A DNA stretch of 64,000 nt from Moniliella sp. 'wahieum'. Lineage: Eukaryota. This document shows, in pieces, positions 1 to 64,000 of this stretch (positions within the stretch are counted from its first letter, which is position 1; each line of letters begins with the position of its first letter). A model generated the notes under the pieces. It saw only the letters and a program-made list of their open reading frames with translations. It ran no database searches and had not been told where the DNA came from. The translations under genes and the position numbers were made by a program. The stretch covers positions 1-64,000 of the forward strand of contig RSEE01000089.1 in the NCBI GenBank assembly GCA_003971905.1, written 5' to 3'.

Positions 1-33
1 CTTCTTCTTCTCTTCTTCTTCTTCTTCTTCTCC
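1..33. repeat. (CTT)n microsatellite, slightly imperfect
   Basis: cttcttcttctcttcttcttcttcttcttc at the window start. Confidence 0.85.
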
Positions 34-1144
34 TTTTTCCTCCTGTCCTGGGCCTAGTCCCGCATCCTGTCTTCGAACCATCATCTTCAGCCTCTGTTGT
101 CCATTAGACTTACCGGGAGACGTAGGCCAATAGCTGCTTCCCTCTGCCGCTTTTACTCCCGCAATTACCGTACTCTGCCACCCTTTTCCCCTGTCCACGA
201 GAGCCGGGACTACTCATAGCCAATAAGTGATTTTGAACTGTGGCATCACGGCAGCTTGACTCGCTTCTGGCATACGCATCCCCGGTCACGGACCAGCTGT
301 TACTATTAACTTCAGGATACAGCTATTGGATTCAATCATCTTCGATGGGTATCCGTCTTGATAGCATATAAAGACATTCATCAGCAAAAGCGAGGCGCCG
401 AAATCCATCTTATGCAACGTCGCCATCAACTGAAGTCGTAGGGTTAGACATGTGGCCTCCTTTATTTTTACCTAGATATGTCTGAGTTGGTAACAGATTG
501 TGGTGGACTTGCGAAGGATGAATCGATGAATCCTCTCTCCAACGTTACTCTTCCGTCACTTTTCTAGTATCCGTGCCGCCTCGTGCGCATTCGGTGTTGT
601 CGACTAAATGTATATGGACCATCAGAACGCGCCGCCGACAACTAACGTTCTACTGTACAAAAGGGGCTCGCTTCACCCTACCAGAAGACAACTATATGGC
701 ACACAGTTCGCCATGTGCCCCATCCACACATATGGATCTACTCTCTCCAAGTCGCTATTACCCCCGGCTGCCTCAACAATGCGTTTGCCGCAGGTCCTAT
801 TCTTATGCGCCTGAACGATCAGTGTTTAAGGGACTATATCGCACATCTTATAGTTCAAATCCCTCACTACCAACACTTTTGCGAACTCGATTGTAGATGA
901 CCATTGAAGGCGGGCACTCAAGCCGCCACTACCACCATCGCTGAAGCTTGTCATCGTTCGCAATCTCTACATATATGTGGTCCAAACATGTCACCTTCGA
1001 GCAGGTATTATATAATACGAAACATACATCACGCAGTTGGATACATGCAGAAAACACCATTACAGTGTCATTCTGTCACCCAAATTAACGAGGCGTCTCT
1101 CCACAATTGTTCACTTGGCTGCCAATATTGACTTGCAGGTCATA

Positions 1145-1919
1145 TCTCCCCAGAAGAGTTCGGTGTGAAGCAAGTTGCACCAGGTGTGAAGCAAGTAGTC
1201 GTGCCCCGGCCAAGTCCAAGTCGGCTGACCTAAATATGGCCGCCGAGCCTCCAGTGCCGTTGCAACGACCGCCCCCCCGTCCCCGTTTCCTTTTCCTTTT
1301 TCCTTTCTCGGTCGCGCCTGCGGGACCACCCCCGCTTTTGACATGTCTTTTCTACACTCCCTCTTGTACCCGTTTCCCTTTTGATCTTGCCTGTACCCCT
1401 GGTTGATGGAGATCCATTATTCCCACACCTTCCATAAGTTCTCGTCATCCCAGGCTCTCGTCCACCCTGTATCCTCGTCCTTCCCGCCTATCCTGTCCGA
1501 CTCTTGCCCGTTTTCCAGCCAATTGATTCAGTACAGGCAGCCTCCTCTTGTTAGCGTCCGACATCTCCGACCTCGTCCTCCAGCAATCCGTCAGTCTGGC
1601 AGTCGCGCGAGCCCTCCTCTGGCCGCGTCGATTTCCAGTCTCACTGATTGAGGCAGTGTTTGTCCGCCGCTACCTCCTCGGGCCCGTCCCTAAGTCCCGG
1701 TGGCTTCAGACACGTTACTACGGCCCAAGCCGGTGCAGACGCAGCTTTGCTGCACGAGCAGCCGCCTCACCAAAGGCCTCCTCCTCGTCCCTAGCTCCGC
1801 TCGGATACACCAACCACTGGCCCAAGCCCGAAACTAGTACCGTGAGTCGACCTACCGTCGCCTAAGGGATTGTAACAAAACCCCCAGGGCGACCCCCCTG
1901 GCGGCGCCGGCCCGTGACA
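1145..1919 (+). mobile_element. Dispersed LTR-like repeat, copy A
   Basis: Aligns by eye with 2400-2745 (+), 7330-8000 (-) and 59880-60112 (+). Shared blocks include caagtcc-a-gtcgg..cctaaata-ggcc, ttcagacac..cggcccaagccggtg and taccgtgagtcgacc..agggat. Ends in cccgTGACA (1919), an LTR-like terminus. Confidence 0.7.
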
Positions 1920-2149
1920 CACGCTGTATGATCCCCCTCAAAGGCTTTATACCGTCGATATCTATGATCTCCCAAAATCCCTGCTGTCTTCCCTTTATAT
2001 AGTTCGGCTGAAATCCTTTATTGGTCTGACATTAGTATTGGATATCCCTAGCCACCCTAATATCGTTGATTACCACCTTCTGAACCCTCTGTGACTTCTC
2101 GCCGTGGTCATGACTTTTAGAACTCATTGATGTTCCTCGTTATCATTGA

Positions 2150-2745
2150 CTTTGGGAAGAGGGATCCGTGGTGAGTTCCATTATAACGATGGGATTGTCC
2201 AGTACCAAGCCCCCTCGGCTTCTGGCATTACCGGTAAGCGCTCAACGCTCAACCATCAGGGCGAACCGAATCGGAACCACAAGAACCGCGGCGATAAACG
2301 GGATCAAATCTTCCGCGACGGAGGATGTGTCAATGTCAACCCATCTTACATGCCCCACGTCACTGCTCTGTGCCACGCTGCCGCGAGTCGCCCAATCCCG
2401 AAGTAATCATTGTTTCCTGTTACGGGTTGCATTGGATTTGAGATGCTCTGATCCAAGTTAAGGCTCCCGCCTGCTCTGTGCACATGCCCAGAAGAGCGCG
2501 CTCCGAAGTCGAACCAAAAGTTTGCTGATGTGGTTGCTTAAATCAGGTATACAATGAATGGTCTGACTAGTGGCCACGCATCCGCGCAACAATAGTCGCC
2601 CCCCGCTCAAGTCGAAGTCAGTTGACCAAAATGAGGCCACCAAGTTCCCGGTATCATTGCGACGATAGTCACGCCGGCACTGCTTACTTTGTCCTTCTCC
2701 TTTGTGCCTGCGGCAACCACGCCTCTTTTGACATTTTATGTCCTT
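2150..2745 (+). mobile_element. Dispersed LTR-like repeat, copy B (3'-truncated)
   Basis: cctgtta-ggg..atccaag-taaggc..gcacatgcccag..agcgcgctccg and catccgcgc-acaatag match the reverse complement of 7860-8040. gcctgcggcaaccac matches copies A and C. Confidence 0.65.
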
Positions 2746-5700
2746 TCTCCACCCCTACTATCGTGTCCTTCTTCCCCTTTAAATGTAGCGGCTGTACCCT
2801 TTTGGTTGTGGTGGGGAGCCTTTCCGCACCTTCCATTGTCGACCCTTCCCGTCTTTCCTGCCCAGTTAACTCCTGCCCCTTTACACAGCCCATTGATTCT
2901 TTACAGGCAATCTCGTCTTCACTGATAGTAGTGTCTCGTCGTCTTGCAACAGCTTGTCTCCATTTAGTTACCTCCTCATCTTCCAACTTTGTGTCCCAGT
3001 TTTTCATCCGCCCATTGCGCGAGCTTTGCTTCAGTCGCATCGAGTTTGCGTACTAGCTTATCGCATAGGTTCCTTTTCCAGCCACGTCCTCCGCCGCCGC
3101 CGTTGAGCACCAGCTCTGGCAGTGTTTGTCCTCCACCGCCTCTACCCGTTCCCAACGCCCGGAGGCTCCAGGCATGTTACCACGCCTTCATCCGTGGCTC
3201 ACAAAAGCGTTGCCACAAGTGCAGCCACGTCTATCCCTTCTGTTCAGGGTACAAGCCTCAGCCACAACTCAGTCAATATTTGTGAGGGGCAGCATCATGC
3301 AGTTCGTCCGGATGGTCCACCATGCAATATCCTTCTGTAGCTTCTTCAAAGAGGGGGACCTGTTCGAGATGCCGATAATATCATTCAGGCTGCATGGAAT
3401 GGAGGATTATTATATACCACGTAAGACGGTCCGTAGTGGTACTGAGGTCATGGCGCCTCCTGACTCGGGACCACCGAGTATTTCAACCACATGATGTCGA
3501 CCAGTTACGGTATCACGATGGCATATCCTGGCTGACTTCCTCATTGGCATGCCTCTGGACAATGTGCCTTTCCCATATCAAGCAGCTCTGGTGTCACGAA
3601 TGTGAGACTTCTTGAAAGTTGGTTCACCAGTGCTCCCGAGTTGCACACTAACACATGGTTAGTGGCAATGCCAAAACAGCCATATCATGATTGGCAAGAC
3701 TGACAACACACACCGATGCAGCTATTGCAACGGTAAAACAGGCCATGGCACTAAGCCATGGTGACCCTAAGGTTGATTAATGTTTCCCGACGGTGTAATA
3801 GACTGCAACGGTGGGCATAAGGCGATAGGGCGGGAAAAAAGAACGAGTGTGGAGGATGGTTGATCGGCTACCCTCTAGTTTCCCATGTCACAGTAACACA
3901 TTATTCGATGGTTACATGCGCAATTACGATTGTCAAAGCTCTAACAAGGAGATAATATCCACAAGCCCTAACCGCGTTGTCATATCTGGCAGCGTTCGCT
4001 GCTTTGACCACGGGGGGTGGGGTGGGTGGACTAATTGCTGTACTACACATCAAAACTGGCAAGGCGATCACTGTTGCGATGACAGGCCGGAGGCATTAAA
4101 TTAACGATCCTTGTTATGGCGTACTGATATTACAATTGGGCACAGGCGAGTTACGAATGTGATGTTACCTATCCATATAGATGCCATATAGAAACCATAG
4201 TGACCATCAACTGGTCCCGCAACGGTGGATCAAGGACTAATTGACCATGCAAGGTGCGTATGGCCATATTCCTTGATTGTACTCCCCGTGCAATTGGTGC
4301 ATGCTTTGAGTTGCGCTTTCACAACAAAGAAATCCACTGCAAACGGGCATTCTGATCACAAGCATACGAAAAGAGTATGAGAGTTCAGTTTTGTCGAGTT
4401 CAACTGCATTGTTTTCAAACCCTCTTATGCTGGTCAGCAACCACAGAGAGCAAGTTGCTGGTAGCGATGATGAAATGTAATAGCTGTCGCTTAGCCAATG
4501 CAGTGCCATTCAGTACTACACCGACCAGAGGTCTGACCCAAAGGGGCCGGTGTTGGTATTCTCCTGTCTTGTTACTAGAGTTACTACTAGCCTTCGCGTC
4601 GAACTTCGATCAACAAAATGTTGATGGTCCTTGTAGTTGTCCTGCAATTCTCAAAAGGGCGGCCTATCTCTAGCACTCAAGGTTTCCCTTTTCATTTGCT
4701 TGACCTGGTCTGTGTTTTAGAATGTGCAACTTGACCATATCTGTGCATGTACACGCTAATGATATGGCGCGGCCCCGAGGCTACTTTTTCGGCTCCATTC
4801 CTTTTGTATGCGACATAAATATTAATCATTTGAGCGGTGGACGACTGGGCATGCGGAAACCTGAGTATTCGTTATTGGATAAGCTTAATCCATTTAGCGC
4901 CATTGTCCCCCCCCTAACACGTTCCGGATTCGGCAGTCCATCTTTGGACCATTCTGACATTTATGTGACCAATGTACGGTGGGCGAGCAATGCCCATAAT
5001 AAGATGTCAACCGCGTTCCCGAGGTTGCACGAACTTGGTCCTTACGCTACATATGGGCATACACATTCCCTAGTCGACTGCCGGGAATGTGTATACATTT
5101 CTGGTATTTGGGCAGAGAGGGAGGGCGACAAGGGACGTACGAAACAGGCATTATTCCCTTTCATCTTGACAACGCGATTATACCACCAAGCACAAACAAT
5201 ATATTTACAGAGATTGAACTGACGAGTTTTATGGCATAATGGTTCAATACTCGTGTCTATCATACATGATCGTATCCATGTGTGCTACCTTCGGTTTGGA
5301 AGTGAAGACGCTCGTGGCTTGCAAAGAGGAGCATCCGCTTCAGAGACAAGGCGGAAGGCGACTCGATGCATATCTCACAGGGTGGCACCAAGGGTTTGGC
5401 CCGATTGGCTGCATCCAGAGGATAAATGGTGGAAAGGCTTGAGGCGCTCTTCTTCTGAGAGAATGATCATGGATATAACGATCGATGGGATTCAGGAGTA
5501 CAATGTTGACCTGTTGCAATCCCTGGGGTAAAAGGGCAACATCCATTTGAATTGAGTGCATTCATGTGACTCCAAGGAATGATAAGTCACCGAGTTGGGA
5601 GAGAGGAGCTGTTTATGGCTGGATTGTGCTGTGATGGAGACTGAGCCAAACTCACAGCCCATCCTATCCTGTACTTCGTTCCGGGCAGAGTGGTCACTAC

Positions 5701-6040
5701 GTCATGCTGTGCCCTAGCCAGCAAACATCCAAGCAGTAAAGATACAAAGGCTTCTAGCCCATCTCATCATCCCCTTCGATGGAAGAAGCAAGCATTGGCT
5801 GGTGTCCAATGAAGGGAAGGACGTATTTCCGGGGAGTCTGTCCGATTCCGACTACGTTTAGTCGTTTTGTGACAGTACTGCCTTCTGTTATACTTTGTGT
5901 CCTCTTCGCTAGGAAATGAGTAGCGGTACTAACACAGCGGATCACGAAAAGACATCATTTATGTTTAATAACATATAAAAAATACCTTCAAAAATATCGG
6001 AGGAGTAATTTGCCGTGGGTGAGGCAATTCTGTCAGCACG

Positions 6041-6172
6041 CTGCAGGCCAGTGACATCGTCGATGTCACCACCCTGAACGTCAGATATGTCCTCGATGTC
6101 ATCCCCCTGCAGGTCAGTCATGTCGCCGACGGCACCCCCTTGAACGTCAGAAACGTCATTGACGTGCCCATG
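6041..6172. repeat. 33-bp minisatellite x4 (alternating A/B units)
   Basis: Units start at 6041 CTGCAGGCCAGT, 6074 CTGAACGTCAGA, 6107 CTGCAGGTCAGT and 6140 TTGAACGTCAGA. Confidence 0.8.
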
Positions 6173-6549
6173 GGCGATGTATCTGACGAATTTGATCCTC
6201 CTATGCTCGCTCTCCCTGGGTTACCATTGATATTACATATTATACTACTACTCATCCTAGCACCATCGAATGCAGTGCATGCAATCGTCTTCGAGGGTAC
6301 TTTTTTGCATTCTTTTGCGCCGTCGCTGACATCAACGACCTCTTTTCGACGTCGCTGACATCATTTTCCTCAAATCATGCAAACACGTCGCCGATGTCAG
6401 CTCCTGGACATCGCTTATATTTTTTACCTCTTTTTGAAATCCGCTGTGAAAAGATGCAGTGTGGAGGCACGTCCTCCTCAATAAATGCTGGATGAAGCGT
6501 CTGTCCTTGTCAGAATCACATCATGCATCATGCTAGGGGGCTCTTGCCC

Positions 6550-7246
6550 ACTAGGCCCGTATGGACACTACGGCGTGATTCCTATCAGTTGGGAGATCCT
6601 GTGTCCACCTCTCCGACGACTGTGCCCCCTTCCTGAGGAGGTCATATACCTCCTCTGCGTCCATAGATGTATGCAATCCATCTGCTTCCCTTCCCCCATC
6701 TCCGTCTCCTGACAGTCCTCAAGCCGAGTCCGGTTCTCGTCGTCATCGGTATTATGAGGCGGGAATGAAGAGGCAAGAAGCTCTGTTTTGCCGGCGGAAG
6801 TTTCAAGTGTGAGTACTTGTCATCAAGTTGGAGGAGGTGTGTTGCCCTCTGCCGGTGATGTTGGGGATGAGAGTTTATTGCTGGGTAATTATTTAGGCAC
6901 GAAGTACGACCTCTTTCTCCCGCGAACGAAGTCCTGGGTGAGCGGGAAGCACTAGTATATTGTGAAAGAGAAGGGGTCTGGACCGACACAAAAGGGTCCT
7001 GTGGCTTACTGGGACAATATCACACACTCTTTCCTATTTTGTCCAACTTCAATGGAATGCCGTGTTAGGGGGCCCTTGGAGAGTGGTGGCTAAGCCCCTT
7101 TGGGCACTGCGGTCTAATTCCTATCAGTCGTGTCCCCCTCTCAGCCCTGTTCCTTCTGAGGTGCATATACCTTCAGACTGTCCCCATCAGAAGTATCCAG
7201 TATAGCTGTTTGCCTTTCCTCCATCTCACTGTGACAGACTGCCTCC
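6550..7246. repeat. Diverged ~160-bp direct repeat pair (~6550-6720 and ~7090-7246), probable transposon relic
   Basis: Shared attcctatcagt, ctgagg..catatacct and ccatctc..tgacag in the same order. Confidence 0.6.
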
Positions 7247-7329
7247 CACCCGTAGGAGCGACTATACTTGCGGTGAATGTGGATCGAATAAGCCTTGTAT
7301 CTGAAGCCACGTCAGATTGGGGCGCCAGA

Positions 7330-8230
7330 TGTTTGTGTCAGAATCGCTGCGTCGCAAAGACTATATACTACGAGCAGGGGACTCGTCCGGGTTTTTATGG
7401 GTTGCAATCCCTGAGGAGGCGGTTGGTCCACTCACGGTAGTTTCGGGCTTGGGCTAAGTTGGTATATGCGAGTGGAACTAGGGACGAGGAGAGGCCTTTT
7501 TGGGCGCAAAAAAAAGCCGAGGCGGCTGTACGTGTGGCTAGGCTGAGTATACACCGGCTTGGGCCGTAGTAATGTGTGTCTGAAACATCCGGGCTTAGGG
7601 ACGGGAGGAGGCAGTGGATGAGGCCAAACACTGTGCCATAGCTGAGACTGGACAGGGACGGCTGTCGACGTGGCTAGAAAGGAACCCACGCGATAAGCTG
7701 TGGTACGGGAAATTATTGACGTGGTTAAAGATGGGTTGGTTGCCGCAGGCGCAACAGAGAAGGGAAAGGGAAAAGCGGGGACGGAGGCGACAGTCGTCGC
7801 AAAGATACTGACAACTCGGTGGCCTTATTTAGGCCATCCGACATGGACTTGGGCGGGGGCCGTCTATTGTCGCGCGGATGCATGGCCTCTCGCGAGCCAC
7901 CGTACCCAATTTATCCATAACCATCATCACACTTGGTTGGACTGCGGAGCGCGCTCCACTGGGCATGTGCAGAGCAGCGGGCCTTAGCTTGGATTCCGAC
8001 TATCTCGGATCTAACGCGGCCCTTAACAGGAGTAAAAAGTATTTTGTCAAAGGCCCTTTTGACGGTGGGATGCATTAGGGTCTCGATCTCTAAAAGTGGC
8101 AATGTTTGCTTTCTTGAACTATAGCTGTTCGGCGTGCGCAAAAATCTCGGTCTTGGTACCAGGAGTGCGGGGTTCGCCGTCATTATAATAGATCTCGTGG
8201 GAGTAGCCTCTGACATCTACTCTTGCATGG
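7330..8230 (-). mobile_element. Dispersed LTR-like repeat, copy C (inverted), followed by a PBS-like TGGCGCCCCAA
   Basis: The reverse complement matches copies A, B and D. On the minus strand it ends tgacacaaaca-tc-TGGCGCCCCAA (7317-7327). Confidence 0.65.
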
Positions 8231-8769
8231 AGGCGGTGAAGTGGTCGACTGCTTCCAGAATCTTGTCGATGTCTCGCCTGTGAGAGACCATGCTCGTCGC
8301 AAACACGTTTGACACGGTAAAGCCACATCTCGATGACTGTGTGTACTGTTGCGCTTCGTTCCCAAAAAAGTAGGGATATCGTCGACATAAGTGGGACATC
8401 GTAGGTTCGAGCGTTTCATGATGCCAGGAGCCTCTGAACTAGCCTCGGAAAAGGGAATTGGAGGAAGTACCCCTCGACTGATAACCCGCCGTTTCAGCTT
8501 TTACAGTCTCTGGAGGCCAAAAAGGGGTCGATTCAATCAGGCCTCCCGTCCATCGGCCATCGATCGATTGGCTAGATTGTTTATATGCTTCAAGATCAAA
8601 CATGATATACAATCGCATGTCCCATCCCCAAAGGAAACAATGATGGAGAAACAAGCTCATCGAGTCGTGAAGCGTACACACTGCGTGTAGTAGTGTTCTA
8701 AATGTTCGTATCTACAATAGCACTGGGGAAGGAGGGGGGAAGAAAGGTGCGAGGGAATACCAGCTTAGC

Positions 8770-10633
8770 CTAGTTCCCTTCCTCCCCCTCCTCGGTCCGT
8801 TTAGGTTTCTTACTGCTCTTGGGCTTGAGGAGGGGCAGCCAATCTTGATGCCCACGTGAAAATGAGGATGGGCAAAGCAGTGATGGGACCCGTAGAGTGT
8901 CAAGGCAGTCAAGCCCGGGGTGAGAGCAGCGGCGGTGGCTTTTGCTGCCGATGCTTCGGCGGTCAACGTGGTGGCCAAAGTCGAGGTGGGGTGCAGGGAA
9001 GTTTCTTCCTCGGCTCTGGCTTGGATAGCGTGGGCCGTCACCGCTGCTTGATTGCCTGGTTTGCTGACGAGAGGGGAGAGCAAGTTCTTGCTCACGGCCA
9101 ACTGGATCTCGCTGGAGCAAGCGGTCGTGTGTTGCTGATTCGTTGGAAACCATATAACTATCGTTTCAATCAGCGTCAGAAATGCACACAGATGGGAGAG
9201 AAGGACGTTTGACGAGAGGGACGTACGTTCAACTGACGGTAAACGAAGCATTGTTGTTGTGACGATAGGGGTGGGAAGGACGTGAGCGGCAAACTCAGTA
9301 CTGATCGCGGGATCCGCCACAATTATGATCTGGTCTCCATTATGAGACCAATGGATGTACTTTTGATACAAAGCGGGCGTATCCATCAAGTACCAGAGCT
9401 TGGTCACAAACGCTGGACAGCTTGCATTTCCACCCATTGAAGACCGAATCGCATTGACTGCCTTGGCTGCACTTGCCCAATCCCCATGAGGGGGCACATT
9501 CGCTGGAGGTGGTGGAGGCACGCTCACCTCCCGACCAGGAGGAGGGGAGCATGTACTAGATGAAGGCGGTACATACTCTTCACTGCCAGAGATGGAGTCA
9601 CTGTCGTCCTCCGTCCTGGCGGAAAGTAGGCTGGAATCGTGGTAGGGAACGAGGAGGAAGCCAAAGTTGAGGATCGCGACAGGCAGGATAGGAGGGGGTG
9701 GGACCGTAACCGTATCCCCAACTGGGATTCGATGGGGCACTCGGCCGATGTACCAAAGCACCCGTGTCCTGGTTGGAAAGCATCCCAAGGCACTCGGGCC
9801 CCTCCTCGTCTGCCTCGTCGCTGTCTAGCGAGGTGCGCTGTCTTCCACTGGAGTTGGCAAGGATCGTTGCCGCCGACACGGCATCGGCGTCGGCGGCAAC
9901 GGGAGACGGGAAGCCCCTGCTGCTTGCATGAGAATACCGTCGAGGGGAATACGGCGCAGCAGGGTACTTGTAGTTGGAATAGCTGGGGCGCCTTCCGTGC
10001 TTCGCCACCGATAGCTTCCTTCTTTGCCCCGCAAGGGATCGTAGGATGAGGAGGATCCTGGACCACGTAGGCTGTGAGACTGGGACATGCGCTTGGGACG
10101 GATGTGGCTAGTGTGCCGAGGGATCCGGGACTGAAGCTGAGGCTGTGCTGCCTTCGCTCCGTCCGGAACGGTCGGGAGAACGGAGTGTGCCCAGGCGGTG
10201 TGAGAAATGCGACGATCGGTGATGGGCTGAGCGAGGGGAGCGAGGCCAATTCAAATCCTCCTCCACGGCCATCAGTGTTGGCTCATCATCGTCCGGTTCG
10301 ATTTGCATGCCTTCCAAGCCATATTCCAGTGCATCCACCTCGTTCTCTGCCTCCTTGGGGCAGCGCATGGCCGACGTCTTGAATCGATGTCCTCCACAGA
10401 AGGGGGATGGGTATTCGGGCATGCTGGTCCAGTAGGGGGCTGGAGAGGATGCCAAGGTGGCGGTGGGGGGGGGGTAGGCGGGTACGGAGAGGCCGGTGCG
10501 CGGGCTGACAACAAGGATGCGCGACGGGGGGGGGAGAGTGGGGGCCGGGCGGGTGCTGGGGAGGTGGCGGTGGCGGTGGGGAGCGGGATGGGGCGGCTGG
10601 GCGGAGGGCTGTGGCCGGCGACGGGGGAAGCAT
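8770..10633 (-). CDS. HSF-type DNA-binding-domain transcription factor (DBD at the C-terminus)
   Basis: FVTKLWYLMD..YIHWSHNGDQIII..EFAAHVLP, then across frameshifts YRHNNNASF-RQLN / intron 9158-9226 (GTACGT..CTGAC..TAG) / LYGFQRI, and FAHPHF-RGHQDWLPLLKPK. Pro/Ser-rich N-terminus. The start is inferred at ATG 10633, with TATAA ~90 bp upstream. Confidence 0.85.
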
Positions 10634-10890
10634 GGCAGGAGGGCTGGTGGTGGTGGCGGTGGTGGCGAAGTAGACGACTTTTCTTCCTGCGCCTGGACAG
10701 GGGCTAGGTAGGGAGCGCCTTATAACTGGCAGGCCATTAAGGGAGAGTTTGGAGCGCCCCGACAGTGGCCGAGTGCGGGCCGGGGAGCCAAGGCATTGGC
10801 CAGTGACAGTGACACCGTAACGCCTTCGGAGCGGGTGGATGGATGCCTTAACCCCGCGCATTAATCAATCCACTAGTCCATCATTCCATT

Positions 10891-11415
10891 TCAGCGCGGC
10901 TGTAGCATTGGCCCCGTCACGTAACCCGGTTGCACGACAGTAGGACCGAGGGAAGTAAGGCTTCTCTGTCCTCTGGAGGGAGCAGTTGTGTGGTGTGTGA
11001 TGATGAAACAACTTACGATCGACTTGAGCGTGGATGGTGACGATTCTAGCAGGCAGAAGAAACGTTCGGACCATCCATTCTCCTCGCCGCCATCCGAGTC
11101 GTACTGGTCATCCTCTTCTTCTCCTGAGCCAAATTCTTGCTCGGACTCGTCATCATGCAAGTCGTCCAGCAACTGCGCCAGCAGTTGCGTCGTAAATTGT
11201 ATGTGCATCTCAATGAGCCACGAGAAGCCGCTAGCGACCGTGTGTCTGCCTCCAAAGGCGAGGGAGACGACAAGTTTACTCCACGGGATCCATGCAGACT
11301 CCGCCGATGATACAGCGCCTGGTCTCTTACGAGGAAAATGTGCGTTTGGAACACGAAAGGAAACGTTAAAAGAACGATCCGCCCTGTCCATTGCGGCCCT
11401 GACTTTACGGTCCAT
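10891..11415 (-). CDS. Hypothetical small protein with acidic tract
   Basis: accATGg at 11415. ORF contains LLAQLLDDLHDDESEQEFGSGEEEDDQYDSDGGEE. Divergent from PRP28. Exon structure unresolved. Confidence 0.35.
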   Translation of the reverse strand: MDRKVRAAMDRADRSFNVSFRVPNAHFPRKRPGAVSSAESAWIPWSKLVVSLAFGGRHTVASGFSWLIEMHIQFTTQLLAQLLDDLHDDESEQEFGSGEEEDDQYDSDGGEENGWSERFFCLLESSPSTLKSIVSCFIITHHTTAPSRGQRSLTSLGPTVVQPGYVTGPMLQPR

Positions 11416-11680
11416 GGTGCGTCTGGGCAAGGGTGGAGCTCCTGGTAGGCATTGGCAAAGGGGGTGCGGAACTGGCCTAGGGGTATACGAGGCGGAGGGG
11501 TGGGCGCTGCGCGCTGCCGACGGGCGCGAGAGCAGCACATGCCTGCACGAAGCAGGCCGTGCCACCCACCAACCGGACAACAATCACATTGCAGCCAGCC
11601 ATGACGTAGCGCCCACCCTATGTCCTGCTTTCTTCGCCCGCCAGTCGACGGGATTATAACGATGGTTAAAGCCACCATCT

Positions 11681-13577
11681 ATGTCCAAGCGCCCGCTCTC
11701 GCTCGCGGAGCTGCTGGCCCAGAAGCAGCGTAATGCCTCCTCTTCCGCTCCTTCTGGCGTATCTTCCGCGCCCTCCACGCCCTCTGCGCCGGCCGGCCCT
11801 CGGTTCCTCACCAAGGCCCAGCGCCAGGCCGCCGCGCAGGACAAGGAGCAGCACCAGCAGCAGCAACAGCAACACGACCATCCCCCTCCTCCCACTTCCT
11901 CCTCTTCTCACTCACCGCCCACCGCGCGAAGCCTCGCCTCCTCGGCTCCTGTCGCGTCGCTGCCGCCTGTGACGGCAGCAGAACAAGAAGCCATCCGGCA
12001 ACGCTACCTCGGCCTGAAGCCCTCTCGCGGCAGCACCAGAAACCGCGGCGTGCGCAAGACCGGCGGTGGCGTTTCGAGCACGATTTGGACGAAGATACGA
12101 GCCAGGGTGGGGAGGTGGGTGTGCGGCGGTCGTTCCTACCCTTCTGCTGTGGGTCCTTAATGGCGGATGGAAAGCGCGGGATCCGTTGGCCAAGACCAAG
12201 GCTGGTGGGACCAGCGTCATTGGTCGGAAAAGACGTTGGGGGATGAGGGACCGGGACTGGCGCATTTTCCGAGAAGATTATGGGATTTCTGCGCGTGGGG
12301 GCTCGATTCCGCGACACGATGCGGACCTGGAAGAAAGCATATCCCCCCCTGCCATTGTGGCGGCGATTGCCGATATTGGGTACCAAGAGCCCACTCCGAT
12401 TCAACGCCAAGCCATCCCGATTGGGCTGGAGAACCGGGATTTGATTGGGGTGGCCGAGACCGGGTCGGGAAAGACGGCTTCGTTCCTGATTCCCCTTTTG
12501 GCGTATATTTTGTCGCTTCCGCGCCTTACCGAGGCGACCAAATCGTTGGGCCCGTATGCCTGATCCTCGTCCCTACCCGCGAGCTGGCACAACAAATCGA
12601 GGTGGAGGCCGCAAGTTTGGTGCTCGGCTGGGAGTGCGGACAGTGTCGATTGTCGGGGTAAGGACAATGGACGACCAAGCGCATGCGTTGGAGGAAGGGA
12701 CGGAGATTGTGATTGCCACACCGGGTCGGTTGCGCGACACGCTCGAGAAGCATATTCTGTGCTGGCGCAGTGCTACTATGTGGTAATGGACGAGGCGGAT
12801 CGGATGTTGGACATGGGATTTGAGCCGGCGGTGAACTTTATTTTGGATGCGCTTCCTTCGGAGCAAGAAGGGCGGCAGCGCGTGACGATGCTCTACTCGG
12901 CGACCATGCCGACGACTGTGAACGCTTGGCCCGCACCTACCTCCGTTCCCCGGCCAGCATCACGATTGGGGATGCCAACGAGGCTTCGTCGACGGTGGAG
13001 CAACGGGTGGAAGTATTAAGTTCCGAAGACAAGAAACAAGCGCGGCTGTTGAGTTTGCTACGGGAGGTGGGTGGGGCAAATTGTGTTTCAACACCATTCT
13101 CGAAACCGACCGACTGGCCAAATGGTTAGCTACCGCCGCGCGCGTCCACCCTGCCGTCTTGCACTCGAAGCGGACCCAATCGCAGCGAGAAGAAGCGCTA
13201 GCGCAGTTGCGCGCAGGCAGTACGGACGTGTTGGTCTCCACCAACCTAGCTGGACGCGGATCGATGTGCCCAACGTATCGCTGGTGGTAAACTACCAGAT
13301 GAGCAACACGATAGAAGACTACATTCACCGCATTGGGCGTACGGGAAGAGCGGGCAACCAAGGGTTGGCCATTACGTTTATTGATCTCAAAGCGGATGAA
13401 GGGGTCCTGTATGATCTAGTGCAGCAACTGGAACGTTCACCCCTTTCCCGTGTTCCTCCTGAACTCGCGCGCCATCCCGCGTCCAAAACCAAAGCAAGTA
13501 CCAATGTCCCGCGATGGGGGCAAACGCAAACGTGGGCAGACGACGAGGGGTGTGAGTGCCTTTTTGCGCAGGGATGA
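11681..13577 (+). CDS. PRP28: Pre-mRNA splicing DEAD-box RNA helicase Prp28/DDX23 (frameshifted in this assembly)
   Basis: N-terminal RPLSLAELL and [23 protein letters not shown] motif [57 protein letters not shown]. Confidence 0.95.
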
Positions 13578-14135
13578 GACTACCCTACCCCCCCACCCCT
13601 TCGATCCGTCTCGGGGCTTCTGGGGCTCTGCGGACAAGACACCAAGTCATACATGCCATATTTTTCACCATCGTCCCGATCCCTACCGGGAGGCGTGATG
13701 TCACCTTAGAGAACTTGGCCAAGAGGGCCGCGACGCAGGCAGCTCCGTTTGAGCCCGGTACGAGTAGGTCATAGGGATCATGGGGTGCTTGCGGTCTTGA
13801 AGGAGGGTCATGCATGCAGTGGAAAACAGCCAGTGAGAGCAACAGGGAGGTAAGGAGAGGACGCGAAAGAACGAGCGAGGAAGAAAGACGTTTGCGTTGT
13901 GGCAAAAAGGTAGGCGCAAGAAGATTCTCTTAGGCCTCGCCTTCCCCAGCTCAGTCGGAACGAGCATCAGTTTATCATTGGTTGCGTGGAGCCAAGAGTG
14001 AGAGAAGAATACAGATTTTGTCTCACGCAGAATGTTGACGGGATGAGCGAACATCGAAACTACCAAGAACGTGCTCGCTGGTCACCGTGGTTGAGTGCCA
14101 CCCTCCCCTACCCTTGGAGCAGCGAGTGAGAGCAA

Positions 14136-14411
14136 TCAGCCCCCCGGCCCGCCCGCCGCCGCTGCTTCAACGCAAAACGCATTCATCACGCAAGCGCCGG
14201 AAGGCATGGATGGGAGTGCTAGGGATGGAGGAGGGCATGTTGGTGTTGATGTTGATGTTGATGTTGATGTTGATGTTGATGTTGATGTTGATGTTGATGT
14301 TGATGTTGATGACGCTGGAGCATCCAGGGAGCTGGAGATCGGTGCAAGTGGGGGTAACGTGTAACGCGGAATGCGTAACGCGTCGTGAAGGGAGCGTGGA
14401 TGCTGTGCCAT
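14136..14411 (-). CDS. Hypothetical Ser/Thr-repeat small protein (end uncertain)
   Basis: ccgccATGg context at 14411, TATAA ~45 bp upstream, (ST)n tract encoded by the microsatellite. Confidence 0.3.
   Translation of the reverse strand: MAQHPRSLHDALRIPRYTLPPLAPISSSLDAPASSTSTSTSTSTSTSTSTSTSTSTPTCPPPSLALPSMPSGACVMNAFCVEAAAAGGPGG
14238..14312. repeat. (GTTGAT)n hexanucleotide microsatellite, ~11 units
   Basis: Direct reading. Confidence 0.95.
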
Positions 14412-16902
14412 GGCGGTGCCCTGCTGTGCGCCCCTTTAGCCCTTAGGCCTAGGCCTTATACAGCGCGGCTGAGCACGGACGCATGATGCGTGCATGATGC
14501 ATGATGCGAGCGACCCATGGCGGCACGCAACCAGCGACGGGTGAGGCTTGGCACGCGTGACGCATGACGCAGGGCTGCGTGCAAGGGACCGAGTGACGTC
14601 AGAGCCAGAGACAAGGTGGGGTACGGAGCGCCGGCGCATTGCGTGGCACTGCGTGGCGCTGAACTGAGTCGCAGTACTGAGACTGTACTCAGTACTCAGT
14701 GCGCACGCACGGACCAACCAAGCTTGCTGGCACAGCAGCCATGGTGCACGGGCCAAGCGGGGCACGGCGACGGTGAAGACGATGAAGCTATGGCCTGCTA
14801 CACACAGGCTCCAACAGGCTACAGCGTGGACAGCTGGTCCGTCGGGCACTGCAAGTTCTGGGAGCTATGGAATAGGTGCTCAAGACGGGTGCGGCGATGC
14901 TATGGGTGCTGGAACACGTTTTGCTGTGGACATGGGTATTAGCCCCGGACGGAACGCTATCATGTATCAACCCCTCCTCGAAGACACCTATTCACCCATC
15001 CCAGGAGACCCCTAGCCCCTAGCCCCTAAGCCCTCAAGCCCTCCAGCCCTCCATGAAGAGCGCCTCAGCCCTCTGCTCCTTGCCTGCGTGAGAGTGTTGC
15101 TGAGTGCAGAATCGGACCGAGAAATTAGATCTCAGATCACAGATGAGATCTCAGATTCACCCAAGCGCCTTTGGGTCCAACGTCCCTGGGCCGAATGCAT
15201 GCGCTGTTGTGCGTTGTGCACGCGCAGAACTCAGCAGCACTCACCATCGTCTCGTAACGCGTAATATCCATTACTTGCCACCTCGCCCTCGTCAGCGTCA
15301 CGAAAGGACGCAACATGGCGCATGACGCGGTGCGAGTCACTGACTAGGGACAGTCCACTAGCCACTGGCCACTGGTCCCTCGGCGCCACCTGCTGCTCAC
15401 AGCTACATTCTGCTACATCCTGCTGTCTCCCCGGGATGTCGGAGCGTGCGTGACGCGTGACGCGTGAGCCACAGGCGGTGTGGGATACCGTCATGGCAGG
15501 CAGTGAGCTTGCTCTTGCTTGAAGCTGGTGGAGGGACGTCCGTGCGCAAGAATATCGTTACCAAACGTGACCGTCACCGGGAGCCACATTCGACGCCAAG
15601 AGCTAAGCTTAGCGCTTAGGCTAAGCGCTACCCAATCACCGTCAGCGCGTCAGACGTCATTCACGGTCAGCCAATCACCTGAGGCCTGCCTGGAGGCCCA
15701 ACACATGTTGGGGTGCATGGTAGGAAGGAATGTTTGTGCATGGCTCGTCTTCCTTCCCCATTCAATATTCAATCCTCAATACTCGAGTACTCATCGATCC
15801 TCGAGCTCATCGCCATCTCCATTGCATATCTGCCGCGTCATACGCGTCATTCTACGAACTGGTTGGGCCATCACAGGGAGGGTACACGTCATGCGTCATG
15901 CGCGTCATGCCGACAGCGCCAAAGCACGGGTGCACGGATGCAGGGATGCACGGATGTCTTGAGCTGGCCGTGGATGTCCAACAGTTGGAAAGAGGGTCAC
16001 CGGTCAGGGACTTCGCGAGTGAAGCTTGAAGCTAGTGGCTTGAAGCGTGAAGGTAGCACGAAGCCTAAAGTGAGCAAAGTGACCAGAGAGTGGAGAGAGG
16101 TGCAGCGAAGGGGAAGCATGAAAGCCCGCATCGCTGCCATACGGATAAGTCCGAGAATTCGATGGGCACCAGGCCAATGTGCGGTGCGCCACCAAAGGCA
16201 CGACGGACGAGAGGGAGCGTGAGGCCTGGGGGAGCCTATCCTTCCCTCGACCTCATCGATCTCATCAGTAGCCAACTACTCAATGGCAACGTGGTGGCGG
16301 CATGTATCATGACTGCATGACTACCAGCCTGCGCTTGTCACATGTCACGCGTGGTTCATTGGCTGGCTCCGCTCTGTCGTCACGCGTCACGCGTCATCAG
16401 ATCTCAGATCTCTGGACAAAGCATTGGGCATCGAGTGAGCTACGCTCAGCCAGGACTACCCGCCTGCCCCCGTCGTCCTCCGCGGCTTCCCCCGCTCCGC
16501 CCCCGCGCTGGCCTTCGACAGCCTGCTCGGTACTCAGGCCCTCTCCGACTCCCCATCCAATCCATCCCCTGCCTGCGTCGCACAGCATCACCATCACGCA
16601 CCACCCCCCGCACGCATCCCTCACCCCCACCGCGGGTGATGTAACCCCATCCCATCCATCTCCCCCTCCGCTTCCCCCTGCCAACGTCCGTGCGCCCAGC
16701 CGATTGCGTCAGGAAGATCGTCAAGCGCTCTTGCGCGGCCAACGTGCGACGGGGAACGGCTACCGGCTAACTACGCTCCACGCGCCAACACTGGGCCCGT
16801 GCAGACCATTCCGTCACAGGCCTCAGGGCGCTCTTTACTTTCCCAACTGCACAGCCTCCCCCGTCCTCTCCCCCCAGCAGACCGTGCACGAGCCATGGAC
16901 TG

Positions 16903-16910
16903 TATATAAT
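16903..16910 (+). promoter_or_regulatory. TATA box followed by CT-rich leader
   Basis: TATATAAT ~115 bp upstream of ATG 17022. Confidence 0.55.
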
Positions 16911-17021
16911 ACCCCCTCCCGTCGCTCTTTTCCTCATCTCTTTTCCCCCACCCACCAGATCTTCTGGCACCTCCCTTTTCCATCTTCCTCTCTTCTGTTT
17001 CTTCTAGACAACACTTCAACC

Positions 17022-17759
17022 ATGGGCCTCTTTGACTCTGTACGTGATGTGCTCCCACGGTGTCTACCGCTCCTTTCACCCCTTCGTCCCCGTGGCCCCG
17101 CCCACGGATGGAGCCTGTCCTAACCGTCTTTCCCTCAGGCAAAGCAATTCGCCGAGAACAAGGCACAGGAGAAGTTCGGCGGCAACAACAGCAACAACCA
17201 GTCGGGCGGGTACGGCGGTAACTCTGGTTCGGACTCGTACGGTTCGGGCAACTCTGGCTCGGACTCGTACGGCTCGGGTAACCAGTCCGGCGGCTACGGT
17301 GGCAACTCGGGCTCCGACTCGTACGGCTCGGGCAACCAGTCGAGCGGCTTTGGAGGCAACTCCGGATCGGACTCGTACGGTTCCGGCAACCAGTCTGGTG
17401 GCTACGGCGGCAACTCTGGCTCGGACTCGTACGGCTCGGGTAACCAGTCGAGCGGCTTCGGAGGCAACTCTGGCTCGGACTCGTACGGTTCCGGCAACCA
17501 GTCTGGTGGCTTCGGTGGCAACTCCGGTGGCTACGGCGGCGACTCGGGCTCGGACTCGTACGGTTCCGGCAACCAGTCCGGCGGCTTTGGCGGCAACTCT
17601 GGTGGCGACTCGTACGGATCCGGCAACCAGTCCGGCGGCTTCGGCGGCAACTCGGGCGGTGGCTACGGTGGCAACTCCGGTGGCTACGGCGGCAACTCTG
17701 GTGGCGACTCGTACGGGTCTGGCAACCAGGGTGGCTATGGCGGCAACAGTGGCTTCTAA
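17022..17759 (+). CDS. 212-aa Gly/Ser/Asn/Tyr-rich low-complexity (prion-like) repeat protein
   Basis: Exon 1 17022-17039 (MGLFDS); intron 17040-17138 (GTACGT..CCTAAC..CAG); exon 2 17139-17759 open to TAA: AKQFAENKAQEKFGGNNSNNQSGGYGGNSGSDSYGS... with an 18-aa/54-nt repeat. Confidence 0.85.
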
Positions 17760-18467
17760 TCTAAAGAAGCTAACTGGAGGCCTCGTGACGGCCCATGGAC
17801 GTCTTGCTATGCTTTGGTCGCCTGAATGTATTGATCCTGCTCGCTGAATAGAGTGGAAATGATTCCGTGTGTGCGTCGACAGTAGGAGTATCTAGAGGAT
17901 ATATAGTTGGCATGTCAACTTTTGGGTTAATGTCAAGAAATAAGGAGGTCGGTGAACAAGGAGCGTGCATGTAGCTTTGTTTGGCAACAAGTTGATGGAC
18001 GCGAGCGCAAACTCGCGGTGCGCACTGCGCTTTCATTAATCATTGCCGCTGAAATATCTCCGTCAGAGCTGGGATTATCGATTACGCTCGATTACGGATG
18101 GCGCGTCACGCGTTTCCCTGACGAGAGCCGACATCAGATGGTTGGTGTGCCTTGGATCCAACTGCGCCTGTGGTTTAAGGGTAAAGCATCCTTGCGTGAC
18201 CGCTATATCCGGTTGGACTGCCTGGTCTAGCCTTGGAGCTTGTACCGCGACGAGGCCATGGACTACCTGGTTACTAGTATACAGGTCATACCCTTGCCAT
18301 TAGCAGCCAACCAAGACGAGAAAAACAATGCCTTCCCTGAGCCTCACATAGATAATAGGCAAAGTGAGTCTATATAAGCTCTCAAGGGTCAACGTACCGG
18401 CTCCGACGTGCCCGTGGCCCTGCTCCGCTCACAAGACGTTGAACGTTGAGAGAAGCGAATCTCTATA

Positions 18468-18625
18468 CTGCAACCATATCGTTGACGGAGCTTAAGACTG
18501 CGACAACGAATTGCTGCACCTCAACCGACCCGGGTTCATCCGCGTGTGCTGCTTGTTTGCGCCAATACCGTGTAAGAAGTATGCTCGCGTCGTCAAAACC
18601 AAGGGGAAAACGAACGGGCCATACT
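18468..18625. repeat. Dispersed coding-like repeat, copy 1 (second copy 45733-45860)
   Basis: ccatatc-ttgac-gagcttaag-ctg..aaccgaccc..ttcatc..gcgtgtgctgcttg..gcgccaa shared between the two loci. Confidence 0.7.
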
Positions 18626-19883
18626 GGCCCGATGGTCTTCTCGTGATTAACTATCAAGCGGGTGCGATCGGCCAACGAATCAGTGTTGCGCAGGAGAATG
18701 ATGAATGAGAGTGAGCTGCCCAGTGAGCACCACAAGCGTCCGAACGGGAGGGTGTAGGGGTTGAAGTATAAACGGAGTTTCATCACCTCCCGCACCACCC
18801 ATATCTTCCCCCAGGAGTGCAATGACCCGGCACAGGCGAGCAAGTCACACTTATCTTTACTTGCCACACACCAAGAGGCCACAATCAGTCGGCTGCAAAG
18901 GCAGCTGTATCTTGTCCTCCCCCTCATCGGCCTCGTCGATCATATGGCCATTCTCGTGACAAGCGAATGGCCACGGAGAAGCGAAGGTCGACGGTGGAGG
19001 TGGGTGTGCCTGGCGTGGGCATGACGCTCGGGAGCATGAGCGAAGCGGCGCGCGTCAAACAATCATTAATCACCAGCCGAGCGCTCAGGCTGCGGCGAGC
19101 TGAGCTGGTAGCTGAGTGTGCTGATAGGGTTATGGTGGCCGACGATGCCGAGGGTGATTGATGGCTCGATGACTAGGTTTAAGCTGTAAGCCTAACCAGA
19201 CGCCTTTGAACTTTGGTTATCGATTCCCACTACTCGGTTCTGATCTTCTGGCTTGGATGCCGATCGCAAAAACAAGACTGCGCATGGGTGTTGGCACAGC
19301 GGGAGAGGAGTAGCAGACGCGCAGCGTGCCAAGCCAATGCGCGATGTCAGTGTCAGGCGCAGATTGGGCGGATGCGCAATCGCAGCTGCGGGCAAAAGAA
19401 AGACAGCCAACGAAACCGCATGGTCCGCTCCTCCGAACGCCCGCCCGCCTGCAGGCGCTGTCTGCTCGCGCCGATCTCCCAGGCACGGGGCCAGTGGGGC
19501 GGCGTGCACCCTGTGCCCCCGATGCATGATGCATCCTGCATGCCGCCCAGCCAGCACCAGGCGAGTCACCCCGAGGCACTGCCCAGCCCCTGGCCGCCCC
19601 CTTGCCGTAGCAGCCGCAGAGCCTGAAACGCACAGCGCTGTTACATGTTATCGAATATCGGTTACCGATTACCGGTTACCAGTTAACGTCAGCATTATCC
19701 ATCGATTATCGCTTGTCGCTTCCTCGGTTCATTACTCATTACCCATTCCTTGTCAAGCACCTCGGCTTTCCTCGTAACCCCCATCCCACCTCGCAGCCCC
19801 CCGCCTGCACCCGCTTGAGGCCGCCGTTTGCCTTCCGTGTGCCCTCCCACCGCCACCACCACCACCACCTTGCCCTGCTTGCC

Positions 19884-21820
19884 ATGGCCGCTCACCTCCC
19901 TGCTTGGCCTCGTCGCTCTCGCAGCCGCCGCCGTGTCGGCGCAGTTTGTGCCCGCGCCGGCCAACCTGACCACCAAGCTCGGCTTTGCCAACGTCAGTGT
20001 GCATTACAAGCAGGTGCCTGCTGGCATCTGCGAGCTGCGCGACGACGTCAAGTCCTATTCCGGCTTTGCCGAGGTCAGCCCCGGGCAAAACATCTTCTTT
20101 TGGTTCTTTGAGGCGCGCACCACCGATCCCAAGCAGGCCGAGCTTGCGGTCTGGATCAATGGCGGGCCCGGCAGTTCGTCCGAGATCGGGTTGTTCCAGG
20201 AGCTTGGGCCGTGCCGCGTGCTGCCCAACGGCACGCTCGTCAACAACCCCACTCGTACTCTGAGGTGGCCAACATGCTCTTTATTGACCAGCCAATCTCT
20301 ACTGGCTTTTCCTTTTCCGACCCCACCCCGGGCTACATCAGCTCGACTGGCAACCTGATCACCCTGCCGTCGGAAGAGTGCCCAGACTATGCCCAGGCCC
20401 TCGGCACCTGCGGTACCTACTCGTCGCCCAATGTCCTCACCTCGCCCAACTCGACCGAGGCCGCCGCCTCCGACTTTTACCTTGCTCTTCAGGCTTCCTG
20501 GGTGCCGTTCCCGAGTACAAGCGCGACCACTTCCACTTTACAACCGAGAGCTATGGCGGGCATTATGGGCCGGTCTTTTCCCATTACATCCAGGAGCAGG
20601 CCAAGGCCAACGTGTCCGGTCACACTCCGCTTGCGGTCAAGACGCTGACCATTGGGAATGGTTGGTATGACCCGGTGCTGCAGTACGAGGCCTACTACCT
20701 CTTTGCCAAGGACAACTTTTACTTTGGCACCACCCTGTACAACACTCTTCTCTCTCAGCTCGAGAACATTGTGTATGGCAAAGGCAACTGTCTCGACCAA
20801 ATTCGGCAGTGTTACAAGATTGGCACGCCCGAAGTGTGCTCGGTTGCGGACAGCTTTTGCGCCAACGAAGTGGAGAATTTCTTTGATGTTGTATCCGGCC
20901 GCGACGAGGTAAGCCTTTTTCTTTCTTTGCTTTTCTCCACTGTTTTTTCCCGTTTTGCTCTGCTCCCCACACCTCCAATGTGGACTAAAGACTGACTGAT
21001 GTGTAACTTCCCACCAGTACGATTCGCGTGAGCTGATGCCCTCCGTTCCCCTACGAGGCCTACGTCGACTACCTCAACCAGCCCCACGTGCAGACAGCGT
21101 TGGGTGTGTACACGAACTTTCCGAGTCGTCGACGGTAGTGGGCAACGCGTTTAGTGCGACAGGCGACGATGGGCGGGAATCGGGTACGATCCAAGATGTG
21201 CGTTCGCTTTTGGAGGAGGGGGTGTACGTTCGATGTTGTTGGGCGATGCAGACTACAATTGTGGTTGGTACGGCGGGGTTTGGGGTGGCCAACAAGCTGA
21301 ATGCGTCGGGATGGAGTCGTGCTGGCTTTACCAATGTGTCCACCAGTGATGGTGTGGTGCATGGGGAGACGAGGCAGACGGCACGTATGCGTTTACCCGG
21401 GTCTTTTATCGGGCCACGAAATCCCTTTTACCACCGCTCTTGGCGCTCACCCTGTTCAACCGTACCATCACGGGCGTGTCTCTTGCGGATGGCAAAGTGG
21501 ATGTCCTGCACAACTCGTCTACCTCACCACGGGCCTACCTCACCCACCTTCTTCGAGGGCAACAGTACGGTCCAGTGGAACGTTACGTCCCCCGATGCGA
21601 CGTACAACACCACCACTGGCGCGCCCAATCCGGTCCAGCATCGGACTCTTCTTCTTCCCTCTCTTCTTCTTCTTCTTCTGCCGGGGCGGCGCGGCGCGCA
21701 GCAGCCGTGTTGCTGGACACCGAGACGCCCATGCTGCGCAAGAACAAGAAGAGCTTGATGCCCAAGTTTGAGGCTCTTCTACGCACCCGCTCGGCAGGGC
21801 GTACCCGCCACCGATGCTGA
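19884..21820 (+). CDS. Secreted serine carboxypeptidase, peptidase family S10
   Basis: Signal peptide LLGLVALAAAAVSA; FFWFFEAR; WINGGPGSSS; MLFIDQPISTGFS; catalytic TESYGGHYGP; IGNGW; GHEIPF. Intron from 20909 (GTAAGC..CTGAT..CAG ~21017). Confidence 0.93.
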
Positions 21821-21882
21821 TGCCTCGGGCGTAAAGTAAACGGCAAGAGACTAATGTTTGCGAGGGGACAAATCTCACCGTG

Positions 21883-21912
21883 GCCAATGGGCCAATGGGC
21901 CAATGGGCCAAT
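21883..21912. repeat. (GCCAATGG)n 8-bp tandem repeat
   Basis: gccaatgg x3 plus gccaat. Confidence 0.8.
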
Positions 21913-22130
21913 ATTAGCCCAGTGGGCCAGACTGATGCACTTTGTCCGTTAGCACGGCACGTTGAGCGTTCGAGTGTGAGCGTTCAACTGTGGACTGTGA
22001 GTGTTGGGGAGCGGCTAGTCCTTCTTTTGATATTAATGGCATTTGATGGTATTGGACGGTATGTGTACTGCTGTTGGTGGGGTTGGTTGGGGTAAGAGGG
22101 AGACCGAGTAATGGGTTAGGGTAACAAGGG

Positions 22131-22188
22131 GGCAAGGCAAGGCAAGGTAAGGCAGGGCAAGGCAAGGCAAGGGTAGGGCAGGACAAGG
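22131..22188. repeat. (GGCAA)n imperfect pentanucleotide microsatellite
   Basis: Direct reading. Confidence 0.85.
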
Positions 22189-22749
22189 CTATTTTCCTGT
22201 TCGCTTGGTGCCCTCCCAACCACCTATACCCGTATTATTTACTCTGTTGGTCTACTTGGCCACATGCACGGGACAGTTGTTCCATTTGTTCGATTGTTCC
22301 ATTTGTTCCACTCAGTTTGCACTTCTCTTTGCTCTAGTGTTTGCCCAGCGGATGTTGTGCATGTTGGGGACAAAGGGAGGAAAGGGCCAGCCCCTGCGCT
22401 AGGAATAGCATTGAAGCAGTACATGTACTTCCCGTCCAAGCGACTGGGCTTCAAGTATAGTACTTGATCAGCTTGATCAGCTCGACCAGACCCAGCTCAA
22501 CTTCACATAACAACTCACAACTGTGCATTCCTGTACGGCCCTGCAGTGGCGAGCGGGAAACAGCAAGCTACGTAGCTACGTGTATGGCAGACAAGGAAGG
22601 CAAGCAGAGACCAATGGATGCATCAGTGGGTTAAGGGAGAGTGCTGAACACATTTTGCATGCTGCATTTTTTGGGTGGTGGGGCAAAGCACTGCAGGCAC
22701 GACCAGCAAGTCCAGATCCAGAGCAAGGAAGCGAAAATCCTAACTCATC

Positions 22750-25700
22750 CTATCCTGTCCGGAACGAGCTAAGCGCGCGAAGTTGGTTTGGACGAGGACG
22801 AGGCGGTTGAAGGTGCAGAGCGAACGGGTGGGATCGGACGGGACCCGGTTTGCCCGATTGGAGCAACGGGTGAGCCTCAACGGCCGCTGGTCCCATCTTA
22901 TCGTAATCCTGCAACAACAAGCGTACCTGTCCCAAGATGGGAGCTGGGAAAGCGCGTTCGTGCATCCGTTCCAGGAGCCACTGAGCTGGTTCGAGGTGGC
23001 CAGCAGAAAGTTCCGTTTGGATCATGGCAATGTACGTTGACGGTTCGCGGAACGTGCGTGCCCAAGGGTTAGTTGGGCTCGGGCGGGACGGGCGGGAGGA
23101 TACGGCGTCCGAGGCAGCAGCGGCAACAGCGTCCGTTTGGCCTGGGAGCAGTTGAGCGTAGTACGAAGGAAGTTTCAACGCATCTTTCTTGTTGCCCTTT
23201 CCGTCGGCCCGGCTGGCATGGTTGCCAATGGCCGCGACCGGTCGGGGGGTCGTTCATTGAAGCAAACACCCTCCTGGCTTCGGTCACACCGTGTTCCCCG
23301 TTGGCGCCAAACGCGCGGATGGCCACATTGGCGTGGTAGGCCGTGAACCGGATGCCCTGGCCGGCCAAGCGCTGAATAAAGTCGAACAGCAAGTCCACAC
23401 GCTTGTGGTGCACGTACACCTCCATCATGGCTTGGTGGCAAACCGCATCAGGGAGAGCTGTAGCGCCGCGCCGGCCCGAGAGGGGTGTGATCGAGTCGTA
23501 GATCCCCTGCGCTTTGGTGAGATCGTTCGCTTAGTACCGTACGAGGTGATGAGAGTGGCAAGGTGCGTGCCCTCGACCGCATTCACCGCTGCAATTTCGT
23601 TAAACGTCTCAATCAGCTTGGCCTCCTCGACTGGCGATCAGTCCGTACGCGTCCAGCAGTAGCTTCCAAGTGTACCCCGAGAAGGAGAGTTTGTGGGCGC
23701 GCATTTTCCAGGTACTCCAGCGCCGAGGCACGATCGCCTTGACGGACGTAATGGCCAATGAGCGTGTTGTACGGAGCAGGCGAGGGACGGAAGTCTGGCG
23801 CCTGTTCCATCAGCTGGAAAAAGTGGAGCGCTTGCTTGATCTCCCACGACGAACAAAGGCATTGACCAACGCACCATACGTGATGGACGAAGGCTTAATC
23901 TTGTGTGCCAGCATCATCTTGTAGTATGCCAGTGCCGTCTCGGCGCGGCGGGCGCGACTGAAGGTAGAGATGATGGTGTTGAAGAGGTAAAGGTTGGGCT
24001 TGACGCCCAAACGGATCGCCTCATCAAACAGTTCTTTCGATACCAGCACCTCGTCCGTCGTCACCTTGCTCGCAGCGATCAGCGACCCGTACGCATCCGC
24101 CGAAGGAATTTGTCCCGCATTGACCAAGAGATGACGGTGCGAGTTGGCCAGGCGGCACTGACCCGAATGCGCGCAGCACAGATCATTGCATTCTCCAACT
24201 CGACCCATGCACTGGCCTGGACACTCGTGCCCTCCAGGCTACGAACCACATGCGAGCCCAAGAGGTAGAGCAGACGCACGTGGTCCATATCTCTCTTCAC
24301 CCCTGTGAGGTTGATCAGCGCAACAATAAAAGGGATGGTGGGGTAAGTGCCCTTGCGTGCGCTCTGAAGGAGCATCTCCACAGCATGCGACCATCACCCT
24401 TACCCCCGCTCGGACCGCCCGAGGTGTAGAGGGTGTGTGCCTGACCACCCAGCTCATCGCTCAGCGTCTTGACCGGGGCGAATTCCAAAGCTGGATCGCT
24501 CGACACGGTCTCGGACGGCTGCACAGGGCCCAGCGCCTTGAGTGCCCGCTCGGACAGCTGCGGCAACTCCGTCTCGGGCTGGGGTGCAGAGAGTTCCTCC
24601 TCACCAGCCGTGGTGTCCCAGGGCTTACTGTGTACCATGCGGAAGTAGGAGGGATTGATCTTTTCCAGCAGCGGGACCACCTCGCTCGGGGTACCGCGCG
24701 GAAAGGATTTCAAACGCCTGCTCCACGTCCGGACGAACAAGGTGAGGGCGCTTCGGCTTAACGTCGGTTTGGACGGCGGCCAACTGGAGCATGGCGGGCG
24801 TAACACGAGCATAGTCCTCCGCCAGCATCCCGAGCCCCGAAGATGTCATACGGGCCAGATCAGGCTCGAGCTGTTGCTCCTCCAGCGCAAAGGCACGGAC
24901 AAGAATCGTCCACTCGTCAGGCGAAAAATGAGTAATCACGTTGTCCCGGTCCTCGGGCTTGATCTGACGGTAGAGCAAGGCGAGCCTGGTGGCCCAAAGG
25001 TAGGCACGCGGCAGTGCCTCCTTCTTGCTCACCACGCGTGCAAGAGCGATGGGTACAGCTGCAGCATGGGGGTAAACGTGTGGAGCGTGGTAGTGAGCAA
25101 GGCGGCGGCCGCGGGGCTAGCCTCATCGGCCGGGATACGCGATTGAGACGGATGAGGTGAAGCATGCGCTTCGCCACAGCCGACAACGTACGCCGCTTCG
25201 TCGGGTTACCGAGAGCGCTCTTCCTCAAAGAGGAACTCTTGCCTTCCACCGGAGCAGACATGATCTGCTGCAAGACATGCGTCAAGAGCGAAGCAGCGTC
25301 GGCAGCCCGGCCGTAACTCATGCACTTGTCCACAAGGAAAAGCAGATTCGAGACAAACTGAGGCACCTTTGGCATTTCCAAAAAGGCGCTGTCCTCTACC
25401 TGGGAGAAGGCAGATCCGACCAAGGACAAGAGCGCATCGGTTTGCGCCTCCATCTTGGCTACCACGGCGGGCGAAAGCAGTTTTTCGATAAAGTCAAGGT
25501 GGGTACGCGTGCCCCCCTGGTGCCTTCACTCAGGTCGTTCGCAATGACCTTGAGCACGCGGGCGTACGAGCCAGTCTTCTGGCCCTCCTCCCAAAGAGTA
25601 CCATCCTCAGCAGTAGCAGCGTCGGCGTACATCTGGGACAAGGAAATGAGGCCCTCCAAGATGGGAGTGCCACGCTCTCCTCTGAGCTAAGCAACGCATT

Positions 25701-27826
25701 GTACCACTCGGTAGCTGTCGGCACACCTGGGTAGCAGCAAGACCAACGAGCATGATGCTCACCGTTTCCCGCGTGGGCGGAGGAGTGTGGAGCCCCAATG
25801 TGGGGTGGGGGTGTTCGGCCTGTTCGTCGAGCATGCGCTTGAAGAGTGCAATGGCGCCCTCAGCATGGCCTAGAAGGAAGTGGGCATGGATCATACCGTT
25901 CCAGACAGAAACAAGGGGTTTGTAGTGCGCAGGGCCGCGTCGCGGAAGACGCCATTCGACTTGTCGACAAACGGAAGCTTCGAACGTTCCTCACGCCCGG
26001 CTGTTCTGGTATCAGGATCCAGGGTCCAGTGGGGCAAAGCAGCATCAAACACGCTCTGGAGCACTTCGAGTGCGTCCGCTTTCCAGCATCATCCTCGCTA
26101 AGAGGAGGAATGAATGTTGCGACAGAGGCTTGCGCGAGTTGACGTTCAGTTCCGAGGGCTTGAGTAGTTTTTTGCCAACAAGGGAGATGAGGATAAGTGA
26201 GAACATCTTGGGCTCAAGGTAGTCCTCTGGCAGCGACTCGTTCTCTGCATCAACGCCAGCACCTCCAACGCAACGCGAGCGTCGCTCCGTCGGGCCGCAA
26301 CCTGCAAAAGGGCATTGTACGCCCACGGGGCATTTGGCTGAAGGTCGGGGTCTGCATTGACGGCATGAAGGAGCGACATGGCAAAGTCAAAGCTGGTCAC
26401 GGGCTTGGAAAGAACCGCGTTGACGTCAGCGGCTCCCTCCTCCACTTGGCCCTCCTCGTACTCGCTCTCCAACGATTCGCCGGCGGATGCTTCCTTGCTT
26501 TCAGGGATAGAAAGCAGCTCATAGAGAGACGGTGGGACCCTGTCGTACGGATTCGTTGCAAGGAACTCGATGATTTGGGCGACGAGTTGTTTGTTGATCC
26601 CGTTGTAAGTAGCGGACCGCGCATCCAGTTGAGTACCTCTTCCTTTGGCAGCATCTGGTCCGAAGGGGCCGAGGAGTTCAACGCGGCAAGAAGGAGGAGA
26701 GTGATGCGCCCATTAAAGAAGTTGGTCCGCTGGTCAACAGGCACTTCTGTGCTTGTTTGAACACCCTTTTGGTCTTCGCCAGCACGTCTTGCGGCCGGCC
26801 TTTCCCGGGAAGCGGAGGAGTTGAAACAATAGCGAGCGCACACTGGTTTCCAAAACGTAATCTTAGCCCGGGTGGAATCATCAAGGGGTGCCATTTTCAC
26901 GCCGCGCGTCCAGGGCGGCTGTTGGACATATCGGCGAGCGAGTCGGAAATGCGCTTGACCAACGCCTCGGTCTCTTCCATGTCAAGCTGGCGTAGCGTAG
27001 CCTGGGTCCTTTGCCGAGCTCATGGGTGTAGGGCGTTCCTCCGGACCCAGGGGGGCGTCGTCGAGAGCGACCGAAGCGTACCCACGCGCCGAGACCCGGG
27101 ACCCCAAGCTGGAGGCACGGGGACGGGTAGCGCGGCTGCGGAATGTGGCAGAAGACTCGTGGGCCACTGCATAGAGCAGCTGCGCGACCGCGGCCGACTG
27201 ACGAACGCGGCGTTGGACCTGGCGCCGAATCACCGGCAGCACGGGAACGGCCTTCTTGCGGTGGGCTGACGGCTCAATCAGTCTTGGACCAGCAGTGTGA
27301 AGATTGGAGAAGAGACGGGTTAGACGTTCTTGAACCTGAGCATTGGAGGGGTTGAGCAAGATGCGTGTCTCGGGCGCGTGCTGCAGGTTGCCGCGGGGGT
27401 GGGCAGAGTGCGCGGCTGGGCGACAACGAGACGCGAGCGGAGGCGGAAAGGGTCTTGTTCCGAGTCATCCGTCTCGGCGAACGCATTTGACGGAAGGTTC
27501 TGCACCGTTGGGCTCTGGGCAAGCAGATGCTACACACAACGCCGGTCAGCAACCAGGGAAAACAGAGAGGAGTATGGGAAACGTACTTGGTAGCTGCCAT
27601 GCCAGGCACCGCTGGTGCTGCCGCCGGCGCCTGCACCGGCCGAGGCGCCAGCAGAGGCGCCGAGGGCAGAGCTAGCACCGGAAGCAGCGGTGGATGCGCC
27701 CGCCACGACGCCACCGACAGTGGCAACGGTGGCAGTGGTGACACCATTGGCGGCATTGGATGCGGCGTTGGCGCCTGCGGCGGCGAAGCGCGCCAGGTGG
27801 ATGGCAAGCTTGGAGGGGAGGGGCAT
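22750..27826 (-). CDS. Large mitochondrial pentatricopeptide-repeat (PPR) protein (fission-yeast Ppr5-like architecture)
   Basis: Tandem PPR motifs, e.g. PSADAYGSLI, GVKPNLYLFNTIISTFSRARRAETALAYYKMMLAHKIKPSSITYGALVNAF, PSPAPYNTLIGHYV, REPSTYIAMI. Presequence-like Ala/Gly-rich N-terminus. Intron 27530-27586. Many frameshifts. Confidence 0.88.
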
Positions 27827-30800
27827 GGTGGGGGACTAGGGAGAAGGGCGGGCTCCACGGGGGCGTGGGGTCCCAGACGGTGGCGGCGGGGGGGCGGCAG
27901 TGGAGGGAGGCTGCCGGGGGGGGAAGACGCCACGGAGGATGGAGCTGGCGGGGCCCAAGACGGCGGTGGCGGTGGTGGGATGGGGGGGATGGATGGATGC
28001 CGACGGGTGAGAACGGCAGTACGTTTTGGACGGCTCCGTCAGCGCCGCTGAGCTCAGCCAGGCGGCTGCCGGGCGGGACAAGCCGGGTGCGTTCCGCCCA
28101 CACTGGCGCCGTGCTGCGGGCGGCGCCTTCCTTCCTTCTCTGCAGGCGTCGAGAAGACTTGCAACCCTACTGCTGCGCGTGGCGGCCGAGCGCAGCTGTG
28201 GCAGGCCAAGTGGCACGTGTCTTGAAGCGGGCACCCGCCCCAGTCTTCCTTTTTTCTCGGCAAAAGACCACAAGTATTGGAGCAAGTACCTCTCGGATGC
28301 GCAGTCGGCCTACTAAGCACGGGGAGGGCAGCTGACACTACTCCCAAGAACCAAAAACAACGTCCAACGAACAAAGCATGCGCACTGAGTACTGACGTGT
28401 CTTGCGACCATCGGAGGCGAGCCAGTGGTGGGTCCGTCGTAGAGAGGGATCTCCACAGGGATCCCTCAGGCCGAGGCCTGACGTTTAATTGCCGGCCCTC
28501 TGCACTCAAATCCTCAGACCGCATGAGGTTGAAGTCATATTATCGTATTTACCGTGGCGATATGAGGTCGCGATAGCGTTCTCTATAGTTGAGGACGTGT
28601 TTGCAGCTTTCATGGAAGAGCTTTAGGGTCCGACACAGAGGGGGGCACTGCAACTGTGGGAGCTCGACCGCTCGTCACCATCATAAGCGCAGGAATGGTC
28701 TGCAGTGGGCGTAATGCTCTCGTCGTATCGCGTGTCGGAAGAGTAGAACAAACGTCGTGCTTGGACGCCGACGAGAAGGAGCCCGCACAGCATCAACTCG
28801 AACTGTGAAGATGCCATACCAGGAGGCAGGGTGTCCTGTCGCATACGTCGTCTCTCACTTTCTCGGGCTTGACATCGGCGGGGTTAGCGACAGGTTAAAC
28901 CCATCAGCAACCTTGCCTCGAGGCCCGATGGCTTCGTTGTGCGCCGCAATGGCGGCCGGACCGGATGGTTGGACAAGGGCTTTAATTCACGACAGACGAA
29001 CGAATGCCAAGAACCGAGGAACGCCAACTATTTCGTCAACACAGAAAGAAGCATGCAGTCAAAGAGAGCGCGGCGATAACGACGGGGTCGGGCACAGCTT
29101 CTGTCTAATGCTTGGTAATAAGCCGCGGCTCGTATGAATGTGGCCTTGAAAAGCAACTGGTGCGTACGGGTGGATGCTGACGACGCGCGATTCCATGATA
29201 CGCATCCACGCGATGAACGGGGAAGGGTTGGGATTGTCTGAGATTTGTTGATGGCAGGCATCTGCGGCGGCGTCATCATTGGAGAACTGATGGATATCAT
29301 GGCGTGGAACAAGCCTGGGGGATGGCGGAGAGATTGATGAGCAGTGTGACATCAGAGCAAGTCACCAACATCCCCAGACGTTTGAGCCGGAGTATTAGAG
29401 GTGCGGGGAACACACCAGGTTCTGACATCTTTGAATGGCCGGGGCGAGTATGGATGAAAATATTGAATGCCGACCGAAAACCTGTGGGATTGAGACGACG
29501 GCGACGAGAACGAATGCAATACGGGCGTTGTATGGTGGAGAGAGTCGGATGCAGGCCCGTAGAGACAGAGTCGGGATGGCGGCGCAGTGCACAGATGCCT
29601 GCTGAGGCGCTGGGGTTGGTTGGATAGGAGGGGGATGATGCCGGTGATGGCGGGGTGCCTGGAATTGCGGACACCCCCCCCCCCCGGCCCCGGGGGCTTG
29701 ATGGTCTTACTTTTGTTGGGGCGGTGGAGAAATATATAGGCCGGTTGTACGTTGTACGAGCCAAGGGTGCCACTGAGTCACCGCGGGTGGCTCGTGTGTT
29801 TTGGCCAACGCCACTTCAGTCCCTCACCTATTATAGGCCGCCTGAGTTTCGTTGTTTTCTCGCTTCTGTTTTTGTTCTACAGCCTAGCCCCTGGAGGCAA
29901 CTGGCTGCTTGATGTTCCTCTGTAGGCGTTGCGGGTTAGCTTAAATCACCACCACCACCAGTGTGATTGCTTCACTCGAGGACCATCAGGCCTCTCAGGA
30001 CTGCAAATCTCACGAAGGGCGGGGTGGGGCATACTATAGACGTATCACTGGTGGGCCTCCGTGTGGCCCGCAGCGTCAAGCTAGCTTCAAGCTTCACTTA
30101 AGGATGGTGACTAGGAAGAAAATCATGACTTGAACGAGACGGTAAATGAACACCTGCTATGCATCTCTCTAAGTGAGTATAATACACGGACAAGAGACGG
30201 CATAAGATAGTGAGTACACGTTCTGAGAGTACTGTGGTACTGAATGGAGCACACGGAGTAGGGAGTCCTAGTGAGACTAGGGAGGGAGTCCAGAGAACTG
30301 ATGCAGCGACCCGAAGAGGCTACAGAGGGTCGGAGAACGGGCGACTGGGGAAGGCGGCCACACAGGGGAGAAAACAGCGAGGAGGTAGGTCATCGGTGGC
30401 GTGATTGAATCGTGTGGGGCGAAGCGGTGGCGTCATTGCGGGGTGTGGAAATACTGTGGGGCAAAATTCAAACAAGACACAGCTAGTGTATAGCAGTGCG
30501 ACGGACATCGGGCAAGCGGGCTGGCGCCTTCGCTTGTGCCTGTTCGCTTTGCTTTCGCATTTGCTTTCTGAGGCCATCGATGATCATGCATTGTTGATCG
30601 AGTTAATCGAATCGGACGTTTACTGACGGGAAAGCATCGACTGTCGCTTGGCGATTGTCCCCGTCTCCACCAGCAGGAGCATCGACTGGTGGCATGGACC
30701 TAAGGCACGCCATCGATCATCGACCATCCTGCACGGACCTCTTCCGCAGCAGCCTGAGACTTCCCTGAAGCACCTTACTTCATCGGTATTAGTTTGTAAG

Positions 30801-31278
30801 TAGTCGGGGTACTACCAAAAGTCAGTATAGTCGCGGCGGCCGACAGTCGTCGGTATTCGGTAGGAGCTGGTGGTCGCTACGTACTACGCGGTGACGGTCA
30901 CCGGTAGCCTTAGGCTCTGTCCTCCACGCAGCCCTGGGCAGCCTCAGACCTCAGGGTCTCAGGTCTCGTCGGCCTCATCCATTATCAACCTCGGGCTGAG
31001 ATCCCATCGATCGATACAATGCAGGCCTCGTCTGGGACCTGTGTGGCCCAGCCCAACACCCATCTCGTGCTTCTCCGGGGCAGCGGTGGCGGTGGAGCAG
31101 TTCGAAGTGGTTTATCTGGCAGAAACCAAGCCATGCAGGGTGGCAAGGATAAAAGATCTAAATGTATGCCCGCACAGTTTACATGAAACCGTTCCCTTCT
31201 CGCCTCTGCATCTGCTTTGCTTTTTTTGCTTCCTCCCCTCCATCCTGCAGAGTCGGAAACGAGCTACCCATCCGCAGC

Positions 31279-33066
31279 ATGCCCACATTCCCCTGGTCGC
31301 GCGCCTCCTCTGCGTCCCCGGAAGCGCCCATCCCAGCGTCGCCCGACGCGGATGAAAAGTTGCGCACCACATCGGCCGACGTTGCATCCCTCTCGGGCAC
31401 GGGAGAACCCATTGAGCCCAACCGGGCCTTATCCCGCCTCAAGCCTGACGGTACCTACCGCGTCACCTTCTACCGCTCCGTGTTTTGGAACATTACAGTG
31501 CTTGGTCTGCTCCTTCTTGGCCCCCGGTCTCTGGGCGGGCTTTCTCTCCTTGGGTGCTGGAGGTGGGATGGACATTAGCACTGTCAATGCGTCCAACTCG
31601 ATCACGTACGTACTTTTACCCCCCTCGCCCCCCTCGTGGCGAACAGAGCCTGCGAAGAAAGGTGAGGCCTGACAACCCCTCTGTTTTGGATGGGTGTAGG
31701 TTTTGTTTGATGGTAGTCACCTGTTTCCTCCAGCCTGCTCTGGTCAAGATTACCAACATCAAGTTTGCCCTGATTTTTGGTACGTGCGGATACGCGCCTT
31801 ATGCCGCTGGGCTCTACGTTCTTTCCAAGGACAACAAGAGCTGGCTCGTAATCCTGGGTGCCACCCTGTGCGGTATCACAGCCGGTACGTTTTGGCGACA
31901 GAGGGGGCGTTGGTGATGGGCTACCCGGAGCGCAAGAAGCAAGGTCGGTACCTTTCGTATTGGTTATGCTACCGGGTCGCAGGCCAGGTGCTTGCGGGGC
32001 TCATCTCACTAGGTTTGAACCACAATTCGCAAGCGGCCTCGGGTGGTGCCATCTCATTCACCACATACAAGGTCTTTATTGCGCTGCAAGCAGCTGGGCC
32101 TTGGCGGGATGCCTCCTCTCGATGCCGAAGAATGTGCAACGCATAGATGGGACGCCAGTTGAGCTTGCTACCACTCAGCACCCCTGGGTGGAAATCCGGT
32201 TGATGGCCAAAACGCTAGTACAACCCAAAGTCTTGCTCCTCTTGCCCATGATTTGGACCTCGACTTTTTCCGAGTCGCTCTGTGGCACCTTCAATGCCAC
32301 GTACTTTACGGTGCGCAGCCGTGCCCTCGCCTCGCTCATGGGGGCGGTGGTGTCGATGATTTCAAACTTGCTGCTGGGCGTGCTATTGGACTACCGACCA
32401 TGGACTATCAACCGCCGTGCCAAGGTAGGCTTTGGGTTGGTGTATGGATGCGCGATGGGGTACTGGATTTACGCAATTGTTGTCATGAACCAGTTCCACA
32501 AACACCATGCCCCTCACTACGATTGGGTCGATGGTAGCTCCACTTGGGGCAAAGGATTTGGCGTCTACCTTATGCTAGAGATCCTCTTCTCGACCATGTA
32601 TGAGAGTACGTTCTGCACCCCCTCCTCCCTCGCCGCTCCTTCCTTCCTTTTTATTCCTGAAGCAAATAGTGCTAACAGATCCTTACATTTGACAACAGTG
32701 AACTACTGGATTGCTTCGGGCTTGTCGGACAACCCAGCGGATCTGATCCGGCTCACTGCCATCATCCGTGGCGTCGAATCGGCGGGCCAGGCCGTGTCGT
32801 ATGGGCTCAACTCGACTGGGTTCCGTCTTGACGGCGTGGCCGGGCTCAACATGGCCCTGTTGGCAGCAAGCATGCCGCTTTGTTATGGGGTGGTGCACAA
32901 GCTCGGCGTCAAGCCGTCGGGAGAAAAGATCCACGAGTTTGCCATGTACGCCTCGGACGACCAAAGGGCCAAGCTCCTTTCGGAACGGGTGCCGCAAGCT
33001 GCTGCCGACGAGAAGGGTGACCAACTTTCCAAAGAACAGGCCTTTGCGGAGGAGCCCCACTTGTAA
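31279..33066 (+). CDS. UNC-93-like MFS transporter
   Basis: FLAPGLW, GTCGYAPYAAGLY, GITAGTFW, YPERKKQGRYLSYW, FTVRSRALASL, RGVESAGQAVSYGL; multiple TM helices. Introns 31606-31699 and 32606-32698. Confidence 0.88.
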
Positions 33067-33660
33067 GGGTCTCTCGACTCGGCGAGCAAGTGGGCGTTAG
33101 CTTTGGTTCTGTTGCTGTATGATACTATGTATACCCCTCCCCTTTCCTCTCTTTTGGTCCAACGAGAGGGTCGAGCCTGTGGCTGCTGTGCATATATATT
33201 CTTCTTGAACGTATTTCCCTTGAAATGTGGTTCCAGGGCTCGGGCCCCTCGCGTTCATTTTTGTCGTCCCTGGTGTCTTGCAGCTCTACGACCATCATGA
33301 AGAACACGCTTTGCCCGGGATTCAAACGCAATATATATTGAGGGTACAACCAGTTGGTGACACTGCACATAGCCTCTTCCTGGGTGCGATACGCACAAGA
33401 TGGGCTGGCTACGCAGAGTCAATTACCCTGGGTACCTTACCCGACCGGTTATAGCTTCCATCTAAACTGGCACGCGCCGAGTTAATTGCGCAGCTGAGGC
33501 GTGGATGCATTGAATCGGCATGCACCAGAGGTAGGGTTAACACTCTCTTGAAACGTTCAGTGTGAGAGCTCCAACGCAGCGTCCCTCTGCCGTGGGATCG
33601 AGCATCGCCGAGCGCGCGCAGACACTCGGCTGGCGGCGGCCACCATCTGCGTCTCCACCC

Positions 33661-36427
33661 ATGGCATCTCGCCCCCGCGCCCCCCGCACACCCCCCGCCG
33701 CCCCCCGCGCCTGGGCCCGCCGCGACGCATCCAACGGCACGCCCATATGGTCCCTCCCAGGGACGCCCCCAAGGGCCTCCGGCACGCTCCCAAGGGCCCC
33801 ACGCACGCCCGCAAGGATCCCAGCAGGCACGCCCACAAGGACCCTATGCACACCCCCAGGCACACCCCAAGGACCCCAAGGACCCCAAGGACCTAAAGGT
33901 CACCAAGGACGTCCCCATGTACATCGAAGCGGAAACCCAGGTGGATACGAACCGGACACCCGGCCGCGCGTCCTGCCGCGCCTCCCCGCCGCCCCCCAAC
34001 ACGCCTGCCTGGCTCTGGGCGCTCGTAGCTCCTTTCCATGATCTTCCCTCCCACCTCCCGCCGTTTCCTCTCCTCGCCACCCTCCTTGCCCCCTCCGCTG
34101 CCGCCCCCGCCAATTCCTCTACCAGCCGCGGCAGCCTCAACAGTCATGCGTTTCGCTGGCTCCCACACCACAGCCACGCTCTTCGCCACTTGATCCGCAC
34201 CCTTTCCGCCAGTCTTCGCGTCCCGTCTATCCCTCCCCACAAGCTGAGGAGGCCAAAGAGATCAACTCGATTGCCGGACGAAAGTTGGTCGTTTTCCAAC
34301 TGGTTCGGCTGCTTGGGCTCGCCTCGCTGGCTGCCCACTTTGGCCAAGCAACCGACCGCATCTCTCCCGAGATGCGCAATGGGGTTCTCAACATCCTGTA
34401 CGACTTTTGTGAAAGCTCTCTCGCTCAATCCGTTTCCTCGGCTACCGCGCTCTCGTCGAGATTGCGTTTTCCGACCCCCACGTGGTGCGGCGAAATGTGG
34501 ATGTGTTGATCCAGCTGCTAGTGGTGCCGCACGAGGACGAGAAGCGGACGATCAAAGCAGGATTGCACACATTTCTTCTTTCCAACCAGAGACGACACTG
34601 GGAATGCTGCTGGATCCCGAATCCCTTCAATCACCCAATCTCCGCAACCCCATACTTTCCTTTCTCGTGGAAGCAGCCCAGCCGTTTCCAGATACGAAAC
34701 TGTTGGACGGCATGCCCTCCACGGGGAGGGACGACTTTCCTACGCGCCTGTCCGTTGACTCTGAACTTCAGGCGCTCCTCGCCACTCGTCTTGCTGGAAA
34801 CTCGTCCCTCCCCCTCAAAAGGAGGAAGGGGGGGAAACGCTGGTGGAGTCATTTCTTGCCACTCTTCCTGAGCAAAGGAAGGAGCTGGAGACCATCTCCC
34901 ATCTACTTTTCGGCCCTAGTGGAAACAGTGGGCTTACACTCCTCTGGAACGAACAAGCCAACCCATCTCGTGCTCGTGCGGCCAAAGAGGCACTACTAAA
35001 CTCGTTGTGCTTGCGAGGGGCACAAAAACTAGCGGTAATGATGCATTGCTTGCGCCTCGTCCCGGACGACATGCGGGTCGGACCCGATTCGGGAGAGGCA
35101 GAAGCAGTGTTGGAGGTGTGGAAGGACACACTTCCTCGTCTTGTCGACACTGCAAGCCGCACCCAAGTGGATTCGATGGACACGGATCTGCCCGACCGCC
35201 AAGGCGAGCAGATGGAGCGTGCCATCAAAAGGGTGCTCAAATATCTTCTCCAGGACGAACCTTTGCTCCGCTCCCGTTCGGCCCCCGAGGGGGCAAAAAA
35301 GTGGCCAATGATCAAGTTCTATATGAGAGCTTTCGCATCGGATGTCGGGGGACGAGGGAGAGGCAACCTTGGGGCTCGTGTCAGCGGGGCGTCAAGGTAT
35401 GCTTGATGAGGCTGGCGGCGCTTGCGGCGTTGTCCCGTCGGAAGACTGCCATTCGTCACACGACCATCGGGGCCTATGATTCCAACCTAGCCGAAGTGCT
35501 GTTCGAAGGACTGGCGAGCATCGCGATCCCTCTTGAGGAGTGGGGGTCCCGGGCATACCTTTGCGCTCGAGGGAGCCGAAGCCGCTTTCTGGGGACTTGC
35601 CATGGCTTTGCCTTTAGTACGTTCCTTCCTTTGCTCCTTGCCTGGGTACAAAGCTAATGTTGCGCATTGGATAGCGCCCTCAACGGTCGTTACCCAAGCA
35701 GTGGGTGACGGACAGCGCGGGGGCACAAGAGATCTGTCAACGATGGGCTGAAGTGGCTGTGCGAGGATCGGAGGTTACCCGTCAAGTGGCCAAGATGGGG
35801 GGCAGTGAGAAGGCGTACCTTTCCATTCTGCTTCGGACGATTGAAGGGGTCAGTGCGCAGCTACTCCTTCCTGCGAACGAGCGCGTGGCACTCGATTTGC
35901 CCCCGGTTTGGATTGATGTATCGGCGCCCCTCTCCATTCCAAGTGCGCAGCTCCTCAATGATGCTGGACAGGCAAAACGTCGACGTTCCCCGCTCCTAGT
36001 GACCTCGCCGCCCCTAGTGACGCCCTCTGCTCCCGCAACGGTAGGGGGGAGGCCTATGAGCATCCGTGGTGTGGCAGGGGGCACCAAGCGGGGACGCTCC
36101 GAAGAAAATGTCTGCCTTGTGAATGGGACCTTAACCCCCGTTGTATCCATCAAAGGCAGTGCTGGTCCCGCACCCCTCGTTCCCGTCGACCAGCCCCTGG
36201 ACCAGCCCAGGCCCCTGGACCAGGGCACACCTTCAACCAGGCCCCGCCCATCGCCGTTCGTCTGTCCCATTTCGCGCCCACGGTATCGTCGCATGCAGAG
36301 GCCGGATTCAGTACCCCCTGCTTCGACTAGTGGTAGTTTGTTGGACCGCGTCGAGCCACGGAACCAGAACCTGATGCGGAGGATGGCCACGCACCCGCGT
36401 CTGCACAAGAAGCAACGAAACTACTAA
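33661..36427 (+). CDS. API5 (apoptosis inhibitor 5)-like helical-repeat protein with Pro-rich N-terminus and disordered C-terminus
   Basis: Joining frames at ~34372-34620 gives MRNGVLNILYDFCESSLAQIRFLGYRALVEIAFSDPTWVRRNVDVLIQLL..EKRTIKAGLHTFL..PETTLGML. This resembles the API5 N-terminal pattern (AINAQLDLCED..IRRQAIKEL..RVADILTQLL). Confidence 0.65.
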
Positions 36428-36650
36428 CTGGTTTGGTTCGTAAATGGCCCCATTCGCATGCCATCAATCAATCGTCAACGTTCAACGTTCAACGTTCAAC
36501 ATTCCACCGTGAACGAGGTGCCACAGGCAACATGATAGATACGCGTAAACAGCTGGAAACAGCGAGGGTGGATAAAGGCGAGAGGGACGTCGCCATATCC
36601 AAACAGGGGGGGGAAAGACGAAGAAGAAGAGAAGAACAAGAAGGGCATGC

Positions 36651-39191
36651 TTACAGCCTAGCTGCTTTTTCCTGTAGGATGGATGGGAAGGAGTCGGCGA
36701 GGTGGGCGAGGACGTGCATGTCCTCCGTGTCAAGCAAGACGATGGTCAACTTGGCCGCGCCATGCAGACCCGCCATCTTGATCAACTGGAAGAGTCGAGC
36801 GCCAAGCAACTGTTTCGCTTCGTTGAGGGGCAAGAGGAGGAGCGAAGCAATGTACGTCTCGGTCGCAGCCCAAGCCTCGGGAGATGCAGGCTGGTACACA
36901 GGGGCAAACACTCCGGACTGTAGCTTTCTCAGCAGCTCTTGCGAGGGCAGAGAGAGCAGCATGTCCAGCGGCTCCATCGACGGCTCAGACGAGGAACCGA
37001 ACACTTCATCCTCGTCTTCGTCGGTAAGGGAAAGAATGTCGCGTGCCTCTTGTACTTTTTGCGCGAGCACATCACGATTGAACAGGCACAGCGCCTTCTC
37101 CTTCTTGGGCAGGCTGACCAGCAGATCCGTCACGTCCCGCACCATTGTTTCACTGGGTAGGTTAAACGAGCGGACAGAGACCAAGAGCCTGTCGCGCTCG
37201 CTCATCGCTGGCCCCGGGACCGGGAAGGATAAGCCCACATTCCCATCAACCAGGGTTGCGTCAGGGTCGCGACCCGAGTCGGTCGAGGCCGATCCTGGGG
37301 TCAAGCTCCGAGTCTGTTGAGACGCCGAAACGCCCAACGGAATGCCCCCGAAAGAACCCCTGCATGGGAAAGGTTCATGCCCACCGTGTTGGCATGGCGC
37401 AGGGCATGTTCGAGGAGCAGAGCCGGATTGTCCAGGGCTTCGACGGCTTCGGATAGAGGGATCTTAGCCACCATCTCCTCGACAATCTGCTGTACTTCTT
37501 CATCGGTCCAGTTCACTCTCTCGGGTTGGGCAGGCTCATCTTTCCCTCCATGTGCGGCACGGGCCAGCAACGCCTGCCGCCGCGCCTGGGCCTCTTCGAG
37601 CGTTTCTGTATGATAGACTCCTTCCTCTGCTGCGATAGCATCAAACCCAGGCAACTTCTTCAGCCGTCGCGCCAACAGTCCTGCCAACACTTCGTTTCGC
37701 ACCGAAGCACTGAGGGAGGCCAATTGGGGGAAAGTGTACTTTTCCCCGCGCAAGTCGGCCTCCATGGCGTCACGAAAGTACGAGTTGGACTTTTGCGCTG
37801 GAGGGTGGGTTTGCGTTTGCAGGGGCAGACCCGTTGCTTCGACAGCTGCATCAGTAGGCTGGGGAGAGAGGAGGAAAGGTGATCCAGTGGACACGGATCC
37901 GGACCGGGCTAGTTTCTCTTGTCGCGGTACCTTGGGTTGATGGAGTCGGACCGTGATGGGTTGACCATCGAGTCGGCTTCGATCCATGTGTCGCAACGCT
38001 TCGGCAGCTTCGTCAGTGTTTGTAGCTAACAAACCCAAACTGACGACTGTTCCCATCATCGTCGCGCATCACCCGAGCTGAGACCACATCGCCAAAAGGC
38101 ACAAAGGCACGGTAGAGTATGCTGCTGTTGACCGTGGGGGAGAGGTGCTTGATGAACAAATTGCACGGGTCGATCAACTTGGTTCGAGGCGGCGAGAGGG
38201 GCGTCGCGGGCAACGAAGCGTAGCCCCTTCCAAACTCATACATAAGGGGGAAAGGGGGCTAGTGACAAGTCCCGACGGAGAAGGCGAGGGGGGGGAAGCA
38301 AACACGCTTGCCTGCGCGCAGAAGGGGGAATGGTCAACTTGGGCACAAAGAGGAGCGGTGGCGCGAATATGGTGCGGGGTTCGGTTGGCCGTGTCGATGG
38401 TGACGCTAATGGTGTTACCTCCTACATTGGAGCAGTGAAGAGCTCGTTCAGCGACCTTGGCATCCTCTTCGAGATAAAACTCGACGGGGCCGCTCCGCTG
38501 AACCGATGCAATTGCCCCGACGGGCCATTGCCGAGATCAACCCCCCTTGTACACTGGTCCAAAGGGGCGTACGAGACGAAATAGATCCGCTTCTGTGGTT
38601 TGAGGGGGCAACTGGTTGATCAAGCGTCGCTTACTGTTGGAAACAGGCTCAGGTGTGCCTCCCCCGGGGGCATAGATGGAGAGCACGGGCGAATCAATGG
38701 TTGCGTACGCCAGCTCGGCTAATGGATGTCATCATCAAGTCAGTTATAGGCACCCTTATTAAAACGGAGAGCATAAAGAAAAACGACGACGCACCGTTGG
38801 AAAGACAAGAAAACTGGACCGTGCCAGTAGCCATATTGGGATTGACCAAGTCGTCCAGCACAAACTTGACAGGGAGGCAGTGATTAAACACCTCTCGCGC
38901 CAGCAGACTCTTGGTCACGTTGATGCCCAAATGAGACATGTACAGACGCGGCTCAGTCAGGTGGGGGTTGGGCGGCCAGGACTCGTCAGGAGCAGGCGAA
39001 GAGGCAGCCGCTTCGGATGCGGAGACAGCCTTGACACTGCTGGCCCTGCCAGGGGAGGGAGAGGAGCTGCTATTGGTGGGGAGCCAGTCAGCCATTGTGG
39101 AAGCAAGCTGGTCGCTTTGAGGGGAGGAATGCTGGCCCGCGGCAGCGGAGGCGTACGAGGCGGGCGCATGGCGGGAGGCCGTAGACGCCAT
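36651..39191 (-). CDS. rrm4: Rrm4-type endosomal mRNA transport protein (3 RRM + MLLE/PABC domains)
   Basis: RRM1 PRLYMSHL..LPVK..GTVQF; intron 38719-38794; RRM2 RRLINQLP..LVRPFGP..VEFY..LHCSNVGGNTISVTIDTA; RRM3 IDPCNLFIKHL..VSARVMRDDDGNSRQFGFVSY; C-terminal MLLE KQLLGARLFQLIKMAGLHGAAKLTIVLLDTEDMHVLAHL. Confidence 0.88.
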
Positions 39192-40668
39192 GACTGCAAT
39201 TGCGAGCAGGTGGTGGAGGTGGTGGGACAGGAGAGAGCTATTAAGAGGGGTGGAAAGGGGTCAGCACCAGGATCTGTGGCCAAGAAAGTCAGCGCTGAAG
39301 GGAGCTAGGAGAGGATCGCCTTGGCCAGGAGCTTAACACCCCACACCGCCACGCTCTGCGCCACCGGAGTGGATGATCATCGATGGTTTGAGGGTGAACG
39401 TGGTAAACCCCTCTCTCACACCCTTATATCCCTGCAGTTCTCTTTGGGGAATTAATTAACCCCTCTGCGATGGATATAGGATACTTATATAGCTCTGTAG
39501 TCTGTATGAACACATCTGCGTCAATTACCTCGCCGCATATCGCTAGCCCCTGCCTCCTTGCTATATGCTCCTTGATCGTGAGCTTATCTTTTTGTTGGCG
39601 TTAGTGCCCCACATTTTGCCGGCATACACTCTGCCAACAGCACTACCTCGTCTCGGGCAACGCCGCAGCCCAACAAAGTTGCCACTTTACACGGTGTTGA
39701 GATGGCTACGACCGCAGTATAGCTTTAGTATTCAGCGTAGCATAATGACATGCAGGTGACCGGTGACCCAAGTGTCTTTATCTTCTTTGGGGGGGATGTT
39801 GGAGTAGCGGCATTCGAGGGGTCCATGACATATAATAAGATGCGCAATACAGTAGATAGAAAACAGGGACCTCAAGGGGGTATGGGGCGATCGAGAAACG
39901 TTTCGGCGTCCCTGTTTTGATGCCCACCAATCACACTCAGTACTCACCGTTTTCGACGGTACACGGGACTAATCTTGCATTCCTCTCCTCCAGTGCCTCA
40001 GTCAGCGCGGTTCTACCGTTTATATATGGTTTTGCGTGCCAACCGCAGAGAGCCTTCGATATACTATCGTGAGCTTCTTTCCATGCCTATTTTCCTTGTC
40101 GGTGGCCTTTGCACGTAAAAGGCGTTCATTCACCACTCTCGTTTGTTGTGTTGTAGAGACGATAACTTCCCTAGACAGAGCCTATGCGACCCTTGCACTA
40201 GGTCACTGGTAGCTCTGTGAACGCGGCTGCGCACTTCCTTCAGTTAGTGCTCCTGTGGTCGCTTTCTCCTCCGTTATCTCTCTCTCCACGACTGACACCG
40301 CTCCCACTCGAAACTTCATTTAGCCTCGTGTTCGTGTTGATTAGCAGCTCCCTAGCTTTCAGTCAGTCGGGGCCATCTGATTCTGGCCAGTTTGCAAGTC
40401 GCCTGCTTGATCTGTAGTGCACGCACTATAAGAGCGATATATCTGTTACAACACAAGGCCTCCTTGAGGGATAAAATTGTAGGAAGCAGCAGGACAGAGA
40501 TACACGTGATACAAAGAGAAGTGAAGTCGCAAGGCTTCCCCGACCAAAGGGTGACAATATGCTGAGGAAACCAAGGAAATAGATGGGCTGAGGGTTGGTA
40601 TGCCCTGTACACCTACGCCTCCAAGCAGGAGAGTGTGGGCAACAAGGTCATGCGGAGGGTGGGTTGGT

Positions 40669-42134
40669 TTAAGGTTCAGGCACAAGGGGGTGCTTGTGGA
40701 CTGCTCCGTCCCGATGGCATCCCGCCTGAGCCACGAGCCAAGCACGGGCTTTTTGCACCCCATCCATCCTTGAAGGGAAGGAGTGACCGGGGAGGGAAGC
40801 GATGGGTCGTGCACGTTTGGCCGGCGGTTCGGGATCGGGATCTGAACCGTGTTTGGGCTCGGAAGCAAGCGTTTGGATCACGTGTGCCATCTCAGGTGCG
40901 ATCAAATCAAATGGTGAGTCACTGGCACGCGCAGTGCTAGGTGAAACGGGGTAGTTGGGCAGGGCAAAGCCCGGGTCCAAGTTGAATTCCTTGTCAAGCG
41001 ACGGATCTTTCGTACCTACAACGGGGTCGCCTTGTGGTGGTGCGAAAGCTGCAATAGATATTTTTTCAAGGTTAGTATATTGTTTCAGGAATAGAACAAA
41101 TAGTTTAGAGGGTGTATTGCGGAGTGCTTACCTTGATCTGATCCGCGTCGCAACACCCCGCTTTGTACCATAACTTCTGACAAACGACGAATACAACCGA
41201 CGAGCACTCTAAGCATTTGGAACATATCCCCAATATCGCGCACGGAAGCGATACCTCCTTCCTCGGCATTGAGTAGCTCGGGATGGGCTTGGATCGCCTG
41301 CATGCGTTCTTGCACCCGGACAAGCCAGGCAGCGTCAAATGAGTTTTGAGGAGGGATGTGGCCGAGGAGAAGGAGACACATGTATCCGCTGGTGGCAGTT
41401 TGGGACGAAGACCATGCTTGTCCTCTAGCTGGACATCTTCCGGAGAGTCAGGTCGGCGAGGGTAGCGCAAGAACTCGATTTGGAGTGTGCGGAAGATTCG
41501 GAAGAGGAGAGTTTGAATCGTCAATTCGACCGGCCGCGTCGTGGCTTCGATACGGTGGAAGAAGGTGTTCATATCATGCGGCGGCATAGGTTCTGACGGT
41601 GCCAGCATCGGATCTTGAACGGTATGCAGCATCGGAGAGCGGGGCGGACGATGCAGGAGAAGGGCTGTCTTCCAGTGAGGCACGATTCATCATCTCCGAT
41701 ACGGATTCTATCCGTGAGCCCTTGGGGGAAGAAGGCTTGTGGTAGAGGGAAAAGGTGGAGACGGGAGGCAGTAGGTGACGGTCGCCAATGCGGCGGGGCA
41801 ACCTGTCAGAGGCAGGACGGGGTACAGAAGAGCGACGCGACGGTAGGAGCGACGTGTTGGGTGTTGACGAAGGAGCCATGTCCATGGAGAAGGTGCTACC
41901 CCGTTTGCGGATCGGGCGTGGGCCGGTGGCAGTGGAGGGGACAGTATTGTAGGTGCTCCTCAGTGATGGCGGGGGGTAGGGCCCGACGGATTGCTGCCTA
42001 CGTTTGAGGGAGGGTGGGCTGCGGACGCGGGGGCATTGGGCAGGTGGAGCAGGCGGTGTGACTGGGTGAGCCGCCCTGAGCAGTGTCGTGCAAAGAGTAG
42101 CAGCTAGGCTGGGCGTGGAAAACTTGTCCGCCAT
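40669..42134 (-). CDS. Hypothetical protein (Pro/Ser-rich N-terminal half, helical central domain)
   Basis: ATG at 42134; overlapping coding-like ORFs; canonical intron 41049-41131 (GTAAGC..ACTAAC..CAG); NLS-like PPAKRAR. Confidence 0.6.
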
Positions 42135-45100
42135 GCGCTGCGGGAGGGAGGCAGGGGGGCTGGAGGGGGAAATATGCTGGATCGCACATGAGGTGGCGGT
42201 CTGGTGTGAGGATGGTGGTGGCCGGGAGGGAAGGGGACATGGGGTCTGGTGCGAGATGAAGGATACATATGCTTGAGGGGGGAGGGTCATGTCATCCGTC
42301 ATTAGGCATGAAGCTCGAAGAAGCATTAGGATCAGTATCATGTACTGGCTAGCCAACAGCTTCAGCCAGCGCCCTCGGCCGTACGAACAGGCCATTTCTA
42401 TAGGGGCGCGCGCGACCTACCGCACAGCGGCAGCATGTGCGGGCCGTCTATTAGACATGGTGCATTATGTAGCGAAGACCTTGCCACGGCGGGCCATTCC
42501 GGGAAGACAGCCGGGAGGCACAGTTGGCCGCATCGCGGGCGTCGCGCATACGGACGGCAACCAGCGCTGCTTACGCGCGTACGCATTGCGCTCCTTGGGA
42601 GGGGCGCAGCCGTACCAGGCCATACCCGTACGGCGCGTACCGGCGCGTATCCCAGGAGGTGTCAGGGTGGGTTGATCGTGGGTGGACAAAAAAATATGAA
42701 TGCCCATCGCCGTTGATCGGTGATCAGCGATCACGCGCACGTACTAGCCATGTCCGCGGACCTGATGCCCACGGCCTCACAGCGCTGGAAGGCTTCTATC
42801 ACAATTGGCACCACCTTGGTATCCAATTGTGGCACCAGCACTCAGCTGCCTCAGCGCCCCAGCGCCTCCCCTCCAATTCTGCCGGTATCCGCGATATCCC
42901 CTACAGGGTGGATATCATCTTCTCTGACGTCGAGAAGGGGTGGGCATATGTAGTCGCCGTTCGGGCAGTGACTAGCGACGCGTGACGAGCGAGTGATGCA
43001 TGACGGTGACTAGGTGACTCTGCAAGTGACCGGTGAGTGCCGGTGATCCGGCCGGTGACCCGGGACCACGACGCCGATCATCGATCAATCTGCAAGAATT
43101 AATGATCGTAATCCCTACCGACTAATACACACGCTCAATTTCAACCAACGCTTAGCGCTTAGGCTAAGTGCTAAGCCTTAGCGCTAAGCGCTAAAAAATG
43201 AATTAATAATTAAATTTTATTTTTATTTTCGCGATCATCGATCATTCATCACTGATCGTGCTGGTGTACGCGTTGTTTGTGTACTGATGTACTTGTGTAC
43301 CTGTGGGGGAACCCTCGATCATCGATCACGGAACCAGTGTCACATGTTACGTTCCCTCACCCGCCTGAGGCCTTGGACCAGGCACCAAGGCCTCATGAGT
43401 TCTGAGATCTCCCTATTTGCTACTGTAGAGGGGAGGAAAAAAAGGTGGGTCCCGGTCATGCAGGTCACCGGTCATGCAGCTCATCAAATTCATTTCTACT
43501 TGACAAAAAAAATGGGAAACGCGTCTGCCACTACTGACAGTGACGACGTAAGGCTCACCAGTGCGAACTCTCAGCGCGGCCAGCCCAGGATATCGGCGAT
43601 ATGATTTTGCCTCTCCACTGGCGTGGAACGATGGAACGGTGGCAAAGGTGGCGAGCAGGCGGAGGGGAAGCCCCAGTAAACCGGGCCGTAGGCACGGTGT
43701 GGTCCCCTAGTGCCGACTGCACTTTGTTGTGGTTATAGACAAAGAAGCTTTTTCAGCTCCCCACAGGCTAGTCTCTCTACCCTCCCAGCTCTCACATCCC
43801 CTTTTTCTCGGTCTTTACGCGGTCTCTAATATAGTATTCGTTTCCCTCCAAACGCGGGCTTGCTGTGACAACCGTTATTGATGCCTTCTCGCACATTTCC
43901 CTCTTTGCCTTATTGCCCGGCGGCTGTGGTGCTATCATAGTCCCGTGGGTCACTAGCTGCATTGTTGCACTCGTGTGCACTCTCTTCTCAATTTTCTCAC
44001 ATTCTCAGAGATGATCACATCTCCTCCTTCAGCTTCATGCTTCACGCGTACGCGCCACGTATCACTATATTGACCCTATCTATCCTATCTCCAATGCTCA
44101 TTGCGCTCAGTGCTTCAGTGCGCTCAGTGCTCGGTGAGCAGTGCTCAGGGCTCAGTGCTCAGTACCCAGTAACTCAGTACACATGCTCACGGTGCACAGA
44201 CAAAACCATACATACGGTTCTAGTTCCTTTCCCGAAAGACCTCTCTAAAGGTCCCAGCTTCACCTAGTATATACGCACAAACGTAGCAGAGCCTATGGAG
44301 AAAAGTGGAGAGTGCGGGGTAAACCGGTAACCATTAACCGGTAGCCGGTAATTCGGGTAAGCACAACGCTATAATCGACAAAGGACCCTACTGTGTTAAT
44401 GTTATACCACCGTCCCAACAGGTAACAGTACTATGTGTAGTCAGTCACTCGCCGTCACTAGTCACTGTCACTGTCATGTCATTCGAATATCTTGAGTGCT
44501 GAGCCTCAGCGCTGTGAGGTTTGAGGCCTGGGGCCTGAGGCCAGGCAACCACGTTACGTTCACTGTTTACAATAGTCATTTATTCAGAAAATGAGTCCGC
44601 GAGAGGATAGCGTGAAAAGGGCAGTGGATAACTGGTTGTTGTGTTATCAAAATAACCAGTGGGACCGTTACTGATGGATGTTTTGCCTACTACTCAGGGG
44701 TAGATGACAGGCGGTAGATATATAGTGGCAGGGAGATAGGTTGATGGTGGGGAAGATAGAGCACGTAAAGCTTAAAGCCTTCTTCAGCTACAAAAGTATA
44801 TAGGCGTTACATGCTATGTATCCATCCGGCTTGAGATCTAAGATCCTTCGAGAGCTTGAAGCTTGATAATCGATAACCGGTAACCTTGAAGCTTGAAGTT
44901 CAAGCTTGAGATCTGAGGGTCCATCGGAAGAAGCGAAAAGAGCGTGTCATCCTGCCAACATTAAATGATGTCAAGGCCCACGATGACTCGATGACACGCA
45001 TACGCCGGACTAACTGAGCCTGAGCGCACAAGTTTATATGTACAACGCGTCGGGTCATAGTGAACTTTTGGATGTCTGATGGTAACAGCACGGTACATGT

Positions 45101-45700
45101 GGCAACTTGTAGCGACGTCTTCTTCACTCTCCTATGGAGACCTCAATGGATGCTGAGGCGCTGAGGGCGCTGAGGCTAGTAGTGAAGCAAAGATGGATAG
45201 GATAGTTGCGTAGGCGATCGATTGCGAGGGCGAAAGATGAGCGCTCAAGCTGATCATTGGTAGTCGGAGGCAGCTACATAGAGGAGAAAATTATTGGTCG
45301 CTGAGCTGAGGCGCTGAGGCTTAGCGCTCACCGTGAGCGGCCACCAGTCTCTGCTCCCTAGTCACTGGCTCGGATATTTACGTGACGCGTATCCACGCGC
45401 TCGCCGCATCAAATGCCGCATTGGATCCCATGTCACATGTCACATGTCACAGTTGGCGCAGTCTCCGCGGAGTCCCGGGGGTTAGTCACTACTCAGCTAA
45501 TCACTCTCGTCACTAGTCACGTACTAGTCACTACGCCACTTCGCTATAGTCACTAATGACCAATGAGATCGATGAAAGACCAACAGAAAAGTGCTCCGCG
45601 AGAGCCTGCTCGCTCAGGCCATTCCAGACCGGTTCCTTATAAAAACGGTGCTAAGATGTTCCTGGTAACCGCAATGCTATATCCAGTCGTCCATGTCTCT

Positions 45701-45860
45701 ATGCTAACCATATCATTGACAGATCTCTCGTCTGCATCCATATCATTGACAGAGCTTAAGGCTGGGACAAAGAAGCGCAACGCCTAAACCGACCCGTTCA
45801 TCTTGCGTGTGCTGCTTGGTAGCGCCAACCCCGCTTAAGGAACCAGTAGGGGAATCGCCA
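45701..45860. repeat. Dispersed coding-like repeat, copy 2, with internal 30-bp-spaced duplication
   Basis: Matches 18468-18625. CCATATCATTGACAGA occurs at 45708 and 45738. Confidence 0.7.
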
Positions 45861-47135
45861 GGAGATCAGGACCCTCTGGTACCCGCCATCCGTTCCCATA
45901 CCCGAGATAACAGCGCGTGTGGATACAGATGAACATGGTAGACATCCGAGGAGTGGTGAACCACAGCTCCATTGAGACTCTGTATAGTCAAAGACTGGTA
46001 TAAAAATGAACATGGTCAGTCGTCCATTTGCTTCTAATACCGACTGTGTATAATACCATTCCAGCATCTTCTTCATATCGTGAGCTCCATGTGGTCTTCG
46101 ATCCTGCTGCTGAGAGACGGGAATGGAAACACCCCCGGACATATCACAACTGTGATTTTATCTCTGTGTTTTACCGGTTACCGGGGCTCCGAGGGCCGTC
46201 AACGATCACCAAAGATCACCAAGATCACCTCTCTAAGCCATACTGATAGACTTGGTCTTCTCATCCAGGAATCGACCGCGCTGAGAGGCTGAGCGCTGCG
46301 CTGAGTGCGCTGAGTCCGGATTCGATCATGTGTTGTTCGATCTGGCCCCAGACCAGTATGGGGCCCAACGCCATGATGCATGATCCCTCGATCCCTGCCT
46401 CTTCTTTTCTCTGCTGGGCCTATAGTCCCACATCCTGTCTTGAAAAACTGCCACTGCATTCATCAGCTTTGCGATCCAACAGACACGCTGTGGGAGACGT
46501 ATAGGCGAATAATACCAGTGTGCAGTGCCGTAGAAACCTTTTGCTTTGTGCGATGTATATGGTGCTGACTGTGCACGGGTGAAGCCGGTGAAGAGCGAAG
46601 CTCCATCTACTGCAGGAAGAGGCTGAGGGGCGGACCAGATGAGTATACTGAAGGAGGCGGTGGGGTTTGCTTTCTTGAAAGTGCCGGATTGAAGCTGTAC
46701 TAATGAGATGTGAGCGTGAGCTGTTGTGGGGCGGTTACATTTTATTTTGGCGTGTGTGTAAACAAAAACGCGGCTGGGCTCTCCGCCGAGCGGGTGTACT
46801 TTAGAGTCTCTCGGGCGCTGGCGAGCTTGATGAGCTTGATGGAACTGGTAAAATGAGAGGAATTGTGGGGTTTTTATTAGGCCGAGGCTGAGCGCGGCGA
46901 AGGCTTAATTCTGAGACCGGGAGGCACTGCTGGGGCAGGCACAGCGCCAGTCTGCGTCCGCTCGCATACTGATGCGCGCTGGCCAGTGGCCTCGTGCTGG
47001 TGAATTCACCACTCCACCATGGAAGGCCGGTGGGCTGCGAAAACTTTCTTGTCTCCCTGAGGCCTGACCCCACTCTCTGCAACCACTCATCGTCCATCAT
47101 CGACATCATCAACCGCCCCAGGGCTCCATCGTCTT

Positions 47136-48520
47136 ATGCCCTGCTGGTCCTACACCGTTGTTGCGGGCCTCGTTGGTCTGACTGGCGCAACCACCGTTGC
47201 CGCTGTCCAGGCCGGCTTCACCAACAGCACCATCACCCTCTCCGACGCTACTGGCTCTGGCACCGCGTCCTCCCTCTCCCAACATGGTGTCGCCCCCAAT
47301 GGCTGGGCGTGGGACTTGTCTGCCCCCGTGTCCGTCTCCAGGCGGGGTATGATTCGACGTGCTGCCAATCATTCGGCTGAAGACTGGGTCAAGGAAAACC
47401 TCAACCTGTACAATGGCCGGTTTGCTGCCAACCCCGACAACCTGCTCTTCACCTCCGATCCAGCCAGCTCCAGCTCGGGGAACAGTAGCCAAGTCCTTCT
47501 GTCACCTATGGCGCCAATTCGTACGGCCTTCACTCTAATCCACCCGGTGGCACCGCATTCTACCCTCAGCCTTTCCTTAGCAATACGAGTGGTATATCAA
47601 ATACCACACGCCCTACCTGGTGGCCTCACACACCGCAGGGCAAACCAACGCATCCGATACATCGCGTCCCCAACTCGCGCTTACTACTCTGTCTACTTTC
47701 CCCCGGATTTTGATTTTGTCCAGGGCGGTAAGTTGCCCGGCTTGTATTCATCTGTCGGTGCGATCAGCCTTTCCTCCATCAATGCCTCCACCTCGAGCTG
47801 TGAGGGGGGGTCCCTTGATGGTACCGGTACCTCTTGTTGGTCCGCTCGAGTGATGTGGCGCGCAGGTGGCCAAGGGGAGATCTACGTTTACATCCCACAA
47901 CACTTGAGTGGGGGTACAAGCTTTGCCCCCAAAAAGCACGGCCAAAGGCACCAGCATCATTTGCAATTCGGACTATGGCATCTCTCTGGGGCGGGGCTCC
48001 TTTACTTTCCAGAAGGGTAGCTGGACCAACCTTGCGCTCTACGTCCAGATCAACCAACCGAATGTTGCCAATGGAGTCATTGAGCTCTATGTCAACGGCG
48101 CCTCCGCTCCAGCAGCTTCACTCAGTGGTGTCGCCTTTCGCACCGCCACTGTCAATGCCGGATCGACAACCCCATCCAACCATATGGCCTCCCATGTACG
48201 CCGAGACGATTGGGACACTAATGGCCAAACATGGGTGGACAAGATCATGTTTACTTCATTCTTTGGTGGATCTTCATCAGATTGGGCGACGCCCACTGCA
48301 ACCCAAACCTATTTTAAAGATGTCGCAGTAAGTACAGTACCTTTTACGCCTTTAACCCTTGAGATCCTTTCGCTGACCTTCTAAGCTGTTTGCGGGAGAG
48401 GCTTTCTCCTCTGCTGAAGGCAAATCCTTCACTCCTAGCCCAGCTCCTCGCCTGATCAGCACTTCCTCCGTTTGGATCAACCTACTCATTGTGACGATGG
48501 CGGTGGGAATCCTACTCTAA
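47136..48520 (+). CDS. Polysaccharide lyase family 14 protein, secreted, with GPI-anchor-like tail
   Basis: Signal peptide; YYSVYFPPDFDFVQGGKLPGLY; SARVMWRAGGQGEIYVY; GISLGRGSFTF; SFFGGSSSDWATP. Intron from 48328; last exon ends ..SSVWINLLIVTMAVGILL*. Confidence 0.88.
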
Positions 48521-48605
48521 ACCCCTGCTTCCATGTGGTCCATTCAACTTTCATACCCTTCTTGCTCTCCTGCTGCATCATCTCTTATCCATGAAGGACG
48601 TTGTC

Positions 48606-50388
48606 CTACCCATCTGTGACAAACAAGAGGATGCGGTAGATTGATGGCGATGATGTACATTTGTAGGAGCTTGCCCAATTGGCAGCAAATGTTGAAGTAG
48701 ACCACCAATGTTCACTTATTGCTTTCACTCCGGCTTGCGTTGCCTCCGCTTTCGTTTCGTCTTCGCTTTCGCTTTCGCTTTCGCTTTGACTCTCCTCGCT
48801 CTCCCACCCCACTGCGCCCTCGAGAATGAGGGCAACTCGACGAGGCGTGCCCCCTTGGCCTAACAGGCCTGATTCCGAAAGCGGTAGAGCCAAAATCTCT
48901 TCCGAGGGACGTACGATCCTCCTTGGGTAATCCGTAACCAAGGTGAACTTATACTCAGGTCGCATCTGAGCCAACTCTGTCTCCTCAAACTCTGTTCCCT
49001 CGTCGCTTTCAGGGAGAGGCGAAGCCAACTCGATTGCCGCAAAAGGGCCTCCGCCTTACTTTCGGGAGCGAGGTGCAAGGTTGTCCTTGCCCCCGAGGGC
49101 AACCGAATGACAAACTCCACCTTGCTCCCCGGGGCAGGAACCGAGTTCCTCCCACCAGCACGTCCGAATGCTCCTGTCCCTCGGCCTCTTGGCCGCCCAC
49201 ATTCTCCAAGCCACATACCGCGCCTTGAGTTGAACCTGGGCTTGTCGTTTGGTTTCCTCTTCCTTTTCCTTTTGTTCGACCAAGTGGGCCTCGGCACGTT
49301 TAGCCGCGATCCGATCCGCGTCCCGCTGGGCTGCACGAGCATAGGCCTCCTCTGTTCGATGCGCCACTCGCGTTCGACCTGCTTGCCCGTTCCTCATCTT
49401 GTAGTGAGGTGAGGAAAGGCAAAACACGGGGCAAGACGACTTGCTCCAGTTGGGTGGTCAACTGAGCTACGCTCACCCCATCTCCCGCTGGCGCGAAATC
49501 ACCGAGAGACGAACCCTCCCCCCTGGCCCGCCGGCTGGGAAGCTACAAAGGCCACAAAGGATAGTCGTTCGCATGAAGAATACGAGCGACCTGGACAGCC
49601 TCCTTGCCTGCCGATACGTCGCCAGCCCAGAGAAGCACATTATGCTGGTGCAGGAGTTCATCCAACTGCGGGTTGAGCAGTGTCGTGCGCAAATACTCCT
49701 TTGCCGCATCATCATCTTGCCCCGAGTCGAGTGCAATGGCCAGCACTTGGTGCCCGCTCTTGGCTCGTGCGACGGCCTGCTCATATGGAATAGAGAGCAA
49801 GGCCGTAGGTATGCGCAGGTCCGTTTTGGGTCCTGCACTCGCATGACGCGGAGTTAGTTCTGCCGTCGTCTCCAGTGCCGTCGAAGTACCCGAAACTGGT
49901 TCAGGCGGAGCAAACTCGCCCCAGTCACAAAACGTCTGTAAACGTTCGCGGTATCGTGCCGCCGCCAGGCCGGATCCGCCGTACCCATGACCCATCCAGA
50001 TCGCGAAGGAGGGGGGAAGAAAACGAAGGCAACAGCGCACGGAGCGGTAGCCAGCGCGAGAGGAAGAGCAGTAGCGCCTGGAGCAGTTGCCAGGGCTTGG
50101 AGAGCACCATGGTCAGACCACCGGGACCAGTGGGGAAGGATTGAGACGAGGACGAGGACGGGGGGTAGGCATGAGGGCGGGCACGGCGTGGGCGCTCCGA
50201 GGGAGGGGTGGGCAAAGGGGGTTGGCCATTGAGCCTCTGCTCAGCTCCGACGCTGTCTAGGACCATGGCGCGCGCCGCACGGACGTTTCCGCCTGTAACG
50301 CGAGCAGAACATCGAGGGCGTCGTCGTCCGGCTGGCTGGAGGGCGGCAGAACAGTGGCGAGCTCAGCGCGGAGAGCAGCGGCCGACAT
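48606..50388 (-). CDS. UBX-domain Cdc48/p97 adaptor (UAS + coiled coil + UBX; FAF2/Ubx2/Ubx3-like)
   Basis: Hydrophobic hairpin LLQALLLFL; UAS PYEQAVARAK..VLLWAGDV..EAVQVARILHANDYP; charged coil; UBX VIRLPSGAR..YKFTLVTDYPRR. Confidence 0.85.
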
Positions 50389-50679
50389 GGCGAGTGATGG
50401 AGCGGTGTAGCAGGAGCTAACCCCCCTCTCTCTGGGGTCCAGGCTGAGGCCTTAGGCTAAGGCGTAAGCCTTGGGCCGTGCGGTGGCATCACGTGATCGC
50501 CACCCAGTCCCTGACGTAATCCGCGGACAGTGGTGCGGAATGGGGCCAGGCGGGCGGAAGCAAAAGAGAAATTTCCCGCTGTTTTTTTTAGCTGCGAAGT
50601 TGGTTGGCTGGCGCTTTTCGCGTCAACCTTCGCCTCTCCTCCGACACCGCCGATCCCACCTTTCCCTCCCCCAACAACC
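50389..50679. promoter_or_regulatory. Bidirectional promoter UBX/NOP58
   Basis: 291 bp between divergent ATGs. Contains TCACGTGA (50489), TGACGTAA (50512) and RRPE-like GAAATTT (50568) next to a T-tract. Confidence 0.45.
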
Positions 50680-52372
50680 ATGGTTCTCGTTCTCTTTGAG
50701 ACGGCTGGTGCGTACGAGCCATCGCATCTGTGTTTTCAGGAGCTGACCACCAGGACTGTTCAGTTGGCTTTTGTCTCTTCCAGCTCGCATCCCCCACGTC
50801 CGCTATCAAGAGCGGTGACCTGGCCAAGAAACTCAAGTCAGCCGACGATGCTGCCAGCTTGATTAAGCTCCAGGCCATTCATCGCTTCACCTCTACTGAG
50901 GCGGTGCAGGATGCGTCTGACATTGGCGAGGGCAAGGTTTCCAAGTCGCTCAAGAAGTTCTTGACGGCCGAGATCAAGGACAAGGCGGCCAAAGGTGGAC
51001 CAGAGCAGCTGGTTGTGATCGACCCCAAGCTGGGTGGAGCAATTAGCAAAAAAGTGGGCATCGACGTGTACTCGGACTCGTCGGTCATGGACTTGTACCG
51101 TGGTATTCGGGAGCACCTCGCTAGTCTTCTTTCGGCTTCGGGTGCAGCCGATGGCTCGGGCGCCGTCGACTCCCGGGACATCTCGACCATGGCGCTGGGT
51201 CTGTCGCACAGCTTGTCGCGGTATAAGCTCAAGTTCAGCCCCGACAAGGTGGACACGATGATTGTCAGGCCATTGGTCTGCTGGACGACTTGGACAAGGA
51301 AGTCAACATTTATGCCATGCGTGTCAAGGAATGGTACGGCTGGCACTTCCCTGAGATGGGCAAGATTGTGAATGACAATGTTGCCTATGCCAAGTCGATC
51401 GCGCCATGGGATTCCGTACCAACGCGCATTCGACTGACTTTTCTGAGATTCTCCCTACTGAGATCGAAGAGACTCTCAAGGCCGCTGCTGAGATCTCGAT
51501 GGGCACAGAAATCTCCGAGTCGGATCTGGCTCACATCAAGAACTTGCCGAGCAAGTCATTAACATCTCAGCCTACCGTGCACAGCTGTACAGCTACCTCC
51601 AACAACGCATGTCACACATTGCGCCTAACCTTACCGCCCTTGTAGGGGAGTTGGTCGGGCGCGTCTCATTTCCCACGCAGGTTCGCTGATGAACTTGGCT
51701 AAGGCGCCAGCTTCAACGATCCAGATCCTTGGTGCCGAGAAGGCCCTCTTCCGTGCCCTCAAGACAAAGCACGACACGCCAAAGTATGGTCTGTTGTACC
51801 ACGCCTCGCTTGTGGGACAAGCACCCAACAAGCTGAAGGGTAAGATGGCGCGTATGGTGGCGACCAAGACGGCGCTGTCGGTGCGCCTTGATGCTCTGGC
51901 GGATGATCAGACGACGAAGCGCATGCTACATCGACCGGCAATGACAACACGGGCCATGCATCAATTGGTATTGAAGCCCGCAATGTTCTGGAACACGCCT
52001 CCACGCTTTTGAGAGCGGAAACTTCTCGGGCGCTCTCAAGAAGGATCGGTCTTTTGGCGCCGCCAAGCAGAGCGCATACCAGCCTGAACTTTCTGCCCCA
52101 CGGACGTACAACGCGGGTGTTGACGCTCCAGTCACCGCGCCGGCTGAGGAGGAGAAGAAACTTTCCAAGGAGGAGCGGAAGGCAGCCAAAAAGGCTGCGA
52201 AGAAGGCAGCTAAGGAAGGGGACGTGTCGATGGCTACGTCCGAGGCAGACGAGAGCAAGAAGCTTTCTAAGGAGGAACGCAAGGCCGCTAAGAAGGCCAA
52301 GAAGCGTGCCGCCGAGGAGGATGGGGATGAGAGCAAGACGGAGAAAAAAAGAAGAGCAAGCACAGCGCTTGA
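50680..52372 (+). CDS. NOP58: Box C/D snoRNP protein Nop58
   Basis: MVLVLFETA / intron 50708-50763 / [93 protein letters not shown]-rich tail. Confidence 0.96.
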
Positions 52373-53643
52373 GGGTTTGTTCCAGGCCCACTTTCATCAA
52401 TCCTTGCAATTCGTCTTCATCTCGCGGCCGCATGCCCCCCTCTGGCGGCGCCCCCCCTCCTAACCCCCATCCTAACCCCCATCCAACATCTATCAAAAAC
52501 ACCCAAGATGGCACCACCAGCGGGTCATGCGCTGCTGCATGCCCGTGTAATTGTATGTCTAGTCAATGACATTGACTTCCTCATAGTTTGGCAACGTCAA
52601 GATAAACTGAAGTGGAAGGCAGGCGTTACGGGTTGCAAGTACCGCGTTTAATATGTAGCCTGCTGCCATGATGGAATCGCGACAGGAACAGAGGAAGAGT
52701 ACGTCAATGTTGGCTATAAAAACAGAAGGTTACGGTGTTGTGGCATACTGTGGGATAGATGCCTCGTATTTTGACTGCTTCCGTGACCCTGATCCATGAT
52801 TCATGGAATAGGCTTATGTGCGCGATAGAGTCCGTGCTGCATTCATTGTGGTGCGACGAAGCCTGTTCCCACGGGTGTTTATACACCACGCCTACTTGCG
52901 CAGCTCTCTGCAGCTACCTGAGGGCATCCCCACGGAGTATCTTGTCCATATTGGCGCGGGGTGTTGCTCTCATTGTGGGTGTACACGAGACAGCTATGAT
53001 GTTGGAGGCTGGTACGCGCGCAAGCACACGACATCTATTTCGCCTTCCCTTTTCTTTGTGCTTACTATATTCGACACTACGCCCTAATCAATTAAGCAAT
53101 GCGTTTTACCAGCTGATCAGAGTTTCCTGCTTGTGTGGCTCTCTTATCATATAGTCAACACAGTAGCCGAGGCATTTAATGGAAAGTCCACGGAGCAGTA
53201 CTGAGGCTAAAGCAGGTGCTCACTTAATACTGAAGATATAGGGTTGTCTTGATGGCGCAGCGCTCAGCTGAGCGTTCACAGAACACTCGGATGCTCCCGT
53301 GTACTAAAGTTAAACCCGTAAGTCCCCTCTTTCAGATGATGCTCAAAGCTAACTCGTATGGTACTTGTTGACCGATGAACCGTTGACCCCGTAGGAGGTC
53401 TAGTAGATCCATCACTCATAGCTATAGCATCACGCGGCTTCGGTTTGATGATGGGAATCTGGGTCCATGTATGATAGGCCTTGTTGGTGTACAACTGCCT
53501 CTCCAGTGCACACACCATCCGACCACACGAGCACTACAATAAGGGATGATCGATAGAGAAGGGTAGCATAGCTGTACCAATAGAGCGGGTCTCAGCGCCG
53601 GTATGCGCATGGGGGAGAGGGGGCGTTGGCCATCACGCATCCG

Positions 53644-54042
53644 TCACTTAGTTGACCGCCCTCGGGGTTTGAATATTGATACGACCAGGGGCACAATGCA
53701 CATGTGGAAAGCACGCCTTGTGCGAACTGGCCCAACCCACAGTTTCCTACTTCTTTTGTTCTTGTTATTGTCGGGAGAAACGGCCCAGCGGGCGGCAACT
53801 TCCTTAATGATTTCCGTAGGGAGAAGATGGGGATTCTCTGCTTGGACGACCGGAAACGTCTTTTTGACAAATTGCATGTACAGTGTCGGACGCTTCGGCT
53901 TGTCCTGCGGGGTGGGGGCCTTCTTGACGGGCACCAACGCTGGGGCTGAGAAGTGGAGGGAGCGGATGCTGGCAGTGGACGCCGGGTACACAGCGGAGCG
54001 GCGGAGGGCAGGGACAAAGCGCATTGCGGAGGCAGTGACCAT
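53644..54042 (-). CDS. Small HMG-box/YABBY-like protein with mitochondrial-type presequence
   Basis: MVTASAMRFVPALRRS..IRSLHFSAPAL then KPKRPTLYMQFVKKTFPVVQAENPHLLPTEIIKEVAARW. The true stop is probably TAG near 53747 if one A is missing. Confidence 0.7.
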   Translation of the reverse strand: MVTASAMRFVPALRRSAVYPASTASIRSLHFSAPALVPVKKAPTPQDKPKRPTLYMQFVKKTFPVVQAENPHLLPTEIIKEVAARWAVSPDNNKNKRSRKLWVGPVRTRRAFHMCIVPLVVSIFKPRGRSTK

Positions 54043-54467
54043 GGAGTAAGGTGGTGGTGGGGCAGGTCGAGAAGAGGCGGCGCACGCCGCACCGTCATTT
54101 ATATCTGCTGTGGGTCTGCCGAGCTACTTGAATCTAGGGGTCAGCGGCGTCCAACGGTGGGAGGGGCAGTATGTACCCCTCTGTCCCCAGCCTGTTGACG
54201 TTAATATATGACCCTCGCACATGTCACAACATCGTCACCCTCGTGTGTCACAATCTCGTCACCCTCGTCATAGGTGTGCATTTCATTCCGCCCGCTCTTC
54301 CTTCCGCCGCGCCCCGCATGTCCGCCTGGATGGGTTTCAAATTGCAAATCACCCCGTCTTTTCCGTTTCGGGGTTGGGTTGCTTGGCGCTCGCCAGCTCG
54401 CCTCGCAAACTTTTGGCCTTCTCTGTCTTTCTTGACCCCCACCTCCACCACCCCTTCTCTGTCCCCG

Positions 54468-55559
54468 ATGATCACGCGCGAAGAGCTTGCGGCACCCGTC
54501 GCGGCCGTATCGATCGCGTCCTGGATCCTGGTCTACTCGCCCCAGCTGTACGAGACATGGGCACGCAAATCCGGCGATGGTCTCAGCGTGACCTTCATTT
54601 TCATCTGGCTCGCCGCCGATGCGCTTAATGGCATTGGCGCCTTTCAACAAAAACTGATGCCGTCGATGGTGGTGCTGGCTGTGTACTACTGCATCTGTGA
54701 CCTGATTCTCCTGTGGCAATACTACTACTACCGTCACCTGCAGCGCATGCGTGCGCGCAAGCATCTCCAAGCTCGTGCCCAAGCCAGTTTTGCCGACGAG
54801 TCCACGCCCTTGATTGTCGGTGCGACAGGCGAGGGGGACGAGGACGACCTGGACGACGCGGATTTGGACATTGATTTGACGCACGACTTGGCTGCTGCTG
54901 CGGCGGCAGACGAGGATGTGGCGCATGCCTTGGCCGAGGACGAGGCGGCGGAAGCGGCCGAGGCACAGCAGTGGTGGATCCCTCTGCTCAAGTACCTGGC
55001 TGCTATTTTCTTCGTCGTCTGCTCTGGCTTGACCGTGTGGGCTCTCAGCCCCGCCCCAGATGATGTGGAGCCCATCTCGATTGCACTGCATGAAGGTGCG
55101 GAATGGCGTTGGGATGCCCAGGTGGCCGGATGGATCAGCGCCGTGCTCTACCTCACTTCGCGTATCCCTCAGATCCTGCTCAACCGCAAGACCCACTGCG
55201 AGGGTCTGAGCATGGCTCTGTTTATATTTACAGTTTTGGCCAACGGCACTTATGTCGCTGTACGTGTTCCCTACGATGGGGTCTGAGACGAGCCACTTGG
55301 CCAAAAGCTGTATGCTAACCCTTTTTTTTGGCAGAGCATCCTACTCAAATCGACCGAGCGGTGGTGGGTGATGGAGAACCTATCGTGGATCGTGGGCTCG
55401 CTGGGGACGCTGTTTATCGATATTTTTGTGTTGGGGCAGTTCATCTACTATGCCCCGCTCCGGCGGCACGAGGAGCACCTGGCCAAGCGCCGCCGTATCC
55501 TCCTCAAAGCCCGGGCGCGCCAACGCCAGCGCGCTGCTGCCAACGAGTCGGCAGCCTAA
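54468..55559 (+). CDS. PQ-loop vacuolar cationic amino acid transporter (Ypq/PQLC2 family)
   Basis: WILVYSPQLY..KSGDGLS; YLTSRIPQI..CEGLS; intron 55260-55334; NLSWIVGSLGTLFID; dileucine-like DESTPLI. Confidence 0.92.
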
Positions 55560-56053
55560 TGACCTCTCGGGCTATGTTCTTTCATCACTTTTTGTGCACT
55601 GTCTGTACGATCTTGTCTGTACCGTCCCTCACCATCTATTAGTCATTGCCCTGCATTTTCCACCATCGGGTACTCTGATAGAGGGGCCAGACGTCGGACT
55701 GAGAGGCCAACTCGCTAGCGCACTTCCCTACTAGATCACATTTGGTCTCGTGAGAGAAGAGGTGAAAGTGGGTGTTGTCGCTATGAGTTACACGACCTGC
55801 CAGGGCCGGGGGAGGCGCTGGCACGCTGACGTAAGCGGGTACTGTACTGTCCAGGGGTAAACTAAACGTTATAATCAGCAGTGCCCGCTTCCTCGGCCAG
55901 TCTACTAACCGCTCCCCTGCAGCACGCCCAGTGGGAGGGGGGCAGTGTGGGGGCTTGGCTGGGCCGAATGTGGCGCAGAGCAGACAGGGCGAGTCTGGTC
56001 CCTTGCCGTTGCAGCGGGCGAGGGGTAGATGCTTTGGTTGGCTCCTCCACCAC

Positions 56054-56078
56054 CTCTCTCTCTCTCTCTCTCTCTCTC
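56054..56078. repeat. (CT)n microsatellite in the EB1 5' leader
   Basis: Direct reading. Confidence 0.9.
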
Positions 56079-56097
56079 CTTCCACCTTGCCCCCGCA

Positions 56098-57167
56098 ATG
56101 GGAGAGTCGCGCACCGAGCTGATTGCCTGGCTCAACGAGCTTCTCGGCCTGGGCTACACCAAGGTCGAGCAGTGTGGGACGGGGGCGGCGTATGCTCAAA
56201 TCATCGACTCCATCTACGGTTCGTCTCTGCTCTGCATTGCTGATCGCTCATGCGTGTGCTCTCCCTTCCCCACAGCACAAATGCTGACCTATAATACCGC
56301 TGTGCCAGGCAACGTGCCCATGTCCAAGATCAACTGGAACGCGAAGCAAGAGTACGAGTACTTGGGCAACTACAAGGTTCTCCAAGAAGTGTTTAAGCGC
56401 AAAAGATTGCCAAGCCGATCCCGGTCGAGCGGCTGACCAAATGCAAGATGCAGGACAACCTCGAGTGGCTCCAATGGAGCAAGGTATGTCCTCCTACTTT
56501 TCCCCTCCCTTTCTCGATCAAGGACAAAAGCTAACTCACTCACAGAGGTTCTGGGACAGCAACTTCCCAGGGGGAGAATACGACGCTGAGAGCCGTCGAC
56601 ACGGCGCGGTGGCGGGCGCGCACTCGCCAGCTGGGCATGCGGCTGGTGGCCATGGCCGTCTGACTGCTGCCGGCCGAGCGCCGGGGGGCGCAGGGGCTGG
56701 TGCCGGAACAAGGGCTCGGTCGCCTGTCTCTCCCTCTGCTCGTCGCCCAGGTGCTGCGCGTCCGCCCGCCGTCGACTCGGCAGCCGTTCGGGCGGCGCAG
56801 CAGCAGCATGAGCAGGATGCAGCGGCTTTGGCCTCGTTGACGGAAGAGGTGGATGAGATGCGGGCCAATGTGGCGACGATCGAGCGAGAGCGCGACTTTT
56901 ATTTTGACAAGCTTCGTGAGATTGAGATTTTGGTGACGGAGCGACTGGGGACAGTGTCGCAAGTTCCTGGACACTCGAAGGACGAAGTGGCACTCCTTAC
57001 TCAACTTCAGACTATCATGTACGCCACGGACGAAGGGTTTGCCGTGGAAGGCGAGGAACAGGTGAGTCTTGCGTGATGATCAAGGTGGGAGATCACTATG
57101 GGAAACTGGCACAGAGGCTGACGAAAGGTCGAAACAGGGCGCGGTGGATGAAGAACAGATGTTCTGA
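56098..57167 (+). CDS. BIM1: Microtubule plus-end tracking protein EB1 (Bim1/Mal3/Peb1)
   Basis: CH domain MGESRTELIAWLN..KVEQCGTGAAYAQIIDSIY..KMQDNLEWLQW; EBH ERERDFYFDKLREIE..IMYATDEGF; tail EEQMF. Introns 56219-56308, 56484-56545 and 57062-57137. Confidence 0.96.
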
Positions 57168-58032
57168 TCCCTCCTCTTCTGTGCAGCCATCGATAGGCAT
57201 CTCATTTCTATCTTCGATCTCAATCCCCAATGCCTCCCAGCAGCTCTTGAATACCTTCATCCATTACCCTTGCAAACATCTGTCTCGGGCAATTTGTCCA
57301 CAATGCGTAGAGCATGTGATACGTCGAGGAGGATATTTTTTCTCTTCGTCGTCCTCACTGTTGGCCTCCTACAACGCCACAGCAATCATGCCAGGGTCAT
57401 GAAACCCTCAACGTTCAAGTGTCCTCTGCTAGTGTGTGTCATACTGTACCACTTAAGATGAAGACGAGAGGCGCTCTGGGTTGACGTTCGTCATCAAGAT
57501 GTGAGATTTTGGATGTGTGTATAGTCGGAAGAAGATGAAAGGGAAAAGGATAATGGTACACAGCAATAACGAAGAGTTTTACCATTATATAAGTGACTTG
57601 CAGGCCAAGGTCGAGTGGAGGCCAATGTGACGAGGAGGAAAAAAATGGAACAACGAAAGAGAGTCCTACCTATGGATTGGCAGCTATAAGATCCAAGAGA
57701 GGCGAACCGTCTTGTCGGTCCCTGTCCAACACACTAAAAATGAATTGACTGCTCCTTCGGTCCCTCCTTTTCCCTTTTCCACGAACGCTTTGCTCTGTTC
57801 CATTATCCATGTTCACATATCCTATGTGGGGCTTCTCTGGCCCCGGTGCTGTGGGTCTCACTTTTCCATAGGGTCTCTACTGTGCTGTGCAGGTTAGGTT
57901 AGGCATAAAGTAAGTGCTAGTCTGAGTCTACTGTTCACAGTCGCGAAGAGTTGGAAACAAGGGGCTGTTCAGCGACCTCATCGGTAGGGTTAGATGGTGG
58001 AGAAATATGCAACAAAGGAACTGTCGGGCAAG

Positions 58033-58113
58033 GGCCTCTTGGCGCAGCGGTAGCGCGTGAGATTCCAGTTCCTGGCTTCCTCAAGGTCATCCGTTCAAAT
58101 CGGGTAGGGGTCA
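58033..58113 (+). tRNA. tRNA-Trp (CCA) with short intron
   Basis: Acceptor stem GGCCTCT/AGGGGTC; D stem GCGC/GCGC; anticodon CCA 58065-58067; ~9-nt intron containing TGG; T arm ATCCG-TTCAAAT-CGGGT. Confidence 0.9.
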
Positions 58114-58115
58114 TC

Positions 58116-58121
58116 TTTTTT
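58116..58121 (+). terminator. RNA Pol III terminator T-tract
   Basis: TTTTTT immediately after the tRNA. Confidence 0.75.
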
Positions 58122-59859
58122 GCGTCCTCCCAAATTTTCTTGTTTACCACTCTGCTTAAATGGAGCACGTCTTGGGGGCGTCCCCCCGGCCTGTGAGTCA
58201 ACGATACTTAGCATTTCATTGTCCACCATTCCATAACACGAGCCATGAGTAATACCAACATACATAATAGTCACGTTCAACATTCGTTTTCTCTCAGTCT
58301 GTTGTGGTGACGACGGCGCGCTTGCAGTGCGCTATATATGCCAACCGCCAAACCAAAAACTGCCAAGGTGAGCCGGTGAGATGCCAAAAGATGATGAAAC
58401 AGAGTCTCATCGCATATATATCTGCACACCTGTTGGGAAAGTGAAAATATAATAACCGCATATACCTATAATGGAGGGACATTATAGGCTGCTGAGAAGG
58501 GAGCCGTCCCTTGACACCACACGCAGTACTCTCTGATTTTCGTCTTTTTCTGACCTCTCTCGGTTAGTCAGAGACAGATGGATTGTCGAAGATCGTTCTG
58601 TCTGAATCGCTATAACCACACGCACAGCTTGCATGATGCTCAGAAACTTCTTTCACGGTCTATAATGGTCGAAATATGGGCACAGCCTTTTGTTCCCTCC
58701 GTCGAACAACAAAACATCCCACAAGCCTCTCTCTTTCTTTCGTGTGGGTACATAACTACATGTTACTCGCACACAGATGGCACCATGGACACACTACAAT
58801 ACTACCGTGGCATGACTTGATGGCTCATCGATCATCGGCTGCACGACTCGAGCTCCTTCATCAACAGTGCTTCGGTAACTAGTAACTCTTCACATAATTT
58901 TGGATGTGGTGCGGGTGGAAAATAATGGTGCCACCATGGAACGAAGAATTGAACGCAGGACTGAACGCAGGGCTGCTAATGAACGTAGAACTGTGGATGA
59001 AGTTTGCACCAGTGGAAACTGAGTGCAACTAGGTTCACTATGAGGCCGGGAGGATGGAGAGTATAAAACACTCATAGATATATTATTTTGCTCATAAGAA
59101 CGGTGTGAAAGAATCGGCTGAGGGCAGTGCACATGCAGGATGATCGATGATCTAACTGAGCGCTTTAACAATTTTTTACTCGCAAATCCTCATTCACGCC
59201 GTGGATGCAGATGGCTCTCTCCGTCTACAAAATCTCTAAGCCAAGGAGCTCTTAGAACGGTTGCATAAAGTGGGAACGGGGTTGCAAGTAGAGTGAAGTA
59301 TGTGGTGTGACGAGGAGACCACCAACAACGAGAGAGAACAGATAGAACAGAGGGATAAAAGGGAAGTAGCTGTGCGGCAGCGCGTGGCATCGAGAATGGC
59401 CCCGTGTTTGAGACCACGGTGCAAAAGAACAAGTCGTCCGTTCGCCATGCAGAGAGAGAGTGCGGTGGTATGGTCCCCGTTAACGAGGATAAGGTTCCAG
59501 CGATGTGGCCGATATAGCCATGGAAGTGTTGCCACATCATGCGTCACTCCTCACAATCTACCAAAGGAAAGACCGATGGCCAGAAATGGGATTCATCAGT
59601 TCACTATCAAGTATCCGAGTACCGACGACCACTCATTCAGCACATCAGGCAACTCCTCCTGCTCTTAGTCGTCTTTCTACTCCCTGCCTAGTCCACCAGC
59701 TCCCGTCCTCAGCTCTTCGTTCCTCAGTCCTCCCAACAGCCCGTGTGTGCCTTCCTCGTGTCACGTCAAAGCCCAGCTCAGTTCAGCCGCGTGTGATCCT
59801 CCCTATAGCCACGCCCCCCCCAGTCCCGTCCAGTTCCAGTTTAGCAGCGTAGGTCCTCC

Positions 59860-60112
59860 GCTGCCTCCTCCCTTCTTGAACCACGAATGCTTCAGACACG
59901 CTCCTGCCGCCCAAGCCGGTGCTACGCAGCCTTGCCACACCTGCACAGCCGCCTCTGCTATACGCCGAGAGGCCTCTCCTTGTCCCTATCTCCGCTCAGA
60001 TCCCCAAATCAGTCAAGCGCGTAACTACCGTGAGTCGACCTTCCGTATTAAGGGATGGTACAACCCCAACTATTTCCTGGGTGAGCCCCCTGGCGGGGGG
60101 CCCGCCCGTGAC
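59860..60112 (+). mobile_element. Dispersed LTR-like repeat, copy D (3' part)
   Basis: gcttcagacacg..cccaagccggtgc..cagccgcctc..aggcct..gtcccta-ctccgctc..taccgtgagtcgacc..aagggat..cccctggcgg..gcccgtgac matches 1703-1918. Confidence 0.75.
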
Positions 60113-60439
60113 CATTTTCCCGATTCACCCAGTGATGGAGACAGTTGGATGGGTGGAAGGTAGGCGCACGGGACACGTCAAAAGCACCACGGATGGTGAG
60201 TTGTGTAGACGTATACTTGGTGGCGCGAGGGGCTGAGGTTGTGTGATGAATGCTGGGTGCTGGGGGATGGTTGGTGGTAGTGCTAAGCATGTTACATGAT
60301 GTCTTTCAATATGCTACGTTGCTCCTGCCAACCGTGACGCGCTGCATATGCTCGGCCAAAGCCAACGCCGATGAGCAAGCGGCGCAAGGAAGCCCTGACC
60401 ATGACCGGTGGCCGGACTGGGTACTGATTTGTGATGTGC

Positions 60440-63400
60440 AACATGTGACCGGTGACCTCACGCAGGGAACTAGTGAGGTAGTGAGACAAGGCTCACTCAG
60501 GTCCAACGTCCGGCTCGAGCAGGTACCTACCCTCGGACCAACCCTCAGGCCCTGAAGCTCAGGGTAGGCCTGAGTGCCTGAGGCCCGATGCATGATGTCT
60601 GATGCACCTGATGATACTAATGCTGCGCCTGAGTACCTGAATACCCTATCGAGTGGGGCAAAAGGATCTCTGTGCTGCTTTGCTCCGTCGCTCAGTACTC
60701 AGTGAGCGAGTGGCCGGTGGCCAGTGAACGTGCTGAACTCAGTATGCCCGTCCTTCGGCGCATTTCTTGGGATTTCCAGCTTCAAGTGAAGCTTCAGGTT
60801 ATTAATGTGGACAGAAAGTGCCATGCATGGCTGGTCACCCGGTCGACCCGAACACCGAGGTCACCGCGCCCGAACAACCAAAAGTGACGTGTGATCGATT
60901 CTCGATTCTCGAGATTATCACCGGCACCAATCATCTGTACGATGTCGATGTTTCCTTTCGTAATAGGCAGCCTCTCTGGCCTCAGACTGGGGCCTCAGGC
61001 TACCTTAGAGTGAGCTTCAGACTGAAGCTTCAGGAGCCTACTGAAGCTTGAGAACCGTTGAACGCCTGAGCCTAAGCCAGCTGGCTAGCTCAAGCTCAAG
61101 CTTCAAAAGCTCTCAGATCTCTCTAGCTTCAAAAGCTCTCAGATCTCTCCAGCTTCAAGCTCTCAGATCTCGCCAGCTTCAAGCCATCAGATTTCGCCAG
61201 CTTCAAGCACCACTGTCACGGAAATCATTAATCAAGCTCAAGCTCAAGTGGCCTCTTCCTGAGATGTCACATGTCACATAGGAAGCGGCCTCTTCCGGAG
61301 ACGTCACATGCTTACCTCCGGTGCTGTGGAACAGGGCCTATACAGTTCAAGTGCGGTACTGAAGTGACAACGTATGTGACCATGTGACCATAGTGACTAT
61401 AGTGACTCGTGCAACGAGCACCTACCGGCCCCTACCCAATATCGGCCTCATTTTCAGGAGCGTCACATTACTCCTTACCGGGTTACATATTCATGTCACA
61501 TGTCACCATGTCACCGGTCCCCGCCGGCTTTCCGACAAAAAAACCACTCTCTGGTCTAAGATCTGATGCAGATTATCAACAGTTTCCAGATCTCAGAGAC
61601 GTGTACATACACGTTGTACGGCCATCTATACCGTGAAAAACGTCCAAAGTTCGCCTAGTAGTGACATCATGAGGATGATCTGGTGTCGCATCTACTCTCT
61701 TGCCCGCTCTGCGCGCACCAAGCGCCGAGAGATGTCGTATCTCAGCCTGAAAGCGCTAAAGTTCACCTGCTCAGCCACTCAGCCACGGTCCGGTTCGCTC
61801 ATCAGTGCTACATCCGTCAGCTTATTGCTAACAGAATGATTTGGTGCAGGGTACACACGGGTGTCTAGACAGTTGTGGGTGCGAAGCGTGAAGCTGTGTG
61901 GCTGTGGAGCTTCAAGTGAATAAGGCGCATGTTGCAGCATAGAGTGAGTATACGGGCGAGATGATCACCACACGGACTCCGTGGACGTAGCGTATACGCC
62001 TGAGGTTTTTACACTATCCATCAAGAGAAAATGACACATAAGGTGTCAATGTGATCCACACGGTGTGTGGACTTTCATCCCACTGGGGGATCTGGCAAGG
62101 ATGGATGGTCTAATTCTGCTCAACGTTCGATCGGCGAATATACTTTCAGCCCCGATGGAGGGCTTCACAAGTGCAACAGTACTCTATCCAGGAACAGTAT
62201 GACGAGTCCTCCACAAACGGTAGCCAATGTTCGTTCGTGTTGCCGTTACGTATTACATGTTACACTCAATGAAAAAGGTGATGAAAGAGGATCATCCTCC
62301 GAGGTTGTGTGGAGACGGTTACATGTTACATGTAACCGGCTATATACGACCGCTGTGTTGATGGCACCATGGGAGAGTGTGACATGTCAGTCTCAGTAAG
62401 TATATCCCTCAGGCGAGTCTCACCAGAGTATCGGGGATACTACAGTTACAGCTGTGCGCCCCTGAGGCTCAGGGCGCTCAGGCCTGATGGGCCTGATCGA
62501 TGTCTGATGAACCTTGAGCGCGCTCAGGCTGAGCGCTGAGCCTCAGCCACACTCGGCCGTTGCACTGATGCGCGGCACAATACTCCTCAAAGGACTGGAG
62601 GATGCAATAATATATGCGGAAAAATCGGAAGAATCCTAGATCAAAGGTTCATGCTCACATTATGCATCATGAAGGGAAGCCTAGCGAAGCTCGAAGCTTG
62701 AAACCCCCTGAGCCTGAGGCCTCAGCCTGATGCCTGAGGCTCAGGCCTGAGTTACGAAGCTTGAGACTAGAAGCTTGAAGCTTAAAGTGACTGAATAAAG
62801 GCCAGGTGATACATGAGGTCTTGTGGGGCCCGAGGCAGTGGAAAAGATCTGTGGGGCTGAGGCGCTGTATCGCTTATGAGGCTCTGGATGAGCGCTCAGC
62901 CTGAGCGCGCGCTCAGCTGAGCCCTGAAGGTGAGGGGCCTGCGCTCAGACCCAGGGATCAAGCACTGTGTACTGATGCGTTGAAGCTCTCTGAGAGATCT
63001 GAGATCTGTGAGATCTGTGAGATCTGAGATCTGGGAGCTACTGTATATAGGCCATCTCAATACTCAGTATTTACCCTCAGGCCGGCCTCAGGCTCAGACC
63101 CTCAGGCCTCAGGTGAGGTCTCAGTACCTCAGTACTCAAGTTCCCAATATCAATACACTGTAAACAGTACGTAGTACTCAGGTACCCACAGCAGCCACTA
63201 AGTACTAATGCCACTAGTTGCTAGTTCCTGGTGCTCCGCGCCATGGCGAAGTCACTTCGATCACTTGTGATCGATGATCAGCTTGTTTTGCTGGATGGTG
63301 CTTTTCATTAACGTTTACTGGTTTTACCGGTTACTTCAAGAAGGGGAAAGATTAATGAGGGGGCTGAGGCCCTGAGGCCCGAGGGCTTGAAGCTTGAGGC

Positions 63401-63645
63401 TGATAAGGCACCATATTTCAGACCTCAGAGGGTGTAGTACCCTCTGGGCCTCAGTGGCCTCAGTATCAGCCATTCCATACTCATATAATCCCTTCAAGCT
63501 TCATCTGCTTCAGTTGCCTGAGGAGTGTGTGCGGTGTGGCCTGTGCTCGTCAAATCTGCAGCACTATGACACCTTCGGCCGTTTGAGGGGTCTTGGTCTT
63601 GACGCATGAAAAGCTTGAAGCTTGATTAACTTGATCATGATCAAC
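60440..63645. repeat. Gene-free tract dense in (TNA + palindromic tetramer) 7-bp arrays
   Basis: e.g. CATG-TGA-CCGG-TGA (60442), TCA-GTAC-TCA (60692), TTA-CATG-TTA-CATG-TAA-CCGG (62319), TCA-GGCC-TGA repeatedly, AGCT-TGA-AGCT-TGA (63612). Confidence 0.75.
61099..61209. repeat. 24-26-bp minisatellite x~4.5
   Basis: Repeated AGCTTCAA(AA)GCTCTCAGATCTC(T/G)C units. Confidence 0.85.
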
Positions 63646-64000
63646 AGCGATCTGTATATCCACCCGGCCCAGTATTAATAGTTGCCATCACAAACGCTAC
63701 AGATGGCGGCGTTCAACTTGACATGCAAGGCCGTCCAATCCCGATAGTTTCGCTCCAGGGCCTCAGGACCTGGCGTGATAGTTCCGTATCTGTATCTGTC
63801 GGTCAAGTGACATGTGTTCATCGTGCACAGTCGTTGAAGCGGGACGGACGGACCCCATTCGCAGCATATAAGTAATACCCCTCACACTTAAGAAGTGTCC
63901 TCCCTGGCTAGAAGCTGCTTCCTCACAGCAACCACGACCACCCAAAGAGTTGCACCCTCCTTTCCATCCTTCTTGGAAGGTTCCTCTATGGCCGCTACAG

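Follow-up and report, generated by a model that had tools for sequence, protein, structure and literature searches.

Recurrent 7-bp arrays of TNA plus a palindromic tetramer in non-coding DNA of a basidiomycete-like fungus

Arrays and where they lie

The window analysed here is a stretch of 64,000 nucleotides from Moniliella sp. 'wahieum' (contig RSEE01000089.1). Its DNA repeatedly reads as TNA followed by a palindromic tetramer in 7-bp register, and the nine examples quoted in the initial annotation (14491, 14685, 15125, 15451, 36475, 43178, 44455, 45429 and 50445) are all present at these positions. We found that 72 of the 91 arrays lie inside four non-coding stretches totalling 10,654 bp (17% of the window). 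They are listed with their counts of TNA-N4-TNA and the palindromic number expected from an order-3 Markov model; no feature in this or the following list is assigned to a strand.

14400..16450, stretch A, non-coding and unit-dense: 15 palindromic versus 9 non-palindromic, 0.8 palindromic expected
17950..19800, stretch B, non-coding, upstream of a serine carboxypeptidase gene: 6 versus 11, 0.44 expected
42950..46400, stretch C, non-coding, 3.4 kb: 27 versus 19, 2.2 expected
60400..63700, stretch D, non-coding, 3.3 kb: 31 versus 19, 4.2 expected

The arrays are concentrated in long, promoter-sized intergenic regions adjoining genes. A comparison of coding with intergenic density had been proposed; the density is 7.4 per kb in the stretches and 0.41 per kb outside, a contrast that is partly circular since the stretches were drawn after the arrays had been seen. 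Of the bases in the stretches, 7.2% belong to strict 10-mers, against 0.4% elsewhere, and outside the stretches 22 palindromic 10-mers occur where 5.3 are expected. The earlier statement that exons are free of arrays holds for multi-copy arrays, but a few single 10-mers fall within long open reading frames, e.g. at 9295 and 31663. In the pooled stretches the autocorrelation at lag 7 is 0.317, compared with 0.245-0.276 at lags 2-30, and a 3-base periodicity, present in the remaining window, is absent.

Individual arrays are as follows.

14491..14507, 17 nt of perfect TGA+TGCA repeats, the first example in the initial annotation
15448..15467, 20 nt of perfect TGA+CGCG repeats, one more than the predicted 19
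16378..16412, an array of TCA+CGCG (19 nt; 7k+5, k=2) directly followed by one of TCA+GATC (16 nt)
36475..36500, the longest of the perfect arrays at 26 nt, made of TCAACGT units and placed in a narrow interval that separates convergent genes
43149..43194, degenerate array in which GC-TTA-GC and GC-TAA-GC units run in either orientation, with a strong hairpin
44865..44885, chain of differing units kept in register, GATAATCGATAACCGGTAACC
45429..45451, 23 nt of perfect CATGTCA repeats
62707..62752, succession of units of the CC-TGA-GG and CC-TCA-GG types, in either orientation, with a strong hairpin

Excess over chance and its specificity

Among the TNA-N4-TNA 10-mers of the window, 101 of 247 (41%) have a palindromic N4, compared with 6.25% by chance. 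As background we used Markov models of order 1, 3 and 5 with 30 simulations each, which gave on average 8.9, 8.2 and 19.6 palindromic 10-mers (maxima 16, 17 and 28). The non-palindromic form is not enriched (146 observed versus 140, 121.5 and 113.9 simulated), and therefore 7-bp duplication per se is infrequent. A comparison with Markov backgrounds and with non-palindromic spacers had been called for, on a genome-wide scale, in the initial annotation, whose central claim of a recurring unit is borne out in the window: we confirm that the observation is real and far above chance.

Flank, spacer and period were varied as controls. Across the 16 classes of flanking triplet defined by first and last base, enrichment was seen in TNA only, the other 15 being 3.9-9.7% palindromic. 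Only a 4-bp spacer shows it; spacers of 2, 3, 5 and 6 bp between TNAs were palindromic in 40/137, 62/200, 8/122 and 4/188 cases, all at chance, including the 3- and 5-bp spacers singled out beforehand for comparison. Reverse-complement-symmetric units make up 33 of the 47 exact period-7 repeats (chance 10.6%), while symmetric units at periods 4-6, 8 and 9 are at chance. The effect requires the T..A flank, the 4-bp spacer and the 7-bp period. Pairs of the same type, TGA or TCA, show a spacing peak at 7 bp (33 and 39 versus about 10), whereas TGA-to-TCA pairs show no such peak. TCA/TGA is the most enriched trinucleotide of the four stretches (1.8-fold).

The sequence within this frame is free. 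All 16 palindromic tetramers occur, that is, the 12 GC-containing ones already reported and also the AT-only four (ATAT 3, TTAA 3, AATT 1, TATA 1). Tetramer use roughly tracks local dinucleotide composition: for the first two bases against the composition of the four stretches, Spearman correlation is 0.68 and the chi-square test is not significant (p = 0.09). This points to a sequence-independent generator and agrees with the earlier view that symmetry and spacing are conserved rather than sequence. The middle base of TNA had been described as variable, which is true between arrays but not within a pair, where the base is identical in 76/101 and complementary in 15/101. The TNAs are therefore direct copies, and the two halves of the palindrome, xy and y'x', are an inverted copy. 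The choice of N (57 C/G versus 19 A/T) is near the availability of TSA and TWA outside the stretches (1516 versus 639). The units favour neither strand (TCA 33 versus TGA 24, TTA 11 versus TAA 8) and show no bias with gene orientation, and array orientations are mixed inside a single intergenic region.

Flank coupling and a proposed templated insertion

The 2 nt immediately beyond one TNA recur, inverted, as half of the palindrome in 67 of the 91 arrays. By our arithmetic, coupling of at least 2 nt on one side is expected in about 12%. It is found on both sides in 14/91 and on neither in 24/91; the latter count against a templated insertion, about 9 of them being expected as chance 10-mers. 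In TNAxy-NN-TNAxy, NN is the reverse complement of xy in 33/48 cases, and in the mirror form in 45/63, while the same test in the 15 other flank classes gave 0-4 each. It follows that the basic product is a 12-mer of the form TNAxy + rc(xy) + TNAxy.

Among 71 exact period-7 runs that contain the core, the modal length is 12 nt (19 runs, versus 14 runs at 14 nt), and one-sided 2-nt extensions (14 + 6) stand against one (1,1) case. The four longest exact runs measure 19, 20, 23 and 26 nt, of which 19, 20 and 26 are about 7k+5; the array at 36475..36500 consists of four TCAAC copies with GT between them (7k+5, k=3). Exact two-copy arrays of 14 nt occur in several phases, and therefore slippage contributes too. 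At offset 7 there are 11 in-register neighbours whose tetramers differ, while offsets 8-35 average 3.5 (maximum 7). By our count, one symmetric pair sets the tetramers apart in 4 of these 11 and both pairs do so in 7, near the 40:60 ratio that independent draws should give. In the chain at 44865..44885 the left flank (GA) supplies the first tetramer and the right flank (CC) the second, as would be expected if a left-templated and a right-templated event had both taken place at a single TAA.

The DNA itself shows that N is copied directly, that exactly 2 nt are copied inverted, that the palindrome is coupled to one flank, and that the pattern is confined to T..A flanks, a 4-bp spacer and a 7-bp period and, in its multi-copy form, to non-coding DNA. 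That the change was an insertion, with the direction this implies, is inferred, which counts against the reading that follows. Our preferred explanation, to which we give about an even chance, is a mutational scar: a TNA-anchored, templated insertion of 7 bp, 5 nt direct plus 2 nt inverted, repeated at one and the same site. A 5-mer made of TNA and 2 nt of one side (TNAxy or its mirror) would be duplicated directly, and an inverted copy of those 2 nt would be set between both 5-mers. Repetition at the newly made TNA would give arrays that keep a 7-bp register and measure 7k+5, left- and right-flank events at one TNA would place units with different palindromes side by side, and later slippage and point decay may have blurred the arrays.

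As for how this might happen, a 3' end or a nascent strand lying at TNA may fold back over the TNA and copy 2 nt of its own flank, forming a 7-nt mini-hairpin with a 2-bp stem and a TNA loop, after which copying would return to the original template 5 nt back, in the manner of a four-point switch-and-return. Fold-back or template switching at TNA had been among the generators proposed initially, and with 67/91 arrays flank-coupled it is the best-fitting of these, as a putative route. A hairpin governed by thermodynamics alone should prefer C-N-G or G-N-C centres and longer stems, yet only the T-N-A centre and exactly 2 nt are seen, and a turn with a 3-nt loop that lacks a stem formed beforehand primes ordinary polymerases poorly; both points count against the proposed route. 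The geometry is probably set by an activity acting at TNA; an enzyme is suggested because the geometry is fixed. Against this, the 199 of 206 open reading frames of at least 110 aa that were scanned in the window yielded no candidate enzyme gene. To our knowledge, the only TNA-targeting enzymes are IS5 and PIF/Harbinger-type DDE transposases.

Related processes have been described. In a four-point template switch, a few bases are reverse-complemented from adjacent sequence before the original template is resumed, yielding perfect small inverted repeats without selection (PMC5453318). Four-point or Ripley-type quasi-palindrome events share this inverted local copying, and the model can describe the present pattern, but here the event is TNA-anchored, inverts 2 nt in every case and returns 5 nt back each time, and its recurrence at the same place gives arrays. 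No site-specific, quantised form is described in the available text of PMC5453318. The pattern also resembles synthesis-dependent microhomology-mediated end joining, in which break-proximal secondary structures prime limited synthesis (PMC5728401, PMC9303309) and snap-back or loop-out insertions copy the flank in inverted or direct form (see also PMC2943611). Such junctions vary in length and need pre-existing short repeats, whereas length and composition are fixed in the arrays.

Alternative explanations

Ordinary microsatellite dynamics, with slippage of chance seeds and preferential expansion of self-pairing symmetric heptamers, seems to us unlikely. It would account for the 31 of 47 exact period-7 repeats (at least two copies) that follow the grammar, for the several phases of the two-copy 14-mers, for degenerate arrays of up to about 12 units and for the strong folding of mixed-orientation stretches (43145-43198, -19.1 kcal/mol, z -4.8; 62700-62790, -19.1 kcal/mol, z -4.9). 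However, the single strands of pure arrays show weak folding (z -2.6, -0.2 and +0.3), the symmetry enrichment is limited to period 7 and T..A, and non-palindromic TNA-N4-TNA shows no excess. The modal run of less than two units with its one-sided 2-nt extension, and the differing palindromes in register above expectation, also speak against it.

Scars of a hairpin-forming transposon (hAT, Transib, Mutator-like) are a rather improbable source. P nucleotides, known from V(D)J coding joints and from hAT and Transib scars, are palindromic extensions of an opened hairpin end. Formally, the 12-mer equals a 5-bp duplication, TNAxy, kept on both sides, plus 2 P nucleotides from one opened flank hairpin, and an enzyme would suit the fixed geometry. 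P additions differ in length and can be made at either end, whereas here there are just 2 nt, confined to the side that faces away from TNA and invariably accompanied by a 5-nt direct copy; the opposite type makes up about 8 of 123 oriented cases, and spacers of 2, 3, 5 and 6 bp at chance leave no spread of P lengths. The duplication is asymmetric, with T at position 1 and A at position 3, unlike the targets of two-fold-symmetric transposition complexes. Moreover, the window shows no element and, in the 199 of 206 open reading frames scanned, no transposase domain.

It is similarly doubtful that the units are selected, as sites for dimeric proteins or as a structural (mini-hairpin, cruciform, nucleosome-excluding) promoter or terminator signal. 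The clustering of arrays in long gene-adjoining intergenic regions fits selection, which may act on arrays in such promoter-sized DNA and to that extent counts against a pure scar. Many units also hold A-N4-T hexamer palindromes, which resemble known regulatory sites. Yet no protein recognises palindromes irrespective of their sequence, and all 16 tetramers are used at compositional frequency; isolated A-N4-T hexamers are not enriched (103 with neither flank versus about 128 expected, by our arithmetic); and the 7-bp period mismatches the helical repeat. The chromatin or cruciform code offered in the initial annotation found no positive support, the hairpins of pure arrays being weak and bias by strand or gene orientation absent.

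Also suggested there were footprints left on excision by a cut-and-paste transposon that duplicates a 3-bp TNA target, the palindrome being 2 nt from each inverted terminus; this is contradicted by our data and we hold it to be very unlikely. The format fits, with a direct TNA of the same N (76/101), an inverted 2+2 and an expected net gain of 7 bp per cycle. According to PMC4561436, Mariner/Stowaway excision leaves a small duplication with short element-end sequences, a comparable arrangement around a few inverted-symmetric bases; PIF/Harbinger targets are TNA with a free middle base, as here, and mPing tolerates several bases at that position. PIF/Harbinger excision is, however, generally precise. 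Footprints predict flanks unrelated to the tetramer and a single tetramer per element family, whereas 67/91 arrays take the bases between TNAs from the local flank rather than an element end, and all 16 palindromes are seen at about compositional frequency. A search for Harbinger or other DDE transposases had been proposed; no transposase domain was present in the 199 of 206 open reading frames of at least 110 aa in the window that were scanned against Pfam. Among 37 candidates from a scan of the window for inverted termini of 9 nt or more between target duplications, 4 had TNA and none was convincing.

An assembly or sequencing artefact is most improbable and has nothing in its favour: the rule is precise and symmetric on both strands, the multi-copy arrays are non-coding and embedded in unique sequence, and known error modes are unlike it.

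Heptamer tandem repeats are also known in bacteria, such as the STRR of heterocystous cyanobacteria. Bacterial heptamer repeats are likewise 7-bp tandem and intergenic, but form fixed sequence families without dyad symmetry, whereas the present ones, in a eukaryotic host, are free in sequence and fixed in symmetry. A raised frequency of heptameric repeats is noted for bacteria in PMC4692102. We found no described feature class matching the 7-base TNA-plus-palindrome repeats.

Overall, templated insertion would make TNA triplets in the non-coding DNA of this basidiomycete-like fungus hot spots for a stereotyped 7-bp insertion, and the grammar would look like the scar of a stereotyped copying error, not a functional signal or code.

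Palindromic spacers between TNA triplets

Each of the array examples quoted in the initial annotation was found at its position, and the claimed symmetry holds up in counts over the whole window. Among the 247 TNA-N4-TNA 10-mers, 101 carry a palindromic N4 (41% against 6.25% by chance), while Markov simulations (30 each at order 1, 3 and 5) yielded 8.9, 8.2 and 19.6 palindromic 10-mers, with maxima of 16, 17 and 28. Non-palindromic spacers show no enrichment (146 TNA-N4-TNA versus 114-140 simulated). Among the 16 flanks of the form aNc, TNA alone is enriched; for TNG, 10 of 257 spacers are palindromic. Spacers of 0 to 12 bp were compared, and we found that only 4 bp is enriched, with 2, 3, 5 and 6 bp at chance. 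The enrichment also seen at 11 bp is expected, since this length corresponds to two units.

All 16 palindromic tetramers occur in this grammar, the four AT-only ones among them, and they are used with all four middle bases. The array can equally be described as a 6-bp palindrome, A-xy-y'x'-T, plus one free base; each period then contains two centres of symmetry, in the tetramer and on the N. Accordingly described, hexamer palindromes are in excess in the A..T class only (317 versus 210 simulated) and odd palindromes in the TNA-centred class only (336 versus 186 simulated). The 317 A..T hexamers have TNA on both sides in 101 cases, on one side in 113 and on neither in 103, and isolated A..T hexamer palindromes in the window are not enriched. 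Lone TNA-centred odd palindromes number 215 versus 170 simulated, whereas 121 TNA-centred odd palindromes are paired with another TNA at 7 bp, versus 15.5 simulated. The enriched object is thus the pair and not the single palindrome.

The 12-mer unit and a possible templated insertion

Within an array the TNAs are direct repeats and xy/y'x' is an inverted repeat. The middle N of the 101 palindromic 10-mers is identical on both sides in 76 and complementary in 15. In 67 of 91 arrays the pattern is continued by 2 nt outside one TNA, with both sides continued in 14 and neither in 24. Continuation into the left flank reaches at least 1 nt in 67%, at least 2 nt in 52% and at least 3 nt in 19%, and into the right flank 54%, 37% and 14%, so that both fall steeply past 2 nt. 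In sequences of the form TNAxy-NN-TNAxy, NN is the reverse complement (rc) of xy, the dinucleotide next to TNA, in 33 of 48 cases, and the mirror form gives 45 of 63, compared with 0-4 cases in each of the 15 remaining classes of flank. The elementary object of the grammar is the 12-mer TNAxy + rc(xy) + TNAxy. It is the side away from TNA that supplies the inverted dinucleotide, and about 8 of 123 cases are of the opposite type.

Among 71 exact period-7 runs containing the core, a length of 12 nt is most frequent (19), followed by 14 nt (14) and 13 nt (11). Extensions of 2 nt on one side total 14 + 6, whereas the (1,1) pattern occurs once. The four longest measure 19, 20, 23 and 26 nt; three of these fit 7k+5, one with 1 extra nt. 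The choice of xy tracks local dinucleotide composition (p = 0.09), and that of N (57 C/G versus 19 A/T) is near the availability of TSA and TWA. Unlike palindromes adjoin in 7-bp register 11 times, compared with a mean of 3.5 and a maximum of 7 at other offsets. By manual count, a single symmetric pair differs in 4 of these 11 neighbours and both pairs differ in 7, as for independent draws. Two-copy 14-mers occur in several phases, and degenerate arrays reach about 12 units.

In the explanation we favour, at about even odds, a 7-bp event that is anchored to TNA and happens repeatedly would produce this anatomy. Five nucleotides (TNA and 2 flanking nt) would be copied directly, with the same 2 nt placed in inverted orientation between the direct copies, and repeated events would give arrays 7k+5 nt long. 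If the left and the right flank both served, neighbouring units would come to have different palindromes; the chain at 44865-44885 is the exact product expected of a left- and a right-templated event at a single TAA. Slippage and decay may have added the two-copy 14-mers in several phases and the degenerate arrays. In four-point terms, copying would reach the end of TNA, jump back over it, copy 2 nt in reverse complement and resume forward at the same point. Physically, the intermediate may be a 7-nt mini-hairpin with a 2-bp stem and a TNA loop, bulged from the nascent or repair strand. That the change is an insertion, and the route it takes, are what we infer for the grammar.

The initial annotation had listed fold-back or template switching among its options. 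In the four-point template-switch model, as set out in PMC5453318, a nearby segment is copied as its reverse complement before return to the original template, and the 12-mers conform to this. The grammar also shares its logic with break repair in which secondary structures prime limited synthesis, as described in PMC5728401 and PMC9303309. The geometry is fixed, with T..A only and never C..G, and with 2 nt inverted and never 1 or 3; this rigidity favours an enzyme over thermodynamics. We tentatively raise the possibility, which we hold to be less than even, of an undescribed enzyme-driven process in this fungal lineage, in which an activity at TNA would add 7-bp mini-hairpin units again and again, measured by a fixed ruler of 2 inverted and 5 direct nt. 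Such an activity could come from a domesticated nuclease of the IS5 or PIF/Harbinger type, or from a repair polymerase that makes an unusual turn-around step. We file the grammar as a new site-anchored, quantised form of templated-insertion or template-switch mutagenesis. It is undescribed in the open-access papers and bioRxiv preprints searched, and a description elsewhere is possible.

Alternative explanations

Replication slippage, in which head-to-tail identical units accumulate as in a microsatellite, may account for part of the material. By rotation, 31 of the 47 exact period-7 repeats of two or more copies read as TNA followed by a palindromic tetramer. However, slippage should depend neither on symmetry nor on period, whereas reverse-complement-symmetric units were found in 33 of 47 exact tandem repeats at period 7 (10.6% by chance) and only at chance level at periods 4-6, 8 and 9. 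It leaves unexplained both the restriction to TNA and the lack of enrichment of non-palindromic spacers, and the commonest run, 12 nt (19/71), is shorter than two units. We therefore consider slippage unlikely as the origin of the grammar.

A selected or structural signal, including the chromatin or cruciform code proposed initially, appears very unlikely. No reader is known for 'any palindrome', and the arrays have neither strand nor gene orientation. The mixed-orientation stretches 43145-43198 and 62700-62790 fold strongly (z of -4.8 and -4.9), but pure arrays fold weakly (z of -2.6, -0.2 and +0.3). The grammar also differs from fixed-sequence interspersed palindromes or heptamer repeats (REP, HIP1, STRR), whose families each have one conserved sequence, in its use of 16 tetramers and four middle bases.

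Scars of a hairpin-forming transposon of the hAT or Transib type are similarly improbable. The 12-mer is formally equal to a 5-bp duplication plus 2 P nucleotides, but this would need an asymmetric target. P nucleotides may extend from either flank and vary in length, whereas the grammar is one-sided, away from TNA, and uses 2 nt only, with spacers of 2, 3, 5 and 6 bp at chance.

Least credible among the transposon readings, and in our view very improbable, are excision footprints of an element with terminal inverted repeats, in which a TNA duplication would enclose 2+2 nt from the element tips. The format is right in that the target triplet is directly duplicated, mostly with an identical N (76/101). 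The initial annotation had named such footprints as one option. Both of their predictions fail: the bases between the duplications should be unrelated to the flanks, whereas 67 of 91 arrays are coupled to them, and each element family should leave a constant tetramer, whereas all 16 occur at about their compositional frequency. No transposase domain was found by Pfam among 199 of the 206 ORFs of the 64-kb window, and no candidate element either; a search of the window for a TNA duplication with inverted termini of at least 9 nt returned 37 candidates, 4 with TNA and none convincing. Excision of PIF/Pong/Harbinger elements is reported to be generally precise, and PMC4561436 describes both duplication copies as kept only if mismatched and never if matched.

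Several simpler candidates were rejected. A stop-codon trap (TGA/TAA in three frames) is at odds with the TAG-type flanks, which show no effect (10 palindromic of 257 for TNG), and with TCA/TTA arrays as common as TGA/TAA arrays. Plain 7-bp target or tandem duplication at TNA fails on the 146 non-palindromic TNA-N4-TNA (114-140 simulated), and neutral decay of two full odd-palindrome heptamers fails arithmetically, the outer 4 positions matching in 37-67% and the inner 10 being intact. Snap-back at both break ends at TNA, giving a spacer of rc(left) + rc(right), fits 1 of 146 non-palindromic cases. A capped hairpin end, leading to a perfect 10-bp palindrome, predicts a complementary N, as seen in 15 of 101.

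Genomic setting and implications

The arrays concentrate in four non-coding stretches, given here in forward-strand coordinates:

14400-16450, stretch A
17950-19800, stretch B
42950-46400, stretch C
60400-63700, stretch D

These hold 72 of the 91 TNA-bounded arrays in 10,654 bp, and palindromes make up 79 of their 137 TNA-N4-TNA, where local Markov-3 models predict about 7.7. Coverage by strict 10-mers is 7.2% in the stretches versus 0.4% elsewhere, and 18.4% versus 3.1% with one violation allowed, a density ratio that is partly circular because the stretches were defined after the arrays were seen. The evidence from periodicity does not depend on how the stretches were chosen. Three-base periodicity is absent from the stretches and present in the remaining window, and their lag-7 autocorrelation is 0.317 versus 0.245-0.276 over lags 2-30. 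TCA/TGA is their most enriched trinucleotide (1.8-fold). Same-type distances peak at 7 bp (TGA-TGA 33, TCA-TCA 39, versus about 10), and TGA-to-TCA distances have no peak. At 10-30 bp, TGA-TGA and TCA-TCA pairs number about 10 per distance versus about 5 for TGA-TCA, which indicates that strand is locally consistent and orientation patchy rather than random. No long repeat family carrying arrays was found in the window.

For mapping coding DNA, 3-base periodicity was used; a codon-usage map lacked the necessary sensitivity (3.9% called coding), and GC by codon position did not help. The window's ORFs encode EB1, HSF-type, PQ-loop, polysaccharide lyase 14, DEAD-box helicase, serine carboxypeptidase, PPR, UNC-93, MLLE, NOP5/Nop and HMG-box domains (Pfam), with frequent interruption by introns. 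The best named relatives are basidiomycetes throughout, with 90-91% identity of the NOP58 exon to Tilletia species, 41% of EB1 to a Microbotryomycetes species and 42% of the PQ-loop protein to Calocera. The window is thus eukaryotic and fungal, from a basidiomycete-like host with no near relative among the named species compared. A single tRNA-Trp (CCA) gene lies at 58033-58113, not within arrays, and an Rfam scan of the whole window gave no family at gathering score.

Other repeats are present as well. A coding tandem repeat at 17217-17750 (54/108-bp period, 8 in-register copies of a 150-nt block) is abundant in GGC, TCG and TAC codons, has no Pfam match and resembles a repeat protein rich in Gly, Ser, Tyr and Asn. 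A clean run of hexamers, (ATGTTG) x 12.5 at 14237-14311, borders stretch A a short way downstream of the DEAD-box helicase gene and does not obey the TNA grammar. Inside stretch A, a telomere-like degenerate run of CCCCTAG units, then CCCTCAAG and AGCCCTCC, lies at 15009-15053. Non-coding DNA at about 21.9-22.6 kb is rich in repeats and lacks the grammar; at 21882-21912 and 22131-22182 it contains (GGCCAATG) x 3.9, of period 8 with two odd-palindrome centres (CCAATGG and TGGGCCA), beside (GGCAA) x 8-10 and other short repeats. A 24-26-bp minisatellite at 61095-61206 (about 4.5 copies) has a unit holding AGCT-TCA-AGCT and an AGATCT-type palindrome, and its copies differ by a 2-bp AA indel (TCAAA to TCA). 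A 34-nt inverted repeat at 62518-62551/62877-62910 (85% complementary, 325 nt apart) is built of GCTCAGC and GCGCTGAGC-type units. Alignment around it gave no wider homology and no usable homologous array sites; hence it probably reflects a shared motif family rather than element termini.

The region 1-8.7 kb has a lower GC content (47-54%), no Pfam matches and four palindromic 10-mers in three arrays:

2228/2235, array
4816, array
6521, array

A repeat of about 230 bp occurs in three copies (1666-1900, 7400-7640 inverted, and 59836-60060) with about 70-88% identity, and further rearranged inverted blocks lie at 2476-2732 and 7724-7974. This repeat region could be an old mobile element or else the flank of a gene family. 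Alignment of the copies as within-window outgroups gave no usable homologous array sites.

The arrays will mislead aligners, indel callers and motif-discovery tools, leading to false 'conserved motifs'. If the grammar is the mutational scar of TNA-anchored templated insertion, one stereotyped event may account for as much as about a fifth of the sequence in some intergenic regions, and nature would here present an unusually clean case of templated insertion anchored to a site. It would offer a route to perfect short palindromes and hairpin-forming runs without selection, the products being material from which dimeric transcription-factor sites and small RNA hairpins could form. Moreover, it would provide a lineage-specific mutational signature that can be counted and would point to a TNA-acting enzyme activity worth finding. 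Should such an enzyme be at work, it would make perfect palindromes of any sequence and intergenic DNA would grow in 7-bp quanta, giving this fungus a mutational signature that is new and site-specific, together with its own built-in source of dyad-symmetric sites.
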